A DNA stretch of 64,000 nucleotides. Source: Chloroflexota bacterium (lineage in GTDB: Bacteria; Chloroflexota; Dehalococcoidia; Lucifugimonadales; Lucifugimonadaceae). The notes beneath the pieces were generated by a model, which was not told where the DNA came from, did not search any database, and saw nothing but the letters and a program-made list of their open reading frames with translations. Shown piece by piece: positions 1-64,000 of the stretch. Both the position numbers and the translations under genes were made by a program. Within the stretch, counting starts at the first letter, position 1, and every line of letters starts with the position of its first letter. The stretch lies in NCBI GenBank assembly GCA_029262735.1, contig JAJCYY010000013.1:4108-68107 (forward strand). The letters run 5' to 3'.

Positions 1-28
1 ATCACATCTGTGGTGTGCGCAGCCAACT

Positions 29-1501
29 TCAGGAAAGTGTCAGACGGCGAGTTGTGTAGGCGGTATCGTCATCGTCTCCCGATCTGCGCCGCCTTCTCCT
101 CGCCACCTCCGTCTCCTGTGCCATGTTCGCCACAGCCTCGGCTACGTTCTGGGCCACACGCTCATCGAATACGCTCGGGATAATGAAGTCCTCAGAGACA
201 GCGTTCTCAGGGATCACGCTGGCAATCGCCTCGGCGGCTGCAATCTTCATCTCGTCGTTGATCTCCCTCGCCCTGACTTCCAGCACGCCGGCGAACAGTC
301 CGGGAAAACAGAGGGAGTTATTGACCTGGTTCGGATAGTCGGTCCGACCGGTCGCCATGATTCGGACGTTGGAGGGAACATCCTCGGGCCAGATCTCCGG
401 GTCAGGATTCGACAGTGCAAAGACGACGGCATCCTCCGTCATACTGGCGATCTGCTCCGACGTTACCAGCCCCGGACCTGCAAGTCCCAGGAACACGTCC
501 GCGTCCTGCAGACCTTCCGCCAGGGATCCTGTGAAGTGGTCAGGATTGGTGTTGCTTGCGTACCACTCCTTCATCACGTTGTTGCCGTAGTCACGCTGGA
601 GGGAGAGCGCGCCCTGCCGGTCGAAACCGACGATATTTTTCACGCCGTAGGAGAGCATTATCTTTGTGCAGGCCGTCCCCGATGCGCCAACCCCAGCAAC
701 CACAACTTTCAGGTCCTGCGGGCGTTTCTTCACCAGCCGCAACGCGTTGATGAGGCCTGCCAACACCACCACGGCTGTCCCATGCTGGTCATCGTGGAAC
801 ACCGGTATGTCAAGATCCTTCTTCAGGCGCTCCTCGATCTCGAAGCAACGCGGAGCGCTGATGTCTTCGAGGTTGATACCGCCGAACCCAGGAGCGATAG
901 CCTTGACGATGCTGATGATTTCTTCGGTTTCCTGGGTTTCGAGGACGATGGGCCAGGCGTCGACGCCACCGAACTCCTTGAACAGGAGCGCCTTACCTTC
1001 CATCACCGGCAGGGATGCTGCGGCGCCAATGTTGCCGAGACCAAGGACCGCGCTGCCATCGCTGACGACGGCAACCGTGTGTCCTTTCCCCGTGAGCGTC
1101 CAGACCGCCTCCGGGTCGTCGTGAATCGCCATGCAGACCCGTCCTACGCCCGGTGTGTAGGCCTTCGACATGTCGTCACGCGTATTGACCGGCTGTTTGC
1201 TGCGCATCTCGATCTTGCCACCGAGGTGCAGCAGGAATGTCGGGTCGGAAACCGTGCGAATTCGCACACTCTCCACGGCAGCGACGGCCTCCGTAACTTC
1301 TTCTCCATGCTCGATCGAACGGGCATTGATCGTGAAGTCTCTAACCATCATGCCGCTAGAGGTGGAGACGACATCGATAGCCGAGGCGTCGCCGCCGGCA
1401 TCGCCGATCGCTGATGTGATCCGGCCTAACATGCCGGGTGTGTTCGGGTACTCCGCCCGGACAACAATGCTGTATGCGACGCCTGGTGCTGGTCCAGCCA
1501 T
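29..1501 (-). CDS. NAD(P)-dependent malic enzyme with N-terminal ACT domain
   Basis: The ORF has an ACT-like N-terminus (VAYSIVVRAEYPNTPGML) followed by malic-enzyme N-terminal and NAD-binding regions (GIN..., VVAGVGASG Rossmann motif). The start was chosen at MAGPAPG because an AGGAGG sits about 9 nt upstream on the minus strand. Confidence 0.85.
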   Translation of the reverse strand: MAGPAPGVAYSIVVRAEYPNTPGMLGRITSAIGDAGGDASAIDVVSTSSGMMVRDFTINARSIEHGEEVTEAVAAVESVRIRTVSDPTFLLHLGGKIEMRSKQPVNTRDDMSKAYTPGVGRVCMAIHDDPEAVWTLTGKGHTVAVVSDGSAVLGLGNIGAAASLPVMEGKALLFKEFGGVDAWPIVLETQETEEIISIVKAIAPGFGGINLEDISAPRCFEIEERLKKDLDIPVFHDDQHGTAVVVLAGLINALRLVKKRPQDLKVVVAGVGASGTACTKIMLSYGVKNIVGFDRQGALSLQRDYGNNVMKEWYASNTNPDHFTGSLAEGLQDADVFLGLAGPGLVTSEQIASMTEDAVVFALSNPDPEIWPEDVPSNVRIMATGRTDYPNQVNNSLCFPGLFAGVLEVRAREINDEMKIAAAEAIASVIPENAVSEDFIIPSVFDERVAQNVAEAVANMAQETEVARRRRRRSGDDDDTAYTTRRLTLS

Positions 1502-1853
1502 GCCGAACATCCTCCTTGGACGCACCAGTGCTGGCGCGATTAAGACTTCACAAACTTGTCGAATCAAAAAAGTGCGGACACCGGGACCTCAAAGAGAAGA
1601 ACAACTTTCTCTACGGTGCACCGGCCCATCGTAAGTTCAATTGGAACGAATCTTAACACCGCGCCCGGATTCCGAATGCAACAGTTCGCATCAGTGTGAT
1701 TCTTGAAACGGCGAATCGGTTGATTCCCCGCCAGTGGTGAACCTTGTCTGTCTTCAGCCGTGATCAGAAATTCTTCACGGCAGCGCCACTCAAAGATCGA
1801 AAAAATGTCGTAAAGTTCTGGTCAAGCGCACGAAGGAAAATCAGGAGGCGAGA

Positions 1854-2636
1854 ATGACCCAGGCCCAGAACCAGAAGCCGGCTATCAAAGGCAAGTTCAC
1901 AACTGCCACCATCACACGCAGAGTGGATATTGCCCACGACCTCTGGAAGATCTGGCTCAAACCCGAGCAATCGTTCGCTTTCAAGCCTGGACAGTACTGC
2001 ACCATCGGCGCTGCAGGAATAGAGCGACCGTACTCCATCGTGTCGTCACCGGACGAGCCGGAGATCGAACTCTTCGTCGAACTTGTCCCGCTCCCAGACG
2101 GCAACCTGACGCCTGTGCTGCACAAGATGGGCGTGGGTGAGACGGTGACGCTCAGGCCACGCCCCAAAGGCATTTTTGTCATTCAGCCGAAGTACAAGAA
2201 CCATGTGCTCGTGGGGACCGTCACCGGAACCGTGCCATATGTGAGCATGCTGCGAAAGTTCCTTGCCGACCCGGAATGGCCCGAAGACCAGGGAGTGCCG
2301 CGTTCGGAGCACCGCTTCTTTGTCCTGGAAGGCGCCAGTTATGTGCACGAACTCGGTTATGACGAGGAGTTGGGGAAACTGGCAGCAGAGCATGACTTCA
2401 TCGAGTTCATGCCGTCGATAAGCCGTCCCGACGAGGAGCCGAACAAGGGCTGGGATGGTGCGACAGGCCGAATCAACACACTTGTCGAAGACTACGTCGC
2501 AGAACGCGGTTTGAATCCGCTTGAGACCTGCGTCTACGCTTGCGGCCATCCGCAGATGATCGAGGACGTGCGGGCGCGGTTCGAGGGAACAGATTTCCAC
2601 TTCATCGAAGAGCGGTTCTGGAAAGACGACGACTAG
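1854..2636 (+). CDS. ferredoxin--NADP(+) reductase (FNR family, FAD/NAD-binding)
   Basis: The 260-aa product has RPYSI (FAD-binding RxYS) and GTGTVP (NAD(P)-binding) motifs. An AGGAGG sits 6 nt upstream of the ATG. Confidence 0.85.
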   Translation: MTQAQNQKPAIKGKFTTATITRRVDIAHDLWKIWLKPEQSFAFKPGQYCTIGAAGIERPYSIVSSPDEPEIELFVELVPLPDGNLTPVLHKMGVGETVTLRPRPKGIFVIQPKYKNHVLVGTVTGTVPYVSMLRKFLADPEWPEDQGVPRSEHRFFVLEGASYVHELGYDEELGKLAAEHDFIEFMPSISRPDEEPNKGWDGATGRINTLVEDYVAERGLNPLETCVYACGHPQMIEDVRARFEGTDFHFIEERFWKDDD

Positions 2637-2793
2637 ACGGTTGCTCACTGCTCAGACCGAGAATCGATGCGGTAGTATGCGCAGCGCGTTCTATTGCGTA
2701 TTTTTCAGATTGCGCTGACCGGTTCCAGTTGGCCAATTCACAATTCACAGTTCACAGTCAACACAACAGCACACGTCATCAACGGAGACCAAC

Positions 2794-3687
2794 ATGGCAG
2801 AAAAGATCGGATTCGTCGGCCTCGGCATCATGGGAAAGCCGATGGCCCGCAACTTGATGAAGGCCGGGTACGATGTGACGGTGTTCGACCTCTTCCCCGA
2901 ACCTGTAAACGAACTCGTAGCGGAAGGCGCCACGAAAGGCGAGTCCGGAGCAGATGTCGCAAGCAAGTCCAGCATCGTCGTGACGATGGTCCAGAACAGC
3001 CCGCAGTCTGAGGCGGCGATTCTGGGTGAGCACGGCGTTCTCGCAGGCGCCAGCAAGGGCGATCTGATCGTCGACATGAGCTCGATAGAGCCGGGATCTT
3101 CGCAGAAGACCGGCGCGGCCTGTGACGAAGCAGGCGTCGGCTTCCTCGATGCGCCGGTTTCAGGCGGCGAGCCCTTCGCAGTGTCCGGCGACCTGGCGAT
3201 CATGGTCGGCGGAAACGCGGCAGACTTCGAGACTGCAAAACCGCTTTTCGATGTGATGGGCAAGTCTTCGGTGCTCTGTGGCGGGCACGGAGCTGGCAAC
3301 GTCGTGAAGCTGGCGAACCAGATCTGTGTCGCTTCCAACATCATGGGTCTTGCCGAAGCGATGACGTTGGCGGCGAAGGCGGGTGTGAATCCTGAGACGG
3401 TGTTCGATGCGATCAAGGGCGGGCTGGCCGGCAGCAACGTCATGAACGCTAAAGCGCCGATGATGTTCGACCGCAACTTTAATCCCGGTTTCAGGATTGA
3501 GCTGCACTACAAGGACCTGAACAACGCCATGTCCACGGCGAGTGCATTGAATGTGCCTCTCGTTATGACATCCCAGATGCAACAGATACTCGGCGCATTG
3601 ATGGAGTGGGGCCACGGCAAGGAGGACCACGCCGGTTTCCTCCACTTCCCGGAGCGCCTCTCCGGCGTTGAGGTTAAGAAGTTCTAG
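2794..3687 (+). CDS. NAD-binding beta-hydroxyacid dehydrogenase (2-hydroxy-3-oxopropionate reductase / 3-hydroxyisobutyrate dehydrogenase family)
   Basis: The N-terminus reads MAEKIGFVGLGIMGKPMARNL (GxGxxG Rossmann). The remainder is typical of GarR/MmsB, including the conserved catalytic Lys region (VGLAEAMTLA). Confidence 0.85.
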   Translation: MAEKIGFVGLGIMGKPMARNLMKAGYDVTVFDLFPEPVNELVAEGATKGESGADVASKSSIVVTMVQNSPQSEAAILGEHGVLAGASKGDLIVDMSSIEPGSSQKTGAACDEAGVGFLDAPVSGGEPFAVSGDLAIMVGGNAADFETAKPLFDVMGKSSVLCGGHGAGNVVKLANQICVASNIMGLAEAMTLAAKAGVNPETVFDAIKGGLAGSNVMNAKAPMMFDRNFNPGFRIELHYKDLNNAMSTASALNVPLVMTSQMQQILGALMEWGHGKEDHAGFLHFPERLSGVEVKKF

Positions 3688-3876
3688 TCGGATCGATAGA
3701 AAAATGGTGCGGCGGCGCAGGTTAGCGTCGCCGTTTCTGTTAGCTCGGATTTCTGTCTGCAAGTTGCTTGTCAATACCCGGATATCGGGTTGGCAGCGGC
3801 CAGGGATTTACGAGGGCATGAGATCATGCAAACTCGTCGGGGATGCCACAAGCTTCTGAGCCTATGAGATAGACCG

Positions 3877-4332
3877 ATGGATTTGATCGTAAATGGCGAA
3901 CGGCACAGCCTGGTCGTCGATCGCGAGCGCAGCCTTCTTAGCGTACTGCGCGATGAGGACGGGTTGACCGGCTCCAAATACGGGGGCGGCGAAGGTAACT
4001 GCGGCGCATGCACCGTCTTAATCGCCGGTGAGCCGGCGCAGTCTTGCGTCACTTCTGCCTCTGCGGCCGCCGAGCGCCATGTCACGACAATTGAAGGACT
4101 GGCGGACGGAGAATCCCTGCATCCTGTGCAGCAGGCGTTCGTCGACCACAGTGCGTTCCAGTGCGGATACTGCACGCCCGGTTTCATCATTAGCGCTGTG
4201 GGACTGTTGAAGCGAAATCCCCATCCGGACGAAAAAGAGATTCGCTCAGGCCTGAACGGCAACATCTGCCGCTGTGGCGCTTACGCAAGAATCGTGAAGG
4301 CGGTGCGCTCCGCGTCGGAGACGGCTGAGTGA
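3877..4332 (+). CDS. (2Fe-2S)-binding small subunit of xanthine dehydrogenase/aldehyde oxidase-family molybdo-hydroxylase
   Basis: The 151-aa product carries a CGACTV plant-type ferredoxin motif and a second cluster CGYCTPG...CRCGAY, typical of CoxS/IorA-like subunits. Confidence 0.85.
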   Translation: MDLIVNGERHSLVVDRERSLLSVLRDEDGLTGSKYGGGEGNCGACTVLIAGEPAQSCVTSASAAAERHVTTIEGLADGESLHPVQQAFVDHSAFQCGYCTPGFIISAVGLLKRNPHPDEKEIRSGLNGNICRCGAYARIVKAVRSASETAE

Positions 4333-6386
4333 GCGAGAACTCAACGACTCCGATGTTCGCACTAACGGTGATCGGTCCGCCCCGCTGGACCGAACCTGGC
4401 GAACCGAATGACGCGGCAGGTGAACCTGCTGTGCTGCTCACTATCGACACCGGAGGCCACGTGGCCGTCTACTCCGGGAAAGTTGAGTACGGTCAGGCAA
4501 TTCGGCACGGTTTTGCGCTGGCCGCTACTGACGAGTTATCCCTGGAACCGTCCGAAATCGATGTGGTGCTTGCTGACACGGCAAGGGTGCCATGGGACCG
4601 CGCCACCGTCGGAAGCGCCTCTACCCGAACAACCGGTGTGCAACTGGGGAGAGCCGCCGCCACTGCGCGACGGGTTTTGTTGGAGTTGGGAGCCGAACGG
4701 TTTGGCGCGCCAGGCTCTGACCTGGAGCTTTCAACAGGTCACCTCCGGAATTCACGTAGCGGCGAAGCCGTCGCATTCAGCGAACTCCTCAGCGGCCTTA
4801 ATATCGAGCGGGAAATACCGGACGACATTCCTCCGGCAGCGGAGAAGCGAGATCTGACGAACGGCGACAGGGGTGTCAGGGTTGACGCAATTGAAAAGGT
4901 GACCGGGCGTGCTATTTATTCACGGGACTTTTCCATCCCCGGAATGCTGCACGGCAGGGTGATACGGCCGCCTTCGTACGGCGCAACCCTTGTGGACCTT
5001 GACGCTGGCAGGGCGGAACGCGTGCCGGGCTTCGTCGCGCTGGTGCGGGACGGGAACTTTACCGCGGTCGTTGCCGAAACGGAAAACGCGGCGGAAGACG
5101 CGGCCGAATCCGTGCGAGTGCGCTGGTCTGACGAGCGGGATAACTCGTCAGATTGGAACCTCCCTGCCCTGCTCAAGGAGCACGCCGGCGAAGAGGTTGT
5201 GCTGCAGGAATCCGGTTTATCAGATAGAGGTCTTGAGAATGCAGAGACGGCCCTTGATGGGACGTACTTCGCTCCCTATGTCTCAAACGCGCAGATGGAA
5301 CCCAGTGCTGCGGTAGCTCAGTGGACCGGCACGGCCGACACTGAAACTCTCACGGTCTGGTGCGGCAACCGGGGACCATTCACCGAGCGTTCATTGCTCG
5401 CCGACGCACTGGGAATAGACGAGCAGGCTGTTCGTGTCGTGACTCTTGCCGTCGGTGGCTCATTCGGCACCAAGACGCCAACCGTCAGCCTTGAGGCCGC
5501 GAGACTGGCGCGGCGCGTTGGCCGACCGGTCAAAGTGGTTTACAGCCGGGCTGAAGAGTTCGCGTGGAGCACCGTTCGGCCGGCAGCTTTGATCGAAATC
5601 AAGTCAGGATTCTCGTCCGACGGGCTGCTGACCGCCTGGGACTACAGCGCGTTTTATTCAGGGGAGAACGCCTTTCGCGGTCGCCGTGGCGCGACAACTC
5701 CGTATGACGTCTCCGATGTCCGCGTCGCAGTTTCAGGTTCGATATCACCACTGCAGTACGGCTCTTACCGCTCCCTCGGTGGCGCCACGAACCACTTCGC
5801 CCGTGAGACCCACATGGACCGCATCGCGCGCCAGCTGGAGATGGACCCGGCAGAGTTCCGGCTTAAGAACCTTTCCCACCCACGTTATGTCCGGGTGCTG
5901 AAAGAGGCGATGGAACGGTTTGGCTGGAGCGAGCGCCAAAAACGCAGCGACGGTGTCGGTTTCGGGCTGGCGGTCGGCTTCGACGCAGGAAGCTACGTTG
6001 CCCAGTGCGTGGAGGTGACTGTTGTTGACGGGCAGGTACGTGTGAACCGTGTTACGGCGGCATTCGACTGTGGCGCAATGTTCAACCCGGACGGTGTGCG
6101 AAACCAGGTTGAGGGCTCAATCATCATGGGAATGGGGACCGCTCTCTGGGAAACCGTTGAGTTTGACGGTGGGCGCGTTCTGAATACAGGTTTCAACAAA
6201 TACAGAGTCCCGCGCCTCATGGACGCGCCGGAGATCGATGTCGTCCTGATTGACGATCCTTCAAACCATGCGACCGGTGCCGGTGAGCCTGGCATCGTGC
6301 CAATCGCCGCGGCAATCGCAAATGCGGTTGCAGACGCCACGGGTACTGAAATCGAACGGTTGCCGATTGAGCCACTGCTTCAGTGA
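4329..6386 (+). CDS. molybdopterin-binding large subunit of xanthine dehydrogenase/aldehyde oxidase-family enzyme
   Basis: The 685-aa product has a GTG start overlapping the upstream stop (GTGA). It carries the GGSFG and AGEPG motifs of the MoCo-binding CoxL/IorB family. No FAD-binding (CoxM-like) subunit lies nearby. Confidence 0.8.
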   Translation: MSENSTTPMFALTVIGPPRWTEPGEPNDAAGEPAVLLTIDTGGHVAVYSGKVEYGQAIRHGFALAATDELSLEPSEIDVVLADTARVPWDRATVGSASTRTTGVQLGRAAATARRVLLELGAERFGAPGSDLELSTGHLRNSRSGEAVAFSELLSGLNIEREIPDDIPPAAEKRDLTNGDRGVRVDAIEKVTGRAIYSRDFSIPGMLHGRVIRPPSYGATLVDLDAGRAERVPGFVALVRDGNFTAVVAETENAAEDAAESVRVRWSDERDNSSDWNLPALLKEHAGEEVVLQESGLSDRGLENAETALDGTYFAPYVSNAQMEPSAAVAQWTGTADTETLTVWCGNRGPFTERSLLADALGIDEQAVRVVTLAVGGSFGTKTPTVSLEAARLARRVGRPVKVVYSRAEEFAWSTVRPAALIEIKSGFSSDGLLTAWDYSAFYSGENAFRGRRGATTPYDVSDVRVAVSGSISPLQYGSYRSLGGATNHFARETHMDRIARQLEMDPAEFRLKNLSHPRYVRVLKEAMERFGWSERQKRSDGVGFGLAVGFDAGSYVAQCVEVTVVDGQVRVNRVTAAFDCGAMFNPDGVRNQVEGSIIMGMGTALWETVEFDGGRVLNTGFNKYRVPRLMDAPEIDVVLIDDPSNHATGAGEPGIVPIAAAIANAVADATGTEIERLPIEPLLQ

Positions 6387-6469
6387 CGGCCAGTTCGCTG
6401 CCCTCCCGCCAGTATGTTGACTATCTTCCACGGCCGCATCTATCATTCCGGCGTTGTCGAATAGACATT

Positions 6470-6660
6470 GCCTCCCGGGTGCCGCCCGCCTCAACAGAAG
6501 GGCGAGCGGTGAAAAGGGAAAGCGGTAAGAATCCGCTGCGGTAGCGCCACTGTGATCGGCGAGTCTGTCTGCACGAGCCACTGCTCCGGCTAACGGGAGC
6601 GGGAAGGCGCAGACAGGCGTTGGAGCCGAGAGCCAGGAGACCTGCCCGAGAGGCTGAGTG
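6470..6660 (+). promoter_or_regulatory. cobalamin (B12) riboswitch
   Basis: The element contains GGTGAAAAGGGAAAGCGGTAAGAATCCGC, GCCACTGTGATCGGCGAG and GCCACTG...GGGAAGGCG. A canonical B12 box AGCCAGGAGACCTGCC lies at 6631-6646. It is followed by the hairpin plus T-run AAAACCCTGGCG-TAAG-CGCCGGGGTTTTT (6763-6791) abutting the start codon at 6794. Confidence 0.85.
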
Positions 6661-6793
6661 ACTGCTTCCCGCCAAGGGGGTGGCTCTCGACTGTGGGTCT
6701 CCGGGACGGTCAGTGGGTTGCACTGGTTAGCCGGTTTTAATACAGATTCACGGCAAGAGACAAAACCCTGGCGTAAGCGCCGGGGTTTTTCGC

Positions 6794-7876
6794 GTGCTGC
6801 GATCTACGGTACGGAACACACGCGGCTCTCTTGCCGCGAATACGGTCATCCACCGGCTCATCGCGGGCTCGGTTGTGATCGGGCTATTGCTGCTAATCGC
6901 TTCACTCGTTGCACTTTCCACCGGTCCGGTGGTCATCTCGTTCTCCGAAACGCTGTCAGCGCTGTTCGAGTGGGTCAGAATCGGAGAGTCATCGGCCACG
7001 CGGACACAGCAGGCTGTCATTGAGAACATCCGGATTCCGAGAGTGCTGATGGCGCTGGGCGCGGGCGCTGGACTGGGCGTGGCTGGAGCGACGATGCAGG
7101 GGCTTTTCCGGAACCCGCTCGCTGATCCCGGGATTATTGGAGTCTCAGCAGGCGGCGCGCTTGGTGCGGTAATCGCAATCGCCACTGGCCTGGCGGTGAC
7201 TTCCACGCTCTTCCTGCCGCTCTTGGCATTCGTTGGAGCTGCGACTGCGACTGTGATCGTGTTCGCAGTTGGTATCGCCGCCGGAGGAAGGGCTTCGATG
7301 GCATCGCTGCTGCTGGCTGGCGTCGCCGTCAGTTCTTTCTTCGGTGCCATCACTTCAGCCGTAATCATCCTCACCGCCAACCTCGAGGCTCAGCGGCAGA
7401 TGGTGTTCTGGCTGGCCGGTGGACTTGAAGGAGCGCGCTGGGAATCGGTACGCATCGTTCTGCCAATAGCGCTGGCGGGGATCGCAGTTGTTGCGGTGTA
7501 CGCCAGGGACCTGAACCTGCTGCTTGTCGGCGAAGACGAGGCAAGGTCGTTGGGCGTGCGCGTCGGATTTGTCCGTGGCCTTCTGCTCAGTGTTGCCGCG
7601 CTATTGACCGGGACCGCTGTCGCATTCACCGGGACCATCGCCTTCGTCGGTTTGATCGTGCCGCACTCAATCAGGCTCTTGATCGGTCCGGATCACAGGG
7701 CGCTTGTTCCGTTGAGCGCGCTGGGCGGCGGATTGTTCCTGCTCATCGCAGACACGTTGGCACGAAACGTGGCCAATCCGGTCGAACTCAGGGTCGGGAT
7801 TATCACCGCCCTTGCAGGCGCGCCTTTCTTCCTGTTTCTACTCGTGAAACAGAGGTCTCGAGCAGGTCTGCTGTGA
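6794..7876 (+). CDS. btuC: ABC transporter permease, FecCD/BtuC family
   Basis: The product is polytopic and shows FecCD-family features (RIPRVLMALGAGAGLGVAGATMQG, LLVGEDEARSLGV). It has a GTG start. The gene symbol is assigned by context only, from the upstream B12 riboswitch and neighbouring cob genes. Confidence 0.8.
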   Translation: MLRSTVRNTRGSLAANTVIHRLIAGSVVIGLLLLIASLVALSTGPVVISFSETLSALFEWVRIGESSATRTQQAVIENIRIPRVLMALGAGAGLGVAGATMQGLFRNPLADPGIIGVSAGGALGAVIAIATGLAVTSTLFLPLLAFVGAATATVIVFAVGIAAGGRASMASLLLAGVAVSSFFGAITSAVIILTANLEAQRQMVFWLAGGLEGARWESVRIVLPIALAGIAVVAVYARDLNLLLVGEDEARSLGVRVGFVRGLLLSVAALLTGTAVAFTGTIAFVGLIVPHSIRLLIGPDHRALVPLSALGGGLFLLIADTLARNVANPVELRVGIITALAGAPFFLFLLVKQRSRAGLL

Positions 7877-7896
7877 GCCACAATCTGGAGGATTAG

Positions 7897-8979
7897 ATGT
7901 CTGAGTCGAAACGAACCGGCCGGGGAAGACTGATCGTAATGCTCGGCCTCGCGGGACTGATACTTGCCACGATTACCATCTCGGCGTGTTCGAGCTCCGC
8001 GTCGTCGGCAGGCGCACCGCAGCCTACCGCCACAGCCCAGCAGGAAGCCCTGCCTGGAATGGCGCGGTTCGCCGCCGTGCCGGGAATCATCGATCCGACC
8101 AATTTCGGCTGGCCGCGGGAGGTAGAAACAGGGACAGGCCGCTTCCAGATTACAGCGGCACCGGAGCGAATTTACAGCCTCTCGCTCGGGCACGCTGAAA
8201 TCGTAGCCGCGCTGCGTGGCGGCGACGTGCTGGTCGCAGCAGCCAGCTTCTTCAAGGATCCCGGCACATCTGCCTCGTACGCAGAGTTTGAAGGATTGCC
8301 GGATGCAGGAAGCGATCCCGAGGAGATCATCGGGCTTGATCCCGAATGGGTGATCGCCTCGGCATTCACGTCAGCCGACCTTGTTGCCCAGCTTTCCGGG
8401 GTCGGCATCGACGTGGTCAGGGCAAACCTTGAAGATTCTGCGCTGGGAAACGTGCCGAATATTCTTCTACTTGGTTACATGCTGGGCGAGGAACAGCGAG
8501 CCCTGGAGCTGGCTGAAGAGGTGACAAGGCGTGTCAATGCGATCTCTGATCGAGTGAATTCGTCGAATCCGGCACGGCCCAGGGTGCTGGCCATGTCACG
8601 GTTTTCCGACATCTTCGCGGCCGGTGACGGCTCTACTGAAGGCGGGATCATCGAGGCGGCCGGGGCGGTCAATGTTGCTGCGGAGGGCGGCATCGCAGGG
8701 CACCAGACCATCGGTATCGAAGGCATCGCAGCCATGAGTCCCGACGTCATCCTGCTCACGCAACCCGAACAGTCGGCGTTGGAACTGGCGGATGAACTGT
8801 ACTCAGATCCGGCGCTCGCCGAAGTGCCTGCGATCCGGGACCGCCGCGTTCTCTACGCCGACCCGACGTTCTACACCACGCTGTCGCACTGGAACGTGCG
8901 GGGGATCGAGGAGTCGGCGAAGCTCTTCTACCCGGAGCTGTTCAGTGAAATGAGCTTCGTGCCGTTCACACACCCGTAG
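7897..8979 (+). CDS. btuF: ABC transporter periplasmic substrate-binding lipoprotein (BtuF/FecB-like, TroA fold)
   Basis: The product has a signal peptide with a lipobox (LILATITISAC). Its position between the FecCD permease and the ATPase places it in the transporter operon. The symbol is contextual. Confidence 0.7.
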   Translation: MSESKRTGRGRLIVMLGLAGLILATITISACSSSASSAGAPQPTATAQQEALPGMARFAAVPGIIDPTNFGWPREVETGTGRFQITAAPERIYSLSLGHAEIVAALRGGDVLVAAASFFKDPGTSASYAEFEGLPDAGSDPEEIIGLDPEWVIASAFTSADLVAQLSGVGIDVVRANLEDSALGNVPNILLLGYMLGEEQRALELAEEVTRRVNAISDRVNSSNPARPRVLAMSRFSDIFAAGDGSTEGGIIEAAGAVNVAAEGGIAGHQTIGIEGIAAMSPDVILLTQPEQSALELADELYSDPALAEVPAIRDRRVLYADPTFYTTLSHWNVRGIEESAKLFYPELFSEMSFVPFTHP

Positions 8980-8985
8980 TTCGGA

Positions 8986-10293
8986 GTGAGATCGATGGCC
9001 CACATGATCGAGCAACATTCGGAACCGGACGTAGCCGGTGCCGCTTCGTCAGGAAAGGCACTGGAAGCCAGGAAAACTGTCGTGCGTTTCGGCGGTCACC
9101 GCGTGCTGGGTGGGGTAAGTGTTCGAGTCGTCCCGGGCAAAGTGGTCGGCATCGCCGGTCCGAACGGTAGTGGCAAGACCACGCTGCTTCGCGCAATGGC
9201 CGGCCTCATACGGCTGCACGAAGGCGCGACGCTGATCGGCGGGACAGATATGATCACCATCCCACCGAAGGAGCGCGCCCGTAAAATCGCCTACATGCCG
9301 CAGTCAACGGCCGACCATTCCTTCACGGTCCTTGAGTTTGTTTTGATGGGGCGATATCCACACCTGGGCCGGTTCAGGCTCGAAGGACGCTTGGACGTGG
9401 CACTGGCTGAGGCTGCAATGCGCCGGACTGAAACTCTGGAGTTCGCCGAACGCCGACTCCAGACGCTTTCAGGCGGTGAGAAACAGAGAGTTTCACTTGC
9501 GCGTCTCCTCGTTCAGCAGGCGGATTTCCTGTTGCTCGACGAGCCGACCGCCAGCCTGGACATGCGGCATCAACTGCTGACCATGGCGATGGCGCGTGAA
9601 GAGGCTAGAAGAGGTGCAGGAGTTGCAGTGGTGCTCCACGATCTGTCGTTGGCTGCACGCCATTGTGACCGGTTGGTACTGCTCAATGAAGGTAAAGTCA
9701 ACGGTGAAGGCGATCCGTGGGACGTAGTGACACTGGCAAACCTCAGGAACGTCTTTTCTGTTGATGCGGCTGTGGAACCGGAGCCGATTTCCGGCAAGCC
9801 TTCAGTGTCTGTTATTGGGCTGACGGGTCAGACTGGTGACAGGCGCGACGGTGAGCCTTCCCGCGTTCATATCATCTGTGGGGCCGGTTCCGGCCGAGAC
9901 CTGATGCACCGGCTGGCGCTGGCCGGTCATACGGTTTCTGCATGCGTCCTGGGCCAGGGCGATGCCGATAGCGAGACAGCCGTTCGCCTGAGTATCGAGC
10001 ACATCCCGTCTTCACCGTTTTCTGTAATTTCGCTTGAACAGGACGCGGCCCATCGCAATCTCGTGAGGGAGGCCGACGTCGTCGTGGTGTGTGAGATGGC
10101 CGTCGGACCGGGCAATCTCCGCAACCTGGAGGCGGCTGCTGAGGCGAAACGGCTGATGCTGATAGAGCGGCCAAAGGACAGCCAGTGGGACTACACCGAA
10201 GGGTATGCAGGCAGGGTGTACGACGAGCTTTTGACTCGTGGTGAGGTGGTGCAACGAGAAGACGTGCCGGATGCCGTTCACCGCGTCATTTGA
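8986..10293 (+). CDS. btuD: ABC transporter ATP-binding protein with about 170-aa C-terminal extension of unknown function
   Basis: The product has Walker A (GPNGSGKT), the ABC signature (LSGGEKQRV) and Walker B (LLLDEPT). Residues from about 265 to 435 (VHIICGAGSGRDLMHRLALAGH...VVVVCEMAVGPGNL) form an extra domain. Confidence 0.8.
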   Translation: MRSMAHMIEQHSEPDVAGAASSGKALEARKTVVRFGGHRVLGGVSVRVVPGKVVGIAGPNGSGKTTLLRAMAGLIRLHEGATLIGGTDMITIPPKERARKIAYMPQSTADHSFTVLEFVLMGRYPHLGRFRLEGRLDVALAEAAMRRTETLEFAERRLQTLSGGEKQRVSLARLLVQQADFLLLDEPTASLDMRHQLLTMAMAREEARRGAGVAVVLHDLSLAARHCDRLVLLNEGKVNGEGDPWDVVTLANLRNVFSVDAAVEPEPISGKPSVSVIGLTGQTGDRRDGEPSRVHIICGAGSGRDLMHRLALAGHTVSACVLGQGDADSETAVRLSIEHIPSSPFSVISLEQDAAHRNLVREADVVVVCEMAVGPGNLRNLEAAAEAKRLMLIERPKDSQWDYTEGYAGRVYDELLTRGEVVQREDVPDAVHRVI

Positions 10294-10876
10294 TTCGAAT
10301 CTCGATACCCGCAACCATGAGGTGCACCTCGTCACAGACCGCAGCGACGCGCTGGTTCACGATTCCCTGCAGGTCAGCGAAGACGTTGCCCAGGCGTGTG
10401 GGCGGCGCAACACCGGTGCCGACATCATTGGCTATCAAGACGACGTGTCTTCTGGCTCCTTCAACGGCGGTTGCCAGATCGTCCAGGGCAGGCATAACTT
10501 CTCCCTCCGCCATTGCATAAAAGCCGGGCGAATCCGAATCGCCGCACCTGGCAAGTAAATTTGAGATCCAGACTGTCAGGCAGTCGACAATGACGACCGG
10601 TTCAGGCCCCGGATGGGCCAGGATCTCGGCCAGGACTCCCGGCAAGTTGACAGGCTCTTCAACTGTCTCCCATTCCGCCGGTCGTTCGGACTGATGGCGG
10701 GTTATCCGCTGCTTCATCCCGGTGTCTGCGTCGCGCGAATCCGCAGTGGCGACAAACAGCACGGGCTTGCCGGCAGCCAGTGACCTCGCGTGCTCGGCGG
10801 CATACCGGCTCTTGCCGGACCGCACTCCGCCCAGCACAAAAACGCGGTGTAGAGCTGACTTCGGCTCGTCTTTCAC
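10286..10876 (-). CDS. cobU: adenosylcobinamide kinase / adenosylcobinamide-phosphate guanylyltransferase
   Basis: The product has a HRVFVLGGVRSGKS P-loop and a CobU/CobP-like overall sequence. It overlaps cobS by 4 nt. Confidence 0.85.
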   Translation of the reverse strand: MKDEPKSALHRVFVLGGVRSGKSRYAAEHARSLAAGKPVLFVATADSRDADTGMKQRITRHQSERPAEWETVEEPVNLPGVLAEILAHPGPEPVVIVDCLTVWISNLLARCGDSDSPGFYAMAEGEVMPALDDLATAVEGARRHVVLIANDVGTGVAPPTRLGNVFADLQGIVNQRVAAVCDEVHLMVAGIEIRIK

Positions 10877-11652
10877 CAGATAGCTCCAATATCGAATCCG
10901 GCCTCGATGAGTGCCAGCAAGGTCAGCAATGCGGACAACTCCGAAAGCTCTACAACAGCTCCGTAGATATCACCCGTCACCCCACCGATCGCCCGCCGAG
11001 CATACATCGCAATAAGTGCTCCGATCACAAATGCCACGGCAGCCGCAATTAGCGACGCCGGGTTGCCGAAGACAGCCGTCAGGGCAAGCGCGGTCACGAC
11101 TGCGGTCATCACGGCAAGGCGGGAACTATTCGAGTAGACGGCTCCTATGCCCTGGGCGCGCACATACGGGAACAGGGCGACAACTGCCGACACGGCTCCT
11201 CGGGACAGGACGGCTGCGACCACGAGAACTGACCAGTTTGACGCGGGGTCGAGCTCTGAGACAACTGCCCACCTGACGAGCAAGGCAAGGACTATGGCAG
11301 CGACGCCAAACGCGCCGGTCCGCGGGTCTGCCATAATCTCGAGCTTTCGCTCCCTGGTGCGACCGCCGAGCAGGCCGTCAAAGGAGTCTCCGAGCCCGTC
11401 GATATGTAGCGCTCCTGTGAGAACTACTGGCGTAGTAACCGCCAGCGCCGCGGCCACGGCTACCGGGAATGCCTCTGCTGCTGCGACGAACACACCTGCT
11501 GATGCCAGGCCGATGAGCACTCCGACCAGCGGAAAAAAGGCGAGTGAGTTGGCAAGTGCCCGTTCACGCCCTTCGTCTGATTGGCGCGCTCCGACCGGCA
11601 GAACCGTAAGAAGCCGAAATGCGGCCCAGAATGCGGCCAGTGTTGAGTTCAA
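10873..11652 (-). CDS. cobS: adenosylcobinamide-GDP ribazoletransferase (cobalamin synthase)
   Basis: The product is a 259-aa polytopic membrane protein typical of CobS (AFRLLTVLPVG...). It is flanked by cobU and cobT with 4-nt overlaps. Confidence 0.8.
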   Translation of the reverse strand: MNSTLAAFWAAFRLLTVLPVGARQSDEGRERALANSLAFFPLVGVLIGLASAGVFVAAAEAFPVAVAAALAVTTPVVLTGALHIDGLGDSFDGLLGGRTRERKLEIMADPRTGAFGVAAIVLALLVRWAVVSELDPASNWSVLVVAAVLSRGAVSAVVALFPYVRAQGIGAVYSNSSRLAVMTAVVTALALTAVFGNPASLIAAAVAFVIGALIAMYARRAIGGVTGDIYGAVVELSELSALLTLLALIEAGFDIGAIW

Positions 11653-12713
11653 GAGCCTTCGCCATCGGTATCTTGTGCCGGCCCACTCACACTCGCCTCT
11701 TCGAACGTTGCCATCCCATTGTGCAGCGCGAGTGCTGCATCTACGACCGCAAGCGCAAGCGCTGCGCCGGTTCCCTCACCGAGCCTCATGCCGAGGTCAA
11801 GAAGCGGCTCCAGACCCAGGTGAGCCAGTGCAATGCTGTGTCCTGGCTCAACCGAACTATGTCCTGCGATCATGAACTGCACTACCTGCCGATCCAGGTT
11901 TGCAGCAATCAATGCGGCGGAAGTAGAGATGTAGCCGTCGAGCACGACCACCCCCCGTTCAGACGCCGTCCCGATCATCAATCCTGCCAGGAAGCCGATC
12001 TCGAACCCACCGATGCTGGCCAGTACGTCCATGCCGTCTTTCGCTGTGGGCTGGTTCACCTGGATGGCTCGCTCGATGGCCGCGATCTTCAGATTGAGCG
12101 AGGCTTCGTCCACTCCGGTCCCGCGCCCTGTGACCTTGCGTGGCTGCGCTCCGGTGACCATGGCGGTGATCGCGGCCGCGGCGGTCGTGTTGCCAATCCC
12201 CATTTCTCCGGGAACCACCACTGCCCTGCCGTCTCGAGTCAGCGATGCACCCAACGTGGCGCCTGTTTCGACGATGGCTTCTGCCTGTTCCTGGCTCATG
12301 GCTGGACCCTGAGTGAAGTTCGCCGTGCCCTTCGCTGGTCCGACGCGCCTGATCCTGTCATCGGCTGGCAACTCTGATGCGACGCCAGCGTCCACGATGA
12401 CAACTTCCATACCGGCCACACCGGCGAGGACGTTGATCGCGGCGCCACCGGCCAGGAAGTTCGCCATCATCTGCCCGGTAACCGATTGCGGATAGGCGCT
12501 CACACCTTCTTCGGCCACTCCGTGGTCGGCGGCGGCGATAACGGCATATCGCCTGTCGAATCCTGGCCGGGTTGAACCCTGGATACCTGACACCTGTACT
12601 GCGATATCTTCAAGCCGTCCGAGGCTTCCCTGTGGCTTCGTCAACTTGTCTTGCCGGGCTCTTGCGGCGTCAAACACAGCCCGGTCGATACCTGGGATCA
12701 CGGGCAGTTTCAT
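11649..12713 (-). CDS. cobT: nicotinate-nucleotide--dimethylbenzimidazole phosphoribosyltransferase
   Basis: The product carries the KPQGSLGRLEDIAVQ and GEMGIGNTT motifs typical of CobT. Confidence 0.85.
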   Translation of the reverse strand: MKLPVIPGIDRAVFDAARARQDKLTKPQGSLGRLEDIAVQVSGIQGSTRPGFDRRYAVIAAADHGVAEEGVSAYPQSVTGQMMANFLAGGAAINVLAGVAGMEVVIVDAGVASELPADDRIRRVGPAKGTANFTQGPAMSQEQAEAIVETGATLGASLTRDGRAVVVPGEMGIGNTTAAAAITAMVTGAQPRKVTGRGTGVDEASLNLKIAAIERAIQVNQPTAKDGMDVLASIGGFEIGFLAGLMIGTASERGVVVLDGYISTSAALIAANLDRQVVQFMIAGHSSVEPGHSIALAHLGLEPLLDLGMRLGEGTGAALALAVVDAALALHNGMATFEEASVSGPAQDTDGEGS

Positions 12714-12898
12714 CTGGGTCTCATGCCTTTGGGACAGATAATCGTGGTGGGGATAGCGGGTTTGATCTCACATTTTTCGCGAAACGTGATGTTATGCCAT
12801 GTCAGAGTGAATGGTAGAACCGCTTTCCGGTCCGTCGATATCACAGCAGTCCTGCCGACGCCGAAACCTACCCCGCAAGATTCGTTCGCCAACCGGCC

Positions 12899-15800
12899 TC
12901 AACCCCAGTCTTTTGTTTGCAGGATCGGCGTCTCAGACCCGATAGGCACGATGTCTTCCACCACTATGTTCAGCGTTCCTTCGCGTTTGGAGACGGTTCC
13001 TGTAGCCATCAGAAGCTGCGAAACGGTATTCAAGCGTACTCGCTTGTAGACATCCGGCCATATCACAAGCGGGTTGTGCCCGAACTCATCCTCAAGGGTT
13101 ATGAAGGTGGCTTTGCCTGAAGGTCGCTGGCGGCGAATGACAAGTCCGGCGACAGTGATGCGACTGCCCTCCTCGTAGTTCTGGACCTTATCGCTCCTGG
13201 CAACGTTCGCCGGGAGCGACGGCCTGAGACGCGCCATGATGTGGCTTTCCGGGTGCACGCCCATTGCCGCGTACTCGCCCATCATCTGCTCCCACTTCGT
13301 CTCATCAGGCAACGGGACCATGTTCTGATCTTCAGAGAAAGGAAGCACGTGCTGGCTGTTTACCGGTCGATAACGCAGGCCCGCCTCCCAGATCAACGCA
13401 CGCCTGTCTGGCATATCCTCGGCCTGCGCCACGTCATGCGTATTCGCCGATTCCGGAGTGGGATGTTGCCGCTGCTTTTCGTGTGACTCAAAACCCTGAT
13501 CAACGGCAACGGAACTGGAACTTCCAAATCGATCGAACGCTCCTGCTGATGCCATGCCGTCCAGGACCTTCTGCTGTACGCCTGTCCGACGAATGAAGTC
13601 AGCCAGCGATTCGAATTTTCCGAAACGCTCCCTGGTCGCCAGAACGACCTCAGCATTCGGCCTGGTCATTCCATGAACATGTCGGAGGCCCATCCGCATG
13701 ACGCCGTTCTCTATCGAGGCCCACTCTTCACTCAGGTTCGCATCAGGCGGTAGCACTTCTATGGCGTGTCGTTTCGCGTCCTCTTTCAGCGTCTCGAGGT
13801 TGTAGAAGCCCATCGGCTGGTTGTTGAAGATGGCTACGAAGAACTCCAGCGGATAGTGATGTTTGAGCCATGACATCTGGTACGCGGTGATGCCGAAGGC
13901 GTATGCGTGCGCTTCAGGAAACTGGTAAAGCCCGTGGAACTTTCCGAAGATCTTCTCCGCAGCGTCTTGCGGCACTCCTCTGCTGACGGCCCGCTGAATG
14001 AAATCATCCTTCCACTTTGCAACCAGCCGAATGCTGTTGCGGTGTGAGAAGGCGCGCCGCATCCGGTCGCCTTCCAGTGGAGTCATCCCTGCAACATGGA
14101 CCGCAAGCTCTGCAAGCTGGTCCTGGAAGAGCGGAACACCGAGAGTTCGCTCGAGGGCCTCCTTTTCGAAGGGATGGTCATAGACCACTGGCTCCTGGCC
14201 AAGGTGACGGCGTATCAGCATCGAGACGCCGTCGTTTACACCGACGCCCGGCCTGACCGCGCCAACTTCCCATGCCATCTCTTCCAGGTTTTTCGGCTTC
14301 AGCCTGACAACCGTTTGCATCTGGGCAGCCGATTCGATCTGGAAGATGCCAATGGTGTCCGCCCTGTGGATATCCCCGTACACCTCCATGTCCTTGAAGT
14401 TGATCCGTGACAGATCGACCGGACGCTCCCTGTTCCGACGAATCAGTTGCAGTGCCTCAACCATCTGCGAAAGAGCGCCCAACGCAAGGAAGTCGATCTT
14501 CACAAGACCTGCGTCTTCTGATCCGTTCTTCTCCCACTGGATGATGTAACGGCCTTCCATGGCGCTGTTCTGCATCGGCACCACTTCATCCAGCGGCACC
14601 GCGCTCAGGACCATGCCACCCGGGTGCTGCGCCAGGTATTTTGGAAAATTCCTCAGCTGGAGTGAAAGCTCAATCAGGTACTGCCAGACCGGCGCGTCGA
14701 GACGGTGACGGTAGTCCGAGAGCTGCCCCATCTCGCGCGCTATGTCCCTGATCCCGGCGTGGCCGTCCATCTTCTTGATCAGCTTGCCCAGGTCTTCTTC
14801 GGGCAGGTTCAGCGCTTTGCCAAGGTCCCTGATGGCGCCACGCACCTTGTACGTGGAGATCATCCCAGTGAGAGCGGCGAACTTCGGCCCTTTACGATTG
14901 TGGACTCGCAGGATCAGCTCCTCGCGGATCTCCCTGGGGAAGTCGAGATCGATATCCAGCGCGGGCAAATCTTCAGGATTAGCATCTTCTGGCAGGAACC
15001 GGTCCAGCCTGAGGCTGAACTGAAGCGGATCGATGTGAGAGAGGCCGATCAGGTACCCGATGACGAGCGATACGGACGAGCCGCGCCCCCTGCCCGGAGG
15101 GTGATCTTCTATCCTGGTGTCCGACGAGACGATTCCCAGGTCTATCTGGACCTGGTGGGCGATCTTGATAATGTCGTGGTACTGGAGCAGGAAGCCAGCC
15201 AGGTTGTACTTCTCAATCAGGTGGAACTCTCTATCCAGGCGCTCATGCAGCCGTTGCCAGGTGTCCCTGTCGACGTTTTCGTATTTGTAGGTCGCCGCCC
15301 TTTCGCAGATTTCGCGTAGCCATGTGAGTGGCGTGTAGCCTTCAGGCGCGTCGTAGTCCGGGAACTTGTAGATCTTCTTGATGTCGCGCGCCAGGTCAAA
15401 GCTGCAACGCTCTGCAATCAGAATGGAATTGGAGATCGCCTCCGGGTGTTCCCTGTGCAGATAGGACATCTCTTCGGGAGATTTCAGATGGAACTGGTCA
15501 TTGGGACGCCGTTCGCGATGTGTCTCCTCAAGTGACTTGTTGTGCTGAATCGAGACCAGCGCATCGTTGAGCCGGTGACGGTCCCGGGAGTTGTAGTGGA
15601 CGTTGTTGGTTGCGACGGTTCCAATGCCGAGTTCATCGGCTAATCGCACCAGTTGGCGATTGCGTTCCGTATCGCCACGAACAAGATTTTGCTGCAATTC
15701 GAGAAAGAAGCTTTGCTTCCCAAACCACTGGATGTACTGCTCGGCCACCTTCTTTGCTTCGCACTGCTCGCCCAAAAGCAACAGCTCAGATATCTGCCCG

Positions 15801-16438
15801 CGGCGGCATCCTGAAAGGCAGATCACGCCTTCTGAGAAAGTGGCAAAGTACGCCGGGTCAAGTGCGGGCTGGTTCCGCTCTTCAGGGTCCATGTGAGCGT
15901 GAGTGATCAGCTTGCAGATGTTGCTGTACCCGGTTGCTGTCTCGGCCAGGAGTGTGAGGTGATGGCCGCCGAGACCGCTGCCAGAATCTCCAGAACTCTG
16001 GCTGCTGAGAGTGACCTCAACGCCGATGACGGCCTTTATGCCGATCTCTTTCGCCATCTGCGAGAACTCCATCGCCCCGCAAAGGTTGTCGTGGTCGGTG
16101 ATAGCCAATGCATGAATGCCCAGCTTCTTCGCACGCACCAGCAGGTCCCACGCCTCGGAAGCGCCTTCCTTGAAGGAGTAGTTGGTGTGGCAGTGGAGTT
16201 CCGCGTATGGCGTTTCCGGAGGCTCTGACCGTTCTGGAAAATCTTCGCCCTCAGTATCTGAGTAACGAACAAGGCTTCGGCCGCCGCTTATCCAGCCGTC
16301 GTAGACCTTGTTCTCCCAGTTCGGACGCTTATATTCGTTCCTGTTGTCCTCGATCTTGCGTTTGGCAGGCGACGTCCTGTCTCCGCCGGGAGACCCGTTC
16401 ACATGATTTGCGCGCGGCAGCCCGTGCATCTCCTCCAT
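12899..16438 (-). CDS. dnaE2: error-prone DNA polymerase III alpha subunit DnaE2
   Basis: The product has a PHP domain (YAELHCHTNYSF) and a Pol III alpha core; its size and N-terminal extension are typical of DnaE2. The start was chosen at MEEMHG, whose ATG overlaps the TGA of the upstream small ORF (TGATG). The six-frame track starts it at 16459. Confidence 0.85.
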   Translation of the reverse strand: MEEMHGLPRANHVNGSPGGDRTSPAKRKIEDNRNEYKRPNWENKVYDGWISGGRSLVRYSDTEGEDFPERSEPPETPYAELHCHTNYSFKEGASEAWDLLVRAKKLGIHALAITDHDNLCGAMEFSQMAKEIGIKAVIGVEVTLSSQSSGDSGSGLGGHHLTLLAETATGYSNICKLITHAHMDPEERNQPALDPAYFATFSEGVICLSGCRRGQISELLLLGEQCEAKKVAEQYIQWFGKQSFFLELQQNLVRGDTERNRQLVRLADELGIGTVATNNVHYNSRDRHRLNDALVSIQHNKSLEETHRERRPNDQFHLKSPEEMSYLHREHPEAISNSILIAERCSFDLARDIKKIYKFPDYDAPEGYTPLTWLREICERAATYKYENVDRDTWQRLHERLDREFHLIEKYNLAGFLLQYHDIIKIAHQVQIDLGIVSSDTRIEDHPPGRGRGSSVSLVIGYLIGLSHIDPLQFSLRLDRFLPEDANPEDLPALDIDLDFPREIREELILRVHNRKGPKFAALTGMISTYKVRGAIRDLGKALNLPEEDLGKLIKKMDGHAGIRDIAREMGQLSDYRHRLDAPVWQYLIELSLQLRNFPKYLAQHPGGMVLSAVPLDEVVPMQNSAMEGRYIIQWEKNGSEDAGLVKIDFLALGALSQMVEALQLIRRNRERPVDLSRINFKDMEVYGDIHRADTIGIFQIESAAQMQTVVRLKPKNLEEMAWEVGAVRPGVGVNDGVSMLIRRHLGQEPVVYDHPFEKEALERTLGVPLFQDQLAELAVHVAGMTPLEGDRMRRAFSHRNSIRLVAKWKDDFIQRAVSRGVPQDAAEKIFGKFHGLYQFPEAHAYAFGITAYQMSWLKHHYPLEFFVAIFNNQPMGFYNLETLKEDAKRHAIEVLPPDANLSEEWASIENGVMRMGLRHVHGMTRPNAEVVLATRERFGKFESLADFIRRTGVQQKVLDGMASAGAFDRFGSSSSVAVDQGFESHEKQRQHPTPESANTHDVAQAEDMPDRRALIWEAGLRYRPVNSQHVLPFSEDQNMVPLPDETKWEQMMGEYAAMGVHPESHIMARLRPSLPANVARSDKVQNYEEGSRITVAGLVIRRQRPSGKATFITLEDEFGHNPLVIWPDVYKRVRLNTVSQLLMATGTVSKREGTLNIVVEDIVPIGSETPILQTKDWG

Positions 16439-16797
16439 CAATCCGCCTGCCTGAACCACTCGTCATTGACAAGATCGTGGAACACAGTCAGGCGCTGACT
16501 GCTCTGCAACACAAGGTCGAAGTAGACCCTTTCGATCTCCTGCTCTTCGCCTCGCCACCACTCATCGTTGATCTTCCAGAAATCCTCGATCGAAACCACA
16601 TCCATCCACTGTCCGTCGCTGCGTATCGCCTCCAGCTTCTGGGCGGGACGAAGCTGCCTTCGCTGCCGTCTCCGATGCGGCGCGCCAGTCTGTTTCATGG
16701 CTCCGATCTGCACGCGCTCCGGCATCCCTGTCGGGCCAGTCTCCACCTGCACCGGCTGCGGAGCGTTCAACTGCTGGATTGTGCGAACCGTTGTCAC
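16438..16797 (-). CDS. small protein between imuB and dnaE2 (possible split-off ImuB C-terminal region)
   Basis: The 119-aa ORF has its own strong RBS (GAGGAG, 7 nt, GTG) and starts 20 nt after the imuB stop. Its stop overlaps the dnaE2 start. imuB itself (420 aa) is about 100 aa shorter than typical ImuB. Confidence 0.5.
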   Translation of the reverse strand: MTTVRTIQQLNAPQPVQVETGPTGMPERVQIGAMKQTGAPHRRRQRRQLRPAQKLEAIRSDGQWMDVVSIEDFWKINDEWWRGEEQEIERVYFDLVLQSSQRLTVFHDLVNDEWFRQAD

Positions 16798-16817
16798 CAG
16801 GATCTCCTCAATAGCCC

Positions 16818-18080
16818 TTAGTGGCTCAGTTGAACCAGCGCGTGCCGGCGTTCAGGTATGCGAGACCACGGCTCAAGTTCCTTTACCTGGTAGATGGGAG
16901 GCGCCAGCCTTAGCCTGGCCGCCAGCTGCGCAACGGCCTGTTGCAGGTTGTCCTCGCGCTGGACCTCCTTCCACATCGACTCCTGCCGCCACGGTTCTGA
17001 GCTCAGGTCGGCAAGTGTCAATCGGAGGTCTTCGAGGGCTCCCGGAAACTCGACTCCATCGAGCTTTGTCTTGATCCCGAACATGGCATGATTCTTCGCC
17101 CCGACAGGCTCTTTGAACGCTACCTCCATGACCCACGGCGGCTTGCGAAAGACCTGCGCCTGCAGACGTGCCTTGCGGGCGTAACGGCGCGTCATTTGAG
17201 ATTTCGTGAATGCCTTGCCAAGCAAACTTTCGATAGCGGAAACGATGGTCGCAATGCTGACGGTAGGATCGGGAAAGGCCAGGTACTCGGAGACCGATTC
17301 GATCAGTTTACGCGGGACCAGGGGCTGCTCGTCTATGCCGTTCGCAAGCCTCCATATCAGCCGTCCGGCCAGGCCGAACTGTGCCTCTACCGGACCCTGC
17401 CGGAGCTTTGCCAGGTCAGCCAGTGTGCGGAGCCCGAACCTGTAAAGCCTCTCGATGATCTTGAATGGCACAGGCAGAAGCTCTATCGAGAATCCGCCGA
17501 CGAACCGCGCCGGGTCACCTTTCACCATCTGTGCGGTATGCGGGCTGCTCAGAAGAGACGCCAGGTACGCCTGCCATTTGTTCTCACCAATGCCTATGCG
17601 CAGGTCAAAACTACCAGCGGTTTCAGCCAGTAGCCGGATCACTTCACCGGCCGTTCCGTAAAGCCGGTCTAGCCCGCTAAAGTCGATATACGCCACTCCC
17701 GGCCCGGCGTCCTCGACAGCCGGAATGAGCTGCTCGAACTCAATGAGCAGGCTCTCAAATCCAGAGACATAAAGAGGCAGGTCTCCCTGGATCAATAGAG
17801 CATTGCTGTGACGCGACAGGGCGATCCTCAGCGGCATTCCTACTGTCACGTCTGTGATCCCGGCTGAGAAGTCGAGAACGACCGGCTCAGAGAGGCTCAG
17901 GTCTTTGCGAGTGTTTATGCCGTTGCCGAAACTCGTCTGCGGAAGGTCCAGCGCCGAGCACGTCACAAGCACCGGCCGGTCCCCATCAAGAGACGGCTGT
18001 CTGCCAACTTCAACCTGCCAGCAGAAGTTAGGCACACGAACGCATGCCACCTGGCGTTTTTTTTGCTCTGGCCGTTGCAC
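16818..18080 (-). CDS. imuB: ImuB-like Y-family DNA polymerase (catalytically inactive DinB paralogue)
   Basis: The product shows Y-family IMS-domain similarity (VACVRVPNF..., palm/fingers layout). It lies immediately upstream of dnaE2 and downstream of a LexA box. Confidence 0.75.
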   Translation of the reverse strand: MQRPEQKKRQVACVRVPNFCWQVEVGRQPSLDGDRPVLVTCSALDLPQTSFGNGINTRKDLSLSEPVVLDFSAGITDVTVGMPLRIALSRHSNALLIQGDLPLYVSGFESLLIEFEQLIPAVEDAGPGVAYIDFSGLDRLYGTAGEVIRLLAETAGSFDLRIGIGENKWQAYLASLLSSPHTAQMVKGDPARFVGGFSIELLPVPFKIIERLYRFGLRTLADLAKLRQGPVEAQFGLAGRLIWRLANGIDEQPLVPRKLIESVSEYLAFPDPTVSIATIVSAIESLLGKAFTKSQMTRRYARKARLQAQVFRKPPWVMEVAFKEPVGAKNHAMFGIKTKLDGVEFPGALEDLRLTLADLSSEPWRQESMWKEVQREDNLQQAVAQLAARLRLAPPIYQVKELEPWSRIPERRHALVQLSH

Positions 18081-18183
18081 AGCTAAGGGCGCGTTCCGAA
18101 GGAGTGATCAGGTTGCAGCGATAGAGCCTTAGTAGCCAACGAGATGCTCCGAATACGGGTAATATTCATGGGTTACTGATAAT

Positions 18184-18197
18184 AGAACATGTGTTCT
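18184..18197. promoter_or_regulatory. LexA/SOS box (Cheo-type GAAC-N4-GTTC)
   Basis: The perfect palindrome AGAACATGTGTTCT lies about 105 bp upstream of the imuB start. Confidence 0.7.
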
Positions 18198-18354
18198 GTT
18201 TGTCAATGCGAGAAAGGGTCAATTAGGCGGTCTATTGAGCGACATCCGCCTGGCGAGGAATCTCTCAGGTGTAAGGCACTGTGAGGAGTTGACTCTCGCC
18301 CACAGTTTCTATGTGCCGGGCGGGTGGGTGCAGACGCGATAGCCGAATCCGCCG

Positions 18355-19368
18355 CTACTCCTGGTGGAGCGTTACCGATCGCATTGGAGGGGCGAACTGA
18401 TGCGGCTCCAGGTGTATGGCCTCTTTCTGATAGACCTGCACTCGATAAGAACCTGTATCTGCGATGAAAAGGTGGCCGTCCGAGTCGATCGCGATCGACC
18501 TTGGTTGGCGAAGGTATCTCTGGGGCTCTAAGACCGCCATGTCACGAATCCGGTTGGGACTGGCATTCGTCATCATGTATTCACGGCCGACCTTCGACAG
18601 AGTAGCCGCGCCCAGGAATTTTTCGACATACCGGGCTTCAGAATTGAACAGTTGGACACGATTGTTGCCCCGGTCACAGACATAGATGTCGCCGTCGGTA
18701 TCGACAGCTACGTCGGTTGGTCGATTGAACTCACCGTCGTCGGCGCCAGAACTCCCAAACTTCATGATGAACTCGCCGTCTCCGGTGAACTTCTGAACGC
18801 GGTCGTTCCTCCAGTCCGCAACGTAGACATCGCCCAGCTCGTCAACCGTGATGCCCCACGGCGAATCGAACTGTCCATCGCCTGTCCCCTTCTCGCCCCA
18901 GCTGAGAATGAACTGGCCATCGCTGGTGAGTTTTTGGACTCGATGATTTTGTGAGTCGACGACATAGATGTTCTCTTCGGAATCGAGCGCAAGCCCGGCC
19001 GGCCGATTGAGCTGGCCGTTGGCGGAACCTTGTTCCCCAAAAGAGCCCAGAAACTCTCCGTCGCTATTGAACGACGAGATTCTGTGAAGCGCTTCGTCCG
19101 AGACGAATAGATTCTCAGTTGAATCAGCGACGATGGAAACCGGCCACTGGAATTTTCCCTCTTCATCACCAAATCCACCGAAGTCGCCGCGGTCCTCATC
19201 ATCAAAGGTGTACTTCCTTACCAGTGCCGTACCCTCCTGGCGGCACAGAATGTACATCCTGCCTTCGGCACCGAGGGCGATGTCCACCGGGAAGTTGGTA
19301 AGACGGCGCATTCCCAGAGTTTTCAGGTACGGGAATCCCGCTCGTAGCAATCCATATGGTCTGGCCAT
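18355..19368 (-). CDS. NHL-repeat beta-propeller protein
   Basis: The product has six repeats of the ...DG.IYV.D..N.R.V.F... pattern. Confidence 0.75.
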   Translation of the reverse strand: MARPYGLLRAGFPYLKTLGMRRLTNFPVDIALGAEGRMYILCRQEGTALVRKYTFDDEDRGDFGGFGDEEGKFQWPVSIVADSTENLFVSDEALHRISSFNSDGEFLGSFGEQGSANGQLNRPAGLALDSEENIYVVDSQNHRVQKLTSDGQFILSWGEKGTGDGQFDSPWGITVDELGDVYVADWRNDRVQKFTGDGEFIMKFGSSGADDGEFNRPTDVAVDTDGDIYVCDRGNNRVQLFNSEARYVEKFLGAATLSKVGREYMMTNASPNRIRDMAVLEPQRYLRQPRSIAIDSDGHLFIADTGSYRVQVYQKEAIHLEPHQFAPPMRSVTLHQE

Positions 19369-19442
19369 CTAGTCGTCTCCACGAATGACAGATCTGGATT
19401 TTTTTCCAATCGCCATTTACTCGCTAAACTCAGCAACCCGAC

Positions 19443-20612
19443 TCACGCGCCACCGAACGGCTGCAACTGCTCGTACTTGCCATTGACAATATCAACCGAA
19501 TCCACACCCATCCATTGTTCGAGAAGCGTCGCATAGACACCACGGAAATCGATCGTGTGGGCCAGGTCTTCACCGTTGGCGAATGTAGTCGGATCTAGCG
19601 ATGGGTATTCGGCGTAGAGACCGCCTTCGACCTGGTCGCCGATGATGAACGCTCCTCCGCCAGAGCCGTGATCGGTGCCGCTGCCGTTGTCCTGGACCCT
19701 GCGGCCGAACTCGGTGAAAACGTACACGACAACCTCTTCAGAAGCGTTGTGTTCCCGCAGGTCGTCCATGAAGTCTCGCAGCGCGCAACTCAGTTCGTCG
19801 AGCAGTTTTTCGTGAGCAGGCATCTCAACGGCATGATGGTCATAGCCTGCGTGCTGCACATAGAAGATGCGCGTGCCAAGCCCGGCGATATGGGTTCGCG
19901 CTACATCGCGCAAACTCTTCGCAATGGCGTTGTCAGCGTACTCGACGGTTGACTCGTACTTGCCAGCCACGGTCTGAAGCTGACCTATCCCTGCCAGGAC
20001 ATCATCACCGGTTTGCTGCAGGTAGTTCATGGTCGCCCCGCTGCCGATGGCAGGCGTGTAAAAGCGCCGGAATATGTTGAGTTCTTCAGCGCGCTGCTCT
20101 TGAACCTCGACCGACGTCATAAGCCCGTAGCTGTCGAGATCGCCAACTGACGTCACTCTCACTCCCGGCGCAGCCATTGCGCGTGGGAGACCACGCCCGA
20201 AGCTGACTCCGGTCAGGACATTTTTTCCTTCCGGATCCAACTGCTTGATCGCCCGTGCCAGCCAGCCCTCGGTTGAAATCTTCAGCGGCTCTGCCGTGTG
20301 CATGATGTCCATCGCGCGAAAGTGCGATCGATTCGAATCTTCATAACCAATGCCCTGAACTACGGCCACGTCGCCTGTATCGAACATCTCTTTTAGTGGA
20401 CCGGCAGACGGATGGAACCCCAGTTCATCATTGATCGTCAAAACACGGTCTTCGGTGATCCGGACCGTCTTTCGAGAGTCGTAGTAAAGCCCGGACGTGT
20501 ACGGCACCAGCGTGTTCATGAAGTCGTTGCCGCCCGTCAACTGAACGACCACAAGGACCGGGGCTTTGCCCGTCATACCGTTCCCATTGATGTTCATGTG
20601 AGACATCTCCAT
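19443..20612 (-). CDS. DUF1501 domain protein (sulfatase-like fold)
   Basis: The product has a DUF1501-like sequence (FGRR..., HGSGG). It pairs with the adjacent DUF1800 gene, as is typical. Confidence 0.7.
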   Translation of the reverse strand: MEMSHMNINGNGMTGKAPVLVVVQLTGGNDFMNTLVPYTSGLYYDSRKTVRITEDRVLTINDELGFHPSAGPLKEMFDTGDVAVVQGIGYEDSNRSHFRAMDIMHTAEPLKISTEGWLARAIKQLDPEGKNVLTGVSFGRGLPRAMAAPGVRVTSVGDLDSYGLMTSVEVQEQRAEELNIFRRFYTPAIGSGATMNYLQQTGDDVLAGIGQLQTVAGKYESTVEYADNAIAKSLRDVARTHIAGLGTRIFYVQHAGYDHHAVEMPAHEKLLDELSCALRDFMDDLREHNASEEVVVYVFTEFGRRVQDNGSGTDHGSGGGAFIIGDQVEGGLYAEYPSLDPTTFANGEDLAHTIDFRGVYATLLEQWMGVDSVDIVNGKYEQLQPFGGA

Positions 20613-20629
20613 TGGTTGAATGGTCAGAG

Positions 20630-22015
20630 CTATGCGAACTGGAACTCTGGCGTTGTGACGATCAGGCGAATCATGCGGACGACCCTTGTCGCATCGTCGT
20701 CACCTTCAGAATCGGTGGCAAAGTTGACGAGCGCTTCGCGGGTTGATTCCTCAACCTCGATGGGTCCCATGACATCGAGCGTGTCCCGCACGAACGACTC
20801 CGGGTTCGAAAGAGAGTTTTGATCGATCAGCCGATTGATGACACGACGAATGCCCGGTGAATCGCCAGTGCCTATCTCACCAACGGCAAAGTTCACACGC
20901 TCGGTGAGGTTGCCGCCGTCAATCCATTCCTTCCCTGTGTGCCATCCCTCGACTGTCGGCGGGTCGAGTAGCTTTTGGCCCATGGCAACAGTGGTCGAAG
21001 AGACGTACTCGGCGAGTCCCGGTTTGTAGTCATCGTACTCACCGACCATCTTCAGTAATCCGACCACCAACTCAATTGGGCTCTTGACCTTTTTGAACCT
21101 TGCCTGTTTGAAAGAGTCAGAGTTGAACATGACCCGCAGCACCGGCGTGATTTCACCGTTTGAATCCAGGAACGCTTTCGCCATTTCGTTGATTAGTTCA
21201 GGATCGAGTGGCGGCAGGTCGTTCCATGTGGGAACCTGGGGTTCGTCGGCCACAAAGAAGTTGTATAGATGGCGGGAGATGAAGCGAGCACACGCGGGTT
21301 GTTTGACGATGATGTCAATGATGTCGCCGCCGTCCAGGTTTCCGGTGTGTCCCAGGAAGGTCTTCTCACCGTTGTCATGGTCTTCTTCGATATAGCGGAA
21401 TTGAGCCGGGTAGTAGCCATGTGGGTACAAAGGCGGAGGCTGGCCGAAGGTCCATCCAGTGAAGGCTCGAGCTGCGTTTTTTATGTCGATCTCGGTGTAG
21501 TTTCCGACGCCGAGCGAGAACAGCTCCAGAAGTTCTCTCCCGTAATTTTCGTTCGGTTCACCGATGTGGTTTTCGTTGTTGTCCAGCCAGAAAATCATGG
21601 CGGGATCGTGGGAGAGATCGAGAAGTATTGTGCGCATATCGGAAAGTCCGTTGCGCCTGAACATCTCGATCTGATTCGAGGACGACAGGATGTGCTCGTT
21701 CTTGACGAGTCCAGTGGCAAATACCTGGTGCCAGAAGAGTGCCATCTTCTCCTGCAACTGGCACCGAGAGTTGATCATCCGGTAAAGCCATATTGCCAGG
21801 TATGCATGCGGTGCCTCGCCGCCCATGTACCGCGTTAATTCATCGTCTGGAACTCCGGCATCAGCGGTGGGATTTAGCAGGAACTCAACAGTGTCTTCGT
21901 AGTCCTGGCCCGATAGCTGATCGATCTGCTCTCGTGCGGCGCCAAATCCTGTACGACGATACAGGTGTGCGAGCAGCGCAGGATCGGTTTTGGCCTCAAC
22001 CGAAGTCGTGCTCAT
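20630..22015 (-). CDS. DUF1800 domain protein
   Basis: The 461-aa product has a DUF1800-like N-terminus (LLAHLYRRTGFGAAREQI). It precedes the DUF1501 gene, the usual gene pair. Confidence 0.7.
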   Translation of the reverse strand: MSTTSVEAKTDPALLAHLYRRTGFGAAREQIDQLSGQDYEDTVEFLLNPTADAGVPDDELTRYMGGEAPHAYLAIWLYRMINSRCQLQEKMALFWHQVFATGLVKNEHILSSSNQIEMFRRNGLSDMRTILLDLSHDPAMIFWLDNNENHIGEPNENYGRELLELFSLGVGNYTEIDIKNAARAFTGWTFGQPPPLYPHGYYPAQFRYIEEDHDNGEKTFLGHTGNLDGGDIIDIIVKQPACARFISRHLYNFFVADEPQVPTWNDLPPLDPELINEMAKAFLDSNGEITPVLRVMFNSDSFKQARFKKVKSPIELVVGLLKMVGEYDDYKPGLAEYVSSTTVAMGQKLLDPPTVEGWHTGKEWIDGGNLTERVNFAVGEIGTGDSPGIRRVINRLIDQNSLSNPESFVRDTLDVMGPIEVEESTREALVNFATDSEGDDDATRVVRMIRLIVTTPEFQFA

Positions 22016-22249
22016 CTGTGTCTCCTATTGACTGATTCCTGGCCCCGCATACTAGCTGACGGCGAGTTTGGGAGTGGTGACAGGTCCAACCGCGGCCGCG
22101 TGCCTGTTTTGCCGCTGATTTACATCAGCCGCAACGGGCTCGTCAGAGGCAGTTTAACTCAGCGTTAAGACAACGACTGAAAGAAGGACAACGTCAGTCA
22201 GCTGATACACAGTGGAGTTTCCGATGTGGATGCCGGAGACCTACGCAAT

Positions 22250-22300
22250 TTCACCGGGGTGCGGAATCCACACACCTGTTAAGACACATGCTCCGAAGAG
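22250..22300 (-). repeat. degenerate copy of tRNA-Leu 3' region (old att remnant)
   Basis: The sequence GGGGTGCGGAATCCACACACCTGTTAAGACACATGCTCCGAAGAGG aligns to the anticodon-arm, variable-arm and T-arm portion of the tRNA-Leu at 42494-42579. Confidence 0.5.
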
Positions 22301-22552
22301 GTATAGCTACGATTCAGCAACATACACTCACATTCAATTCGGATTGAATTGCCTGGGCCGGCGAGCCCCAAAAGTGCGTCCAGGTTCGTGTAGGTTCAAC
22401 TCCGTTGCAGGCTCTCCCATTGCGCGGAGATATAGGATCCATGAACCGAGATCAAAGTGAACCACAACCCCGATACAAGACTCTCTAGAACCCGCCTCCG
22501 GCCCGGTCCGTTGCGCCGAATCCTCAGGCATTCACTGCCAGCTGGGCTCTCT

Positions 22553-24136
22553 TCACCTCAGGATTATTTCGCCAGTGGAATGTACTCGGGCGGCCCGTCG
22601 CCCCGGTGCCAAAACCGAAGGCGGGCCAGACACCACGCTGGTTCCGATCGCAGCTCCTGATCCGATTGACTCTCTATCAGCGTTGGCCTGCTCCAATGAT
22701 CGGCGTCTGACCTTGAACATCATCTCCTCTTCGGAGGCTATAGCCTCCGACTGTCGCAGCGCCTCAATCTTCAGATCGGACTCGTGCATGGCGTCTATCA
22801 GGTCTACAGCTCCCCGAGTGCTTGGCGCGTTCCGAACTGATTCACGCATTGTCTGCTGCAAGCTCTCTTCATCCCTAGCCGCAATTGCAGCCGACTCCCG
22901 CTTCGCACGCGCCTGCGCTTCGGCCTCACGGAGTTCTTGATCGCGCCTCTCTGCCCTGACGATTTCCTGTGCCTGCAGCAAGAACGGCGTCATCCCGTCG
23001 ACATCTTTTGCAAGTGCGATTTCGGATCGACGCTGAGCCTCACTAATAGGCTGCGCATCCAGCGTCTTTAAAATTGTTTCGCCCCTCGCCTGAAAATCCG
23101 CGGTGACAAACTCCGGCGGCCGCAGCTCAGATGGCAGCAGTTCGAACGATCGCCGCATTTCTGCTTCGATCGCGCTCGCACCGGCCTCGCGCTTGGCCTG
23201 GTCCGGGTCGACCACCGGAATTCCGAGATTCCGCAGGAAATCTCTTGCCCCTTCTTCAATGGCCTCAAATGCCCGGCGATGCCGCTCCTTTTCCTTGACC
23301 TGCGCTTCGGCTTCAAGTAAATCAGTGAACTCCTCAACCGCGTCCCGCCGCTCGCTTCTCCGCGCCGCGAAATCCGCACGCGCCAACTGAACCCTTAGAG
23401 ATCGATTGAACTCTTCCAGGCCGGTCAATCCGAAACCTCCCGGGCTGCCGATGGGACTGATACCACGCTGGCGGAACTGATCTCGGAGAAACAGATTGTC
23501 CTGCTCTGCAGGTGACAGATTCTCAAGCCCGGGATTGTTCATTGCGAACTCGGCGCGGGCCTCAGCCTCTTCCTGTGTAAGTGGACCTGCTTCGTCAAAA
23601 CCCAGGAACGTGGGAATATCGGGCATTGGCCCGATGAGTTCAACAGCCTTTTGCAGCAGCGGATCATCCAGGTCTTCTGCTCCTCCATTTATCAGCTCGT
23701 TGAGCCTTTCCGGATCACTGAGAAGCGCCGTCTCCCCTATACCGGCGAGGAGGCTGATTAAGTCTTCGCGGTTCCCCTGCAGAGCCATGTCCACCGCGAG
23801 GGGATTCAGTAAGGTCTGTGAGATTCCTCGTGTTGTAGCATCGTCGAAGATCTTGCCACCAAGAAGACCAGCGAGAGCCTCGACCAGTATCTGGGCTTCA
23901 GGTGATGCGCCCTGCTCGTCCGCTATACCACTGGCCGTACCCGCAACAATCTCTTGCGTTATCGTCCGGCTCAGACTGTCACTCCCGAACAACCGCTGTA
24001 TCGCCTTGCCACCGGGAATTCGGCTAGTAAATTTGAGTCCGAGAAGGAACGCGGGACCGCGACCCAGCGTAGGAACGCCGAGTGGAGAGGCTATGCTCTG
24101 CACCGCGTCCACAAATTCCCCTGTAGGCCCAGGCAA
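22553..24136 (-). CDS. hypothetical coiled-coil-rich protein (527 aa)
   Basis: The long ORF has coding-like composition and charged, E/R/A-rich coiled-coil segments. No recognisable domain was found. Confidence 0.5.
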   Translation of the reverse strand: MPGPTGEFVDAVQSIASPLGVPTLGRGPAFLLGLKFTSRIPGGKAIQRLFGSDSLSRTITQEIVAGTASGIADEQGASPEAQILVEALAGLLGGKIFDDATTRGISQTLLNPLAVDMALQGNREDLISLLAGIGETALLSDPERLNELINGGAEDLDDPLLQKAVELIGPMPDIPTFLGFDEAGPLTQEEAEARAEFAMNNPGLENLSPAEQDNLFLRDQFRQRGISPIGSPGGFGLTGLEEFNRSLRVQLARADFAARRSERRDAVEEFTDLLEAEAQVKEKERHRRAFEAIEEGARDFLRNLGIPVVDPDQAKREAGASAIEAEMRRSFELLPSELRPPEFVTADFQARGETILKTLDAQPISEAQRRSEIALAKDVDGMTPFLLQAQEIVRAERRDQELREAEAQARAKRESAAIAARDEESLQQTMRESVRNAPSTRGAVDLIDAMHESDLKIEALRQSEAIASEEEMMFKVRRRSLEQANADRESIGSGAAIGTSVVSGPPSVLAPGRRAARVHSTGEIILR

Positions 24137-24216
24137 GCTGTCTAGCTGGTCCCGGGTGAAGCCGATGAACGGTGTCGAGAGATTTTCGAGGATGCCACCA
24201 CCGGTGGGATCTGTTT

Positions 24217-24639
24217 TTAATGGCAGGTCTGGAAAAGTCTGCCTGTCCAGAAAGCGAAAAAAAGCCGGTGCCGTGTTTCTCGTCGTATCTCAGCCAGCGA
24301 CCTTGGATCACCTTCCCTTCTGGGGCCGACGAGCTGCGCCAACCTTCTTTCCAATGCCGCGCTCTGGTTCTGTCTGCGTTCCTCAGAACCAGGAACGCCG
24401 ACGGCAGAATCGAGAATGCCTGCCGAATTACCTCCTAAGCTGTCTATCAAAAAAGCGGCAAGGAGGTCCTTTCGTTTATCGGAAGAGACGGTTTCTACGC
24501 CGCGAAGGCTGAGAAAGAATTCCCCGATAAGCGGGTCTTCAGCCCGCAAAATATCCATGAACTCTACCTCGCCGCCTTCTTCCGGCGGGAAGGCCAACAG
24601 TTTTTCCGCCACCTCGTCAATTCTGTCTCTTGTTACCAT
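24217..24639 (-). CDS. hypothetical protein (140 aa), possibly the N-terminal part of the downstream 527-aa gene
   Basis: The ORF ends about 80 nt upstream of the 527-aa ORF on the same strand. Confidence 0.35.
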   Translation of the reverse strand: MVTRDRIDEVAEKLLAFPPEEGGEVEFMDILRAEDPLIGEFFLSLRGVETVSSDKRKDLLAAFLIDSLGGNSAGILDSAVGVPGSEERRQNQSAALERRLAQLVGPRREGDPRSLAEIRRETRHRLFFAFWTGRLFQTCH

Positions 24640-24741
24640 TTCTCACATCCTGATGGCTGCTGGCGTATTGCCGCTTTTTCCATATCTTTTCAACACATAC
24701 CTACACACTGGCCTACCGAAATCTCTTTCGAGGCTGTTTTA

Positions 24742-25108
24742 ATGAAATCCAGGTGGGAAATCGTTGGTTGGGTTCTGATTGTGATCGCCTTTTTTTGCAA
24801 TTTTGTGGACCCTGAACAGAGGCGGGGCGCCGCCGGGGATAGCCTTTGTTGTAGCCGGAATACTCACCGGGTTTCTGCTGGAAGGGATTGCGAGAGTGTT
24901 TCATCGCACCACGATCTTCCGCGTAGTGTTTCGGTATGAAGATGAAAAAGAGCCTGAAGAAGGTCCATCCAATCCCGGCATCACCCCTGATTCAGAAGAC
25001 CCGCGTAAGCTCATCCGAGGCGGCACCACAACAGGCATAAGAAGCGTCGACTCCCGTCGTGCCGATCTAAACTCCAATGACCCTCGTGACCATATAAACC
25101 GGCACTAG
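24742..25108 (+). pseudogene. frameshifted paralogue of the small membrane protein at 25299-25688
   Basis: The N-terminus (MKSRWEIVGWVLIVIAFF, ORF 24742-24939) and C-terminus (GITPDSEDPRK...RSVDSRRADLNSNDPRDHINRH, ORF 24803-25108) lie in different frames. The switch occurs in a GC-rich run near 24825-24840. Confidence 0.55.
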
Positions 25109-25298
25109 TATCCGAGTCAACGGGCAGCCTCAATTTCCTTCTCATATTCGTTTTCGGCTCCGCCCTCTCTTCATCTGACGTCAGTTCGGACACCAGCCGT
25201 TCTGCGATCTCGCTTTCTTCAACTCGCATATCTCAAATCCTGATCCCTAGTGCGTCGCCGTTTTTGAACTGATTCCGAACACATCTATGTAGACTGGC

Positions 25299-25688
25299 TT
25301 GATGCGACGATCTTCAAAAGCACGTTCAGTCAAAATTCGGTGGGAATTCGTTGGATCCATCCTGTTTTTCGGAACACTCACCGCTATTTGGTGGATCTTT
25401 GTCGACGGCGGAGTGGGGAGGATCATGGCTTTCTATAGCGCCGGATTGGTCACAACGCTACTGCTAGCGGGAGTGCTGTCCAAATTCAGTCACGTCAGAC
25501 TCGTCAGTAAAGTGTTTCCGCTCGATGAGGAAGAGCACCCCGACCCGGACCGTTCTGGCATCACGCCTGATTCAATTGATCCTCGGCAGCATATTCAAGG
25601 CGGAATAGCAACGGGCTTAAGAAGCATCGACTCCCGCCGCGCCGATCCAAACTCCAACGATCCTCGTGACTACATCAATCGGCTCTAA
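25299..25688 (+). CDS. small two-TM membrane protein with conserved C-terminal motif
   Basis: The 129-aa product has the C-terminus GITPDSIDPRQHIQGGIATGLRSIDSRRADPNSNDPRDYINRL, almost identical to the upstream paralogue. Confidence 0.55.
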   Translation: MMRRSSKARSVKIRWEFVGSILFFGTLTAIWWIFVDGGVGRIMAFYSAGLVTTLLLAGVLSKFSHVRLVSKVFPLDEEEHPDPDRSGITPDSIDPRQHIQGGIATGLRSIDSRRADPNSNDPRDYINRL

Positions 25689-26156
25689 AATCCAGGGCGC
25701 CGATCACAATTAAGAATCCTTCTCATAATCATTTCCGGCTCCTCTGTTTGTGTCCGTTCAAATGTGACTCCCTTTCGGGATGGCTAACATCGTCGTCTAG
25801 CTCACTCTCACACACACGCCTTTGCCTTTCGACGTTGCAGCCGGATGGGCTCGCCACCGCAAGCTCGTGCGTGGGGATTGTTGGGGCGCCGGATCACTCA
25901 AGACCGCAAACCCTCAAGCCTCTTCAGATTAAAAATACTGGGCATCGGGCACAACAGACATGTCAGGGAGAACAAAGGTGAGTATTGCCGTTGATGGGAG
26001 TCCGCAGGGATCTAACTCCTGGACTCGAAAAAAGTTCACTGGAGACGAGGTCGGGTCTCAAGTAACAGACACGTTCAAGCGTCGTGTCCAACGGTCACTA
26101 GACGCAAGTTTCGGAGCGGCAAATTAAGGTCTCGAAATGATCAACTCGAACGAAAC

Positions 26157-26212
26157 TGGTGGGGAAGGTGGGATTCGAACCCACACGTCTGTTAAGACAC
26201 ATGCTCCTAAGG
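26157..26212 (-). repeat. direct repeat: 3' 56 nt of tRNA-Leu(UAG) (att-like)
   Basis: The sequence TGGTGGGGAAGGTGGGATTCGAACCCACACGTCTGTTAAGACACATGCTCCTAAGG is near-identical to 42494-42549. Confidence 0.8.
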
Positions 26213-26335
26213 TATTTTCAACTGAGTGCTAGGCGTCCAGAACGACAATCCCAAGCGAAACAGCAATAATTATGTGGCCTAACTTCGGAGCGAAAATCGG
26301 CGGAGAGACAGCGCAGCCTGCTGGTGATACGCCCG

Positions 26336-27361
26336 CTACGCAGAGGCCGCTTGATAGAACTTCTTCGCGGCAAGGAACGCGCCGATGAACCCTTTGTTTC
26401 CTATGCCCCAACTGAAGGCACCTGACGCATCGACGGCGAGCAGTTGATTCGCCATACGCTCCGCCAGTGAATCGTACTCGGCAACAGATGCCCCGACATT
26501 TTCCCGAACCTCTGCTGGTGTCGTCGCGCCGATTTTCGCGGATCGTAGCACCTGGATCGATGCGTGGTTCGCAGCCTCCAGAATGCGATGGGGGAAGTCC
26601 GGGCTGTGTGGTAAAAGCGGGCTGATGGCGACCGAGACGAAGACGCCCTCGTCCTTCAGACGTCGCATGATTCGCAGTCGTCGGTCCGGAGTGATGCCGC
26701 CACGTTCGATCTTCCGTTGTTCAGGCAGAAGATCGGAGCTGATGCTGAAGCTGACACCGACACGCCCCTTCAGTCCTAGTGCAACAAGTCGCTCCAACAC
26801 CTGAGGGTCCTCAACCACTTTTGGTGAACGCGTCTGGCACATCAAGAACACGTTCGACTGGTCGAAGACCTCAAGGTTCTCACGAGTCGTCCGCAACGTT
26901 TCCGGCATTGACAAAAAAGGGTCTGTCTTGGGGCTCATGAACACAGATGCCCCCCCAAGCCCCTTTTTTGGACGTCCTGACGGATCGAGCAGCGCCTTTC
27001 GGAGTCTTGCCGTGATTTCCGGTTTGGGAAGAAGCCAGGATCCCCATTTCCTGAACCAGTAACCGTCTCTTCCACCCGGATAATGCCCTGTCATCAAGTC
27101 CGGCACGTAGCAGAAGCTGCAACTCTTGCCCCAGAGGCAACCAATCCACGGATCGAACGTGTAGATGTTCGCCGGCGCATCGGTCGCCTCGAACTCCGGG
27201 AACGCCCGCTCGCCCGAAAGTTGTCCCCAGAAACCTGACTTCTGGTGGTTGAGCACCACCTTCTGACCCGAAGGCAACAGATCATTTTCTGGGTGCGCCG
27301 GACCGCGGAGAATCGGCTCAAATGAACCGGATAACTGTAAGGGTAACTTGAGTTGCGGCAC
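26336..27361 (-). CDS. radical SAM protein, SplB/COG1533 (DNA repair photolyase-like) family
   Basis: The product has a GCLWGKSCSFCYV cysteine cluster (CX5CX2C variant) and a downstream SPKTDPF...PE motif resembling the TDPYQP.E motif of COG1533. It has a GTG start directly abutting the stop of the upstream ParB-like gene (TAAGTG). Confidence 0.6.
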   Translation of the reverse strand: MPQLKLPLQLSGSFEPILRGPAHPENDLLPSGQKVVLNHQKSGFWGQLSGERAFPEFEATDAPANIYTFDPWIGCLWGKSCSFCYVPDLMTGHYPGGRDGYWFRKWGSWLLPKPEITARLRKALLDPSGRPKKGLGGASVFMSPKTDPFLSMPETLRTTRENLEVFDQSNVFLMCQTRSPKVVEDPQVLERLVALGLKGRVGVSFSISSDLLPEQRKIERGGITPDRRLRIMRRLKDEGVFVSVAISPLLPHSPDFPHRILEAANHASIQVLRSAKIGATTPAEVRENVGASVAEYDSLAERMANQLLAVDASGAFSWGIGNKGFIGAFLAAKKFYQAASA

Positions 27362-28117
27362 TTAAGCATCCACACTGTCAGCCGATGATGGCGAGGGAGA
27401 TAACGAATCTCGATCTAGGTAATGCCTGGCAAGCGTCGCAAGAGCGCCGCCCCGGCGAGTCGTGTCGTTCGACCGATGCAAAGCGACATCGAGTGCGAGA
27501 TTCAGCACTCGGTACTCTTCGCTGTGCAGCATAAATCCCATCGAAACCGTTTCGTTCGGAGTTTCTGTCTCTTGTCGAACTTTCTCAGAAGTATCGAAGT
27601 TGGCGATCTCGAGCAGCCTCATGATCTGGCGTTCGCTGTCCGGCAACAGCTCGCAAAGCTCTTCGGTGGAACGCCCATCAAGCAGACCGCAGAGCAGCAC
27701 AGCTCGTCGTTCCGGAATGTCTTTCCCGGAGAGGCGGTTGATTGTAGCCAGGCAAAGCGCCGTTTCCCTATCGTTCAGATTCCAGACAATGCACTGAGCA
27801 GATTCTAGTTGGAGAGCCTGCAGGACCATTAACCGATTTCTTCCATCGATTACTTGGTACTGACCGCGTACTTTAGGGTAGGGACGCACGATGAGTGGTT
27901 CATGGTAACCGGTCAGCTCAATGATCCTCCTCAACTTTGTCAGTCTGTCGGCCGGCATATGATTCGGGCAGCCCACATGAGGAACTAAGCGTTCAAGATT
28001 GATTGAGCGTAGCCTCTCTCTTGAGCATCTTCTCAACCTCCACCAACTTGCCCGATCCCCAACACGCCAATTCTGACTAACGGCTTGCTCAAGAAGCTGG
28101 TACGAGCCTGCTTGCAT
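27362..28117 (-). CDS. ParB-like / DUF262-like nuclease-domain protein
   Basis: The product has the ParB N-terminal domain signature IVRPYPKVRGQYQVIDGRNRLMVLQAL. An alternative start at MPADRL (about 27958) is possible. Confidence 0.6.
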   Translation of the reverse strand: MQAGSYQLLEQAVSQNWRVGDRASWWRLRRCSRERLRSINLERLVPHVGCPNHMPADRLTKLRRIIELTGYHEPLIVRPYPKVRGQYQVIDGRNRLMVLQALQLESAQCIVWNLNDRETALCLATINRLSGKDIPERRAVLLCGLLDGRSTEELCELLPDSERQIMRLLEIANFDTSEKVRQETETPNETVSMGFMLHSEEYRVLNLALDVALHRSNDTTRRGGALATLARHYLDRDSLSPSPSSADSVDA

Positions 28118-29708
28118 TCCTGATATTCAAATCGAGGCTATTCTCTCCGGGTTTCCAGAGCAGATATGCATGGTTGTCCCGAAGCCGGAGTGTTCTTGAA
28201 ACGTCGACTGCCGTGATACCACCGTCGCAGTGTTCAAGAATGTGGGCTTTTAATGTCTGAGGAAACAGGTCGTAGTCTTCGATGAAAAGTAAATCACAGA
28301 CGTCAAGTAACCCGTCCAGGATGCTGGCCCCGTTCGCGGACAACAGGGACTCCTCATTGAATATCCGAGCGGGCGCATAAAAATCGTGCTCACGGCCATC
28401 ATTCGAGTCGCATCCAGTGAGGCGATGCATGCTTCGGTAGAAAGCAGAGAGTGATAGCAGTATGCAAGAACAGCTCGAATCGGCAGCGATTTGGCGGTTT
28501 TGAAATGAAACTGCTCGATCACCGTCACCGAAGCCATAGCAAACTTGACCTAAAAACTTTTCGTTGTGCACGTCAGACTTTTCGAAGGACCTGCGGGCCT
28601 TGGGCTCCATGCACAGATCGGCCCAGGAGAGGCCGGTAATATCGAATTTGCTTAGATTGTTGAGCAGCTTAGAGATGATTCCGATGCGGATACCGTTGGA
28701 AGCTGGCAGCCTGTCGAAAGAATCCAGCCAGCGCCTGTTGTCCTCGGCAAAGAACGTTACGCAGTCAAATTTCTCCTTGATCGATTCGCCGCGAAGGAAT
28801 CGCAGCGGATCCCTCACAACCAGATCCACAGACCAAACACGTACGCGGCAGGAGCCGGATTCAGCAGAGAGTCGAGTCCGGGAGCGTTTGAGCGTCGTGG
28901 AAACCAGGCTCCCGCTACCGGCTCCTATATCCACGATCTCGACGCCTCGATAGGTGTCCTTCTCGGCAGACCACTGTCGTATTACCGGATCAATCACTTT
29001 GTTCACTATGCGCTTGGCTCGCTGCTCAGATCGCGGATCGACACCGCTCGTTGCGAAGTTCGAAAATGCGTCAACTGTCAAGAAACTAGCCGTCCGTGCG
29101 CGATTGGATGCTGCCGGGAAGATCAGCAGCGACAGTTGAGAATTAGGAACCAGCGTTAATTGCCGGTAGTGGTAGAACAGCTCGGCATCTTCGCTGGCAG
29201 CTAGCATGATCAATGGAAGATATCCTGTGCTGTCGGGACTGTTCGGAGCATTCAGCTTTGCCATCAGATAAGCCGGGTTTCTGAGAGTAGTCGTCGCCCC
29301 CGCCTTTCCGTGGCTGTCTGCAGGCGAGGTCAGAATCGCAAAGCACTCGAACGCTAGGACAGTCCTCAATGCAGCTCGGTACTTCATTTCAACGCTCGTC
29401 GACACCACGGCATCCACACTGTTAAGTAATCTGAAGTAGTTGTAGCAGTAGTCAGCTACGTGGGATGAATCGAAGCCACACGCAATATATTCCAGCCAGA
29501 TTCCACGAAGGGACTCCAGACGCTTATCGACTTCATGAATGTGCAAATCCGTCACAGGGGGCCAATACTCTGCCCAGTCGGCCGTATCTATGTGAAATTG
29601 ACCTGATTGATGAACCGTTACGCTCTTGATGAGAGTAGGTTCCTGCAATGCTGATAGAAGTGACCCGCGAAACAAGGATCTTACGGTCTTGTCGGCCATG
29701 CTTGGCAA
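28089..29708 (-). CDS. large protein with class-I SAM-dependent methyltransferase-like core
   Basis: The product has motif I (VEIVDIGAGSGSL) followed by an acidic beta-2 end (VWSVDLV). It is 539 aa and the flanking domains are unassigned. Confidence 0.5.
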   Translation of the reverse strand: MPSMADKTVRSLFRGSLLSALQEPTLIKSVTVHQSGQFHIDTADWAEYWPPVTDLHIHEVDKRLESLRGIWLEYIACGFDSSHVADYCYNYFRLLNSVDAVVSTSVEMKYRAALRTVLAFECFAILTSPADSHGKAGATTTLRNPAYLMAKLNAPNSPDSTGYLPLIMLAASEDAELFYHYRQLTLVPNSQLSLLIFPAASNRARTASFLTVDAFSNFATSGVDPRSEQRAKRIVNKVIDPVIRQWSAEKDTYRGVEIVDIGAGSGSLVSTTLKRSRTRLSAESGSCRVRVWSVDLVVRDPLRFLRGESIKEKFDCVTFFAEDNRRWLDSFDRLPASNGIRIGIISKLLNNLSKFDITGLSWADLCMEPKARRSFEKSDVHNEKFLGQVCYGFGDGDRAVSFQNRQIAADSSCSCILLSLSAFYRSMHRLTGCDSNDGREHDFYAPARIFNEESLLSANGASILDGLLDVCDLLFIEDYDLFPQTLKAHILEHCDGGITAVDVSRTLRLRDNHAYLLWKPGENSLDLNIRNASRLVPAS

Positions 29709-30021
29709 ATGGAACCACCCGAGTGTCCGGTGAAGAAGAGAAATATACGAATCGGGAATCGAGCTCGAGCGCCGGGCTTTTCTTGCCGGTTACGCTCCTC
29801 TCCAACATAGAAACAGGTGACAGCAAGAACAACCGGCATGTCAGGTGAGCTGACTAAACAGCGCCGACAGAGTCTGACGGCAGCGATAAAGAAGATCGCT
29901 CCTAAACAGATGAAAAGAATCGGTGACGAGATCCATTCTCAATCGTCAAACATGCCTATGAAGTGACCAACAAGCGCTAGGCGACAATTTTCAACTCGCC
30001 ACCGAGCCCACTGAACAGCAA

Positions 30022-30075
30022 TGGTGGGGAAGGTGGGATTCGAACCCACACGGATTGCTCCACATGCTCCTAAGG
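30022..30075 (-). repeat. direct repeat: 3' part of tRNA-Leu(UAG) (att-like)
   Basis: The sequence TGGTGGGGAAGGTGGGATTCGAACCCACACG...CATGCTCCTAAGG shares its T-arm and acceptor with the other copies. The variable-arm region diverges. Confidence 0.75.
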
Positions 30076-30671
30076 GATGAAGAGGTTGTTCACAGACATA
30101 CCACAACGTCCTTCCAAGTGCGCGGCGAATGGCAACAGGTCCACAAACGACCACCTGCGTCCAAGAGTGTCGCTCGTTGCTACTGTCAGATTGACTGTCT
30201 GGTTTGCATCGAACCGTCCATGGAATCAGCACACGAGGGCCAAACACACGCGTCTTCGGGTTGACCTTGTATCTTCTTCGCTAACGTCGCCTGGATGGTG
30301 GCGTCGATGTGACCTTCTCCCCGAGATTCGCGCCGAATTAGGTGATAATTTTCAGGGAAGATTCTGAACCTAAGAATGGGAGATCATGTCGTGAAGAGAT
30401 CTCAGGTTACAAACGATCAGCCGTTCTTCTGGCGGATGTCCCGTACCGCTCCTGTCAGGATTGCTGTCATGTGGTTGCCGAAAACCATGAACGACAATTG
30501 TTACTCCAGTTGGCCCGGCTTGTGATGGAAGTTTTGGGACCATGAGCAGCGGCCGACGGCACATGCTTACCTGATATGAGGTGGACTTCGCGCTGGTTCC
30601 CTGAAGCAGCGATTTCGAATCCTTGTGTTTTCAGGTAATGAATACTGGGCCATGTATTTTTAGGAAACTCA

Positions 30672-30974
30672 TCACCCTCGCTGTATCGGACTCGCATTTA
30701 CTTTTTGCTCATCAATGATGATCTTTGCGGCTGATCCCCACAGGTAACCACCGAGTGCTCCAAACGGAATGCCAGCCACGAAGAGTCCCAGTCCGGCGCC
30801 AATACGAATGCCCATCTCGCCCCAGCCAACTCCGCCGCCCACATCGACGTCGTAATCGAGTGCGAACAGGAGGGCCATGCCGGCGAGGAAACCGGCGATG
30901 GCCACGATCCAGGCAATGACCGAAAGAATGCGGACGAACAGAAACGTCGGCCAGAGAACCAGGTAGCGGATCAT
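30672..30974 (-). CDS. small Gly-rich membrane protein
   Basis: The 100-aa product has three predicted TM segments. It lies immediately downstream of the SPFH gene. Confidence 0.45.
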   Translation of the reverse strand: MIRYLVLWPTFLFVRILSVIAWIVAIAGFLAGMALLFALDYDVDVGGGVGWGEMGIRIGAGLGLFVAGIPFGALGGYLWGSAAKIIIDEQKVNASPIQRG

Positions 30975-30980
30975 TACTCA

Positions 30981-33020
30981 CTAACCCTTTTCATCGATTT
31001 CCGCGTCACCGTCGGTTACAGCAACAACTTCATCACCGGGGATCTGATTTGGGACAGCTACACCTGGTTCTGCAGGGCTAGCTTCGGTGACTTCAGGATT
31101 CGAGCCTGGCTCCGCCTGAGGTCCATCTTCGTTCGCTATGTCAGTGATCTCGGATACACCTGATGCGTTCACTGACGGCCCAAGCGCTGTCGCCAACCAG
31201 GCGTTGAACAAACCGTTCCCGTCGCCGCCCCCGGTCACAGAAATTTCTGGGGTGATCTTCACGTTGCCCCTTGCGACCTCCTCCAGCACCTTCAAGACGG
31301 CCAACCGCTCCGAGCCGATCACGCCTGCCTGCGCCGAGAACGCCTCGGCAGTTGCAAGGCCAACCTGCTTCACCGCCTGCGCATCACCATCAGCACGGGT
31401 GCTGGTGGAATCACGGACACCTTCAGCCTCCCTCCGGGCCGCCTCCGCCCTGCTACCAGCAATCTCTACCGACAGCTTCGCCTCTACGACCTGTGTCTGC
31501 TGGTCGGCCCGCGCCCGTTGCTCCTGGACACCGATGCGCTCCGATTCGGCGAGCGCTTCCTGCTGATACTGAGCCTGCTGCTGGGTCGCGATTTCCTTCC
31601 TCGTCTGCGTGTCCAGCAAAGACTGGTCGACCGCGATGTATGCGATCAGTAGGTTCTGTGCTTCCACGAAGTAGTGAAGAAACTCTTCGCGAGCCCTTGC
31701 CAGCGCCTGCTGCTGCAACTCAGACCTGCCCTGTACAAAAGCGATAGCCTTCTCTTCACCTGCCCTATTCCGGAATGACGAGTCGATCAGTGGGTGAACG
31801 ATCTGCTCGATCAAGTTCTCAACCGAACCAAAACGAGCGATGACGAATGGTGCGTATTCCGGCCGGATCCGAATGATCATCCGGACATCCACGTCGAGGT
31901 GGAAACCGTCCATCGAAGTCACACGCAGCTGGTTGAACTTGAAGAACTCAGCGGCTCGGCCTTCGGTGCCCGGCTCGAATTCGATCGGCACCGGTGAAGG
32001 TAGGTCCATCCTCACGTGAGGACCTGAAGCCCAGTCGATCGTCACTGCACTGGTTGGAACCAGAAACGGGTTGTAGGCAATCGGGTTCAAGTTGTACGTT
32101 CCGGGTGCCACAGGATCACGGAGGATCCCGCGCCTTTCACGGTCGGTTATCAGAAGCCCTTCAATTCCCTCGTGAATCGGCTGGCGTAGGTCCTCAGTGC
32201 TTCCAGGAATACGCGGCGTTTCGATGTTGTCATCGAGCTCCTTTCCTACGTTCGATCTGAGTACTGCAACGTACCCGGGCGGCACATCGGCAACCGGGTG
32301 CGTCTGGATCTCGAACAGCAGCGGATTGATGTAGTAGCTACCGGGCTGAAGCGTGTCCAACTGCGGACCCCGATAACCCCCACCCTCTATGAACGACTGT
32401 CCATCCTGAAAGAACCGGTACTGACGAACGCGCGTGCCCTCGTCCGAAGCAGCATCCACAGGTTTAGGCGCCACGATGTATCCGGGTGCAAGCGCCATAC
32501 CGTCTAGCGCTATGGCGACTCCCACCTGCCCCGCTTCGATCTTCGTCGCACGCGCAGTTCGAATCCTGAACAGCTGCGTGTTTATCCGGTAGACGCCCGG
32601 GCGAATGATCTCGACCTGCGGGCCTTTTTTGCCTCCGCTCTGAAGGAAGGCGCGACCATCCTGGAACGAGTCACAGTCGACTGCGTCACCCAGCAATCTC
32701 CCGGCGGGAAGCGCTTCGCCGTCGATCGATTCGACGATACCAACCTCGTCAGGGTTGATCACCGTCACCGGAACGCTTTCAAACTTCCATGTCAGCGGAG
32801 ATCGCCAGTACAGCCCCGGCTTCAATACTGAAGCGAGAATGCCCACTTCCTGGTTCCGGGCGATTATGTGTCCCTGGGGCAGCTCTTTGCCGCCCATCTT
32901 CCGGGTCAGTATTCCGACCTGGTCGTCCCGAACCAACCTGACACCCGTCGCGACAAACGAAGCGAGCGAAAAGAACGCGATGCCGGACACAATTGCCAGG
33001 CCAACTATTTCGATAGCCAT
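30981..33020 (-). CDS. SPFH/band-7 (flotillin-like) membrane protein
   Basis: The product has an N-terminal TM segment, SPFH-like repeats and a long coiled-coil region rich in EA-Q repeats, as in FloT/YuaG flotillins. It ends in an acidic tail. Confidence 0.65.
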   Translation of the reverse strand: MAIEIVGLAIVSGIAFFSLASFVATGVRLVRDDQVGILTRKMGGKELPQGHIIARNQEVGILASVLKPGLYWRSPLTWKFESVPVTVINPDEVGIVESIDGEALPAGRLLGDAVDCDSFQDGRAFLQSGGKKGPQVEIIRPGVYRINTQLFRIRTARATKIEAGQVGVAIALDGMALAPGYIVAPKPVDAASDEGTRVRQYRFFQDGQSFIEGGGYRGPQLDTLQPGSYYINPLLFEIQTHPVADVPPGYVAVLRSNVGKELDDNIETPRIPGSTEDLRQPIHEGIEGLLITDRERRGILRDPVAPGTYNLNPIAYNPFLVPTSAVTIDWASGPHVRMDLPSPVPIEFEPGTEGRAAEFFKFNQLRVTSMDGFHLDVDVRMIIRIRPEYAPFVIARFGSVENLIEQIVHPLIDSSFRNRAGEEKAIAFVQGRSELQQQALARAREEFLHYFVEAQNLLIAYIAVDQSLLDTQTRKEIATQQQAQYQQEALAESERIGVQEQRARADQQTQVVEAKLSVEIAGSRAEAARREAEGVRDSTSTRADGDAQAVKQVGLATAEAFSAQAGVIGSERLAVLKVLEEVARGNVKITPEISVTGGGDGNGLFNAWLATALGPSVNASGVSEITDIANEDGPQAEPGSNPEVTEASPAEPGVAVPNQIPGDEVVAVTDGDAEIDEKG

Positions 33021-33089
33021 CTTTCTTAAACCTCTTCACCACAATCAAAGTTGCAGCGGAGCGTCCGCTGTGTTGTCGAGCGATCCATC

Positions 33090-33437
33090 TCAGGTGCTAC
33101 TTCCGAGCTGCCACATCCGGGTACCGACAGCGAAAACCAGAACCGTCGGCACGAACAACGTGATGCCGAATGCCAACTGGAATGCGTAACTGGACCGAAG
33201 CTCTCGGAATCCGATAGCGCGGGAAATTGCCTCTGCGGCATGGAGCAACACCCACGACGTGATCCACATGACCGATGCAAGTGCCAGGACTGGCACTGCC
33301 ATGCAACGCGCTGTCGCCCTGGCAGGCCGCGAAATCAGCGATCTAACCGAAGAGGCCAACGTCGTTCCGGTTGATATGCGTGAAACGACCTCGACCAGTG
33401 TTGAACTTGATGCCTCAATTGCTGCACGGGACTGCAT
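33090..33437 (-). CDS. small membrane protein upstream of SPFH gene (NfeD-like position)
   Basis: The 115-aa product has two TM helices. It lies in the same operon as the SPFH gene. Confidence 0.4.
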   Translation of the reverse strand: MQSRAAIEASSSTLVEVVSRISTGTTLASSVRSLISRPARATARCMAVPVLALASVMWITSWVLLHAAEAISRAIGFRELRSSYAFQLAFGITLFVPTVLVFAVGTRMWQLGSST

Positions 33438-33684
33438 TGGTTTCTCCTTTAGCGGGCTGGTACTCGGTCATCGAGCACGACCTCCTGCGGACACAACCCT
33501 GTGCCCCCTGTGCCCCCTTTGCCCTTTGAGAAACACACTAGCCACGGCCTAGTCCCATCTGTAGCTCGCCAGTCCCAGGAGCGTCCCAGAGTTCAATCCC
33601 GCAATCCCACGGAGTCGCGTCCGAGTCCTACAACAGGTGCCGGAGAATCCGCCCGTAAACTCATAGGCCTATAATCCCCGCCAG

Positions 33685-36600
33685 ATGACAGACCTGAATC
33701 AATCTGGATTCGTGACCAACGCTGCCGGTGCGCAGGAAAACGTTGAGCACGATGAAATCGAGTCCCAGCCTGCGAGAACAGATCCTCTGGCAAACCAGTT
33801 GCGGAGCGCGCTGGATGCTCTTCATGACATCAAGGAACTAGAACGGCATCCCCTCGCGTTCCGCCTGGCCGGTAAGTCCGAGAGCACGCCGGAGCTCCGT
33901 GCCCGTCGACTGCAAAGGTGGCTCGTAGACGCCATCAATAAGCTACGACCTGAGAATCCGGGCAGGGCACCCGATTCCCAGGAGAGCCGGTGGCATACGC
34001 TGCTGAACGCGCGGTACATCGAGGGTCTTGAGCCGGAGGTTGTGTGGAGGCGGATCGGGCACGGCCGATCAAGCTTCTTTCGACACGTAAGTAGTGGAAT
34101 TGATGAATTGGCCCGGCAGTTTCGAAACGAGACGTCCGGTGGACCCGACGCCATTCCTCCCCTGATCTCCGGCGGCTACGAATCAGAATTCGTTGGCCGA
34201 GAGCAGGAGTTCTCGGTTCTCAAGGCCCTCTACAACGAGGTCGCTTCAGGAGCCGGCGGCCGGGTCGCAATGATCACCGGTGAGGAAGGGATTGGGAAGA
34301 CCCGACTCGCTCGGGAGCTTGGCAAGTTTGTTGAGAAAGAGGGAGGCTTATTCCTCGAGGGCCGATGGGCCGCGTGGGAGGGCGCTGCTCCGTACGGCGC
34401 TCTTGCCGACAGCCTGAGACAGGGCATTCGTCAGCTTGATCCTGAGGAAGTCGATTTTGCTGTAGGTCCTTACAGGCGTGAACTGACCCGTATCCTGCCA
34501 GAACTGGCTGAAAAGCCAGAGAGCCGAACCGATGAGACGGCACAAGGTGTCGAGGGTGAACAGCTGCGCTTCTACGACGGCGTGTTCTGGCTCGTCCAGA
34601 ACCTGTCGCAGAAACAGCCGCTCGTCCTGCTTCTCGACGACCTCCACCTCGCCCCACAGATGAGTCTGCAGCTACATATCGCGCGACGCCTGCCGGAGCT
34701 GCGACTGCTCATTGTTTACGGATTCAGGGAGAACGAGTTAGCCGAGAAGACTGCCCTTTTTACCGGACGCAACGAGATGGTGCGGAACAGGCTAGTAACC
34801 GACATAGCGTTAATGCCAATCACTGAATCCCAGGTAGAGCAAATCATCGCAAACGCCTTCGAACCAGACATCGCAGCTCATCTGCGAAACCGGATTTTCG
34901 AAATTAATCGAGGCAACCCATTCTTTGTCGAAGAGGTCCTCCGATATCTGCTGCAGAACCAAATGATCCGCAGGTCCGACAGAGGATGGGAAGTCCAAGA
35001 CATCACGCATCTTGGCATTCCCGAAACAGTCAAGCGGCTTGTCCAGGATAGGGTCGACAGGCTGGGCGAAGAAGCAACAAGCGTCCTGCGGCAAGCGTCT
35101 GTGCTGGGAAGAGATTTCAGATTCGATGCTCTGACTGTGATGACCCAATTGCCCGAAGACGAGCTTGTCGAAGTAATTGAAAGGGCCGTCGCTGGCGGGG
35201 TGCTGGTCGACAGTACGCGCGCAGCTGCAGCCGAGGAGTACAGGTTCCGTGATGACCATGTCCGGGAAGCTCTGTACGACGGCATCACTTCACCCAGGCG
35301 GAGGCGATACCATCGGGCGGCTGGCGGCGCACTAGAAGAGACCGACCCGAGCAGACTCCAGGAGCTTGCATTTCACTTCACCACGGGCAGTGATCTGGAA
35401 CGTGGTGCGAAGTACTCATTCGAAGCGGCTGAACAAGCCAACGCAGCGTTCTCGTGGAACAGGGCCATACCACTATACCGTGATGCTCTCGACCTCTGGG
35501 ACGAGCTTGGCGATCACCGGGATGAACGAGCTTTGGCAGCGGAACGCCTCGGAAACGCCTGCTACAAATCAGGCATTCAAGCGCAGCGAGCTACAGGCTA
35601 CTTCCAGCAGTCCCTCGATCTCTACACGGAGCTTGGAAACGAATCCAAAGCGGCGACCATTCTCTCGGAACTCGGCCGCGAGCACATGCACAGCGGCAAC
35701 CTGGCTGCCCAGGACTTGAACTTGGCACTAAAGCACTTCACCGATGCAGAGGCGATCATCTCCCGAGAACCGGAGAGCATCAGGCACGGCATGGTGTACT
35801 GCGGACTTGCGATGGTGCACCTGGACAGGATGGAATTTCGTGACGCGCTCGAATGGGCGCACAGGGCGTTCGAAGTTGGCAAACGCATCAACGCTCCGGC
35901 TGTTATTGCGAACGCCAGCGTCCCTCTCGGCGCTGCGACGGCGATGGAGAGCGTGTCAGACGCTGCGGACATCCTGGAGCGTGGTTGGCGCACTGCCATC
36001 GAATCGGACCTCGGCTTTCAATCTGATCTATCCCGCGCTTATGCAGCGCGCGTCCTAGGAGCGATGCCGAAAGATCCGCGCACCGGCATCGAGTGGGTAA
36101 ACCGAGGTCCGCGATATGAGACTACCTATTCACTGTTCGATATTCCCGCTCACCTGGTTGCGTTCCATGCGCTGGCAGGTGAGTTCGATGAGGCAGAGAA
36201 ACACTTGGACGAGCTTCAGCGTAGGCTGGCAGCGCTCGGTCAGCCCACATTCGGGCCATGGCCGGATGAACTTGGCCTACTGTGGATCCGCACCGGACAG
36301 CTGGAACATGCCGAGGTTCAGCTTGGCAAAGCGCTGGATTGGGCGACAAATAGCGGGAACAGGCTGGTTGAAGCCGGGACGGCAAGGCGTCTTGGCGAGG
36401 TACTGACACACCTGGGTCATTACGAGGTGGCCGAAGAGAAATTCCTGCATTCGCTCAAGCTGAACCGGGCCGGCGGGAATCGGATAGGTGAGTTGGCACT
36501 TTTACCACAACTCGCGCAGCTGTACTGCGAAACCGGACGATTCAACGATGCGGAGAACACTTTGGTGCGTGCCCGCAAAGTTGAATCCGAAATCGATGCG

Positions 36601-36894
36601 CCCGGAGCGCTAAAAGGTGATCTCTTTCTCGCCAATGGAATTGTGAACGCAGGCTTCCGGCGAATAGAAGAGTCCGACAATGCATTCAGGAGCGCCCTGG
36701 ATATTTACCGAGAGTTCGATCGCCCATGGGACGAGGCTCGTGCCTACTATGCACTGGGACTGGTGACAAGAGCGATTTCAGTCAACGAGTCTGATGTCAG
36801 CCGCTCTCGGGAACTAGTAGGGAAAGCGGATTCGCTGTTCTCGTCCATCGGTGCGACATGGTGGGCGGAACGTTGTCGTCAAGGTCATGCATGA
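33685..36894 (+). CDS. STAND-type NTPase with N-terminal sigma-70-region-4-like HTH and C-terminal TPR repeats
   Basis: The 1069-aa product has an HTH-like segment (RWHTLLNARYIEGLEPEVVWRRIGHGRSSFFRHVSSGIDEL). It has Walker A (GEEGIGKTRLAREL) and Walker B (LVLLLDDLH). The C-terminal half contains multiple TPR-like helices. Confidence 0.7.
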   Translation: MTDLNQSGFVTNAAGAQENVEHDEIESQPARTDPLANQLRSALDALHDIKELERHPLAFRLAGKSESTPELRARRLQRWLVDAINKLRPENPGRAPDSQESRWHTLLNARYIEGLEPEVVWRRIGHGRSSFFRHVSSGIDELARQFRNETSGGPDAIPPLISGGYESEFVGREQEFSVLKALYNEVASGAGGRVAMITGEEGIGKTRLARELGKFVEKEGGLFLEGRWAAWEGAAPYGALADSLRQGIRQLDPEEVDFAVGPYRRELTRILPELAEKPESRTDETAQGVEGEQLRFYDGVFWLVQNLSQKQPLVLLLDDLHLAPQMSLQLHIARRLPELRLLIVYGFRENELAEKTALFTGRNEMVRNRLVTDIALMPITESQVEQIIANAFEPDIAAHLRNRIFEINRGNPFFVEEVLRYLLQNQMIRRSDRGWEVQDITHLGIPETVKRLVQDRVDRLGEEATSVLRQASVLGRDFRFDALTVMTQLPEDELVEVIERAVAGGVLVDSTRAAAAEEYRFRDDHVREALYDGITSPRRRRYHRAAGGALEETDPSRLQELAFHFTTGSDLERGAKYSFEAAEQANAAFSWNRAIPLYRDALDLWDELGDHRDERALAAERLGNACYKSGIQAQRATGYFQQSLDLYTELGNESKAATILSELGREHMHSGNLAAQDLNLALKHFTDAEAIISREPESIRHGMVYCGLAMVHLDRMEFRDALEWAHRAFEVGKRINAPAVIANASVPLGAATAMESVSDAADILERGWRTAIESDLGFQSDLSRAYAARVLGAMPKDPRTGIEWVNRGPRYETTYSLFDIPAHLVAFHALAGEFDEAEKHLDELQRRLAALGQPTFGPWPDELGLLWIRTGQLEHAEVQLGKALDWATNSGNRLVEAGTARRLGEVLTHLGHYEVAEEKFLHSLKLNRAGGNRIGELALLPQLAQLYCETGRFNDAENTLVRARKVESEIDAPGALKGDLFLANGIVNAGFRRIEESDNAFRSALDIYREFDRPWDEARAYYALGLVTRAISVNESDVSRSRELVGKADSLFSSIGATWWAERCRQGHA

Positions 36895-36947
36895 AGCTCG
36901 AAATTTCATCTCCAATTCTGACGATCACTGGAGCTAGCGATCGTGAA

Positions 36948-36967
36948 ACTGTCAAACATACTGTCAA
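36948..36967 (+). repeat. direct-repeat motif ACTGTCAA-N4-ACTGTCAA
   Basis: The sequence ACTGTCAAACATACTGTCAA lies between the STAND gene and the MFS gene. The same dyad occurs at 42183-42202 and 42425-42444. Confidence 0.7.
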
Positions 36968-37234
36968 AATAGCGTGATGGAGGGGCAACTCATACCAGCT
37001 AATGAGTTTCGCAATTGAGAAATGACGTTTCATATGTGTGCTGGAAATTAGCGTCACATGCCCCGGCACTATGAAGAGCCCACTCAGACGCGGATCTCTC
37101 ATCTTCTTATAATCTCTCTCGTCGAGAGATTGGACTGAATCAAACCAAGATATCGTGCCATCAATCGGACACGATCGATGAAAAGAAGCCTGGTCATCGG
37201 GACCGTCGCCTGGTGTTCATCAAGGAGCCGGTGA

Positions 37235-38554
37235 GTGGTCAAGACCGTTGCCGGAAGTTCTGATCAGGACACCACATCGACTGCAACCGCGCCATCTGTC
37301 ACTCACCCGTCTGGCCGCGCGGGCTTGTTCCACTCGTTCAGCTATCGCAGCTTCAGGATGCAGTGGATCGCCGATTCCCTGATGAGTTGGTCGAATGAGA
37401 TGGAGAACCTGATCCTGGGCTGGTTCGTCCTGGTGCAGACCGACTCCCCGTTCTTACTCGGCCTGTTCGGTGCACTGAAATTTCTCGGCACGCTAGTAGC
37501 ACCAATCTATGGCGTCATTGCAGACCGAATGGACCGACGCCACATGCTCATCGGCCTGCGTTCGATATTCGCCGTCCTTGCGTTGACTGTCACGACGCTG
37601 GCGCTGACCGGCACACTCGAAGTGTGGCACGTGTTCGTCATCGCCACCCTGACCGGCATGATTCGCGTGGCAGATAACGTAGCCCGGCAGGCGCTCATCG
37701 CCGACATTGTTCCCCGCGAATCCCTGCTGAACGCGTATGGCCTCACTCGCACCACACAGGACTCAGCGAAGATAGCGGGTTCGTTGATTGGCGCTGGACT
37801 ATTCGCCCAATTCGGTCTTGGCCTCGCCTATACAGGCGTAACCGTTCTATATGCCAGTTCCGTGGTGTTCATCGCTGCGGTGAGCATCGTGCGTCGGGCT
37901 GTTCCTTCGCAGCGTGATCCAGTCTTCCGTACGCTCAAGTCGGGAGTCTCATATATGCGCGATTCTCCGACCATCATGGCGGTGATGTTCCTGGCATTCC
38001 TGGTGAACCTCACTGCCTTCCCGCTCTCGAACGGCCTGATGCCAGTTGTAGCACGCGACCTGTTCAACACGGACGAGAACGGGCTGGCGAGGCTGCTGGC
38101 GGCAGTTGCCTCCGGGGCGCTGACGGGGTCTATCGCGATGGCTGCGTTGTCACGCATCGCGCGGCCTGACCGCGTGATGCTGTTTGGGGTAGTGGCGTGG
38201 CATCTGTTCCTGTTGTTGTTCGCCCAGTTTGACACCGCGGGGCCGGCGTTCCCCGTGCTGGCAACGGTGGGATTCGCCAGTTCAGTTTCAATGATCTCGA
38301 TGACCGTACTCCTCATGACCACAGTACAACGAGAGTTTCGCGGTCGCGTAATGGGCGTTCGGATGCTGGCGGTCTATGGGCTACCGATGGGACTGCTGAT
38401 AGGCGGTGCGCTTGCTGAAGTGTTCGGAATCCAGGCGACGATCACGATCTACGGCATTGTCGGCCTGGTGCTCACGGCGCTGTCAGTGGTCGTCTGGCCG
38501 CAGTTATTGCGAAGCGGAGCAGTGATAGGGAGCGATGCTCCGCCCCGCGAGTAA
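37235..38554 (+). CDS. MFS transporter
   Basis: The product has 12 predicted TM segments and an MFS signature (GVIADRMDRRHMLIGL). Confidence 0.8.
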   Translation: MVKTVAGSSDQDTTSTATAPSVTHPSGRAGLFHSFSYRSFRMQWIADSLMSWSNEMENLILGWFVLVQTDSPFLLGLFGALKFLGTLVAPIYGVIADRMDRRHMLIGLRSIFAVLALTVTTLALTGTLEVWHVFVIATLTGMIRVADNVARQALIADIVPRESLLNAYGLTRTTQDSAKIAGSLIGAGLFAQFGLGLAYTGVTVLYASSVVFIAAVSIVRRAVPSQRDPVFRTLKSGVSYMRDSPTIMAVMFLAFLVNLTAFPLSNGLMPVVARDLFNTDENGLARLLAAVASGALTGSIAMAALSRIARPDRVMLFGVVAWHLFLLLFAQFDTAGPAFPVLATVGFASSVSMISMTVLLMTTVQREFRGRVMGVRMLAVYGLPMGLLIGGALAEVFGIQATITIYGIVGLVLTALSVVVWPQLLRSGAVIGSDAPPRE

Positions 38555-38631
38555 GGCCGTCATTGCCCGAACAGTTCCCGACCCACGATGGATTCTGCAA
38601 TCGCGGCATCGGTACCACCTTGCCCGCCCAT

Positions 38632-38661
38632 TCGCCTTCGCCTTCGCCTTCGCCTTCGCCT
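38632..38661. repeat. hexanucleotide SSR (CGCCTT)x5
   Basis: The perfect tandem repeat lies in the convergent intergenic region between the MFS and KAP genes. Confidence 0.9.
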
Positions 38662-38875
38662 GTCAAAGTTACTGTGAAACGCGATCGAGGCCACTATTAT
38701 CCGTAGCATTGCATCTCGAACCGGTGTCTCATGGAGCTCCGAGCACATGCCTCTCGGCCATGACGGCCCTTTGATTCAGCGCATCTTCTGCCCACTACCA
38801 TTACGCTCCGTGGTGACCAGCCGACGGTCGGCACACGACCGATAGTCTGCGAGAGATCGCGAACTTTCGTGTGAC

Positions 38876-41659
38876 CTAGCTTTCGTCCGTTGATACTTCC
38901 GGTTCTTCCAACGGTACCTTCGGATTCGTACCGCTCGTCGGCGACGCCGGGGCGTTGAGAATGGAACTCTCGAACTGTTGTTTCGCCACCTCAGCCGACT
39001 TTTCTCCAAATATGACCACCTTCTGAAGATTCGCCGCCAACACAGGATTGACCAGATCCCGGGAGTGAGAGGCCATATAAGCAGCCACGCGGAGTCTCAG
39101 CAGCAACCTCCTCAACTCTTCTTTTCCATCCCGCAAGATGATTCCATCCACCCGCTTGGGGACAGAAGTGTTGGTCGATTGGAATGTCAACAAGTCACCG
39201 CTTTCGGAAGTCTCCTCGTCCGCGTAAGTTCTGGGGTTGGCCACAATTTGCTCAGAATCTGCGATAGTAACTTTTTCTCTGGAAAGGCCTTTCAATTTTG
39301 AATCCCAAAGTTCGGCTGGTGGATTGGCGAATCCGTCAATAAAGTACTTGGGATCCCAGTTGCTCTCGTTTCCCAGGTAGCTGAAAATCCTGTTCTTATC
39401 GTCGATATCCACATCTGGTGACCCGAGCACCTGCTGCAAGAAGGCATGCGACTCTTGCCTCAATACCAGTGGGATTACCATTGGCAGGCATCCATCATCC
39501 AGAGGTTGTTTGTCATCAGTAGATTTCAGTGCGATGTCGGCGATTCGCAGTATCTCCCGAGGAACACCGCCGGCAAGCACACAAATGCCGTGTCCGACGG
39601 CTTTTGGCAGCACGTTCCGCTTCGGCAGATTTGACCTCAGCCGATCGGAACCGGGATCTGTTCGATCACTCTGTGCTGGACTATACGATTTGCTAGATGC
39701 CGAACCTCTACTTCCTGTTGACGTTGGCTCAGGTTTGATCAACTTCGAAACTACGTCATTGACGCCCCGCCTCAGTGCATCTAACAACTGTGGAAAAGTC
39801 GCTGGCGGTTGTCGTTTAGATTCGGGCACCGGTTTGTGTAGTGATACAGCGATTCGCTCATCCAACAACTTCCACGCCTCTGCAGGTCGTAGGGGACCGA
39901 ACGCAAAGACCTGGTTGAACGAGCTACTAAATTCGTCGCGTCCCCGGAAGGATCCCATTCGGTACGCGCTGGCTGCCTCATCCGAGATGGACATCAGGAA
40001 GTGAACATTTTTGGCCGCAAAGATTCCCTTGATGTCCCTCAATAGCTTTCGAACGTCCTCTTCATCGTCGATTTTATCGAGCTCATCGATGCCGATCACG
40101 ACATTGCCAAGCATCGCTTCCTGCGCCCGTTCGGCAAGATCCGCGAACTCTTTCACGAGCGAAGTTACCGTATACGGTCTTTCCACGAGCTCCTTGCTGC
40201 GGGAAAACTTCACTAGCCCCGTTAACCATTTGCCGCCCTCGGCCCCGAACTCTGAACTGCGTCGTTCGCTGCTGGAGTAGCGAACCCACTCTTTTGCACG
40301 CTCAGCGCGCCTTTTCACGACACGGAGTTGCTGGTTTCTCTGTTTCTGGTTTGTGAAATTCTTGGCAGGAATTATCAACGAAAGAAACGGGATGAATGCC
40401 AGCGCGCCTCCAGAGACTGCCGCCAATATCGAAAAGGAGTTGTAGAGAGTCATTGGCGGAGCCTGATCGCCCTCGCGGACCAGAAAGGACCAATCATGGG
40501 ACGCGGTGTACCGAATCGCGACTACCAATCCGACCCAAACTACCACTGAAAATGATGTCACCCACAACGAATCTACATTGTCGAAATTAGTCCTGATTGA
40601 GGCGCCCCGCCCTTCATATCTTGAACTCCGGGCTAAACGTCTGAGATATGACCACGTCCTTGATGGCGTATTCCTGAGGAGGGAAGGAAAACCGTACTTT
40701 AGCAACCAGTTTTCTGATCTTGATGTGTCGGATTCTGATTGTTTAGCTTGCGGCGTGCCGGAGTCTGGTAGTTCAGCTTGTGCCCTGTCGGACCCTGACT
40801 GTTCAGAAGGCGAATTGTCGGACTTCTCGCTCGCCTCTGTACCCGTGGTGACCCATTTCCATGCGAGCTGCGAAGCTACTAAGCCTGACAAAAGTGTCGC
40901 AGCCACCAGGATCAGGAATTTTAGTATCTTGCTGATGTCTGCTTGCTGGTTCGAGAACTCCCAGCTCAGTGCCGCACCCATTGCGATCAACAACAGGATG
41001 GTGACTCCGAGCAACGCATCAAAACCTACCTGTGAATACCTGATGACTGCGAACCGGTTTGGCTGCCCGTCAAATTCGGATGCGTCCAGATCCGTGGCCC
41101 CTAGTGCTACGCGCTGCCTGTTTGACCGGCGTCCCATGTACTTAATTGCTTTGCCGGTCTTTGCAACCACCGCGTCAGCCAGCGTGTATATGAGGGTTTC
41201 CAGGAATGGCAGAGCCTTGTATTCGCTGGGAACCGGAGCCCAGATTCCGACTCCGTAGTCCTCTTTGCCGGATTCAGAATGATTTCGTTGCTGGTCATCA
41301 TCGCGGGATTTCTCGTTGCTGTTTGGCCCGTCCTTTCTATTATCGTTGTTCGAATCCGACAAGTTCACTGGTTGCTGGGCATTCGCCAGATCAACGGCCT
41401 GCTGTATGAACCAGGTCTTTCCGGCTCCTCTTGGTCCAGAAACTCCGAACGAGCCTCCTTCGATTTCCAGCAACGCATCCGGGCTCTGTGATCTGTCCCA
41501 TTTCTCGAAGCGATCAGAACGAAACGAGGTGAAGACATCCGCGTTTTTGATCTTCTTCCACGTCCGGTTGTTTTCCTGCCCGCCGTCTTCCGTGGTTTTT
41601 TCGTTATCAGGGGATGTGTTTTCCACCTCGGGACCCGTTGCACCATTAGGAATTGACAT
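38876..41659 (-). CDS. KAP-family P-loop NTPase
   Basis: The 927-aa product has Walker A (GPRGAGKT) and Walker B (VVIGIDELDKI). Four predicted TM helices are inserted between them, which is the KAP hallmark. The local sequence is AT-richer. Confidence 0.7.
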   Translation of the reverse strand: MSIPNGATGPEVENTSPDNEKTTEDGGQENNRTWKKIKNADVFTSFRSDRFEKWDRSQSPDALLEIEGGSFGVSGPRGAGKTWFIQQAVDLANAQQPVNLSDSNNDNRKDGPNSNEKSRDDDQQRNHSESGKEDYGVGIWAPVPSEYKALPFLETLIYTLADAVVAKTGKAIKYMGRRSNRQRVALGATDLDASEFDGQPNRFAVIRYSQVGFDALLGVTILLLIAMGAALSWEFSNQQADISKILKFLILVAATLLSGLVASQLAWKWVTTGTEASEKSDNSPSEQSGSDRAQAELPDSGTPQAKQSESDTSRSENWLLKYGFPSLLRNTPSRTWSYLRRLARSSRYEGRGASIRTNFDNVDSLWVTSFSVVVWVGLVVAIRYTASHDWSFLVREGDQAPPMTLYNSFSILAAVSGGALAFIPFLSLIIPAKNFTNQKQRNQQLRVVKRRAERAKEWVRYSSSERRSSEFGAEGGKWLTGLVKFSRSKELVERPYTVTSLVKEFADLAERAQEAMLGNVVIGIDELDKIDDEEDVRKLLRDIKGIFAAKNVHFLMSISDEAASAYRMGSFRGRDEFSSSFNQVFAFGPLRPAEAWKLLDERIAVSLHKPVPESKRQPPATFPQLLDALRRGVNDVVSKLIKPEPTSTGSRGSASSKSYSPAQSDRTDPGSDRLRSNLPKRNVLPKAVGHGICVLAGGVPREILRIADIALKSTDDKQPLDDGCLPMVIPLVLRQESHAFLQQVLGSPDVDIDDKNRIFSYLGNESNWDPKYFIDGFANPPAELWDSKLKGLSREKVTIADSEQIVANPRTYADEETSESGDLLTFQSTNTSVPKRVDGIILRDGKEELRRLLLRLRVAAYMASHSRDLVNPVLAANLQKVVIFGEKSAEVAKQQFESSILNAPASPTSGTNPKVPLEEPEVSTDES

Positions 41660-42182
41660 CGGCTGTGCCTTCTTTTTACATACGGCCCTCTAGCGCGAGG
41701 ACAACGCTGAGTTCACTGTGCGATCATATTCCAGGTTGGATCCTACGGATTGGAGAGAGTGACCGCCCGCTAGACGAATCAGAATCATTCCCATCGAATC
41801 CGCTGAGCGGATGGAACGGCATGATCGTAGTGAAACCGTCGATCCTAGTGGATTGTGTACAAACTTATCGTTGTTCACAACACATTGGCTATCCTAAAAG
41901 ACTCTCATCAGGAAGTCGAAACAACGATTCAGATCATGACTCTCCCATTGACCCACCGAGGTCGAGACCCTGGAACAAGGCCACAAGATTCTGGGAGGTC
42001 AGAGTCTGCTGCCGTTCTACGATTATCCCGTTCGTTGCAGGATCCCAACTTCCGAGTCGAACTCCGACCCTCGAGACACAATTGCCGATCAACTTTGTCT
42101 GTGTCGGTCAATGAATTCAACGTGCTCCTGGGAAGCGCCGAGAGCGGAACCCCTATGAATCGTGCCAATACCGATAACGTTG

Positions 42183-42202
42183 ACTGTCAACACTACTGTC
42201 AA
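42183..42202 (+). repeat. direct-repeat motif ACTGTCAA-N4-ACTGTCAA
   Basis: The sequence ACTGTCAACACTACTGTCAA lies about 290 bp from the tRNA-Leu 3' end. The left copy is embedded in the palindrome TTGACTGTCAA. Confidence 0.7.
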
Positions 42203-42424
42203 AAAACCTCATTTCCCGTGGACGGGCGATTGTTGCATCTCGATATCAGCTTCTGAAGGCTGCTTAGCACATGCTTCCCGATCTTGACAGCGATTGAAGT
42301 GGGGTTCTGGTCTGAACTTTCATCTCCGACAGGCCTAACAGTCCTTGAAATTGACCTGATCGGTGGAACTGAGGTAATACGAACTCCGAATCGAGATGCG
42401 CCCGTATTCATAGCCACAGGTGAA

Positions 42425-42444
42425 ACTGTCAAAACTACTGTCAA
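42425..42444 (+). repeat. direct-repeat motif ACTGTCAA-N4-ACTGTCAA
   Basis: The sequence ACTGTCAAAACTACTGTCAA lies about 50 bp from the tRNA-Leu 3' end. Confidence 0.7.
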
Positions 42445-42493
42445 TCCGTGTTTCGGACGACCTCATGAATTCCTCGAAACAGCTAAGTTGAAC

Positions 42494-42579
42494 TGGTGGG
42501 GAAGGGGGGATTCGAACCCCCACGTCTGTTAAGACACATGCTCCTAAGGCATGCGCGTCTGCCATTTCGCCACTTCCCC
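42494..42579 (-). tRNA. tRNA-Leu (anticodon UAG), type II with long variable arm
   Basis: The minus-strand sequence is GGGGAAGTGGCGAAATGGCAGACGCGCATGCCTTAGGAGCATGTGTCTTAACAGACGTGGGGGTTCGAATCCCCC(C)CTTCCCCACCA. It has an anticodon stem CATGC/GCATG with loop CUUAGGA, a variable arm GTCT-TAAC-AGAC and an encoded CCA. There is one extra C in the T-stem relative to the repeat copies. Confidence 0.85.
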
Positions 42580-42913
42580 GACTGATCCGGTGCCGTCCTG
42601 CAGCAAGTTCGTTGCGTCTTGCACAAGCAGAGATATTTCACTCTCGGCCGTTAACCGAAATCGCCCTGTGCGGCTCTCAGGACGCCGCATATTCTTCCAA
42701 ATTGAGAGAAGAACCGACCTCTACAGAGCCCCAGATCTCCTGCATAGCCGAACGAATTCAGCGCGCTGTTCCGAATGAAGTCATGGTTCACGCGCGACCT
42801 GCATAGCGATGATAGATTTCTGCTTGCCGGTTGCCAAACGCGAACACGGCTCATCGACGGTGTCCGACGCTTTGTTCCAATGTCAGATCACTATAAGTCC
42901 GGAAGGCATTTCC

Positions 42914-43816
42914 ATGCAGTACGAAATCGAGATGCTCGCAGCCGAGAATGCGAAAGTTGGCGAAGGACCACTCTGGGTCTCGTCGGAGCAGGTTCTGTAC
43001 TGGACCGATATACAGACTGGCCGGTCCTTCAGATACAACCCGGCAGACGGTACCAACGAGACGATACACGACGGCGTTTTCGTGGGCGGAACGGCTGTCA
43101 ACAAAAACGGCGGGATGGTGTTCGGAACATGGGACGGCGTGATGCTCTGGCGGTCCGATAGCGATTGGCTCTGGTATCACAAGGACGACAGCGGTACAGG
43201 CCGCATGCGGTTCAACGATGTTGCAGCAGGTCCTGACGGTAGCTTCTATGGCGGACCGGTCTCTGAAGATAGCACAGGTGAGCTCCATCGCTTCCTGCCG
43301 GACGGCAGCCACGAGGTCGTTGCCGACGGTATCGGCATCAGCAACGGCATGGGCTGGTCACCTGACCTGTCCACGTTCTATTTCACAGACTCGCTCCCGA
43401 AGCAGATCTATGCCTACGACTATGACGCTGGACGCCACTCTGTCTCGAACCGGCGGATCTTTGTGCAACTGGGTGACGACCTCGGAGTGCCCGACGGCAT
43501 GACTGTGGATGCTGAAGGTTTCGTGTGGTCTGCAAACTGGGGTGGAAGCTGCATCATCCGCTTCGATCCGGACGGTAAAGAGGAGCGGCGCATAGCGATG
43601 CCCGCATCCCAGAGTTCCAGCGTGATGTTCGGCGGCCCGGACCTGACAGATATCTACGTCACCTCCGCAAACTTTGGCACAGGTGAGCCACCGGGGGAGC
43701 TAATGCCGAAGGGCTACGACAACCGGATTCACAGAGGCGGTGAGTTGTACGTGATCAGGCAGAACGAGATCAAGGGCAAGCTGGAGTTCGAGGCCGATCT
43801 CAAGTGGCCTGAGTAG
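42914..43816 (+). CDS. SMP-30/gluconolactonase/LRE-like lactonase
   Basis: The product begins MQYEIEMLAAENAKVGEGPLW and has a beta-propeller lactonase signature. The ORF track starts it earlier, at 42809. Confidence 0.75.
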   Translation: MQYEIEMLAAENAKVGEGPLWVSSEQVLYWTDIQTGRSFRYNPADGTNETIHDGVFVGGTAVNKNGGMVFGTWDGVMLWRSDSDWLWYHKDDSGTGRMRFNDVAAGPDGSFYGGPVSEDSTGELHRFLPDGSHEVVADGIGISNGMGWSPDLSTFYFTDSLPKQIYAYDYDAGRHSVSNRRIFVQLGDDLGVPDGMTVDAEGFVWSANWGGSCIIRFDPDGKEERRIAMPASQSSSVMFGGPDLTDIYVTSANFGTGEPPGELMPKGYDNRIHRGGELYVIRQNEIKGKLEFEADLKWPE

Positions 43817-43859
43817 ATTCACGCGGTACCATAAGCCAGGTACAGCATCACTAAATAAG

Positions 43860-43895
43860 AAGACCCTGCGGCGTGCATCCGCAGGGTCTTCTTTT
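43860..43895. terminator. bidirectional intrinsic terminator
   Basis: A 12-bp perfect stem AAGACCCTGCGG/CCGCAGGGTCTT with a 7-nt loop is flanked by A-run and T-run. It sits between convergent SMP-30-like and ftsZ genes. Confidence 0.85.
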
Positions 43896-43911
43896 CTTGT
43901 CAGCCTGAACT

Positions 43912-45153
43912 CTATGCAGAGTCTTTGTGGCGCTGCAGGAACGGCGGCAGGTCAACGTCTTCGTCGACAGCCTCATCCATGTCCAGCGGTACCGGTTCGT
44001 CGTCAGAAGCGTCGGATGAATCGGACTCGGCTTCAGCAGAAGGGATTTCTGCGACCGGTTGCGCAATTTCCGCTTCTTCAGCCGGTGCTTCCTCAGCGGG
44101 CGCCTCCGGAGCTTCGGGAGCATCTTCGGCCTCGGGCTTCGGAACGTAGCCGGCAGCCGACGGGCCGTTGAGCTTGAGGACCTTTGCCGTCTCCTCAACC
44201 GGGAAGCCGGTCGCAATAACGGTGATCGTCACCTCATCTTGAATCTGCGGGTCAGTCACCATACCGAAGATGATGTTGGCGTCCGGGTCGACTTTACCTG
44301 AGATGATCTCCGAAGCGGTGTTGACCTCGTCCAGTGTCAGGTCACGGCCACCGGAGATGTTGAAAATCACTCCAGTTGCGCCCTCGATCGACACTTCAAG
44401 CATTGGGCTACTGAGGGCTGCTTCTGCAGCGATCTTCGACCGCTCATCGCCCTGGCCATGGCCGATCGCCATCCATGCAGGACCGGCGTTTTTCATGACC
44501 GATCGGACGTCAGCAAAGTCCAGGTTGATCTCACCTGGGACCAGGATCAGCTCTGCAATGGACTGAACACCCTGGCGCAGAACATCGTCTGCCATTCGGA
44601 ATGCCACATCCATCGTCATCGGCTCGCTACCGGCCGTTCGCAGTCGCTCGTTCGGAACCACAATTAGCGTATCCGCAATGTCGTTCAGCCGGCCAATACC
44701 CTCTTCGGCCTGCTTCATGCGACGGTTGCCCTCAAATTTGAACGGCTTGGTCACAACGCCTACTGTAAGAGCGCCGATTTCCTTGGCAACCTCGGCAATC
44801 ACCGGTGCGCCACCCGTCCCGGAGCCGCCACCCATACCGGCGGCGACGAACACAAGGTCCGCTCCCTCGAGCAGCTCGCGGACCTGGTCCCGGTCTTCCT
44901 CTACGCATTGCCGGCCACGCTCAGGGTCTCCGCCGACCCCGAGTCCTCGTGCCGTCTGGTCGCCAACGCGGATCGCAACGGGCATCTCGCTGCGAGAAAG
45001 AGCCTGCGCGTCGGTATTGACAATGATGTAGTCGACCTCTGGTATGCGGTCGCGGTACATGCGAGAGACCGCGTTCGAGCCACCGCCACCAACGCCGACG
45101 ACCATTATCTTTGCGGCGCCGATGTCACCTTCTGACTTTCTCTGGTCAAGCAT
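43912..45153 (-). CDS. ftsZ: cell division GTPase FtsZ
   Basis: The product has the GVGGGGSNAV and GGGTGTG tubulin motifs, an acidic/Pro-rich linker and a conserved C-terminal peptide DLPPFLQR. The start was chosen at MLDQRK with AGGAG upstream. The ORF track start is 45258. Confidence 0.9.
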   Translation of the reverse strand: MLDQRKSEGDIGAAKIMVVGVGGGGSNAVSRMYRDRIPEVDYIIVNTDAQALSRSEMPVAIRVGDQTARGLGVGGDPERGRQCVEEDRDQVRELLEGADLVFVAAGMGGGSGTGGAPVIAEVAKEIGALTVGVVTKPFKFEGNRRMKQAEEGIGRLNDIADTLIVVPNERLRTAGSEPMTMDVAFRMADDVLRQGVQSIAELILVPGEINLDFADVRSVMKNAGPAWMAIGHGQGDERSKIAAEAALSSPMLEVSIEGATGVIFNISGGRDLTLDEVNTASEIISGKVDPDANIIFGMVTDPQIQDEVTITVIATGFPVEETAKVLKLNGPSAAGYVPKPEAEDAPEAPEAPAEEAPAEEAEIAQPVAEIPSAEAESDSSDASDDEPVPLDMDEAVDEDVDLPPFLQRHKDSA

Positions 45154-45423
45154 TTTCGGTACTGCTCCTGAGTCCTGTCCTTGGAGAGCGAAATCTGCGG
45201 CTTCCGGAGCCGTGTCGTCGCTATTGGCACGCGGTCTGTCCCGCTTGCTCAATCTCAAACTATTCGCTGCCCGTAAGAAAACAGGCCGCGATCAGTGTGG
45301 CAACGGTGTGGGTGAGGTTTGGGCCGCTTCCGCAAACCAAACACACGCTTTCCTCCAACGGCGGTGAGCCTCACGCACGCGAAACTGGATTACCGGCCAA
45401 TACTCCTTTTGCAGGAACGAGCA

Positions 45424-46842
45424 ATGCCCGTCAAATACACCGTCAAACGAAACTCTCTCTCGTCAAAGTGGGGCGTCTGGTCCACAGACACGACATCCAC
45501 CGTTGAGAAACAACTTGTTGAGCTAAAATCGAGCGAACAGGCAGATAAATACCTCGCACTGGCCGAGGCCGGTGAACCGCATGAGGTGATCATGGCTTCG
45601 TTGACCGCCAAGAAGCCAAAAAACGGCGGCGGTGGCCTTTTCGGGAAAATGTTCAAGCGCGGTGCAGCGCCAGCACAGGACGAGATTGCCGTTCTTCCTG
45701 TGAGCAACCCGGTGATCGAGATAGAGCCGGCCCGCAAGCAGGAAGATCAGCAAGAAGAGGCGGAGGTGGGCGAAACCACCCCGGAACCTGCGCCGGCTGT
45801 AGTTGCAGAGGCTCCCAGTCGGTTTCAGGTAATTGAGCAGGCGCCTGCGCCACCCACTGCCCCACCAACGCCAAAAATAACTCCTGTCGAAAAGAAGCCC
45901 ATCGAGGACATCGCCGTTGAGGCTGAGGTTGAGACTGAAGAAGCTCGGCCGGAGGGCGAGAGGATCAAGATGGTCGCCAACAAGGCGTCGCTCTCAACCG
46001 AGATCGAGTCAGCCTTCGGAGAAGAGAAGCCAGTTGACTCCTCAGTCCCGTTGGAGCCGGTAGTCCCGGTAGAGGCGACGGCCCCGATAGAGGCGACAGT
46101 CCCGGCGGAGCCGGAAAAATTGGCCGTCGAAGAAGAGAGCCAACCGGTTGCTGAGGTCGAAACTGTCGCCGCACCGGAGGAAATCATAACCCCGGAGCCT
46201 CCCGAACCGGTGGCACCGCCAATCGCTCAGCCTGAAGTGCCTACTGTCGTCACAGATGCTGTCATCCCCGAGCCTCCTGTGGCTGAGCCGCCAATGGAGC
46301 AGCCGGTTGGCCTTGCACCGGCCCCGGCACAGCCGCCTGTGGTCCCAAATGCCCCGGGCAAACCATCCGAGTCGCCGGCACGGGGAGAAAACGGTCTTCT
46401 AGTCGATTGGAGCTTCACGCCTCCACCTGATGTGACACCAGAGGAGCTTCGGGCTTCCGGCCAACAGCCTGCAATAAAACCCGCGCCATCAGCAGGCACA
46501 GAAGCCAAACCCGCCCGCAAAATCGACCCCGAGCTGTCGGAACCTGCGGCAGTGACGCCAAAGCAGCCGGTTGGCAAAAACCTCGATAGCGGCAAAGTCA
46601 GTGTCGAGATCTGCGTCTCCAAAGCTCTGAAGGATTCGGCGAGTGGGGATGCCAGTGTTTCTGACAAGAAATACAACTCCATCGCTTCGAAGGAGTACAC
46701 CGAGGTCAGCAAGGCGTTCGCTTCTGGCAACTCTCCGGACAACCTGCGAGAAGAGTTGACACACCTGGCGGCGGTCTGCATAGCGTGGGCCGATGCCATC
46801 GAAAAGCGCAAAGCGCAAAAGAAGAGGACCAACGCTGCCTGA
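45424..46842 (+). CDS. Pro/Glu/Ala-rich low-complexity protein
   Basis: The product begins MPVKYTVKRN... and has long PEPxAPP-type repeats. It is divergent from ftsZ. Confidence 0.5.
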   Translation: MPVKYTVKRNSLSSKWGVWSTDTTSTVEKQLVELKSSEQADKYLALAEAGEPHEVIMASLTAKKPKNGGGGLFGKMFKRGAAPAQDEIAVLPVSNPVIEIEPARKQEDQQEEAEVGETTPEPAPAVVAEAPSRFQVIEQAPAPPTAPPTPKITPVEKKPIEDIAVEAEVETEEARPEGERIKMVANKASLSTEIESAFGEEKPVDSSVPLEPVVPVEATAPIEATVPAEPEKLAVEEESQPVAEVETVAAPEEIITPEPPEPVAPPIAQPEVPTVVTDAVIPEPPVAEPPMEQPVGLAPAPAQPPVVPNAPGKPSESPARGENGLLVDWSFTPPPDVTPEELRASGQQPAIKPAPSAGTEAKPARKIDPELSEPAAVTPKQPVGKNLDSGKVSVEICVSKALKDSASGDASVSDKKYNSIASKEYTEVSKAFASGNSPDNLREELTHLAAVCIAWADAIEKRKAQKKRTNAA

Positions 46843-46861
46843 GTTCCAGCAGGAGAGCCGA

Positions 46862-47377
46862 ATGTCACCAAGCCACGCCGACCGTGACGTGAACAGTAGC
46901 CGCATGCAACTGCATAGCGATATGGCTTCACCTGCCGACCGGGGCACGTCAGAGTTCGCTCAACAGGAAACAGTTTTCATCATTGGCAATCACGCGTTCT
47001 TCCAGGCCGTCAAAAGAGCGCTGGACGTTGCCGGTGGGTTCCATATTGTCGGCGCATTCAAGATGGATGACCTCGACACCAGCCTTCGTCGTAGCACCAT
47101 GCTGGGTCAGACTCCGAGCGTCGCCGTTATTCACGAACCTCCGGGTGAGCGAGTGTTGACGGACGATGCTGCGCACGGTGTTCTGAAGGTGTATCCATCG
47201 TGCGGAATTGTGCTCATCTCAGGTGGAGAGCTTGAGGCTGAGACGGAGCGCAAAATGGCTGTTCACGACTTCAACGCCATCGTGGTTCCTGAATCCGTCA
47301 TCAAGAATCCGAACGCGCTCGCAAAAGGCATGCATGCCGCCATCAACGAAGCGGGCACCGCTGAGCGAGTCGGTTAA
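46862..47377 (+). CDS. hypothetical protein with receiver(REC)-like fold lacking canonical Asp pair
   Basis: The product shows a REC-like pattern: VFIIGNHAFFQAVKRAL...FHIVGAF...PSVAVIH...GIVLISG. Confidence 0.35.
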   Translation: MSPSHADRDVNSSRMQLHSDMASPADRGTSEFAQQETVFIIGNHAFFQAVKRALDVAGGFHIVGAFKMDDLDTSLRRSTMLGQTPSVAVIHEPPGERVLTDDAAHGVLKVYPSCGIVLISGGELEAETERKMAVHDFNAIVVPESVIKNPNALAKGMHAAINEAGTAERVG

Positions 47378-47387
47378 GTACAGCCGG

Positions 47388-48473
47388 TTAGTCTAGTGGA
47401 ACGAACTTCAGACAGACCGGCATTGGACAGCGGATCTCTCGGCCCATCGGCGTCAGTTCGCCCGTCGCCGCGTCGACCTCAAACTGGATGATGTTGTCGC
47501 TGTCCTGATTCGCCGCGTAGAGATACTTGCCTTCCGGGTGGAAGCCGAAGTTGCGAGGCGTCTTGCCACCGGTGGACTGGTCGGCAACCGACTCGATGCT
47601 CCCGTCCGATTCGTCGATGCGGAAAATCGCAAGCGTATTGTGGCCACGGTTTGAGCCATACAGGAACTTCCCATCCGGGCTGACATGTACGTCAGCCGTC
47701 GTGTTGTCTCCCTGGTATCCCTCGGGCAGCGTCGATAACGAATTAATCTCCGTCAGCTTGCCGGAGGCGGCATCGTAGTTGTATGCGGTCACCGTGCAGC
47801 CCAATTCGTTGATCGCGTAGGCGTAGCGGCCATTCGGGTGGAAATCGAGGTGACGGGGTCCCGCCCCAGGCGCAGACGTAACCGACGACTCCTGGCTGAA
47901 CTTCAGCTTGCCGGCCTCAAGGTCCATCTCGTAGACACGAATCTGGTCGAGCCCCAGGTCGTTGATGACGGCGAACCGGTTGTCCGGAGATAGATTGGCC
48001 GAATGAGCGTGCGCCTTTTCCTGGCGCTGTGGATTCACCTTCGTCCCGCCATAGTGCTGGATAAAGTGAGAACTCCGCCCAAGCGAACCGTCCTCGGCAA
48101 TTGGGAGCATGCAGACGCTGCCGCCGTTGTAGTTTGCCACGACAGCGTACTTACCGGTCGCATCTATCGAGACATGACAGGGTCCTGGCCCGCCGGTCGA
48201 CTGGTGATTGATCCGGCTGAGGGCGCCCGAGGAATGGTCGATTGAGTAAGCGGTGAGCGCGCCACCGGGAACCCCAGACGACTCCGCCACCTCGTTAACT
48301 GCATACAGGAATTTCCTGTTCGGATGGATCGCCAGGAAAGATGGATTTATGATCCCATCTTCAAAGTTGACCTGCGTCATTCCGCCAGTCTCACCGTCCA
48401 TACGGAATGCGTAGATGCCTTTGCTTGCGCCAGCACTCGTATACGTTCCGACAAACATCAGCCAATCCGACAT
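47388..48473 (-). CDS. 7-bladed beta-propeller lactonase (6-phosphogluconolactonase / COG2706 family)
   Basis: The N-terminus YAFRMDGETG...INPSFLAIHP and the overall pattern match Pgl/lactonase-type propellers. Confidence 0.7.
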   Translation of the reverse strand: MSDWLMFVGTYTSAGASKGIYAFRMDGETGGMTQVNFEDGIINPSFLAIHPNRKFLYAVNEVAESSGVPGGALTAYSIDHSSGALSRINHQSTGGPGPCHVSIDATGKYAVVANYNGGSVCMLPIAEDGSLGRSSHFIQHYGGTKVNPQRQEKAHAHSANLSPDNRFAVINDLGLDQIRVYEMDLEAGKLKFSQESSVTSAPGAGPRHLDFHPNGRYAYAINELGCTVTAYNYDAASGKLTEINSLSTLPEGYQGDNTTADVHVSPDGKFLYGSNRGHNTLAIFRIDESDGSIESVADQSTGGKTPRNFGFHPEGKYLYAANQDSDNIIQFEVDAATGELTPMGREIRCPMPVCLKFVPLD

Positions 48474-48666
48474 TGCGGCCTCCAGTGTTTGGAGCAGGTC
48501 TGCAGGTAGTAGAGCGACCGTGATTGAATTGCGTGGCCGACCATTGGACCGTCCAATTCAAGACATTGCCCTGAGAGTGATGGCCGCTACACTACCACCG
48601 CGCAGCAACCCTGTGTGCACCACCTCATCGGAAATCCGGTCACGACGATAGATAACGGAGCAGCAA

Positions 48667-49809
48667 TTGGCAGATATCAGGGCGTCTGTACGCACAAAGA
48701 TCACCGACGTGAAGTCTGTCCAGCTCAGAGTCGTCAAGAGCGTTGGCGAGATTACGCCTGCTTGGAGCCCCGACCGTCCGATGCCGGTTCAGATCGGCGG
48801 AGGCTCCTACGTTGAGATCCACACTGACCAGGGACTCGTCGGCATCGGTCCCGCGGTAAGCAGCGAACTGATCCCGGCGATCAAGGAGTACCTGGTTGGG
48901 AAAGATCCGTTTGACGTCGAACAGCACGCGCACGCGCTCCGCTACTACGTTCGAGGCACGCCGTACTCGGGAACCGCGGGCGTCGATATCGCTCTCTGGG
49001 ACCTGATCGGGAAGTTGTGCGAGCAGCCGCTCTACAAGCTGTGGGGCGGTGGCAAAGATCGCGTGATGCCGTATGCGAGCACGATATTGCTTTCGACGCC
49101 CGAGGAGCGGGCTGAGTTCGCGTCTGCTCGAGCAGATGAGGGCTGGAAGGCGATCAAACTACGTATTCATCATGAGACGATGGCCGAAGACCTGCGGACG
49201 GTCGAGATGGTGATAGATGCTGTTGGCGACCGCATGGACGTGGCGGTGGACGCAAACCAGGCACAGTCGAGCGGTACGTGGCAGCCGGGAGTGATCTGGG
49301 ACTTTCGGAGGGCGATGGACACAGCGATCGAGCTGGATCAGATGGGGGCGTACTGGCTGGAGGAGCCGCTCCCCCGGCACCAGTTCGACAAGATCATCGT
49401 GATGTGCCAGAAAGTGGAGATGCCAATCGCTGGCGGCGAGAACAATCGCGGCCTCCACGAGTTCGTAGATATGGTGACAAACGGCGTCTACGATCTGCTG
49501 CAGCCTGAGAGCATGGTGATGGACGGCGTGACGGCGCTGCGCAAGGTCGGGACGCTGGCTGAACTGTGGGGCAAGCAGATTGTGCCGCACCACGGAGGAG
49601 GCAACATCGGCGTGATTGCACATCTGCACCTCGTGGCCTCGTGGCCAAACGCGCCGTACCTGGAGCTACTGCACGACCCGCCGATCGGCGACTACCGACA
49701 CAAGTTCGCAATGATGGCCAACGCGCCAGAGGTCAAAGACGGCTGGATAGAGGTGCCGCAAGGCCCAGGACTGGGTGTGGAGATCGACAAGAGCATGGTG
49801 GCGGGGTAG
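48667..49809 (+). CDS. enolase-superfamily enzyme (mandelate racemase/muconate lactonizing enzyme family; likely sugar-acid dehydratase)
   Basis: The product has MR/MLE N- and C-domains and metal-ligand-like D/E/D positions (VDANQA, LEEP, AGGEN). Confidence 0.75.
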   Translation: MADIRASVRTKITDVKSVQLRVVKSVGEITPAWSPDRPMPVQIGGGSYVEIHTDQGLVGIGPAVSSELIPAIKEYLVGKDPFDVEQHAHALRYYVRGTPYSGTAGVDIALWDLIGKLCEQPLYKLWGGGKDRVMPYASTILLSTPEERAEFASARADEGWKAIKLRIHHETMAEDLRTVEMVIDAVGDRMDVAVDANQAQSSGTWQPGVIWDFRRAMDTAIELDQMGAYWLEEPLPRHQFDKIIVMCQKVEMPIAGGENNRGLHEFVDMVTNGVYDLLQPESMVMDGVTALRKVGTLAELWGKQIVPHHGGGNIGVIAHLHLVASWPNAPYLELLHDPPIGDYRHKFAMMANAPEVKDGWIEVPQGPGLGVEIDKSMVAG

Positions 49810-49897
49810 AGGACGGAGCCGTTCAACTTGTCACCCTGAGCGAGGACGCGTCATCCCGCGGTCGGAATGACAAACCAAGGGCTTCCCAGCCAACCCC

Positions 49898-50995
49898 TTA
49901 CGGCCGCACTATCGTCCTTGCTACCTCGCCTGAGAGCATGTCCTCGAAGGCCTCGTTTATCTCGTCGAGCGGCCGGAACCGGGACTGCAACTCGTCCAGC
50001 TTCAGACGGCCCTGGCGGTACATCTCGATAAACCACGGGAAGTCCACTCTTGGGCTTCCGGTCCCGGCAGACGAGCCGATCAGACGGCGGTCACGGAAAA
50101 GCAGCTCCATAGGGACACTGACCTCGCCACCGGATGGCGGAACTCCAACCATGCAGGCGGTGCCTCCAGGGCAGGTCGCGTCGAATGCCTGCCGCAGAGT
50201 CGACGGATTGCCGATCACCTCAAAGGTGTAGTCGGCGCCGCCGCCGGTCAGGTCCATCACCGCTTCCACAGGGTCGTTTTTCGATGCGTCAACGGTGTCT
50301 GTTGCCCCGAACTGCTTCGCAAACGTGAGTTTCGACTCGGCTATGTCGATGGCGATGATCTTCGTCGCGCCGGCTATCGCCGCGCCCTGAATCACGTTCA
50401 AGCCCACGCCGCCACATCCCCAGACGGCGACCGCCGAGCCGGCCTTGACCTGTGCTGTGTTGACCACTGCGCCTACCCCGGTTACCACGGCACAGCCAAG
50501 CGAAGCCAGTCTCTCTATCGGAACGTCGTTTCTAACCTTCACGAGATTCCACTCGGCAACGACTGTGTGTTGCGAGAACGCCGCGAGAGCATGACTCATG
50601 TAGAGGACAGTGCCGTCCAGCTTCTTAAATCGCGTAGTTCCGTCGACCATATGGCCGCGCTTCGCCTGTATTCCATCGCAGAGGTTCCATCGGCCCGTCG
50701 AGCAATACTTGCACTTACCGCACATAGGCCGGATGGTGAACACCACGTGATCACCAGGAGCGAAAGCCGTGACTCCCGGTCCGATCTCTTCAACGATTCC
50801 CGATGCCTCATGACCCATAACCGTCGGGGATAGCCTGGCGTTAATGTGTCCGTCCACCGCGTGGTAGTCGCTATGGCAAACCCCGGTGGCCGCAACCCTA
50901 ACCAGCACCTCGCCCGTCTTCGGACCTTGCAACTCGACATCTTCGACACTGATCGGCTGATTCGGTCCGTAAAAAATGGCTGAGCGTGTGCGCAT
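49898..50995 (-). CDS. zinc-dependent alcohol dehydrogenase (MDR family)
   Basis: The product has GVCHSD (catalytic Zn), a CGKCKYC structural Zn site and a GCGGVGL Rossmann motif. The start was chosen at MRTRSAIF with GGTGAG upstream. Confidence 0.85.
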   Translation of the reverse strand: MRTRSAIFYGPNQPISVEDVELQGPKTGEVLVRVAATGVCHSDYHAVDGHINARLSPTVMGHEASGIVEEIGPGVTAFAPGDHVVFTIRPMCGKCKYCSTGRWNLCDGIQAKRGHMVDGTTRFKKLDGTVLYMSHALAAFSQHTVVAEWNLVKVRNDVPIERLASLGCAVVTGVGAVVNTAQVKAGSAVAVWGCGGVGLNVIQGAAIAGATKIIAIDIAESKLTFAKQFGATDTVDASKNDPVEAVMDLTGGGADYTFEVIGNPSTLRQAFDATCPGGTACMVGVPPSGGEVSVPMELLFRDRRLIGSSAGTGSPRVDFPWFIEMYRQGRLKLDELQSRFRPLDEINEAFEDMLSGEVARTIVRP

Positions 50996-51153
50996 TGTTC
51001 TCACCTGGTGGATTGACGACGTAGTCTGTTCGTTGTCGGCCAATTTGCGTATCAGAACTAGTGGCCGCGGCGAGATGATATACCGGGTTCCCAGGCGAAA
51101 ACACGATTCTTTGCGGCAACTCGGGCGATGAGGCAGCGATCAAGGAGAACACA

Positions 51154-52029
51154 GTGGCTGAGAAGATCCTGTTCGACACTGACATCGGCTCGGACATCGA
51201 TGACGCCGTCGCGCTGGCATGGCTGCTGGCGAATCCTGACTGCGATCTGGTCGGCATCACAACGGTGTCGGGTCAACCGGAGGTCCGGGCCAGGCTTGCA
51301 AGTGCGTTGTGCCATGTGGCAGGCAAGCGGGTGCCAATCGTGCCTGGCGCGGCTCGGCCGTTGCAGGTGGAGACGAGGCAGCCGATCGCGCAGCAGGCGC
51401 CGTCACTGGAACGGTGGGCTCACGACGAAACGTTCATCTCAGAGGACGCTATCGACTTCATGGCTGACCTGATCGATCGCAATCCCGGCGAGATCACGTT
51501 GCTGGCTGTCGGGCCGATGACAAACGTTGCGAAGCTGTTTGAGCACAGCCCCGAGGTGCCGATGCAGCTGAAACAGGTGGTGCTCATGTGCGGCCGATTC
51601 GGACAGGAGCAACTTGGCAGCAGACCGTCTGAGTGGAACGTCTACTGCGATCCGCACGCCGCAGACATTGTGCTGAACACCGAGACCCGCCGGACCCGAG
51701 CGCACGGACTGGACGTGACGATGCAGGTCCAGATGGATGCCGGTGAGGTCCGCAGCAGGTTTGACGCACCACTGCTTCATCCGGTGCTGGACATGGCGGA
51801 AGAGTGGTTCAACCGCAGGCCACTGATCACTTTTCATGACCCGCTTGCAGCGATCGCAACGTTTGACGAGGAGGTCTGCGTCTATGAGCGAGGATCCGCG
51901 AACGTTTGCACAGACAGTGGCGCTGACCAGGGATTGACCGAGTGGCAGTCTGGCCGGAGCGGGAACCTCGAGATCGGAACCGCGGTCGATGCGAACCGCT
52001 TCTTCGAACGCTACTTCGAGATGTTTTAA
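51154..52029 (+). CDS. inosine/uridine-preferring nucleoside hydrolase family protein
   Basis: The product has a DTDIGSDIDDAVAL aspartate cluster. It has a GTG start with AGGAGAA upstream. Confidence 0.8.
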   Translation: MAEKILFDTDIGSDIDDAVALAWLLANPDCDLVGITTVSGQPEVRARLASALCHVAGKRVPIVPGAARPLQVETRQPIAQQAPSLERWAHDETFISEDAIDFMADLIDRNPGEITLLAVGPMTNVAKLFEHSPEVPMQLKQVVLMCGRFGQEQLGSRPSEWNVYCDPHAADIVLNTETRRTRAHGLDVTMQVQMDAGEVRSRFDAPLLHPVLDMAEEWFNRRPLITFHDPLAAIATFDEEVCVYERGSANVCTDSGADQGLTEWQSGRSGNLEIGTAVDANRFFERYFEMF

Positions 52030-52250
52030 TCCGAGACCAGTCTCGCCTTAGCGGACGTGGGCAGGCCGGGGGGACACCAGACCCGTTCATCGCCAAACGT
52101 GTTTTCCGAGTTCGCCGATTGGTGATACAGCGAGTATTCTAGCCCCGCTCATACCACCGGATGCCACGGCGGTCGTTTGTTGGCCGTTGCTCGGTTACTC
52201 ACGTCCGACCAGCTGGCGTGAGACCGGCTGATTGACCTAGATTCGGAGTT

Positions 52251-53297
52251 GTGACCGTGCGAGTTGTTCAGTTCGTTAACCCGGGAAAGGGCAGGCGGGT
52301 CGGAGTTGTCGAGGACGAATCGGTTGCGGACATAACGTCTGTGTCGCCTGCTTTGCAGAGTGTCTATGACGTTGCGCAATCGGCTTTCGAGAACGGGAGT
52401 TCCTTTGAGCAGGAACTGTCGTCGAACCTGCCCAACGCTGTCCGCTTGCCGTATGCAGAGCTGCTTTCAGCGAAGATCGGCGGCGAATCGCCTTACTTGA
52501 TCTCACCAGTGGCGCATGCAGATCCGCACCGCGTACTTGTTTCTGGGACAGGACTCACGCACACCGGCTCAATGAAGTCCCGCGACCAGATGCACTCATC
52601 CGACAGCGAAGAGTCGGCCGAGCCGCAGAGCGATTCAGCGAAGATGTTCCAGATGGGTCTCGATGGCGGCAAGCCTCCGGCGGGCACCCGCGGCACATCA
52701 CCTGAGTGGTTCTACAAAGGGGACGGCACCGCCATAAAAGGACCGGGCGACGCGCTGGAGCTACCTGCATTCGCACTTGATGGCGGCGAAGAACCGGAGC
52801 TTGCAGCCTGCTACCTGGTCGACCCCGATGGAGCACCTCGGAGGCTCGGATTCGCCCTCGGTAATGAATGGTCGGACCACGAAACCGAACGGATTAATTA
52901 CCTGTATCTTGCGCCGTCGAAACTGCGTGAGTGTGCAGTCGGACCAGAGCTCGTGACGGGATTCGACTTCATGGAGCTCGAGTTGACCTGCATAGTCCGA
53001 CGCAACGGAGAGGTGATCTACGACTCTGGCGCGCTGTTCACCGGTGAGAACTACATGAGCCATACGCTTGCGAACTGTGAAGATCACCACTTCAAGTACC
53101 CTCAGCACAGGATTCCCGGCGACGCCCATGTCCACTTCTTCGGCACCAGCCAGCTGTCTTTCAGCAGCCGTGATTGGAAGTTCCAGGCTGGGGACGAGAT
53201 AGAGGTAGCATCAACGGGGTTCTCCGAGACGCTTCGCAACTATGTCGCAAACGGCGCACCGGATGCGGGACGAGTCATTCCCGTCACCAACGCATAA
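52251..53297 (+). CDS. fumarylacetoacetate hydrolase (FAH) family protein
   Basis: The product has FAH-like motifs: PEWFYKG..GPGDALELP, D.EEPELAA and a GNEWSDHE block. Confidence 0.6.
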   Translation: MTVRVVQFVNPGKGRRVGVVEDESVADITSVSPALQSVYDVAQSAFENGSSFEQELSSNLPNAVRLPYAELLSAKIGGESPYLISPVAHADPHRVLVSGTGLTHTGSMKSRDQMHSSDSEESAEPQSDSAKMFQMGLDGGKPPAGTRGTSPEWFYKGDGTAIKGPGDALELPAFALDGGEEPELAACYLVDPDGAPRRLGFALGNEWSDHETERINYLYLAPSKLRECAVGPELVTGFDFMELELTCIVRRNGEVIYDSGALFTGENYMSHTLANCEDHHFKYPQHRIPGDAHVHFFGTSQLSFSSRDWKFQAGDEIEVASTGFSETLRNYVANGAPDAGRVIPVTNA

Positions 53298-53334
53298 AAA
53301 AGATGGAACCCTGAGAGCCAAAGGATAACGACAA

Positions 53335-53655
53335 ATGGAGCCTGTGATTAGAAATGTTTCCGGCAGTACGAACCCACTGCTCGGTCCTGCCGACGGATCG
53401 GCTACTTCCGTACTGCTTATGGTTCGGCATGAGCCCGGCGAATCGAGTCCTGATCATGTACACCCATGGGAGCACATGGCCTTCATCACCGAAGGCTCAG
53501 GTGTGCTGACGGTTGAGGACAACCAGTATCCGGTAAAGACCGGGGATGCCGTGCTTGTTCCGGGAGGAGCCAGGCACCAGTTCACAAATACTGGCGATGT
53601 CACTCTGAGCCGGGTAACCGTGAACCCGCTGGAGTCGGTGCAAGGCGGAAGCTGA
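53335..53655 (+). CDS. cupin-domain protein
   Basis: The 106-aa product has HVHPWEHMAFI...GDAVLVPGGARHQF, the two-motif pattern of the cupin-2 family. Confidence 0.75.
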   Translation: MEPVIRNVSGSTNPLLGPADGSATSVLLMVRHEPGESSPDHVHPWEHMAFITEGSGVLTVEDNQYPVKTGDAVLVPGGARHQFTNTGDVTLSRVTVNPLESVQGGS

Positions 53656-53753
53656 AATCCGGCCGTCAGGACCGCTGACCGTCTCGACAGATGAGAACAG
53701 GGTGCTCGTACGAGTATCCCGTTCTCATATCAGTCGATGCAGCAGCCGTACGA

Positions 53754-54908
53754 CTAGCACCTGCTGATATTTGAGCTCACAGACATTATTGAGCCTGCAG
53801 GTTCGAACACCCACCAGGACTCGACGCTCTCCGATGTTGGAGCCGAAATCTGCCAGAGACCTCCACCGAGGTACACCGGCTCGATGATCATATCGTTGTA
53901 GATGTCGCGGCATGTGAACTCGAAACGCCTGCGGAGTGCATCGTTTCGGCCATAGATATTGCTCGGCCGCTCATCCATCCGTTCAAACATGATCGCCAGT
54001 ACTTCCTCACTTGTGAGCATGTTCGTCTCATCATGAGGTTTGAAGGATCCGGTTACGGTGTTGACCATCGTTCTTACGCTTGGACCGAAGTTCCAGTCGA
54101 ACGCCGGAACCTCCGTTGAAACCTGGACCTGCAAATCACCCCATGCGTACCAGTGCACGAAGTTCAAGTACTGTTCGCCATTCTTCTCACCACCGAACTG
54201 GTATTCCCAGGCAGTGTTGAACTTTATTGCGCCTGCTGAAGTATTGGACCAAACATCCCAACCAGAAGGGCGATCGGGAAAGTTTGCGACTCCGTACGAG
54301 ATGATGTTCTGGTAGCGCCATCTTTCAAACGGCTGTTCCGTGATAGTCACACTGATTTTGCCCGAAGGATCGGACAACACCATTGATGAATCGGTCAGGC
54401 GCTCCGACCATCCTGGTGGAAGATTGAACTGGTAGTTTAGAAGTGACTGAAATTGGCCCTCTGCGGCACCCGTGACCGTAGGAACAATGAAAGGTGTAGC
54501 TGTTGGTGCCGGGAGAACCGTTGACAGTGGTCTCGGCGTCCACAATGGAGTAGGCGTTGCGTTCCTGTCAATCCTGATCGGAGTGGCAACCGGTTGCCGG
54601 GTGGCGACAGGTCCCGGTGAAGGAACGGTTTCGACTGGCCGGGGAGCGACAGTTGGCGCAGGTTGTCGAGTCGAAATGGGTTGTCTAGTTGGCGCAGGTA
54701 GAACTCTCGTCACCACGGTTGCAGTCGGGGCTGGTTGAATTGAGTCCAGGCGAGTCACGGTTGCAGGCTGACGAGTCGCAATTCCTGAACCGGTGTCGCT
54801 CGCTCCTGTACGTGCAGGATCAGTTGCACTCACGCTCTCCGAGCAGGCCACAGCCGCAATTGCAACTAAAAACATCGACGCCAGGATTTTTGCTTTCATC
54901 AGAGCCAA
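53754..54908 (-). CDS. secreted lipoprotein with Thr/Pro-rich linker
   Basis: The product has a signal peptide with a lipobox (AAVACSE) and a low-complexity TRQPAPT repeat region, followed by a globular C-terminal domain. Confidence 0.6.
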   Translation of the reverse strand: MALMKAKILASMFLVAIAAVACSESVSATDPARTGASDTGSGIATRQPATVTRLDSIQPAPTATVVTRVLPAPTRQPISTRQPAPTVAPRPVETVPSPGPVATRQPVATPIRIDRNATPTPLWTPRPLSTVLPAPTATPFIVPTVTGAAEGQFQSLLNYQFNLPPGWSERLTDSSMVLSDPSGKISVTITEQPFERWRYQNIISYGVANFPDRPSGWDVWSNTSAGAIKFNTAWEYQFGGEKNGEQYLNFVHWYAWGDLQVQVSTEVPAFDWNFGPSVRTMVNTVTGSFKPHDETNMLTSEEVLAIMFERMDERPSNIYGRNDALRRRFEFTCRDIYNDMIIEPVYLGGGLWQISAPTSESVESWWVFEPAGSIMSVSSNISRC

Positions 54909-55584
54909 CCGTCCATAGTCTTAGTGCTGAGTCAGGCTACAACGGAACGTTTTAACGATATGACGCTTGCCCTGCAAGCCATCGGCCTGTGGTATCGCTC
55001 GATGGCACACTGCCACTAGTACCAGGCCACACGTCCGCTCGATCTAGATTGCGCTGTGTCGGTAGGTGTTACGTGTGCAAGAGGGTTGAACAGGCGGTGA
55101 GACGAGTTGGAGATCGGGTGGAAAAGGTGTGGCAGCGTGTGAAAAAAGATCGGCGGCTCTTAGGGTGCACACGAGAACCGGGTAATTTGTCGATCCCTGC
55201 CGGTTTCTGGCGGAGCACCGTGTACCTGACGCAAACTGACTACGCCGCTGTCAGAGTGGTCGCGCGAATCGATCCCGCTGTGCGTTCATAGGATGGCGTA
55301 CAACATCCGCTTCTTCGCCCGCGATCTTCAGCAGCGCAAAAGTACTGATGTCGCAGCCTCGATCTTTTCGGCCTCATTGACCGCGGGGTCGAGCCGGCGA
55401 CCGAAAACGGGCTCGCGGAGCACAGATGAATTCTTATCTATGTGTCTCGGCACTGCTAGTGAAAAACAAACCGCTCGGGCCGTTCTGTGGCTCGCCGGTG
55501 TCGATCAAAGGCACGGAGGTAAAGATCACTCTGAAGACGACGGCTCCCGGAACTACGATCTTGAGATGTTCCTAAAAACAACTG

Positions 55585-56172
55585 CTACCGTCGTAATATG
55601 TCGGGTTCGCCCTCAATCACGACGCTTATCACATCACCACCGTCCTGTATCTCCATTGAGCCTGACGACGGGAACAGTCCAAACAGATTCGACACCTGCG
55701 TAATGTTGATGAACTCGCCGCTCCTGACACCGAAGTAGCCTGTACCGACGACATCGAGCGACAGGATTTCTACGACTTCTCCTGTCTGCGCAATCTCCCA
55801 GGACAATCCACCCTGCGATATCCAGAATCCACTGATGTCCAACGCTCCCGGTGAACTCACATTGAGATCGACGCGTGGCGTCGCCTGTGGAGCGGCTTCA
55901 AACGGAGCGGTAGTCGGCGTTGCCTGGGCTGCTGCGACCGGTGATGCTCCTGCGTTTATTGCCGGTTGAGGCTGGCTATCAGAGCCGCCGATCACCCCCG
56001 CTGCAAACAGCGCACCGACCAGACCTCCTATCGATCCGATCACAGCTGCAACACCGGTTAAGATACCCGGTATCGATGTCCAAAATCCGGATTTGTGACC
56101 GCCTCGGTGGTTACCGTCAGGCGAATAATTCTGCATCATCGATACCCCTGAAGGACTAAAAATTCCCTTCAA
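55585..56172 (-). CDS. hypothetical membrane-anchored protein
   Basis: The 195-aa product has one TM segment (ILTGVAAVIGSIGGLVGALFAAGVIGG) and an Ala/Pro-rich linker. Confidence 0.45.
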   Translation of the reverse strand: MKGIFSPSGVSMMQNYSPDGNHRGGHKSGFWTSIPGILTGVAAVIGSIGGLVGALFAAGVIGGSDSQPQPAINAGASPVAAAQATPTTAPFEAAPQATPRVDLNVSSPGALDISGFWISQGGLSWEIAQTGEVVEILSLDVVGTGYFGVRSGEFINITQVSNLFGLFPSSGSMEIQDGGDVISVVIEGEPDILRR

Positions 56173-56530
56173 GTCTACTTGGTCGCGTCACTCAGTTCTT
56201 CACGGTTTCCCGCCAGCGTTTTCTTTGCCCGCCCTGCCAGTTGACGAAATCGACCAGCAAAATTGACGGTGCTCCATGTTCGTGGCGAGTATCTCGGAAT
56301 CTATATCAGACCCGGAGCTATTGAATATACCCCCTGTGCTTTGCGGGCTGGACTGGGAGGATAAGTAAGCAGAAATTGCCGGCACAGACAATAATCCGGT
56401 TCTTAGACCCCCCACCGGTCCTAGCATCGGGGACTGGGGGGACTGGAAGGTGGCACGGAAGTCAACTACACAAAAAGCGGATGGCAGGACTAATCCTGCC
56501 ATCCGCCTCTTTACCCGCCGTCGGAAGCAG

Positions 56531-58762
56531 CTAGTCAGCAGCTCCTGAAGGAACAACACCGGGCAGCGAAACGGTTTCGTGGCTTTCGCCCTCAACGTCA
56601 AGGCGTGGGAGCCATTCGAGCCAGGACGGGAAGTACCAGTTCTTGTCGCCCAGCAGAACCATGCTTGCCGGAACCAGGACCGAACGGACCAGAGTAGCGT
56701 CGATGATGACCGCTGCTGCAAGGCCGAATCCCATCTGCTGGAACATGGCCATGTCACCGATGGCGAAACCACCGAACACTCCGACCATGATCAGCGCCGC
56801 GCCGGTGATGATTCCGGCAGTCGAGCGAAGACCGAATGCCACTGAAGCCTTGTTGTCACCGGTCCGGTCGTAGTGCTCCTTGATCCGGCTCAGTAGGAAA
56901 ACGTGGTAGTCCATCGACAGTCCGAACAGGATGCTGAAGAGGAACAGCGGCAGCCAGAACTCGATCACTGGCGATTCCTGGAACCCGAGAATGTCAGCGC
57001 CGATGCCCTGTTGGAAGACCAGGACGAGCAGGCCGTATGCTGCGCCAACCGAAAGTACGTTCATCAACACCGCTTTGATCGGAACGACCACGCTCCGGAA
57101 CACGATCATCAGGAGCAGGAAACTGCTGCCGAGCACGAGCCCGAACACGATCGGCAGCCAGCCGGTGATCATGCCGACGCTGTCAACCGTTTCAGCTGTC
57201 GGTCCCGTCACGTAGACGGCTGCAATTCCGTCGAACGCCGCAGGGATGTAGTCATCACGAAGCCTCGACAGAGCTTCCTCCGCAGGCTTGCCTGAGAAGT
57301 CACCCTGGATGACCGCACTGACCACCGCAAGGTCGTCGTTGGGCGCTATCGTCACCCGGGTGTCTCCATAGAAGTCGTCTCCTGCCAGATCGGATTCAAG
57401 CTGAGAAATGCCAGCCTGAATCTCTGGCGAGGTAACGTCCCGAGCATCGATCACGACGTCGGATGTGATAAGTCCATCACTGAACTCCGCAATCACTACC
57501 TCGAAAGCCTGCCGAGTCGAGTTGTCTTCGGGAAGCGAGGAGATCCCACTTGAACCCAGGTCCATCGTGAACACGGCGGTTGAAACTGCTATCAGCGCCC
57601 CACCCGTCACCACGATGCTCAGCACCGGCTTTGCAGTCACCACACTCGTAATCTTGTCCCAGATCCCGCCTTCGTTTGATTCTGTGTCTCCAGCCTCGGC
57701 CTTCCGACTCACGAATGGAATTCGCAGCCAGTAGACGCGGTGCCCGAGCAAGCTGACCAGGGCAGGTAGCAATGTCGATGCTGCCGCCACTGCTGCAATA
57801 ACCACCACAATTGCACCGAGACCGAAGCTCCGGAATGTCATGTCAGGAATGATCAGGAGACCTGTGAGAGCGATCATCACTGCGACGCCTGAGACCATGA
57901 CGGTCCTGCCAGCTGTGTTTCCAGCAGCCGTGATCGCTGTGATTTTGTCCTTGCCCTTTGCGAGTTCTTCTCCGTATCGCTTCACGATAAACAGTGCGTA
58001 GTCAATGCCAACGGCCAGTCCGATCATGGTAATGATCTGGACGACGAACTGGTCAAGGTCCATCACCCGCCCGATAGTTGCACTGAGCGCGATGGCGACC
58101 AGGATTGATGCGATTGCCAGGAGAATCGGCAACCCCGCTGCGACCGCTGCACCGAACACGATCAAGAGAACCACGAGTGCGAAGACGATGCCAATCGACT
58201 CGCCTTTCGCAAGGGTCTCTTCGGCAAGACTCGCGAACTCAGTCTCAACGCTGCCCTGTCCAACGGAAGTGACAGAGAACTCCGGTGCTTCGTCCGCTCC
58301 GTTCAGGACGTCGAGAACCGGTTCAATAACATCTACGGCTTCATCGTCCGGTACAGACAACGACGTAATAAGGAGGGCCGTGCTGCCGTCCGATGTAACC
58401 AGCCCATCCCCGCCGTTGACGTAGCTCTCCACACCTATCACGTCTTCTAACGCCAGCAGGTCATCTGCCAAGGAAGAGACAAAGGCTCGATTTGCAGAGT
58501 CCTCAGCTCCGCCAGACCCAAACTCAACCAGGACGAATTCCTTCGATGCCTCGTCTGAATTGATCCGCTCGTCGATCAGATTTCTCGCTATCCCAGATTC
58601 CAAGTTTGTGCTTCCGGAACCGTCGTTCGTCGTTGCATCTCCTATGCCACCCGCCAGGAAGAATGCCACTACGAGAATCGCCATCCAGGCTCCCAGGACT
58701 TTCAGGCGGTTCCGTGCGCTGAAGTTCGCCAACCTTCCGGTGATATTGCTGCTGCTGCCCAT
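56531..58762 (-). CDS. MMPL-family (RND superfamily) membrane transporter
   Basis: The 743-aa product has two 6-TM bundles separated by periplasmic domains and typical MMPL motifs. Confidence 0.8.
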   Translation of the reverse strand: MGSSSNITGRLANFSARNRLKVLGAWMAILVVAFFLAGGIGDATTNDGSGSTNLESGIARNLIDERINSDEASKEFVLVEFGSGGAEDSANRAFVSSLADDLLALEDVIGVESYVNGGDGLVTSDGSTALLITSLSVPDDEAVDVIEPVLDVLNGADEAPEFSVTSVGQGSVETEFASLAEETLAKGESIGIVFALVVLLIVFGAAVAAGLPILLAIASILVAIALSATIGRVMDLDQFVVQIITMIGLAVGIDYALFIVKRYGEELAKGKDKITAITAAGNTAGRTVMVSGVAVMIALTGLLIIPDMTFRSFGLGAIVVVIAAVAAASTLLPALVSLLGHRVYWLRIPFVSRKAEAGDTESNEGGIWDKITSVVTAKPVLSIVVTGGALIAVSTAVFTMDLGSSGISSLPEDNSTRQAFEVVIAEFSDGLITSDVVIDARDVTSPEIQAGISQLESDLAGDDFYGDTRVTIAPNDDLAVVSAVIQGDFSGKPAEEALSRLRDDYIPAAFDGIAAVYVTGPTAETVDSVGMITGWLPIVFGLVLGSSFLLLMIVFRSVVVPIKAVLMNVLSVGAAYGLLVLVFQQGIGADILGFQESPVIEFWLPLFLFSILFGLSMDYHVFLLSRIKEHYDRTGDNKASVAFGLRSTAGIITGAALIMVGVFGGFAIGDMAMFQQMGFGLAAAVIIDATLVRSVLVPASMVLLGDKNWYFPSWLEWLPRLDVEGESHETVSLPGVVPSGAAD

Positions 58763-58963
58763 CTCTAAATCCCTCCTGTGCTTCCCGACACAATGGCCGA
58801 AAGCGTGCTTGTTGCTTGGACACCAAGTTAGGCGGGTTGGTCAGGAGCGTCGTCATACTGAGGGAGCGCAGGCGGTCTGCTGAGAGGTGAAATCCGCTGT
58901 CGCCTTTTGACAGAGGTCTAGGACGCGAAGTAGTCCTATTGAGGTATGGACCGGAGCGGCGGG

Positions 58964-59647
58964 CTAGTGGCTGTTGGTTCCCGGCTGAACCAATCCTGCG
59001 TTGTAGGCGAAGATCACAGCCTGGGTGCGGTCTCGGACGCCGAGCTTTGCCAGCACCCTCTGAACATGAGTTTTTACTGTGCCTTCGGTCACAACAAGCT
59101 CCGTCGCAAGCTCCTGGTTTGAAAGTCCGCGGGCTACTAAGTGAAGTACCTCGGTCTCACGTTCAGTCAACAGTTCAAGTTTGCCAGCGGTGTTGGGATC
59201 TACAGACGAAGACGGCGACTGTGCGAACTCGTTGATAAGTCTTTTCGTGACTGAAGGCGACAGGAGTGAATCTCCTGCCGAAATTACCTTGATGCCGCTA
59301 ATCAACTCATCAGCCGGGGTTCGCTTCAGCAAAAATCCGCTGGCACCCGCCCGCAAGGCCTGAAAGACGAATTCATCTTGCTCGAACGTTGTCAGCATGA
59401 GGATTCGTGGACCTTCATCTCCCGTTGAGCGATTAGCAATGAGCCGTGTCGCCTCAATTCCGTCCATTTCTGGCATCTGGATATCCATCAGCACAACATC
59501 TGGATTGAGCTGCTCGACGAGCGTTACAGCGACTGCACCGTCTGGCGCCTCACCAACCACTTCAAGCTCATTGTCAGACTCAAGGATCATCTTGAGGCCC
59601 ATGCGCACCAGATCGTCGTCGTCCACCAGAAGTAGCCGTATTGACAT
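58964..59647 (-). CDS. two-component response regulator, NarL/LuxR family
   Basis: The product has a receiver domain (MSIRLLLVDDDDLVR...) and a C-terminal LuxR HTH (LTERETEVLHLVARGLSNQELA). The start was chosen at MSIRLL with AGGAG upstream. Confidence 0.85.
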   Translation of the reverse strand: MSIRLLLVDDDDLVRMGLKMILESDNELEVVGEAPDGAVAVTLVEQLNPDVVLMDIQMPEMDGIEATRLIANRSTGDEGPRILMLTTFEQDEFVFQALRAGASGFLLKRTPADELISGIKVISAGDSLLSPSVTKRLINEFAQSPSSSVDPNTAGKLELLTERETEVLHLVARGLSNQELATELVVTEGTVKTHVQRVLAKLGVRDRTQAVIFAYNAGLVQPGTNSH

Positions 59648-59649
59648 TG

Positions 59650-60885
59650 CTAAACTCCTGCCGAACCGGTCGAGTTGATTGGGAACGTCGCGAAAACCCG
59701 CCATCCACCGTCGTCGGTCTGACCCGCCTCGAACTTGCCATTGAACATAGCGACCCGCTCTCGCATCCCGACCATGCCTCGCCCACCGCTCGTGCGACCG
59801 GAATTTCGGTCGTTTCCGGAGCCATCGTTCAGGACGGTAAGCGCGATCAGGTTTTCTGAATAAGAGATCTTTGCGACGGCATATGAGCCGGCAGCGTGCG
59901 TCATCACATTTGTAAGCGCTTCTTGCATCACCCGGTATGCCGACAGGTCGACGCTCGGTGCCAACGAGATCGGAGTTCCCGCCATCTCCATCTCGACGGC
60001 TTGACCAGCAGCTCGGACCTCCTCGATCAATGAGTTGACTCGGCTCATTGACGGCCTGCCTTCGAGCGCTTTGACGGAGTCTTGCATGTCTTCGGTGTCT
60101 TCCGGATCTTGCAGAATGCCAAGCATCCGATCGACATCTGAGAGAGCCTGTCGGCCTGTCGATTCAATCGATTTAAGTGTCTCGAACGCCTTATCAGGAG
60201 ACGCCGTGAAAATCTTTTGCGCTGCTCCTGCCTGGATCACAACGAGATTTAGTGTGTGCCCGACAACATCGTGGAGTTCGCGAGCAATGCGAGCTCGTTC
60301 AAATTGAGCCGCCTCTCGCCTGACGCGCACCTGCTCGTCCGAAAGTTCCGAGACCGTAAGTTCGGCGATCTCCAGTCTCGTTCGCCGAGAGCGAACAACG
60401 CTACCTGCGATCCACACACCTGCGAACAGAATGTTGATGACGATCGCGTTATCGGTCTCTTCATGTATGAAACCAAATACTGCAATGACGATAGCGAATA
60501 TGATCAAGCCACCGATCATCGACTGCCGGTCGTCGGTGGTGCTCGTAACCACATACAACCCGATTATGGTGGTCAGTTGTACGACCCATACGGTGTCGTA
60601 GTCGAGCGCCGCATGAGCGACGAACGCGGACCCAATAACCGTCAGTACAGCTAGCGGCGCGCGGCGTACGAAAACGAGAGGCAGGACCTGCGCCACTGCA
60701 AGAAACCCACCCAGCACACTTTCCTGCTTAAACCCGCTTTCTGGCGTCGGCTCTATCCGAAGATCAAGGGCTAAAAAGATGAGGAATACGATTGTCGCCA
60801 AACTCGGCGAAACGTACGGATTTCGCTGGTCTAACTTCCGATACCGATCCCAGGTTGTTTCGAGCCAATTCATATTGGGCACCAT
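59650..60885 (-). CDS. sensor histidine kinase (HisKA_3/NarX-DesK type)
   Basis: The product has N-terminal TM segments, an H-box ARELHDVVGHTLNLVVIQAGAA and a C-terminal HATPase_c region. Confidence 0.8.
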   Translation of the reverse strand: MVPNMNWLETTWDRYRKLDQRNPYVSPSLATIVFLIFLALDLRIEPTPESGFKQESVLGGFLAVAQVLPLVFVRRAPLAVLTVIGSAFVAHAALDYDTVWVVQLTTIIGLYVVTSTTDDRQSMIGGLIIFAIVIAVFGFIHEETDNAIVINILFAGVWIAGSVVRSRRTRLEIAELTVSELSDEQVRVRREAAQFERARIARELHDVVGHTLNLVVIQAGAAQKIFTASPDKAFETLKSIESTGRQALSDVDRMLGILQDPEDTEDMQDSVKALEGRPSMSRVNSLIEEVRAAGQAVEMEMAGTPISLAPSVDLSAYRVMQEALTNVMTHAAGSYAVAKISYSENLIALTVLNDGSGNDRNSGRTSGGRGMVGMRERVAMFNGKFEAGQTDDGGWRVFATFPINSTGSAGV

Positions 60886-60967
60886 ACTCCAGAGGCAGTA
60901 GTCATGAAGCCACGAACACCTCTTCGGGTGTTAGTGGCTTCGTTGACCGGTTGAGTGTTGAACGGGT

Positions 60968-61570
60968 TCACTGGCTCCGAGCGATCATCGCTTTCTCAAA
61001 CGTGACGCTCACACTGCCAAGCCAGTTCAGCAGATGCAGCGAGACGAAGAACAGGAACACTCCTGGGACCAGGAACATCAGAGCTTCGCTTGCCGTGTCA
61101 ACTTGCCAATTACCAACTTCCCAATCAACCCATCGGTAGAAGATCCACAGTGTGGCTGTTGCGCCACTCACCGCCAGGGTCGTGACCGCGACCGTGAATG
61201 TCGCGATCCCGAGCGGGAACCTGGCAAGCAGGTACACGATGCCGGACCAGGTGGTTCTGTCGCTGAACAGTGCTTTGAGTTTTGCGATCCAGTTCCCTGT
61301 TGCCGGTGGCATCAATGGGACCTCGTCCATGTCCGCACCGAGCAACCCAACGGCAAGTTCTCGCTCAAACCGCATCATAGCCCTGGTTCCGATTGCGACC
61401 AGCATCAAGATTGGAATCCCCACTAAGGCGAGCGGCATTAGACCGGTTCCGAGAGACACCCCTGTAACGAGAAATGTGAAGTAGGCGATCCCGAGTGGGA
61501 GGCCTAAAAGCATGTAAACCGCCGTTGTCCACGTTTTTGGTTTTGCGACGACTGAGAAGAAGCTGCTCAT
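60968..61570 (-). CDS. polytopic membrane protein with internal duplication (putative-sensor-domain-like), upstream of the HK/RR pair
   Basis: The product has two similar halves (LLGLPLGIAYFTF... and LLARFPLGIATFTV...). Confidence 0.5.
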   Translation of the reverse strand: MSSFFSVVAKPKTWTTAVYMLLGLPLGIAYFTFLVTGVSLGTGLMPLALVGIPILMLVAIGTRAMMRFERELAVGLLGADMDEVPLMPPATGNWIAKLKALFSDRTTWSGIVYLLARFPLGIATFTVAVTTLAVSGATATLWIFYRWVDWEVGNWQVDTASEALMFLVPGVFLFFVSLHLLNWLGSVSVTFEKAMIARSQ

Positions 61571-62081
61571 TGGAACGATCCTCGATTGGTTGATTCAATT
61601 CGATATGAACCAGCCTATTCAGGTCCGCGCCAAACAGCGTCTGTCGAGGGTGGGATCATTCCGTAAGCACTTTGACGTACATCGATCGACCCGTAAGTTA
61701 GACCGGGCAGCGTGCCTCATACTCAAATCAGGTCAAAGCTTCATTCACGATCGGTATGAATCGTTTGCGGACCCGGCTCACAGGAGTGCGACGTCGCTCA
61801 GATTTCACGTGCCTTGAGAGAGCGCAACAGTAGTACCAGTTGCTCTGTCTGTTTGTCGCTCATTCCAGCGATTGCGGGGCTTTTTCCAAGGACTCGAGCG
61901 TCGAGGTTTCGGCACTAATCGGCATTCCTGTGCAGCCTTGTGATCCCATAATAGCCACGTACAAGATAGGGAGTGTCAGGGATTGTCAGGGTTTGGTTGT
62001 ACAGTACGGTCATCCCACGGGCGTGTGAATACGAAAGCAATGGATTCCATACGGAATGCAACAGGACAAGGAGTAAGGCTG

Positions 62082-62339
62082 ATGCGATTTCTTATCGAGG
62101 AGACATTTAAAGCACCGCCAACGGCAGAAGTTCAAGCCCTCGTTCCAGCTGAGCAAGCGAGAGTCAAAGAACTGACAGAACAAGGGCTGATAGCCGCTGT
62201 GTACATAGCGGCTGATCAATCACGTGCGTGGGCGTTGTGGAATGTCGATTCTGAAGCTGCCTTAGAAGAAGCACACAATTCCCTGCCGCTCCATCCGCAT
62301 ATGAACAGCGAGATTACGGTGCTGGCTGAGGAGGCGTAA
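62082..62339 (+). CDS. muconolactone delta-isomerase-like protein
   Basis: The product begins MRFLIEETFK... and carries ALWNVDSEAALEEAHNSLPLHPHM.SEIT.L, matching the MIase family pattern (LWRV.G......FDV....EL...L..LPL.PYM.IEVTPL). AGGAG lies upstream. Confidence 0.6.
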   Translation: MRFLIEETFKAPPTAEVQALVPAEQARVKELTEQGLIAAVYIAADQSRAWALWNVDSEAALEEAHNSLPLHPHMNSEITVLAEEA

Positions 62340-62375
62340 CCCCAAAGAGGATGACGGTGGTAGCCGAGTGTGAGC

Positions 62376-62430
62376 TGGTGACGCGCCGGGGGCTCGAACC
62401 CCGAACCTAGTGATTAAGAGTCACCTTGTC
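62376..62430 (-). repeat. tRNA-like 3' fragment (tRNA-Lys(CUU)-like anticodon arm, T-arm, acceptor and CCA), possible att site
   Basis: The minus-strand sequence CTCGACAAGGTGACTCTTAATCACTAGGTTCGGGGTTCGAGCCCCCGGCGCGTCACCA has no matching 5' acceptor or D-arm upstream. Confidence 0.45.
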
Positions 62431-62485
62431 GAGCCATCTCAAAATGCGGCGAAAGGGACTTTTGTGAGCGGATACAATCGCACCT

Positions 62486-63166
62486 GTGCTAACTCGAATT
62501 CGCCGTTTCCTGCAGACGATCGATAGGCGACAACCGACGAGGTTGACCTGGATCGTAGTTTCGGTTGTCGCATTGCTGGGTGGCCTGTTTTGGATGGTTT
62601 ACCTACTCCCTCCCCCTTCGAGCTGGCCGGACAAAACGGTTGCCGAGCGATTTGCTTTAGTCGGTGCTCTCGTTTCCTTCTTTGGCTTGATCGCAGCGGT
62701 CGTCGCCCTGCTCTATGCGGTCGAGGAGGTGCGCCAGATTTTTCCGGGACAGGATCTTAAGGTCATTTCTGTGATGCAAGCGGACACCACAGAAAGAGAA
62801 GGTATGACGGCATTCGTCGAGGTCATGAACGACGCCTCAGGTTCAATCGTGAATGCACTAAGAATCGAACTCACGGTTCACATGCCAAGCGACAGTGCAA
62901 TCAAGTTGTCCGATTTCGACGGCATGTATAGCCAACCTGCGCAGCCCCGTCCCGGCAGATGGGAGTTCCAGGCACCAGACATCTGGGTATTTCAGTCTGA
63001 ATCGAGATTGTTCCCAGGTGCATCGATCGTTGGACCCGAACTTCACGTTCCCGGTGAATTTGAGATCGACACCATCGACCAAATCCGGTGGTCTGGTCAA
63101 TGGTGGACGGACCGACGCGGTCCAGAACCGTTCACGACCGGCAAAGCGGGAATTCGCACATCGTGA
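62486..63166 (+). CDS. hypothetical membrane protein
   Basis: The 226-aa product has two N-terminal TM segments. The local sequence is AT-richer. Confidence 0.45.
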   Translation: MLTRIRRFLQTIDRRQPTRLTWIVVSVVALLGGLFWMVYLLPPPSSWPDKTVAERFALVGALVSFFGLIAAVVALLYAVEEVRQIFPGQDLKVISVMQADTTEREGMTAFVEVMNDASGSIVNALRIELTVHMPSDSAIKLSDFDGMYSQPAQPRPGRWEFQAPDIWVFQSESRLFPGASIVGPELHVPGEFEIDTIDQIRWSGQWWTDRRGPEPFTTGKAGIRTS

Positions 63167-63232
63167 GTGCGGTTATTTCGGCTTTGATGCTAGAGTAGAA
63201 ACCGACCGGCCAAGTCACAAAGGTGGCACCTC

Positions 63233-63946
63233 ATGGGTGGACCACGTAGGCCGGTGCCGCGCCGCCATTGTCCGCAGTGCGACCCGCCGGTTTCAGCCGG
63301 CACTCCCCCGCCCGAACTGACCGGAAAATCCTGCACTGCAACGCTCGGGAAAGACGGTCCAACGTGCAGCAGACCAGCCGTCCAGCTCGACAAGCACAAT
63401 CGCCCCATCTGCAACGCGAAGGTGTGGACCAACGTACGGTCGCATGAGACCGGCGCTCACAGCCAGGTCACCAGCGTTGCGGCTCTGGATTCCGAACCTG
63501 CAGCCGAACCGGTCCTCGCGTCAGTAGCTCAGGATCTACCGGACCAGGTCGACGCCGGCGATGTCACACATCCGGTATTCGCCGAGGAGCTGGTTCGGAC
63601 TGTGGTTCGGCAAGAGCTGACCAGCTTCGCAACCGACGTACTCGGGTTACCGGCGACGATGGCCCAGGGCGATGCTCCGGTAGCACTTCACCCTGTCGGA
63701 CTCTGCACCGATGGGCGCTGCCAGCCGTGCCGAGCGCAGCGCAGCGGCGAGCACAACCAAGCGAAAAAGCTGCTCGCCGGCGACATCGGAAAAGCGATCG
63801 AACACACCGGCCGAGATGCGGTTGCGGAGATGATCCGCAACGATGGTTCGGATGCCCTGGCAGACGTGCTTGAGGACTGGAAAGAGGCCGGCCGGCCGGA
63901 TCCTGCAGCTGCGCCAGCTGAGCAGGTCCAGGTGGTGGCGTCGTGA
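63233..63946 (+). CDS. hypothetical protein
   Basis: The 237-aa ORF has a Cys-rich N-terminus (CPQCDP...C..C). No recognisable domain was found. Confidence 0.4.
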   Translation: MGGPRRPVPRRHCPQCDPPVSAGTPPPELTGKSCTATLGKDGPTCSRPAVQLDKHNRPICNAKVWTNVRSHETGAHSQVTSVAALDSEPAAEPVLASVAQDLPDQVDAGDVTHPVFAEELVRTVVRQELTSFATDVLGLPATMAQGDAPVALHPVGLCTDGRCQPCRAQRSGEHNQAKKLLAGDIGKAIEHTGRDAVAEMIRNDGSDALADVLEDWKEAGRPDPAAAPAEQVQVVAS

Positions 63947-64000
63947 GCGACAACCCACCCGAGGACCAGCTGCCCGACGAGGACCAGCAGCAAGATCCGG

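Follow-up and report, generated by a model that had tools for sequence, protein, structure and literature searches.

A tandem array of tRNA-Leu(UAG) 3'-part repeats delimits three putative integrase-less islands in an uncultured marine Dehalococcoidia

Three integrase-less islands, either CIME-like or fossil, have probably accreted in tandem at one tRNA-Leu gene of an uncultured marine member of the Dehalococcoidia (Chloroflexota), whose closest relatives are metagenomic and include SAR202-cluster bins. The window, i.e., the whole 64-kb stretch of DNA that was analysed, came from a metagenome-type assembly, and the array occupied 22.3-42.6 kb of it. The array is plainly a footprint of repeated site-specific integration, of an ordinary sort apart from its recombinase-free blocks, and it does not overturn current understanding.

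The tRNA-Leu(UAG) gene and the copies of its 3' part

The intact tRNA-Leu(UAG) was called by both ARAGORN and Rfam (60.5 bits) at 42494..42579 on the minus strand, where a sequence-only reading of the same DNA had placed it; it was the sole tRNA of the window in both searches. That reading had also reported that the 3' 50-56 nt recurred at 30022-30075, at 26157-26212 and, degenerately, at about 22250-22300, and all three copies were recovered. Counting the 3' 56 nt of the intact tRNA (42494-42549) as copy 1, copy 2 (f30; 30022..30075, minus strand) was 54 nt long, with 15-nt and 30-nt blocks exact to the native allele. Copy 3 (f26; 26157..26212, minus strand) was 56 nt long and matched the working tRNA at 54/56 positions (blastn-short E 8e-23), and the degenerate copy 4 (f22; 22256..22300, minus strand) matched at 34/43 and contained an exact core of 19 nt (E 1.6e-5). 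The T-loop/acceptor part at the 3' end of f22 was lost and the copy had decayed to 79% identity. All copies lay in the same orientation, from the anticodon loop toward CCA. Each started at the anticodon stem/loop boundary, with homology beginning 3-4 nt before the anticodon loop, and both intact fragments (f30 and f26) ended at CCA, as does the 3' end of the tRNA itself. Even two matches were found in 0/100 shuffled sequences. When metagenomes were searched with the tRNA 3' half, 34 of 35 matches were intact tRNA genes and one was an orphan fragment (L114), showing that the copies are not members of a dispersed repeat family, a possibility that the sequence-only reading had raised.

The copies differed in allele. 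f26 was identical (56/56) to the 3' part of the native tRNA-Leu in three sister species (L002-L004). The T-stem of the working tRNA was GGGGG/CCCCC, versus GTGGG/CCCAC in the copies; the two substitutions formed a compensatory pair (G-C vs U-A). The GGGGG/CCCCC allele was present in 0/4 sister loci (L002-L005) and 0/35 metagenome loci. On this comparison the T-stem allele of the working tRNA is foreign to the clade, and it is structure-preserving. An extra C/G had been read in the T-stem of the full tRNA, with a homopolymer sequencing error as one explanation; no base was added, and the difference proved to be a compensatory allele difference instead. Since f26 equals the native tRNA-Leu of the sister species, the working tRNA carries a foreign 3' half, which is the pattern expected after integration. 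In f30, the anticodon-loop side and the T-arm/acceptor matched the native allele, and the variable arm formed a different hairpin, 2 nt shorter (GGAGCAATCC where the native allele has GTCTTAACAGAC). When the tRNA 5' half was joined to f26 or to f30, either chimera still folded as tRNA-Leu, and the f30 chimera was called tRNA-Leu(tag) by ARAGORN, indicating that both fragments derive from functional alleles. Neither a donor of the GGGGG/CCCCC or GAGCAATCC alleles nor another array was found among the 35 metagenome loci.

Cargo, composition and relatives of the three islands

The repeats divided the region into island A (30076..42493; 12,418 nt, bounded by the tRNA and f30), island B (26213..30021; 3,809 nt, between f30 and f26) and island C (22301..26156; 3,856 nt, between f26 and f22), in agreement with earlier estimates of about 12.4, 3.9 and 3.9 kb. 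Island A was without a recombinase in Pfam searches and carried a KAP-family NTPase (38876-41659, minus strand), an MFS transporter (37235-38554, plus strand), a STAND AAA_16+TPR protein (33685-36894, plus strand) and an SPFH/Band-7 protein (30981-33020, minus strand), all assigned with Pfam, as well as small ORFs. The motif ACTGTCAA-N4-ACTGTCAA occurred in island A at 30182, 36948, 38659, 42183 and 42425; it was confined to this island and the adjoining tRNA/FtsZ side and was absent from islands B and C.

Island B held three minus-strand genes, encoding a SAM-MTase-like protein of 539 aa (28089-29708) with no Pfam hit, a ParB_N-domain protein (27362-28117) and an SPL-like radical SAM protein (26336-27361), the last two recognised by Pfam, NCBIfam and PHROGs. 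The 539-aa protein had an invariant DxGxGxG motif; its PDB sequence and fold searches returned weak class I SAM methyltransferase-like matches and nothing more. Its family is without a Pfam model and comprised about 400 cluster representatives among 1.8 billion. The cargo of the islands is accessory in type, as had been described, but the supposed methyltransferase can be called methyltransferase-like only. The cassette of SAM-methyltransferase-like, ParB-like and SPL-like radical SAM proteins is rare and uncharacterised, and a literature search found no description of it. The array thereby draws attention to a rare and conserved cassette of three to four genes, with unassigned function, as putative mobile cargo. 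In L085 and L086 the cassette stood beside an integrase fragment.

Island C encoded a coiled-coil-rich protein of 527 aa with unassigned function (22553-24136, minus strand), a 140-aa ORF (24217-24639, minus strand) and two small plus-strand proteins (24803-25108 and 25299-25688). The two small proteins were paralogous, with 49% identity to each other. None of the island C proteins had a match in Pfam, PHROGs, PADLOC or NCBIfam.

GC content was 0.586 and 0.575 in the flanks and 0.549, 0.537 and 0.558 in islands C, B and A, respectively. Within A, the stretch at 30.1-38.7 kb was core-like (0.574) and that at 38.7-42.5 kb was 0.523. GC3 was 0.61 in island genes vs 0.68 in flank genes (Mann-Whitney p = 0.007). 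The segments, judged AT-richer by eye, were thus lower in GC and GC3, but the difference was modest and uneven.

The FtsZ side (44-53 kb) was syntenic with L002-L005 up to the tRNA, and synteny broke exactly at the tRNA in 4/4 sister genomes; downstream of it every sister species differed. Island A was missing in the relative L091, where the order was SGL, intact native tRNA, island B; here B directly adjoined the tRNA and was collinear with the window copy at about 80% nucleotide identity. In L132, island B was present at 79.8% identity and began and ended within repeats, both of which were retained. Presence/absence polymorphism among relatives, with a breakpoint at the tDNA, was observed (L002-L005, L091). 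When island A and C proteins were searched by tblastn in all 133 loci, only distant MFS and STAND paralogues were retrieved. No complete empty site was recovered, and a search via orthologues of the DUF1800 gene gave none, so the inner boundaries are more secure than the outer one at 22.3 kb. The DUF1800-DUF1501-NHL module adjoining f22 lay in unrelated contexts in the closest relatives, which leaves the degenerate f22 as the single marker of this boundary.

Pfam searches covered all long ORFs in 16.4-46.8 kb and in most of the rest of the window. In 22.0-42.5 kb they also took in every six-frame stop-to-stop stretch that lay outside the Pfam-assigned genes and reached 40 aa or more. No recombinase, transposase, PF00589 or resolvase domain was found in the long ORFs or six-frame stretches of 22.0-42.5 kb, consistent with the sequence-only reading, which had seen no recombinase ORF in 22-42.6 kb. 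Pfam also gave no integrase targeting tRNA-Leu in the window or adjoining the tRNA-Leu in 4 genomes, and no integrase-like neighbour was seen by eye at 13 representative metagenome loci. The 133 fetched loci, IMG/VR and the contexts in which the 539-aa family occurs yielded no relative of A, B or C that carries an integrase. Relaxase, type IV secretion and recombinase domains were absent among island ORFs (Pfam, PADLOC, NCBIfam, PHROGs), and no known defence system or phage module was detected on island proteins (PADLOC, PHROGs), the hits being confined to ParB-domain and radical-SAM proteins. A scan of IMG/VR for attP with T-arm/acceptor 25-mers returned phage-encoded tRNA genes only, and neither the 539-aa family nor the 527-aa protein had relatives there. 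Structural, packaging or replication genes of phage, which would mark a prophage or phage satellite, were not seen: PHROG matches were restricted to the ParB-like and radical SAM proteins, and IMG/VR gave no relatives.

Proposed mechanism and alternative readings

Displacement of the 3' part at tRNA genes is an established mechanism for tDNA islands. At this locus, each incoming element would bring an attP with its own version of the tRNA 3' part, reaching from the anticodon loop as far as CCA. When this attP recombined with the tRNA gene, a working tRNA would be rebuilt from the element's copy, and the prior 3' part would be displaced to the far end of the element. Repeated rounds would yield the order tRNA - A (12.4 kb) - f30 - B (3.8 kb) - f26 - C (3.9 kb) - f22. 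The tRNA-Leu(UAG) gene has probably served as an attachment site on three or more occasions; the proposal from the sequence-only reading, that elements integrated site-specifically and successively at the tRNA 3' end, is backed by the native f26 allele, the synteny break at the tRNA and the island states in L091 and L132. Judging by how the repeats are arranged and preserved, we infer that C would be the oldest island, its outer repeat f22 being decayed, and A the newest. The anticodon-loop subsite was probably the point of action of the recombinase, most likely a tyrosine integrase. Islands A, B and C resemble cis-mobilizable elements or fossils; for any of them to move again, an integrase would have to act in trans or come from an element newly accreted beside it. 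Against tandem accretion count the failure to find an integrase targeting this tRNA in any of the searches, IMG/VR included, the lack of a complete empty site, and an A/f30/B junction that no independent contig spans. In addition, the native tRNA allele next to B in L091 differs from f30 under a canonical anticodon-loop crossover; this mismatch requires either independent B-type integrations or a non-canonical crossover point.

Possibly, although we lean against it, the islands (B especially, perhaps A) are still recombination-competent "hitchers" with functional att sites, served by an integrase elsewhere in the genome or in a transient neighbour, which would make them genuine cis- or trans-mobilizable elements instead of fossils. 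The distal repeat of B was undecayed (56/56 to the native allele in the window; 30/30 in L132), whereas adjacent non-coding DNA was 75-89% identical and coding DNA about 80% identical between the window and L132, and the older f22 was at 79%. Three copies of island B, mutually about 80% diverged as reported, all lay at the same tDNA, and the two readable in full had no integrase. If crossover was in the anticodon loop, the f30-type (window) and native-type (L091) 3' halves would imply independent integrations of B; the presence or absence of island A between relatives points the same way. However, neither a candidate integrase nor an excised circle or empty-site junction was observed, and the divergence of B (78-80%) was similar to that of the flanking SGL gene (82%), which fits vertical inheritance. 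The conservation over 30-56 nt is statistically weak (p about 0.001-0.03). As for arm-type sites, 9-10-mers were shared between island arms at about the chance number, and the motifs GTTGAAAAT and CGCCTAGCRCT were within chance for the 160-nt arms of B. A bolder version, which we hold to be unlikely, is that island B is a minimal 3.8-kb integrase-less mobile unit (three genes and two perfect att repeats, the rest about 20% diverged) that would have reached this tRNA-Leu in separate events in several Dehalococcoidia lineages by way of an integrase borrowed in trans, with an undescribed DNA-modification/defence cassette as cargo.

It is improbable that the array arose by a single integration of a 20-kb composite built in another host, tRNA fragments included. 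According to the literature as cited in PMC3146451, accretion and cis-mobilisation can carry a tandem array along as a single unit, and without an integrase the events cannot be dated separately. But in L091 the site is occupied by B and lacks A, f26 is the native allele of the clade and not a foreign one, GC differs among the three parts, and the ACTGTCAA-N4-ACTGTCAA motif is limited to A and the tRNA/FtsZ side.

About as improbable is an assembly artefact, in which contigs of co-existing strains, or an excised circular B, were threaded at the 30-nt exact repeat and no one chromosome holds tRNA-A-B-C. The metagenome-type origin of the window allows for this, and Logan contigs (k=31) from the same run ended exactly at the repeats (L001 = 20375-26186; L082 = 26183-30051), with none of them spanning A, f30 and B. 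Because they break at the 30-nt exact repeat, the order A/f30/B depends on the original assembler. Yet ordinary reads are longer than the repeats (54-56 nt), so that larger-k assemblers resolve them, and f30 has a unique variable arm, whose neighbours are A at one end and the B-proximal arm at the opposite end. In addition, L091, from another assembly, has B next to the tRNA, and L001 joins C, f22 and the DUF1800 gene independently of the window assembly. Local tRNA duplication with loss of the 5' half, or homologous recombination, has nothing specific in its favour beyond the absence of a recombinase gene and is scarcely credible given the shared anticodon-loop start, the lack of 5'-half traces in any fragment, unrelated inter-copy DNA from segment to segment with no paralogous flanks seen, the different functional alleles among the copies and the synteny break exactly at the tRNA.

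Comparison with known islands

In Islander (Hudson, Lau and Williams 2015, PMC4383910), crossover subsites are the anticodon loop, the T loop and the T/acceptor junction, and the 3,919 islands include 125 tandem arrays with at least two islands and 4 with at least three. Every island of an array must have an integrase gene (PF00589, not of Xer or integron type) to be accepted. As in Islander islands, the present locus has a regenerated tRNA and, on one replicon with it, a displaced 3' fragment that shares its orientation and starts at the anticodon loop. In contrast, 0/3 islands here had an integrase gene, and the host is an uncultured Dehalococcoidia. The Islander pipeline would therefore discard this locus, and integrase-requiring pipelines of this kind miss such arrays.

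CIMEs and tandem accretion were described for ICESt1/ICESt3 of Streptococcus thermophilus (Pavlovic et al. 2004, as cited in PMC3146451). Like CIMEs, A, B and C each lie between two copies of the tRNA 3' part, have no recombination or conjugation modules and stand in tandem at one site. They differ in that no related integrase-bearing ICE or IME was found here, mobilisation is putative, and the target is a tRNA 3' half, whereas ICESt1/ICESt3 target the 3' end of fda. The native and foreign tRNA alleles provide an internal record of displacement order, so that the array offers a tidy example for teaching as well as a test bed for trans-mobilisation.

The tandem ssrA islands of Dehalococcoides have a 20-bp direct repeat and a serine-recombinase pair, DsiA/DsiB; 15 of them were without an integration module, and possible CIMEs or fixed relics were suggested by the authors (McMurdie et al. 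2011, PMC3146451). Islands A, B and C come from the same class and likewise are arranged in tandem downstream of a small-RNA gene, each bounded by the repeat of its 3' end. Unlike the ssrA islands, they have tRNA-Leu(UAG) as the target and a 54-56-nt repeat, lack serine recombinase domains and an integration module, and carry cargo other than reductive dehalogenases. The array documents the build-up of accessory DNA at a tDNA hot spot of an uncultured marine lineage about which little is known.

The tRNA-Leu gene and copies of its 3' part

A single tRNA gene, tRNA-Leu(UAG), was found by ARAGORN in the 64-kb window (42494-42579, minus strand) and Rfam concurred, confirming the intact gene named in the sequence-only reading. 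Its 3' part recurred three times, always in the tRNA's own orientation (minus strand), where that reading had placed two copies and a degenerate one near 22250-22300: f30 (30022-30075, 54 nt; copies are named by position in kb), f26 (26157-26212, 56 nt, 54/56 identical, E = 8e-23) and the decayed f22 (22256-22300, 34/43 matching, with a 19-nt exact core). None of the window shuffles reached even two matches to the tRNA 3' part. Every copy started 3-4 nt ahead of the anticodon loop, and both intact copies (f26 and f30) ended at CCA. The T-stem was GGGGG/CCCCC in the intact tRNA versus GTGGG/CCCAC in f26 and f30; the extra C/G suspected in the intact T-stem was thus no added base, the difference being a compensatory pair change. 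The variable arm of f30 was 2 nt shorter and different (GGAGCAATCC in place of GTCTTAACAGAC), yet formed a hairpin. When the tRNA 5' half was fused to f26 or to f30, ARAGORN still called tRNA-Leu(tag) for each, showing that these fragments are descendants of functional alleles and not random look-alikes.

The FtsZ gene (43912-45258) placed the host among Dehalococcoidia known solely from metagenome-assembled genomes; some more distant FtsZ matches were labelled SAR202 cluster. In four species-level relatives (L002-L005), whose FtsZ was 78-85% identical, FtsZ adjoined tRNA-Leu(UAG). The last 56 nt of the tRNA in L002, L003 and L004 were identical to f26, showing that f26 is the displaced native 3' half of the clade and that the working tRNA has a foreign one. 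A displaced native half combined with a foreign working half is the signature of tDNA integration, in which the element supplies the new 3' half (PMC4383910). In 35 metagenomic loci carrying the same tRNA, natural alleles varied in the variable arm and the second T-stem pair; neither the window's T-stem G-C pair nor the variable arm of f30 was carried by any of the 35. Whole tRNA genes made up 34 of the 35 metagenome matches to the repeat, showing that it is not a dispersed repeat family. The sole orphan 3' fragment among these loci (L114, 7390-7445) was without a 5' half and had a U-G pair in its T-stem; an IS6/IS240-like transposase gene lay about 2.7 kb upstream of it.

Distribution of the islands in related genomes

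The repeats delimited islands A (30076-42493, 12.4 kb), B (26213-30021, 3.8 kb) and C (22301-26156, 3.9 kb). In tblastx comparisons, synteny between the window and L002-L005 extended from around 53 kb to the tRNA, where it broke off. Genes downstream of the tRNA differed in each species: FHA, PP2C and protein kinase genes in L002, a 1,429-aa protein in L003, a 2,142-aa protein with fn3, subtilase and dockerin domains in L004, and RraA plus a B12 ABC transporter in L005, the latter matching window 6.4-10.3 kb. A further relative, L091 (GCA_025450675.1), was located because it encodes a homologue, 71% identical, of island B's 539-aa protein. Its order was SGL (the flanking gene, 82% nucleotide identity), an intact native tRNA-Leu and then directly island B, with 78% nucleotide identity to window 30079-27427; island A was missing. 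The Logan contig L132 (SRR29547200, 3,885 nt) aligned collinearly, at 79.8% identity, to window 30049-26183. The contig started inside the T-arm block and ended inside the distal fragment, indicating that island B with both repeats is present in a third lineage; L091 and L132 were about 80% identical to one another. The contig order A, f30, B depends on the original assembly; the Logan contigs of that run end at the 30-nt exact repeat. No site empty of all three islands turned up, and the DUF1800-DUF1501-NHL triad, which abuts f22 in the window, occurred in unrelated contexts in its own closest relatives. The displaced native allele, the synteny break, the absence of A from L091 and the presence of B in L132 support successive site-specific integrations into the tRNA 3' end, as the sequence-only reading had proposed, and we regard this origin of the array as likely.

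The first ~58 nt downstream of the tRNA were homologous between the window (42435-42493, the proximal end of A) and L004 (~12635-12695); the two trailers had in common GTTCAAC..GTTTCGA and, at equal distance, CGGATTGACAGT. This could mean that the native trailer belongs to the att identity block; alternatively, L004 may in the past have hosted an A-like element. L005 9281-13242 was collinear with window 10281-6435 (tRNA-Leu, an RraA-like gene, then the B12 ABC transporter). The L005 arrangement hints that the lineage-specific part of the window may span as much as 32 kb (10.3-42.5 kb) and take in cobUST, imuB-dnaE2 and the DUF1800 triad, unless it is L005 that has been rearranged. A 2-hydroxyacid dehydrogenase gene directly followed tRNA-Leu(UAG) in metagenome locus L115, and in L121 a ~1-kb insertion encoding a DNA methyltransferase (SPPY motif) lay between the two genes, a further small tDNA-adjacent insertion with no visible integrase.

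Probable integration mechanism and possible mobility

The anatomy of the array fits tandem accretion, in which a site-specific recombinase would act on the tRNA 3' half. An anticodon-loop subsite fits best, because all copies start there. One of two readings is a canonical crossover in this loop, with the attP of A as the source of the entire current 3' half. Before A arrived, the tRNA would then have been of the f30 type, and B-type elements would have entered the two lineages separately, since the tRNA beside B in L091 is native. In the other reading the exchange point falls between variable arm and T-stem, and a native pre-A tRNA, like that of L091, would have recombined with one foreign attP. 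If that attP brought in both the other variable arm and the G-C pair, exactly the two hybrid copies observed would result, and a single event would suffice; however, this crossover point is non-canonical, and identity there spans just 4 nt.

No integrase, resolvase or transposase domain was detected by Pfam in any long ORF at 16.4-46.8 kb, in six-frame stretches of at least 40 aa outside Pfam-assigned genes at 22.0-42.5 kb (including the 0.8 kb by the tRNA), or in the scanned ORFs of the rest of the window. Recombinase sub-domains were likewise absent at relaxed thresholds, bearing out the earlier statement that 22-42.6 kb holds no recombinase ORF. Searches of the island proteins against PHROGs and PADLOC gave ParB-domain and radical-SAM matches only, and Rfam detected no other RNA families inside the islands. 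The array has the standard footprint of tDNA islands as defined by Islander but lacks the integrase which that definition includes (PMC4383910), and it resembles what is described for cis-mobilizable elements and tandem accretion. Dehalococcoides, of the same class, offers a close precedent with tandem ssrA islands, 15 of them without an integration module (PMC3146451); the array belongs to a known kind and would not surprise a specialist.

The distal repeat of B was perfect (56/56 in the window at 26157-26212; 30/30 visible positions in L132, 3856-3885), whereas B itself had diverged, with 75-89% identity between window and L132 in non-coding DNA and about 80% in coding DNA; the older f22 (22256-22300) was decayed. 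On weak statistics, this pattern hints that the repeats are under constraint or were displaced recently. It might reflect selection on att sites, a recent independent integration or gene conversion; the displaced distal repeat is presumably non-functional. Present-day mobilisation of the islands, in trans or in cis, is doubtful.

Island cargo and neighbouring modules

GC and GC3 were lower in the islands than in the flanks, though unevenly, in only partial agreement with the AT-richness noted by eye. By Pfam, island A carried KAP NTPase, MFS transporter, STAND (AAA_16+TPR) and SPFH proteins. A direct-repeat motif, ACTGTCAA-N4-ACTGTCAA, had six sites with at most three mismatches (0.43 expected; 0/100 shuffles reached six), all on the plus strand: 30182-30201, 36948-36967, 38659-38678, 42183-42202, 42425-42444 and 45427-45446. 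The three perfect sites were all in intergenic DNA of island A, sites lay near both ends of A, and no exact match occurred in the 133 related loci (~2 Mb). On the minus strand the motif reads TTGACAGT, resembling a -35 box, and it may serve as an operator for a regulator encoded on the island, the STAND protein being one candidate. Between the MFS and KAP genes, a perfect (TTCGCC) x 5.2 hexanucleotide microsatellite (38631-38661) overlapped one motif site.

The most interesting by-product is the rare but conserved, uncharacterised cassette of island B (window 26336-29708; also L084, L085-L087, L088-L090, L091 and L132). It comprised a ~530-aa SAM-MTase-like protein, an SPL-like radical SAM protein and a ParB_N protein, with a ~135-aa protein elsewhere; ParB preceded the radical SAM gene in the window, a different order. 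The nearest families of the radical SAM protein were SPL-like PA0069, Rv2578c and 'mobile pair B'. The 539-aa MTase-like protein of the window had no Pfam match, nor did its family have a Pfam model; the DxGxGxG motif was invariant in the family, and in the AF2 model (pLDDT 81) the fold weakly resembled class I SAM methyltransferases, GRAS and MidA. The family drew 32 matches in a word-indexed search and, at E values up to 1e-3, 405 of 1.84 billion cluster representatives. An integrase fragment and a VapBC pair lay next to the cassette in L085 and L086. The cassette was absent from PADLOC, and no description of it was found in the literature.

Island C encoded a 527-aa coiled-coil-rich ORFan, a 140-aa ORF and two small adjacent paralogues (24803-25108 and 25299-25688, plus strand; 49% identity, E = 5e-31). 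Both paralogues had the conserved C-terminal motif SxDSRRADxNSNDPRDxINR and matched no known family.

Beyond f22, the DUF1800-DUF1501-NHL genes (18350-22014) formed a tightly conserved three-gene module (75-76% nucleotide identity in L130 and L131) with different neighbours in every genome examined; in L130 a further DUF1800 copy and transposases of the IS110 and IS240 types lay beside it. A DnaE2-type polymerase (12899-16459), a 119-aa ORF without a Pfam match and a Y-family IMS/ImuB-like gene (16818-18080) stood together at 12899-18080 in what looks like an imuA-imuB-dnaE2 mutagenesis cassette. A cobalamin riboswitch (6460-6663, plus strand, 110 bits) was followed at 6794-12713 by FecCD, binding-protein and ATPase transporter genes and then by cobU, cobS and cobT.

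Follow-up and report, generated by a model that had tools for sequence, protein, structure and literature searches.

A conserved, mobile operon for ParB-like, radical SAM and methyltransferase-fold proteins, probably acting on DNA, in a tRNA-Leu islet of Chloroflexota

Three genes enclosed by partial tRNA-Leu copies

What kind of unit is a block of three genes enclosed by two fragments of a tRNA-Leu gene, and what could it do? The question is raised by positions 26157-30075 of the window, i.e., the entire 64,000-nt stretch of Chloroflexota DNA analysed here. As an earlier note on this DNA had proposed, exactly three credible genes, all on the minus strand, lie between two partial 3' copies of tRNA-Leu(tag) (Table 1)—an arrangement upheld by the repeat alignment and by an independent gene call on the same DNA (L005), which returned the same three genes. 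The cassette is an insert of ~3.9 kb, with a repeat-to-repeat spacing of 3865 nt. The 31-mer TGGTGGGGAAGGTGGGATTCGAACCCACACG occurs in exact copies at 26157-26187 and 30022-30052 and, with 2 mismatches, at 42494-42524, within the intact tRNA-Leu(tag) 12.4 kb from the cassette; such a repeat match was found in 0/100 shuffles. When aligned to this tRNA gene, the repeats match its 3'-terminal 56 nt, which extend back to the anticodon loop. The two mismatches of the distal copy form a compensatory pair in the T stem; the proximal copy carries the same two changes, but differs in a stretch of the variable loop. Neither ARAGORN nor Rfam called the distal copy as a tRNA. The segment had also been described as AT-richer than its flanks, and the GC content is indeed 53.7% in the cassette vs 57.2% in the window; however, the low-GC tract (~24 to 31 kb) extends past the cassette.

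Table 1. Features of the cassette and its surroundings, numbered from the first nucleotide of the window.
Feature	Position	Strand	Remarks
Distal tRNA-Leu(tag) copy, last 56 nt; att-like right boundary of the cassette	26157..26212	-	2 mismatches to the tRNA
Radical SAM enzyme, 341 aa, SPL/COG1533-like ('type A')	26336..27361	-	PF04055, CX5CX2C
ParB-N (ParB/Srx) protein, about 224 aa, uncertain start	27362..28036	-	PF02195
'BIG' protein, 536 aa; N-terminal domain and class-I SAM-methyltransferase fold	28089..29699	-
Non-coding leader, ~320 nt, from proximal repeat to first gene	29700..30021	-	No credible ORF
Proximal tRNA-Leu 3' copy, 54 nt; att-like left boundary of the cassette and right boundary of the neighbouring island	30022..30075	-
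Neighbouring 12.4-kb island of the same tRNA-Leu array	30076..42493	.	SPFH protein, AAA_16+TPR STAND-like NTPase, MFS transporter, KAP NTPase
Intact tRNA-Leu(tag), presumed original integration target	42494..42579	-	Sole intact tRNA in the window

The gene boundaries deserve closer attention. The TAA/GTG stop-start contact reported at 27362/27361 is correct, and the ATG at 29699 is the more likely start of the first gene, giving 536 aa rather than the 539 aa noted earlier. In contrast, the supposed 29-nt overlap between the first two genes rests on the longest ParB open reading frame, the residues 1-27 of which are unmatched in homologues. A 227-aa gene call in the closest relative and the conserved N-terminal box INLERLVPH argue for a start at TTG 28036 or ATG 27958; from either of these, the ParB gene would be separated from the upstream gene by a gap. 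Although the start is uncertain, we favour TTG 28036; ATG 27958 and ATG 28117 are possible alternatives.

A conserved unit with two gene orders

The trio is an operon-like conserved unit. In tblastn maps of 38 fetched loci, 27 of which were independent and had enough sequence, genes for the large (BIG), radical SAM and ParB-like proteins were adjacent in 25 of the 27 independent loci encoding BIG. The earlier note had held that its idea would fall if the homologues never co-occurred; the trio was found together across phyla. A genome scan recovered 21 loci among 185,579 species, distributed over five phyla (Chloroflexota, Planctomycetota, Gemmatimonadota, Fibrobacterota and Bacillota), and the hosts are mostly anaerobes. 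Two gene orders were observed, i.e., the majority type B, BIG-rSAM-ParB-small, where the extra gene encodes a small protein of 132-136 aa, and type A, BIG-ParB-rSAM, to which the window belongs. Moreover, when all three genes were compared with those of an 80%-identical cassette found in another sample, dN/dS values of 0.12-0.26 were obtained, with 0.12 for the radical SAM gene (vs L035) and 0.17 over 224 codons for the ParB-like gene.

The unit has no published description, defence-system model or family name. The claim that the combination is not a known system held in PADLOC, NCBIfam, PHROGs and the literature, none of which contained a system matching the trio.

Mobility of the islet

The islet is a single copy of an operon that is both conserved and horizontally mobile, and it is located in a tandem tRNA-Leu island array, in support of the tRNA-associated islet proposed earlier. 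In at least 11 loci (the window, L002, L003, L010, L014, L020, L023, L027, L028, L029 and L037), significant direct repeats—mostly tRNA or tmRNA 3' ends—tightly bracket the unit, with no integrase inside and with a spacing of 3.8-4.5 kb (3.0 kb in the two-gene locus L029). At least 10 targets are represented: tRNA-Leu, Val, Met, Asn, Pro and Ala, two further tRNA 3' fragments, tmRNA and one non-tRNA site. The homology between L003 and L007 begins and ends exactly at the repeats, and L007 retains junction remnants of a tandem or circular form. In addition, the window and L035 have identical tRNA-derived ends, with a dS of 0.6-0.9 for their genes. Tyrosine integrases are the commonest family in the flanks, and their genes or fragments lie just beyond the repeats in ~8 loci. 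The islet most likely relies on tyrosine integrases encoded by neighbouring islands with the same tRNA target site, which would move it in trans. No integrase was detectable in the 64-kb window, the adjacent 12.4-kb island included, so the window copy may be immobile.

An alternative is that the three or four encoded proteins are themselves the integration machinery, forming an autonomous element that targets tRNA 3' ends with neither a tyrosine nor a serine recombinase. The many tightly bracketed loci and diverse targets, all with no internal recombinase, would suit such an element, as would four loci with no integrase nearby (L020, L014, L027 and L037), the ends shared by the window and L035 despite synonymous divergence, and the end motif TACAATAGGCAGAAC, which is conserved and abuts the repeat in L003, L007 and L037 despite their different tRNA targets. 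However, the repeat lengths fall into two classes (~50 nt, starting in the anticodon loop, or 12-19 nt of 3'-terminal sequence) and, as Williams reportedly described in 2002, such classes are typical of different tyrosine-integrase subfamilies—a pattern that suits several of these rather than one mechanism. Both orientations of the cassette relative to the tRNA were seen, integrase genes or fragments adjoin the repeats as described above, and no resemblance to a recombinase, transposase or nuclease was found in any of the proteins. A self-integrating element is therefore highly improbable.

Families and folds of the three proteins

The three motifs listed in the earlier note (VDIGAGSGS, YQVIDGRNRL and CX5CX2C) were all found in the respective proteins. 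The radical SAM enzyme matches PF04055 at 33.8 bits (cut-off, 29.5), and its NCBIfam matches to PA0069, rSAM_mob_pairB and Rv2578c are far under the cut-offs (57 vs 360, 40 vs 410 and 31 vs 430 bits, respectively). It also matches PHROG 13321 (4.5e-18). By profile, its best and only solved relative is spore photoproduct lyase (SPL; E = 0.014), and no match to PF20903 (SPL) was found in the window enzyme. The cysteine triad C75-X5-C81-X2-C84 is invariant in 15 type-A sequences. Type A and type B enzymes share only ~22% identity and differ in their clusters (CX5CX2C vs CX3CX2C), and the chemistry may differ between the two architectures as their radical SAM partners are so dissimilar. Relatives of the enzyme carry the name 'DNA repair photolyase' in the sources.

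The ParB-like protein matches PF02195 (ParB_N) at 26.9 bits (cut-off, 26.3), with no Pfam match to DUF262; the suggested DUF262/GmrSD link is unsupported. Its family profile aligns with Noc/ParB structures (2e-7) over the nucleotide-binding and central helical domains, and the ParB-N part of DNA-methyltransferase fusions was matched as well. In place of GERR and ENLQR, the protein has GxNR and LNR. A plasmid-partition ParABS system, the alternative named in the earlier note, is not at hand: no parA lies nearby, and the ParB gene always accompanies the other two.

The assignment of a class-I SAM-methyltransferase motif I to the large protein stands. Structure prediction places a class-I SAM-methyltransferase fold after a new N-terminal domain (~residues 1-250), for which no match was found among solved structures. 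Motif I (VDIGAGSGS) is invariant across the family, as are the SAM-binding residues D260, G262, G264, G266, D295 and D315. The nearest structural neighbours are methyltransferases of small molecules, proteins or RNA, and the DNA-methyltransferase motifs (D/N/S)PP(Y/F/W/H) and PC(Q/H/S) are absent from 25 BIG sequences.

Possible functions of the module

Since the same unit recurs beside tRNA genes in several phyla, the cassette is quite probably a real, selected and mobile module that acts on DNA. We infer ParB-assisted radical SAM/SAM chemistry on DNA as its function, with modification favoured and lesion repair as a close rival; the writing of a modification is put forward tentatively as the specific activity. 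The module would act on double-stranded DNA, where the ParB-like protein—possibly nucleotide-gated—would bind and activate or deliver the enzymes. The radical SAM enzyme would employ a 5'-deoxyadenosyl radical to take a hydrogen from a base, like SPL and gp53 of phage M6, and the methyltransferase-fold protein would add a methyl or other SAM-derived group, so that bases in the DNA of the host or the element would end up covalently modified. The relationship to SPL and the names given to the radical SAM relatives are consistent with this proposal, as are the matches of the ParB-like protein to Noc/ParB and to methyltransferase-fused ParB-N domains and the fold and invariant SAM-binding residues of BIG. 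Furthermore, an SPL-like radical SAM enzyme is known to install a DNA modification (PMC8989533), and a phage DNA thymine dioxygenase that works on dsDNA depends on a short ParB protein for its activation (PMC13229309). On the other hand, the lack of DNA-methyltransferase motifs in BIG, the substrates of its structural neighbours and the strong divergence of the radical SAM enzyme between architectures all speak against DNA modification.

Regulatory sequences bear on the closest rival—a module for lesion repair or damage processing, expressed upon damage, in which the SPL-family radical SAM enzyme directly reverses a base lesion or cross-link with no need for light or oxygen, while the ParB-like protein scans or marks DNA and the large SAM-binding protein recognises the lesion or assists. 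The sequence GAAC-N4-GTTC serves as the LexA box in Firmicutes and Actinobacteria and varies in Chloroflexi (PMC4951493). Of the 12 such boxes present in the 332,687 nt of loci, 8 precede the first gene by no more than 390 nt, a 59-fold enrichment. These boxes in relatives add weight to repair and damage-inducible readings, and suit a repair function induced by damage at least as well as modification. Spore photoproduct reversal is the sole characterised cellular function in this radical SAM family, to which the photolyase names of relatives may be added; a true SPL-family gene (PF20903, 5.6e-34) is divergent from the first gene in L021; the mostly anaerobic hosts would suit a radical SAM repair enzyme; and neither a restriction partner nor a defence-database match or phage copies accompany the trio. 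Yet the box is present in only ~8 of 28 loci, and LexA control extends to mobile elements and toxins as well. In the window, the leader has neither a sigma-70 consensus nor a LexA-type box, and the cassette contains no such box even allowing 2 mismatches, although the host has the same box upstream of imuB-dnaE2. Moreover, lesion reversal offers no obvious role for a protein that combines a methyltransferase fold with invariant SAM-binding residues, and a very patchy spread on att-bounded islets is unusual for repair genes. On balance, we consider repair somewhat less likely than modification.

Defence or addiction directed at phages or plasmids, in which a trigger would set the radical SAM and methyltransferase-like enzymes to damage or mark DNA, whether incoming or the cell's own, is improbable. 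Small mobile islets at integration hot spots would fit such a role, and so would the KAP and STAND-type NTPases neighbouring the cassette in the window, a VapBC pair beside the L003 unit, a TOTE conflict-system primase-helicase at L026 and the recurrence of ParB/Srx proteins in Dnd, Dpd, BREX-related and Menshen systems. However, PADLOC models detected nothing beyond the ParB-N domain, the open reading frames flanking 28 loci—contrary to a defence-island setting—were enriched for integrases alone and not for defence genes, and no member of the family was found in 2.9 million viral contigs. The cassette contains no gene for a nuclease or other effector, nor a recognisable sensor. For lack of an effector, a PADLOC match, flank enrichment and viral copies, a restriction-modification-like logic is unsupported; what is left of the modification/restriction or repair module envisaged earlier is modification, which we favour tentatively, and repair as its close rival. 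Quite improbable, finally, is a substrate other than DNA, whereby a small molecule, an RNA (e.g., tRNA) or a protein would be made or modified through the operon, with the ParB/Srx protein as a kinase-type enzyme. ParB/Srx-fold enzymes include serine kinases and sulfiredoxin, the ParB-like protein has weak NCBIfam matches to SerK and SbnI (E 0.1-0.15), the structural neighbours of BIG would agree with such substrates, and pairs of radical SAM enzymes and methyltransferases are common in tRNA and natural-product pathways. The protein nevertheless fits partition and nucleoid-occlusion proteins (1e-7 to 1e-9) far better than kinases, and its alignment with Noc/ParB extends across the central helical DNA-binding region. 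The operon is accompanied by no biosynthetic genes, such as those for a transporter or a precursor peptide, and the att repeats account for the link to tRNA genes.

Comparison with known systems

Integrase-less, att-bounded islets are known from tandem arrays at tRNA or tmRNA genes, examples being cis-mobilisable elements and the ssrA islands of Dehalococcoides. The cassette resembles these in its tRNA/tmRNA 3' repeats, tandem islands and integrases in neighbouring units, but differs in that one cargo operon occupies at least 10 different att sites in both orientations, with putative mobilisation in trans; to our knowledge, no such distribution of a single cargo operon has been described.

The radical SAM enzyme belongs to the same superfamily branch as SplB/COG1533 proteins (PA0069, Rv2578c and 'radical SAM mobile pair B'), with which it shares a predicted partial TIM barrel and an N-terminal Cys triad. 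It departs from them in its CX5CX2C (vs CX3CX2C) cluster, the missing PF20903 match and the low family scores and, unlike SPL, it is always accompanied by the ParB-like and large proteins. Phage M6 gp53, the only precedent for a radical SAM enzyme installing a DNA modification, is an SPL-like isomerase of thymidine hypermodification that acts post-replication on DNA (PMC8989533). The cassette likewise encodes an SPL-like radical SAM enzyme, whereas gp53 is phage-encoded alongside a 5-hmdU kinase, an aminoacyl transferase and a PLP decarboxylase—none of which the cassette has—and the cassette family is missing from viral contigs.

Like ParABS/Noc proteins, the cassette ParB has N-terminal and central helical domains, and Noc and ParB are its best solved matches; it is set apart by the altered GERR and ENLQR motifs, its length of ~200-225 residues, the absence of parA and of an identified parS, and a gene always found inside a three- or four-gene operon. 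A short ParB/Srx protein placed beside, or fused to, a DNA base-modifying enzyme is also seen in the ParB-dependent phage T-dioxygenases (PMC13229309), DndB, DpdB and ParB-N::DNA methyltransferase fusions. In place of the dioxygenase, PAPS-reductase, TGT or Dnd proteins of such systems, the cassette joins its ParB to a radical SAM enzyme and a methyltransferase fold of non-DNA type.

A tRNA-Leu-bounded cassette in a tandem array

The cassette is a site-specifically integrated genomic islet with direct repeats of its target at both ends—an arrangement found in the window and at ten further loci carrying its relatives (L-numbered in the table), where most of the bracketing repeats scored better than all 200 shuffles. 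A single tRNA, tRNA-Leu(tag), was detected in the window by ARAGORN and Rfam. The final 56 nt of this gene, beginning in the anticodon loop, are copied at one end of the cassette with two mismatches, which compensate each other in the T stem; the copy at the other end carries the same two changes together with a different stretch in the variable loop. A 31-mer is identical between both copies and differs from the tRNA at two positions, and it was matched in 0 of 100 window shuffles. Between the copies, our ORF scan found three ORFs on the minus strand and no other credible one, as did an independent gene call on another assembly of the same DNA (L005), so that the count of exactly three genes in the earlier note stands. 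The 29-nt overlap it described rests on the longest ORF and is not supported: comparison with homologues, conservation of an N-terminal box and the gene call in the closest relative (L035) favor a later start of the ParB-like gene, at TTG 28036 or ATG 27958, and the first gene, encoding the large protein termed here BIG, probably starts at 29699. The segment, said to be AT-richer than its flanks, does have a lower GC content than the window (53.7% versus 57.2%), although the low-GC tract is broader than the cassette and covers about 24-31 kb. Scanning the cassette for promoters and terminators gave chance-level results.

The repeats and gene content at tRNA-Leu therefore describe a tandem array, running from the intact tRNA through a 12.4-kb island, a tRNA fragment and the 3.9-kb cassette to a second tRNA fragment. 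The neighboring island encodes an SPFH/Band-7 protein (679 aa), a small membrane protein, an AAA_16+TPR STAND-like NTPase (1069 aa), an MFS transporter and a KAP-family NTPase (927 aa), with no integrase and no PADLOC match; a reading of these genes as a defense island was rejected for want of PADLOC support. At gene boundaries inside this island we observed a 25-nt motif, GTGAAACTGTCAAA..TACTGTCAA. One copy is 50 nt away from the 3' end of tRNA-Leu, and the motif may be a regulatory site or one of arm type. Just outside the cassette lie two paralogous small ORFs, whose products have hydrophobic N-termini, a common C-terminal tail (GITPDS.DPR...SRRAD.NSNDPRD.INR) and no family match. Elsewhere, the window holds a cobalamin riboswitch, DUF1800, DUF1501 and NHL-repeat genes, which are typical of Planctomycetota/PVC bacteria, and, near tRNA-Leu, an FtsZ homologue, which is unexpected for many Planctomycetia.

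Features of the cassette, its surroundings and related loci (positions in nt of the window or of the named locus)
Locus	Feature	Position	Details
Window	BIG gene	28089-29699(-)	536 aa
Window	ParB-like gene	27362-28036(-)	
Window	Radical SAM gene	26336-27361(-)	341 aa
Window	tRNA-Leu(tag)	42494-42579(-)	
Window	tRNA-Leu 3' copies	26157-26212; 30022-30075	repeat 54-56 nt, spacing 3865
L010	tRNA-Met repeat		perfect 50 nt, spacing 3884
L023	tRNA-fragment repeats		47 and 51 nt, spacing about 4500
L028	tRNA-fragment repeat		31 nt, spacing 4169
L002	Non-tRNA site repeat		44 nt, spacing 3967
L020	tmRNA repeat		17 nt, spacing 3991
L003	tRNA-Val repeat		14-19 nt, spacing 3846
L027	Repeat beside tRNA-Leu		14 nt, spacing 3831
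L037	tRNA-Ala repeat		13 nt, spacing 4000
L014	tRNA-Asn repeat		12 nt, spacing 4169
L029	tRNA-Pro repeat		12 nt, spacing 3003; BIG and radical SAM only
L007	Copies of opposite cassette ends	7790-7830; 11640-11700	also L008, L009
L003	End sequence (AG)TACAATAGGCAGAACTTT	7811-7850	abuts repeat
L007	End sequence (AG)TACAATAGGCAGAACTTT	7811-7850	abuts repeat
L037	End sequence (AG)TACAATAGGCAGAACTTT	2172-2200	abuts repeat
L002, L003, L007, L012, L028, L033	LexA-type box AGAACAtatGTTCT	4904, 7963, 7963, 959, 6921, 5723 (in that order)	23-80 nt before first gene
L027, L037	Further boxes	1622, 2191 (in that order)	upstream of first gene or at cassette left end
Window	Perfect box AGAACATGTGTTCT	18184-18197	
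Window	imuB-like gene (IMS)	16818-18080	
Window	dnaE2-like gene	12899-16459	
Window	Neighboring island	30076-42493	12.4 kb
Window	25-nt motif in island	36943-36967; 42420-42444	92% alike; weaker copies at 38654 and 42178
Window	Paralogous small ORFs	24803-25108; 25299-25688	101 and 129 aa
Window	DNA repeat at small ORFs	24977-25113 / 25557-25693	77%
Window	Cobalamin riboswitch	6460-6663	110 bits; upstream of genes at 6794-10293
Window	FtsZ homologue	43912-45258	
Window	DUF1800, DUF1501, NHL-repeat genes	18355-22015	
L022	Small-protein gene	235-615	upstream of first gene instead of at end
L028	Second small-protein gene	643-1008	6 kb upstream
L019	tRNA-Pro 3' fragments	668-722; 6379-6425; 12674-12876	three copies
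L021	Spore photoproduct lyase family gene	5569-6912(-)	PF20903, 5.6e-34
L026	TOTE conflict-system primase-helicase	5323-8061	directly downstream of cassette

Mobility in relation to flanking integrases

The repeats fall into two classes—about 50 nt from the anticodon loop and 12-19 nt at the 3' end—and both orientations of the cassette relative to the tRNA occur. No recombinase of the kind an autonomous element would carry lies between the repeats in any locus, and a small tyrosine-recombinase profile detected none in the whole 64-kb window. Among 144 flanking ORFs, the integrase families rank first by Pfam count, and genes for tyrosine integrases, many of them fragments, sit immediately outside the repeats in L003/4, L007-9, L010, L015, L016, L023, L025 and L026. 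Moreover, the homology between L003 and L007 (87%) starts and stops exactly at the repeats, and one conserved end sequence is common to cassettes at different tRNAs (Val, Ala); another end motif of L037, GTTTTACC, recurs only in L027 and was discarded as a general end. The ends of L035 carry the same tRNA-Leu-derived sequence as the window, although dS between the two is 0.6-0.9, and the ends are therefore constrained or repeatedly renewed. In L007, the cassette is flanked by short copies of its own opposite ends, with the core GTGGGCGCTAC, which are the remnant of a tandem dimer or of circular-form integration. The islet would be moved in trans by different integrases, as a cis-mobilizable or satellite-like element; the same integrase-less cargo at ten or more attachment-site-like targets, mostly tRNA or tmRNA 3' ends, raises the question of how small islets move in trans.

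The displaced or second small-protein genes in L022 and L028 and the repeated tRNA-Pro fragments in L019 are signs of cassette arrays and permutation. Three independent Logan contigs (L005, 3869 nt; L035, 3885 nt; L038, 4134 nt) are exactly one cassette long, their assembly having stopped at the repeats on either side—a pattern useful for tracing further copies and no evidence of circles; the 3869-nt contig was rejected as an excised circle because its ends are assembler breaks at repeats, without overlap.

Conservation of the three genes as a unit

Gene neighborhoods, together with tblastn mapping of every locus fetched, place radical SAM and ParB genes next to BIG in 25 of the 27 independent loci with enough sequence, bearing out the co-occurrence on which the earlier note had staked its proposal. 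A genome scan recovered 21 loci among 185,579 species, mainly in Dehalococcoidia and other Chloroflexota and in Planctomycetota including Brocadiaceae, with single loci in Gemmatimonadota, Chitinispirillaceae and Bacillota; the hosts are mostly uncultured anaerobes. Two architectures were distinguished: the majority (type B) has the order BIG, radical SAM, ParB and small protein, and type A, found in the window, L001, L006, L032, L033 and L035, has the order BIG, ParB and radical SAM without the small protein. The latter (132-136 aa) is highly conserved, has no family and no PDB relative, and shows no relation to the additional segments that the type-A radical SAM protein carries. Across the two types, identities reach 30-38% for BIG, 41-48% for ParB and only about 22% for the radical SAM protein. 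L035, from another sample, is the closest relative, and its DNA is 80% identical to the window cassette; dN/dS values against it are 0.26 (BIG), 0.17 (ParB) and 0.12 (radical SAM), and all three genes are therefore under purifying selection. Two neighbors of relatives were also recorded: a true spore photoproduct lyase (SPL) family gene in L021, divergent from a two-gene cassette version without ParB, and the primase-helicase gene in L026.

Predicted properties of the encoded proteins

BIG belongs to no family in Pfam, NCBIfam, PADLOC or PHROGs, and sequence searches of these databases and the PDB returned nothing beyond a marginal methyltransferase signal. Its homologues, 32 clusters in a word-indexed search and 403 representatives among 1.84 billion proteins, are all unfused and about 500-550 aa long; BIG is a new protein family, and none of the 403 representatives is annotated. 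An AlphaFold model from 25 homologues (pLDDT 81, pTM 0.84) predicts a class-I SAM-dependent methyltransferase fold, defined by a Rossmann-like seven-strand fold, motif I (GxGxG) and an acidic residue ending strand 2; the motif-I glycines and acidic SAM-binding residues are invariant across the family. No BIG family member has the DNA-methyltransferase catalytic motif IV, (D/N/S)PP(Y/F/W) or PC(Q), which together with a target-recognition domain characterizes the N6/N4-amino and C5 DNA methyltransferases, and BIG is not counted among these enzymes. The N-terminal 245 residues, modeled alone (pLDDT 85), have no meaningful PDB match.

The ParB-like protein narrowly passes the PF02195 (ParB_N) cut-off (26.9 versus 26.3 bits), and its family profile aligns with Noc/ParB structures (2e-7) over both the nucleotide-binding domain and the central helical one. 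The GxxR nucleotide-binding box is present (G92-x-N94-R95, invariant), with invariant GxNR and LNR replacing GERR and ENLQR, and the protein also resembles ParB-N domains fused to DNA methyltransferases. The DUF262 label suggested earlier had to be withdrawn, as Pfam at E <= 1 returns only ParB_N, without PF03235, and the operon carries no nuclease domain. A plasmid-partition ParB with adjacent parA/parS, named beforehand as a refuting case, is likewise not what we see: parA is absent from the cassette and all related loci, and the cassette has no conspicuous palindromic site.

The radical SAM protein passes the Pfam gathering threshold for PF04055 (33.8 versus 29.5 bits). Its unusual CX5CX2C spacing, as opposed to the canonical CX3CX2C, was read correctly at the outset: the N-terminal triad C75, C81 and C84, which would bind the [4Fe-4S] cluster, is invariant in 15 close type-A relatives. 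The best NCBIfam matches, all of COG1533 type, fall far short of the curated whole-protein cut-offs (PA0069, 56.9/360 bits; 'radical SAM mobile pair B', 39.9/410; Rv2578c, 31/430). Against PF20903 (SPL) there is no match at E <= 1, and the family profile has SPL as its best solved relative, with an E value of only 0.014 across 60 residues; precomputed Pfam gives a weak SPL match for the L002 relative of type B, and relatives of the window protein are named 'DNA repair photolyase' in PHROGs and JGI. Type-B radical SAM proteins (315 aa) have the canonical motif and a C-terminal Cys-rich motif. The window protein represents a subfamily of its own, and its cluster motif is unusual.

LexA-type boxes upstream of related cassettes

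In Firmicutes and Actinobacteria the LexA box reads GAAC-N4-GTTC, and Chloroflexi have variations of it (PMC4951493). Of its 12 occurrences in 332,687 nt of loci, 8 are found no more than 390 nt upstream of the first gene, a 59-fold enrichment; the LexA/SOS-type box in relatives often reads AGAACATATGTTCT. No such box was found in the window cassette, even allowing two mismatches. A perfect box lies elsewhere in the window, just upstream of an imuB-like and dnaE2-like operon that is a probable SOS mutagenesis cassette, which suggests that the host uses a Gram-positive-type LexA motif.

Possible function and comparison with known systems

As the earlier note suspected, the three-gene combination is not a known system: no database model and no paper in the searched literature describes it. 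Phage M6 gp53, an SPL-like radical SAM enzyme, acts on DNA by rearranging a glycine adduct of thymine, and before it SPL was the sole radical SAM enzyme known in association with DNA (PMC8989533); a phage thymine dioxygenase cannot do without a short ParB homologue as its activator, specifically on double-stranded DNA (PMC13229309). These two precedents, together with the resemblance to ParB-N domains of DNA methyltransferases, make DNA the most likely substrate, and a substrate of another kind seems to us distinctly improbable. The analysis shows the gene content, the conservation of the genes together, purifying selection, the folds and motifs, the att-like repeats and the LexA-type boxes of relatives. 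What we infer—DNA as substrate, a role for each of the three proteins, and mobilization in trans—amounts to a ParB-assisted radical-SAM/SAM enzyme module that would act on DNA and be carried on a trans-mobilized islet.

The cassette may write a covalent base modification, the reading that we tentatively favor. The LexA-type boxes of relatives are a new clue to function, and damage-induced lesion repair or processing is a reading that we hold only somewhat less likely. A defense or addiction module is improbable: PADLOC-DB 2.0 returns no system match, only the ParB-N domain matching (to the N-terminus of an MTase_II model) and neither BIG, either radical SAM type nor the small protein doing so, the 144 flanking ORFs show no enrichment of defense genes, and 2.9 million viral contigs contain no copies. 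It is very unlikely indeed that the cassette is an autonomous mobile element whose own proteins carry out or direct insertion into tRNA/tmRNA 3' ends without a tyrosine, serine or DDE recombinase, since the two repeat classes, both orientations and the flanking integrases read as trans mobilization by different integrases.

The cassette differs from the DUF262/GmrSD/DndB type, which has a DGQQR-type ParB domain (PF03235), usually with a DUF1524 HNH partner, neither of which it carries. To our knowledge, only two radical SAM activities on DNA exist, SPL repair and one phage hypermodification step; conserved across phyla, under purifying selection and joining such an enzyme to ParB-like and new SAM-binding partners, the operon described here is a concrete candidate for a third. 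If true, a radical SAM system that writes a base modification into cellular DNA would have no earlier counterpart beyond phages. With a predicted operon of 3.6 kb, compact enough for synthesis and expression, the cassette would offer a testable candidate for new DNA chemistry with an odd mode of mobility. We file it among ParB-associated DNA-chemistry cassettes on tRNA-linked islets, where it would extend an emerging pattern of ParB-like proteins serving as activators or loaders for DNA-modifying enzymes.

Follow-up and report, generated by a model that had tools for sequence, protein, structure and literature searches.

Repeat dyads beside a leucine tRNA gene

The window, by which we denote the whole 64-kb stretch of DNA analysed here, carries an intact tRNA-Leu(TAG) gene on the minus strand (42494-42579), the integration target of the elements described below and the only known RNA identified by Rfam in the region. 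The neighbouring region encodes Band7 and STAND proteins, an MFS transporter and a KAP NTPase, and DUF1800 and DUF1501 genes, taken as core genes, lie left of a junction at 22264. Among the cargo genes PADLOC did not identify any known defence system. Exact look-ups of window proteins returned no record; the KAP NTPase corresponds to one NCBI record, and no close homologues of it were found.

A search of the window for ACTGTCAA-N4-ACTGTCAA returned three exact copies on the plus strand, at 36948-36967 (site 1, ACTGTCAAacatACTGTCAA), 42183-42202 (site 2, ACTGTCAAcactACTGTCAA) and 42425-42444 (site 3, ACTGTCAAaactACTGTCAA). These are the three dyads located by a preliminary description of the sequence, and neither the expectation (0 copies) nor any of 100 dinucleotide-preserving shuffles yielded one. 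That description had also placed two dyads within about 300 bp of the tRNA-Leu 3' end and one within a palindrome, as is the case: sites 3 and 2 end 49 nt and 291 nt from the tRNA, respectively, and the palindrome TTGACTGTCAA at 42180-42190 overlaps site 2. The 8-mer ACTGTCAA alone occurs eight times in the window, against 1.57 expected, and six of these occurrences belong to dyads. The other two, at 29074 and 54521, are probably due to chance, as probably is a dyad with three mismatches located within a gene at 45427.

Relaxing the pattern to CTGTCA-N6-CTGTCA with at most one mismatch identified six sites versus 0.28 expected, all of them on the plus strand and confined to 30183-42443. The scan thus added three weaker plus-strand dyads that the preliminary description had overlooked: 30182-30201 (ACTGTCAGATTGACTGTCTG / ACTGTCAGattgACTGTCTG; 13 of 16 positions matching), 30451-30470 (CCTGTCAGGATTGCTGTCAT / CCTGTCAGgattGCTGTCAT; exact for CTGTCA-N6-CTGTCA) and 38659-38678 (CCTGTCAAAGTTACTGTGAA / CCTGTCAAagttACTGTGAA; 14 of 16 positions). 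The dyads define the consensus T(A/G)CTGTCA(A/G), arranged head-to-tail with a period of 12 bp. A promoter reading, based on TTGACA on the minus strand, was discarded, as no consistent -10 element was present and a promoter scan was negative.

A tRNA-derived core and a tandem array

Five of the six dyads present the sequence CACATGC, a segment of the tRNA-Leu(TAG) anticodon stem, at a distance of 65-90 nt downstream, while the sixth (30182) is located 121 nt to the right of, and hence beyond, the core at 30061. CACATGC was the sole 7-mer common to the four downstream stretches tested, any shared 7-mer was seen in 1/20000 random quadruples of such stretches, and its occurrence by chance at all three dyads that are not beside a tRNA fragment has p ~2.5e-7. 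The longer common core CACATGCTCCTAAGG (42535-42549 in the intact gene) is found in tRNA-Leu and in two fragment copies, a third copy being degenerate, and CACATGC marks four further junctions.

The fragment copies, all on the minus strand, are partial tRNA-Leu 3' halves with the core. A displaced copy at 30022-30075 forms an att junction, and an older att junction is found at 26157-26212, where 62 nt (26154-26215) are 95% identical to tRNA-Leu and where the flank is homologous to that of site 3, its dyad having decayed. The most degenerate fragment (CACATGCTCCGAAGA, 22264-22299) forms the outermost junction of the array. The differences among the tRNA-Leu 3' halves are compensatory changes in the T stem.

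The four further junctions carry CACATGC on the plus strand. The core at 42268-42274 (CACATGCTTCCCGATCTTGAC), which lacks the tRNA 3' half, separates a KAP NTPase unit from an empty unit of 267 bp and lies 65 nt after site 2, the arm of the KAP unit. The core at 38744-38750 (CACATGCCTCTCGGCCATGAC) separates the MFS and KAP units, 65 nt after the 38659 dyad that serves as the MFS unit arm, and the core at 37055-37061 (CACATGCCCCGGCACTATGAA) separates the STAND and MFS units, 87 nt after site 1, the arm of the Band7 and STAND unit. The core at 30560-30566 (CACATGCTTACCTGATATGAG) closes, 89 nt after the 30451 dyad, the right end of a gene-free unit of 0.5 kb that holds two dyads. Site 3, the tRNA-proximal arm, precedes the core of the intact gene at 42535 by 90 nt. 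Between dyad and core, a mid-box (TTGCATCTCGA) is present on the plus strand in two exact copies (38709-38719 and 42233-42243); it could be a site for an accessory protein or simply reflect shared ancestry.

The pairing of dyads with cores and the recurrence of tRNA-Leu 3' halves, which are repeated directly inward from the intact gene and in a single orientation throughout, indicate that about seven units have been inserted in tandem in the 22.3-42.5 kb region, their boundaries being the cores at 22285, 26198, 30061, 30560, 37055, 38744, 42268 and 42535. Each dyad lies just inside the tRNA-proximal end of one unit, except for the dyad at 30182, which is the integrase-side arm: when compared with the geometry of loci L059, L104, L196 and L215 (see below), it is placed like the second, integrase-side arm of a phage attP.

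The array does not contain an integrase gene of its own. Neither Pfam analysis of all large ORFs nor tblastn searches with nine integrases detected an integrase gene or remnant in the 64-kb window, and an integrase family profile matched its six-frame translation with a best E-value of 1. The dyads are hence orphan sites. We infer that the units lacking an integrase either derive from complete elements by decay or are served in trans by an integrase encoded elsewhere. The preliminary description had recognised an island beside tRNA-Leu, but had overlooked both its composition as several units and the absence of an integrase.

A syntenic relative with a complete element

A homologous locus was provided by a relative (L210) with the same gene order, whose SGL protein is 84% identical to that of the window (81% by tblastn) and whose FtsZ is 82% identical (tblastn). 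An exact dyad (ACTGTCAAtctgACTGTCAA) is present in this locus at the same distance from the tRNA-Leu 3' end as site 3, 49 nt. In the alignment with the window, conservation covers the two half-sites and the gap of 49 nt, but not the upstream flank or the 4-nt spacer. The L210 element encodes a tyrosine integrase (385-aa ORF) and an HTH_17 excisionase-like protein, and its left junction (CACATGCCCCGGTCTTATGAA) is nearly identical to the window junction at core 37055. The best match to a second-arm dyad in L210 attains 10 of 16 positions, which is the background level, even though the element is intact.

The flanking SGL and FtsZ genes are common to the window, L210 and L213, but the island content is entirely different. 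In three more distant relatives (L131, L133 and L135) the tRNA-Leu-SGL arrangement is maintained and the dyads are absent, indicating that the dyads come with the islands.

The dyad at other attachment loci

Counting L210, the dyad was identified in the same orientation and geometry beside tRNA-derived att cores at 11 loci (L210, L059, L091, L047, L104, L196, L204, L207, L215, L216 and L217), several of which are phage contigs, and an integrase is present in 10 of the 11. An element-encoded integrase with an N-terminal arm-binding domain, absent from the window, is found in L210 and nine other loci. In L059 a dyad is followed by 47 nt, a tRNA-like sequence, a second dyad and the integrase start, and a winged-helix gene abuts the dyad; in L091 the integrase starts directly after the dyad. 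The integrase stop is followed by a dyad, a tRNA 3' fragment and then a second dyad or triad in L104, L196, L204 and L207, and is itself overlapped by a dyad or triad in L215 and L217. In Dictyobacter kobayashii (L216) the order is integrase, dyad, 70 nt and tRNA-Arg. The remaining locus, L047, has a tRNA-Met 48 nt from the dyad and no detected integrase.

Four of the loci were found via the integrase protein alone, and their 55.7 kb contain 5 exact dyads versus 0.007 expected. The carriers of the motif encompass Chloroflexota-like genomes, D. kobayashii, phage contigs of high and low GC content and a locus with a Bacteroidota-type integrase. A scan for dyad and core across 185,579 genomes, a set that excludes the source genome, returned 7 matches, close to the ~8 estimated by chance and none beside a tRNA; among them, a match in Planctomycetota (L124) was judged to be due to chance. 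A viral scan for the dyad beside this tRNA-Leu 3' half returned 0 matches, and many single matches in a first viral scan were discarded as coming from tandem coding repeats or from a single conserved phage gene rather than from att sites. The search by word patterns for relatives of the L196 integrase returned nothing useful, and the literature searched contained no mention of T(A/G)CTGTCA(A/G) at a 12-bp period.

The N-terminal domain of the integrases

Few parts of the integrases are as well conserved as the first ~45 residues. We examined the structural model of a family member (P0128) that is 46% identical to the L210 integrase and was modelled with a pLDDT of 90.6. In the model, residues 13-57 form three strands and a helix that precede the core-binding domain, and 361-372 columns align with full-length lambda integrase. 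As modelled, P0128 has an N-terminal domain of the lambda-Int-like arm-binding type. The integrases accompanied by this arm motif are only 28-46% identical, and a different, Bacteroidota-type integrase is also among them. Arm specificity is not usually shared by integrases this distant, and the binder of the repeats might instead be another conserved protein.

Discussion

The dyads most probably serve heterobivalent tyrosine integrases as paired arm-type binding sites at att junctions. They are repeats with a set distance to a core from which they differ in sequence, the core is common to the tRNA-Leu target, fragments of which are duplicated at element ends, and the sites keep their position in the homologous element of L210 while the flanks diverge. 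The preliminary description had offered arm-type sites or an iteron/operator array as readings. The former is supported by the CACATGC cores, by L210 and by the ten further loci; the latter is not, as the sites track att junctions and not promoters. Several features count against the arm-site reading: the window has no integrase gene or remnant, only 2 of 7 junctions have a dyad beyond the core, the intact L210 element has no significant second-arm dyad, distant integrases share the arm motif, and the internal junctions have only 7-10 bp in common with the tRNA and no 3' half. A unit with such a junction would have broken the tRNA if inserted directly into it.

As in lambda and L5, the integrases would combine arm-binding, core-binding and catalytic domains and insert their elements into tRNA genes. 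The putative att site would comprise, in order, a dyad, ~45-70 nt, a copy of the tRNA 3' half and the anticodon-stem core, with a second dyad or triad ~110-160 nt past the core in several elements. The N-terminal domain, the presumed binder of the repeats, would grip them during strand exchange by the other two domains at the core, presumably inside CACATGC. Repeated integration at tRNA-Leu(TAG) probably built the 22.3-42.5 kb array. A stack of foreign segments in a leucine tRNA gene is in itself an already well-known kind of feature.

Head-to-tail repeats spaced by about one helical turn are typical of sites for recombination directionality factors, and this spacing favours the notion that an excisionase of the winged-helix or HTH_17 type, rather than the integrase, binds the dyads as one-arm repeats and bends the DNA for excision. 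HTH_17 genes do adjoin the integrase in L210, L214 and L217, and L059 has a winged-helix gene immediately beside the dyad. Directionality-factor sites, however, are normally restricted to one arm, and L059, L104, L196, L204, L207 and L215 have dyads to either side of the core. Furthermore, the integrase is the only gene consistently beside the dyad in the 10 of 11 loci that have one, and its strongly conserved N-terminal domain matches the conserved motif. We therefore deem binding by an excisionase unlikely. Still less probable is that the dyads are operators through which a direct-repeat transcription factor, either a PhoB/OmpR-type regulator or the STAND protein, co-regulates neighbouring genes. 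The Escherichia coli Pho box is CTGTCAT-N4-CTGTCAT, and the CTGTCA half-site, identical to that of the Pho box, speaks for such a role, as does the location of site 1 between the STAND and MFS genes. The preliminary description interpreted this location as a promoter region under a shared regulator; the dyad does lie in a 340-nt gap between co-directional genes and forms a second att junction (core 37055), as it had also considered, but no sigma-70-like promoter was detected there or, in the promoter scan, at any other dyad. The period of the dyads is 12 bp and not the 11 of the Pho box, the 38659 site lies between convergent genes and another between the tRNA and the gene-free unit of 267 bp, and in unrelated phage contigs devoid of STAND or phosphate genes the motif accompanies tRNA cores and integrases. 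The STAND protein, whose HTH had been proposed as a candidate binder, shows no DNA-binding domain in its N-terminus. Likeness to the Pho box, from which the dyads differ in period, in lying off promoters and in their association with att cores and integrases, is a resemblance only.

The recurrence of direct repeats near a tRNA gene, with several copies inside one island, could also evoke replication-origin iterons or the end-binding sites of a transposase, and Tn7-like elements insert beside tRNA genes. No gene for Rep, TnsB or another transposase is present in the window, all the copies run in the same direction without inverted ends, each site consists of two repeats only and the distance from each to a tRNA-derived core is fixed. 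Gene content and orientation largely refute this explanation, to which we assign a minimal probability. As for functionless recurrence by chance or composition, to which the stray ACTGTCAA 8-mers and the three-mismatch dyad at 45427 might be adduced, randomisation and comparison both refute it: 100 shuffles yielded 0 exact dyads, the dyad is conserved in L210, and the window copies share one strand, one region and a like distance to CACATGC. Its probability is practically nil.

In L5-like integrases, pairs and triplets of ~11-bp arm-type sites flank the attP cores, and in Pixie these are in direct orientation, two to one side of the core and three to the other (PMC3203893), a layout that the L196 and L215 loci resemble. 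Like the loci described here, lambda-like and L5-like attP regions (CrimD, Pixie) have short paired or tripled repeats flanking a core that overlaps a tRNA gene, beside an integrase with an extra N-terminal DNA-binding domain; the window sites, in contrast, lack an integrase. In the mycobacteriophage examples arm sequences are not common to related integrases (PMC3203893), whereas here one arm motif is found across integrases of 28-46% identity and hosts of low to high GC content.

In the tycheposon islands of Prochlorococcus (bioRxiv 10.1101/2020.12.28.424599), each new integration at a tRNA displaces the earlier elements inwards. The host of the window is of a different lineage, probably Chloroflexota to judge from the names attached to homologues. 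In both cases, units are split by partial tRNA copies and degenerate remnants build a variable island. The tycheposon islands, however, keep fragmented integrases, whereas no integrase remnant was detected in the window, and four window junctions consist of a 7-10 bp core and an arm dyad with no tRNA fragment. In phages with tRNA-dependent lysogeny such as Fionnbharth, att sites have ~10 bp in common with the tRNA and are flanked by arm-type sites, and the phages carry their own tRNA gene as compensation (PMC10865867). The junctions at 30560, 37055, 38744 and 42268 likewise do not restore the tRNA 3' half; unlike in the Fionnbharth case, the tRNA-Leu of the window is intact, because the neighbouring unit supplies its 3' half.

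These junctions raise the possibility, which we consider rather doubtful, that the units without an integrase are working small cassettes of one to few genes, each with a one-armed att site in which 65-90 nt separate a dyad from a minimal CACATGC core that lacks a tRNA portion. The units would then be captured, stacked and perhaps shuffled by an arm-binding integrase acting in trans, at inner junctions of a platform anchored by the tRNA. Consistent with this, three internal sites are perfect or nearly so, the junctions are clean, no integrase remnant was detected, and the live element of L210 has the same kind of junction as its left boundary. The row of one-gene units (MFS, KAP NTPase), in the same direction, with a terminal recombination site and free of recombinase, recalls an integron cassette array. 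It differs from an integron in the absence of intI and attI, in its bipartite sites (arm repeat and core) and in having a tRNA gene as platform. The stretches from dyad to core do not fold like attC sites, with z-scores of -1.1 to +0.6 that are no better than those of shuffles. An integron cassette array proper was ruled out in view of the missing integrase and the lack of excess folding. If true, the cassette reading would constitute a duplex-DNA, lambda-type counterpart of the integron.

On the interpretation of the dyads as arm-type sites, the dyad and core pairs show where the parts of a 20-kb variable region at tRNA-Leu were joined, so that its accessory gene sets (Band7/STAND, MFS, KAP NTPase and radical-SAM/ParB-like) can be seen as separately acquired units. 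Beside a tRNA 3' end, T(A/G)CTGTCA(A/G) with a 12-bp period is an apparent portable signature of a widespread integrase family, and could be used to locate the ends of elements and their att sites in the genomes of uncultured organisms. As a look-alike of the Pho box, the motif could mislead regulon scans. The dyad is also present in a cultured organism, D. kobayashii. The conservation of one arm motif across very distant integrases would allow the att sites of this family to be predicted from the sequence only.

Dyads and tRNA-derived cores in the window

The direct-repeat dyad ACTGTCAA-N4-ACTGTCAA, with a 12-bp period, is present in three exact copies in the window (36948, 42183 and 42425), as the preliminary description had claimed; all three lie on the plus strand, and no exact dyad arose in 100 shuffles. 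The 8-mer ACTGTCAA itself occurs eight times in the window, against 1.57 expected. Allowing mismatches revealed further dyads at 38659 and 30182, and the shorter pattern CTGTCA-N6-CTGTCA, which added a copy at 30451, matched six sites in the window (0.28 expected), all on the plus strand and within 30183-42443. An intragenic match at 45427, with three mismatches, is probably due to chance. The dyad at 42425 ends 49 nt from the 3' end of tRNA-Leu(TAG) (42494-42579, minus strand). The degenerate dyad at 38659 is abutted by a perfect tandem of the hexamer TTCGCC (5.2 copies, 38631-38661), which lies between the MFS gene and the KAP NTPase gene convergent with it.

The aligned stretches downstream of the dyads contain an invariant CACATGC, a segment of the tRNA-Leu(TAG) anticodon stem, and this includes three dyads away from any tRNA fragment. 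These cores are found at 30560 (89 nt from dyad 30451), 37055 (87 nt from dyad 36948), 38744 (65 nt from dyad 38659), 42268 (65 nt from dyad 42183) and 42535 (90 nt from dyad 42425); a core at 30061 precedes the dyad at 30182 by 121 nt. CACATGC was the only 7-mer common to four tested downstream stretches, and a common 7-mer of any kind was found in one of 20,000 random quadruples; the probability of CACATGC occurring by chance at all three dyads without an adjoining tRNA fragment is ~2.5e-7. In both units with a 65-nt gap, the stretch from dyad to core also contains the identical 11-mer TTGCATCTCGA, and a short (C/T/G)ATGA(A/G) element recurs immediately to the right of cores. All junctions have CACATGC as their sole common identity, from which we infer that strand exchange would take place within it. 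There is precedent for minimal cores that leave the tRNA unrestored (PMC10865867).

The tRNA-Leu 3' part is repeated at 30019-30080, at 26154-26215 and, in more degenerate form, at 22264-22298, in repeats that contain the anticodon-stem segment CACATGCTCCTAAGG. Given these repeats and the dyad-to-core pairs, the region previously termed an island therefore reads as an array of units whose boundaries are the cores at 22285, 26198, 30061, 30560, 37055, 38744, 42268 and 42535. The units encode a 527-aa protein of unknown function (22285-26198), radical-SAM, ParB_N-domain and 539-aa proteins (26198-30061), Band7 and STAND proteins (30560-37055), an MFS transporter (37055-38744) and a KAP NTPase (38744-42268). 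Two are gene-free: 30061-30560, containing two dyads, and the 267-bp unit beside the tRNA (42268-42535), which comprises a core, 157 nt, the dyad at 42425, 90 nt including the tRNA 3' half, and a core.

Perfect dyads are closest to the tRNA and dyads are gone from the oldest junctions, which fits growth by accretion with the newest unit nearest the tRNA; the exception is the perfect dyad at 36948, farther from the tRNA than the imperfect one at 38659. The tRNA-Leu 3' halves (42494-42534, 30022-30060 and 26157-26197; 9697-9737 in the syntenic relative L210) differ by compensatory T-stem changes: the live tRNA has GGGGG/CCCCC, both fragments have GTGGG/CCCAC and L210 has GAGAG/CTCTC. The differences between window and relative are as expected if every element brings its own 3' half, and it seems that a working half is swapped in at each integration. 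A contig of the same species from another sample (Logan SRR15505512; L212, 1-60), whose SGL gene is 100% identical, breaks off within the tRNA 3' half, precisely at the point of divergence between the repeated copies; this suggests either that the assembly collapsed at the repeats or that the population is heterogeneous at this locus.

Several features of the cargo were also recorded. The three-gene operon at 26336-29708 (minus strand; radical-SAM, ParB_N-domain and 539-aa proteins) matched no known defence system; its ParB_N-domain protein had a weak PADLOC match to MTase_II, and its 539-aa product had no Pfam match. The KAP-family P-loop NTPase (927 aa, 38876-41659, minus strand) had no close homologue among 5.8 billion proteins besides its own NCBI copy, the next-best matches showing 45-50% identity across about 20% of its length. 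A tandem repeat of 9 nt, CCCTGTGCC, is present three times at 33497-33524, some 160 nt before the start of the STAND gene.

The array in a syntenic relative

The best comparator, L210/L213, was reached via the neighbouring SGL gene, which is 84% identical to that of the window (81% by tblastn); FtsZ is 82% identical (tblastn) and gene order is the same. Judging from the names of homologues, the window probably comes from a relative of the Chloroflexota. In L210, an exact ACTGTCAAtctgACTGTCAA lies 49 nt from the 3' end of tRNA-Leu(TAG). The half-sites are conserved in the alignment with the window, and the 4-nt spacer and upstream flank have diverged. The search of related genomes proposed in the preliminary description found the tRNA-proximal dyad in this relative; more distant ones keep the tRNA-Leu-SGL arrangement and lack dyads.

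The element behind the L210 dyad spans 8.6 kb and has SMC-like and methyltransferase genes as cargo; it also carries a 385-aa tyrosine integrase ORF and an excisionase-like gene (HTH_17). On the left, this element is bounded by an internal-type junction, with a degenerate dyad, 66 nt and then CACATGCCCCGGTCTTATGAA, nearly the same as the window core at 37055. Island content common to the window and L210/L213 was nil. The relative's array also encodes a STAND protein (L213 16133-19102; AAA_16 and TPR, 989 aa), with no similarity to that of the window detectable by tblastn; STAND proteins recur as island cargo, though not as one and the same gene.

The integrase family and its att sites

The N-terminal extension of the L210 integrase is real, since family members usually measure about 375-390 aa. 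The N-terminal consensus, KRG..EGSIY.RKDGRW...G.RK..YG.T, ranks with the best conserved parts of a 39-sequence alignment; in Pfam, this region gives only a faint AP2 match, and the core-binding domain starts at residue 77. The AlphaFold model (pLDDT 90.6) of P0128, a member 46% identical to the L210 integrase, places three strands and a helix at residues 13-57, aligns with full-length lambda integrase over 361-372 columns and has Tn1549 Int as its best structural matches. Mycobacteriophage integrases predominate among sequence matches in the phage collection searched, and attP cores flanked by pairs or triplets of arm-type sites have been described for integrases of this type (PMC3203893).

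Many of the matches to the exact dyad in viral contigs were due to chance or to coding repeats, but real att sites were present as well. In L059, a dyad is followed after 47 nt by a tRNA-Asn-like sequence and by a second dyad 2 nt before a tyrosine integrase start; in L091, a dyad immediately precedes a homologous integrase, and in L047 a tRNA-Met lies 48 nt from the dyad. Four contigs (L104, L196, L204 and L207; GC 0.38 to 0.68) present the order integrase stop, dyad, 45-90 nt, tRNA 3' fragment, about 150 nt and a second dyad or triad, and the integrases of this group show 28-37% identity to that of L196. Long 12-nt-period tandem arrays with CTGTCA, such as repeated GCGAACTGTCAA, in other viral contigs (L007, L005, L040, L201-L209) appear to be another kind of repeat, unrelated to att sites. 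A Planctomycetota MAG contig (L124, 497-587) carries CCTGTCAAaagaACTGTCAA and, 71 nt on, CACATGC; the pair is upstream of a divergent gene with a seemingly BlaI-like N-terminus in translation. The 4 kb of this contig contain neither tRNA nor integrase, and the match was judged to be probably chance.

Four homologues of the L210 integrase (L214-L217) were picked without reference to the motif, and their 55.7 kb contain five exact dyad matches, against 0.007 expected. L215 shows a dyad, a hairpin, a tRNA-like 3' end and a triad overlapping the integrase stop; in L217 a dyad overlaps the integrase stop and is followed by a tRNA 3' part. In Dictyobacter kobayashii (L216, BIFS01000001.1, about 2.555 Mb), the integrase is followed by the dyad GCTGTCACtactGCTGTCAA, a hairpin and tRNA-Arg(CCT), 70 nt from the dyad. 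L214 terminates at a tRNA-Leu junction, without an exact dyad. Across all examples the half-site consensus is T(A/G)CTGTCA(A/G), and the strand reading CTGTCA is always antisense to the tRNA.

Interpretation of the dyads

The tRNA-derived cores, and the likeness of L210 and the integrase-adjacent att sites, bear out the earlier suggestion of integrase arm-type sites: the dyads are most probably arm-type sites, in pairs, at att junctions that tRNA-Leu-targeting elements of this family left behind, with the integrase as putative binder of the repeats. Sites for a directionality factor would be a possible but improbable alternative, as dyads are present on both arms. The option of a shared regulator, including a STAND HTH, was not supported: operator function, for a PhoB-like or for a STAND protein, is unlikely given the 12-bp period, the position of the dyads away from promoters and a STAND N-terminus with no detectable DNA-binding domain. 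Neither iterons nor transposon ends match the gene content or the dyad orientation. Folded attC-like sites were excluded, folding being no better than that of shuffles.

No integrase gene or remnant was detectable in the window, and a second-arm dyad is missing from five of the seven units (none after cores 22285, 26198, 30560, 37055 and 38744). The integrase-less units are more likely decayed elements. A single deletion in an L210-like element would yield core, cargo, dyad and core, and one would suffice because the L210 recombination genes are tRNA-distal and its cargo adjoins the dyad; the 267-bp unit may be the leftover of a deletion between two direct-repeat arms of one element. That the units never had an integrase, and were inserted at inner junctions by one encoded elsewhere, is less probable; it would explain why the junctions are clean, why internal dyads are perfect and why the tRNA was never broken.

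tRNA genes with tandem elements and remnants are known (10.1101/2020.12.28.424599), and this kind of feature is well known, so its novelty is modest. Of interest are the tidy array without an integrase, the maintenance of the arm motif across very distant integrases, and the use to which this motif can be put as a sequence signature of att sites. As a cultured Chloroflexota species with the full arrangement, D. kobayashii offers a practical system for binding tests.
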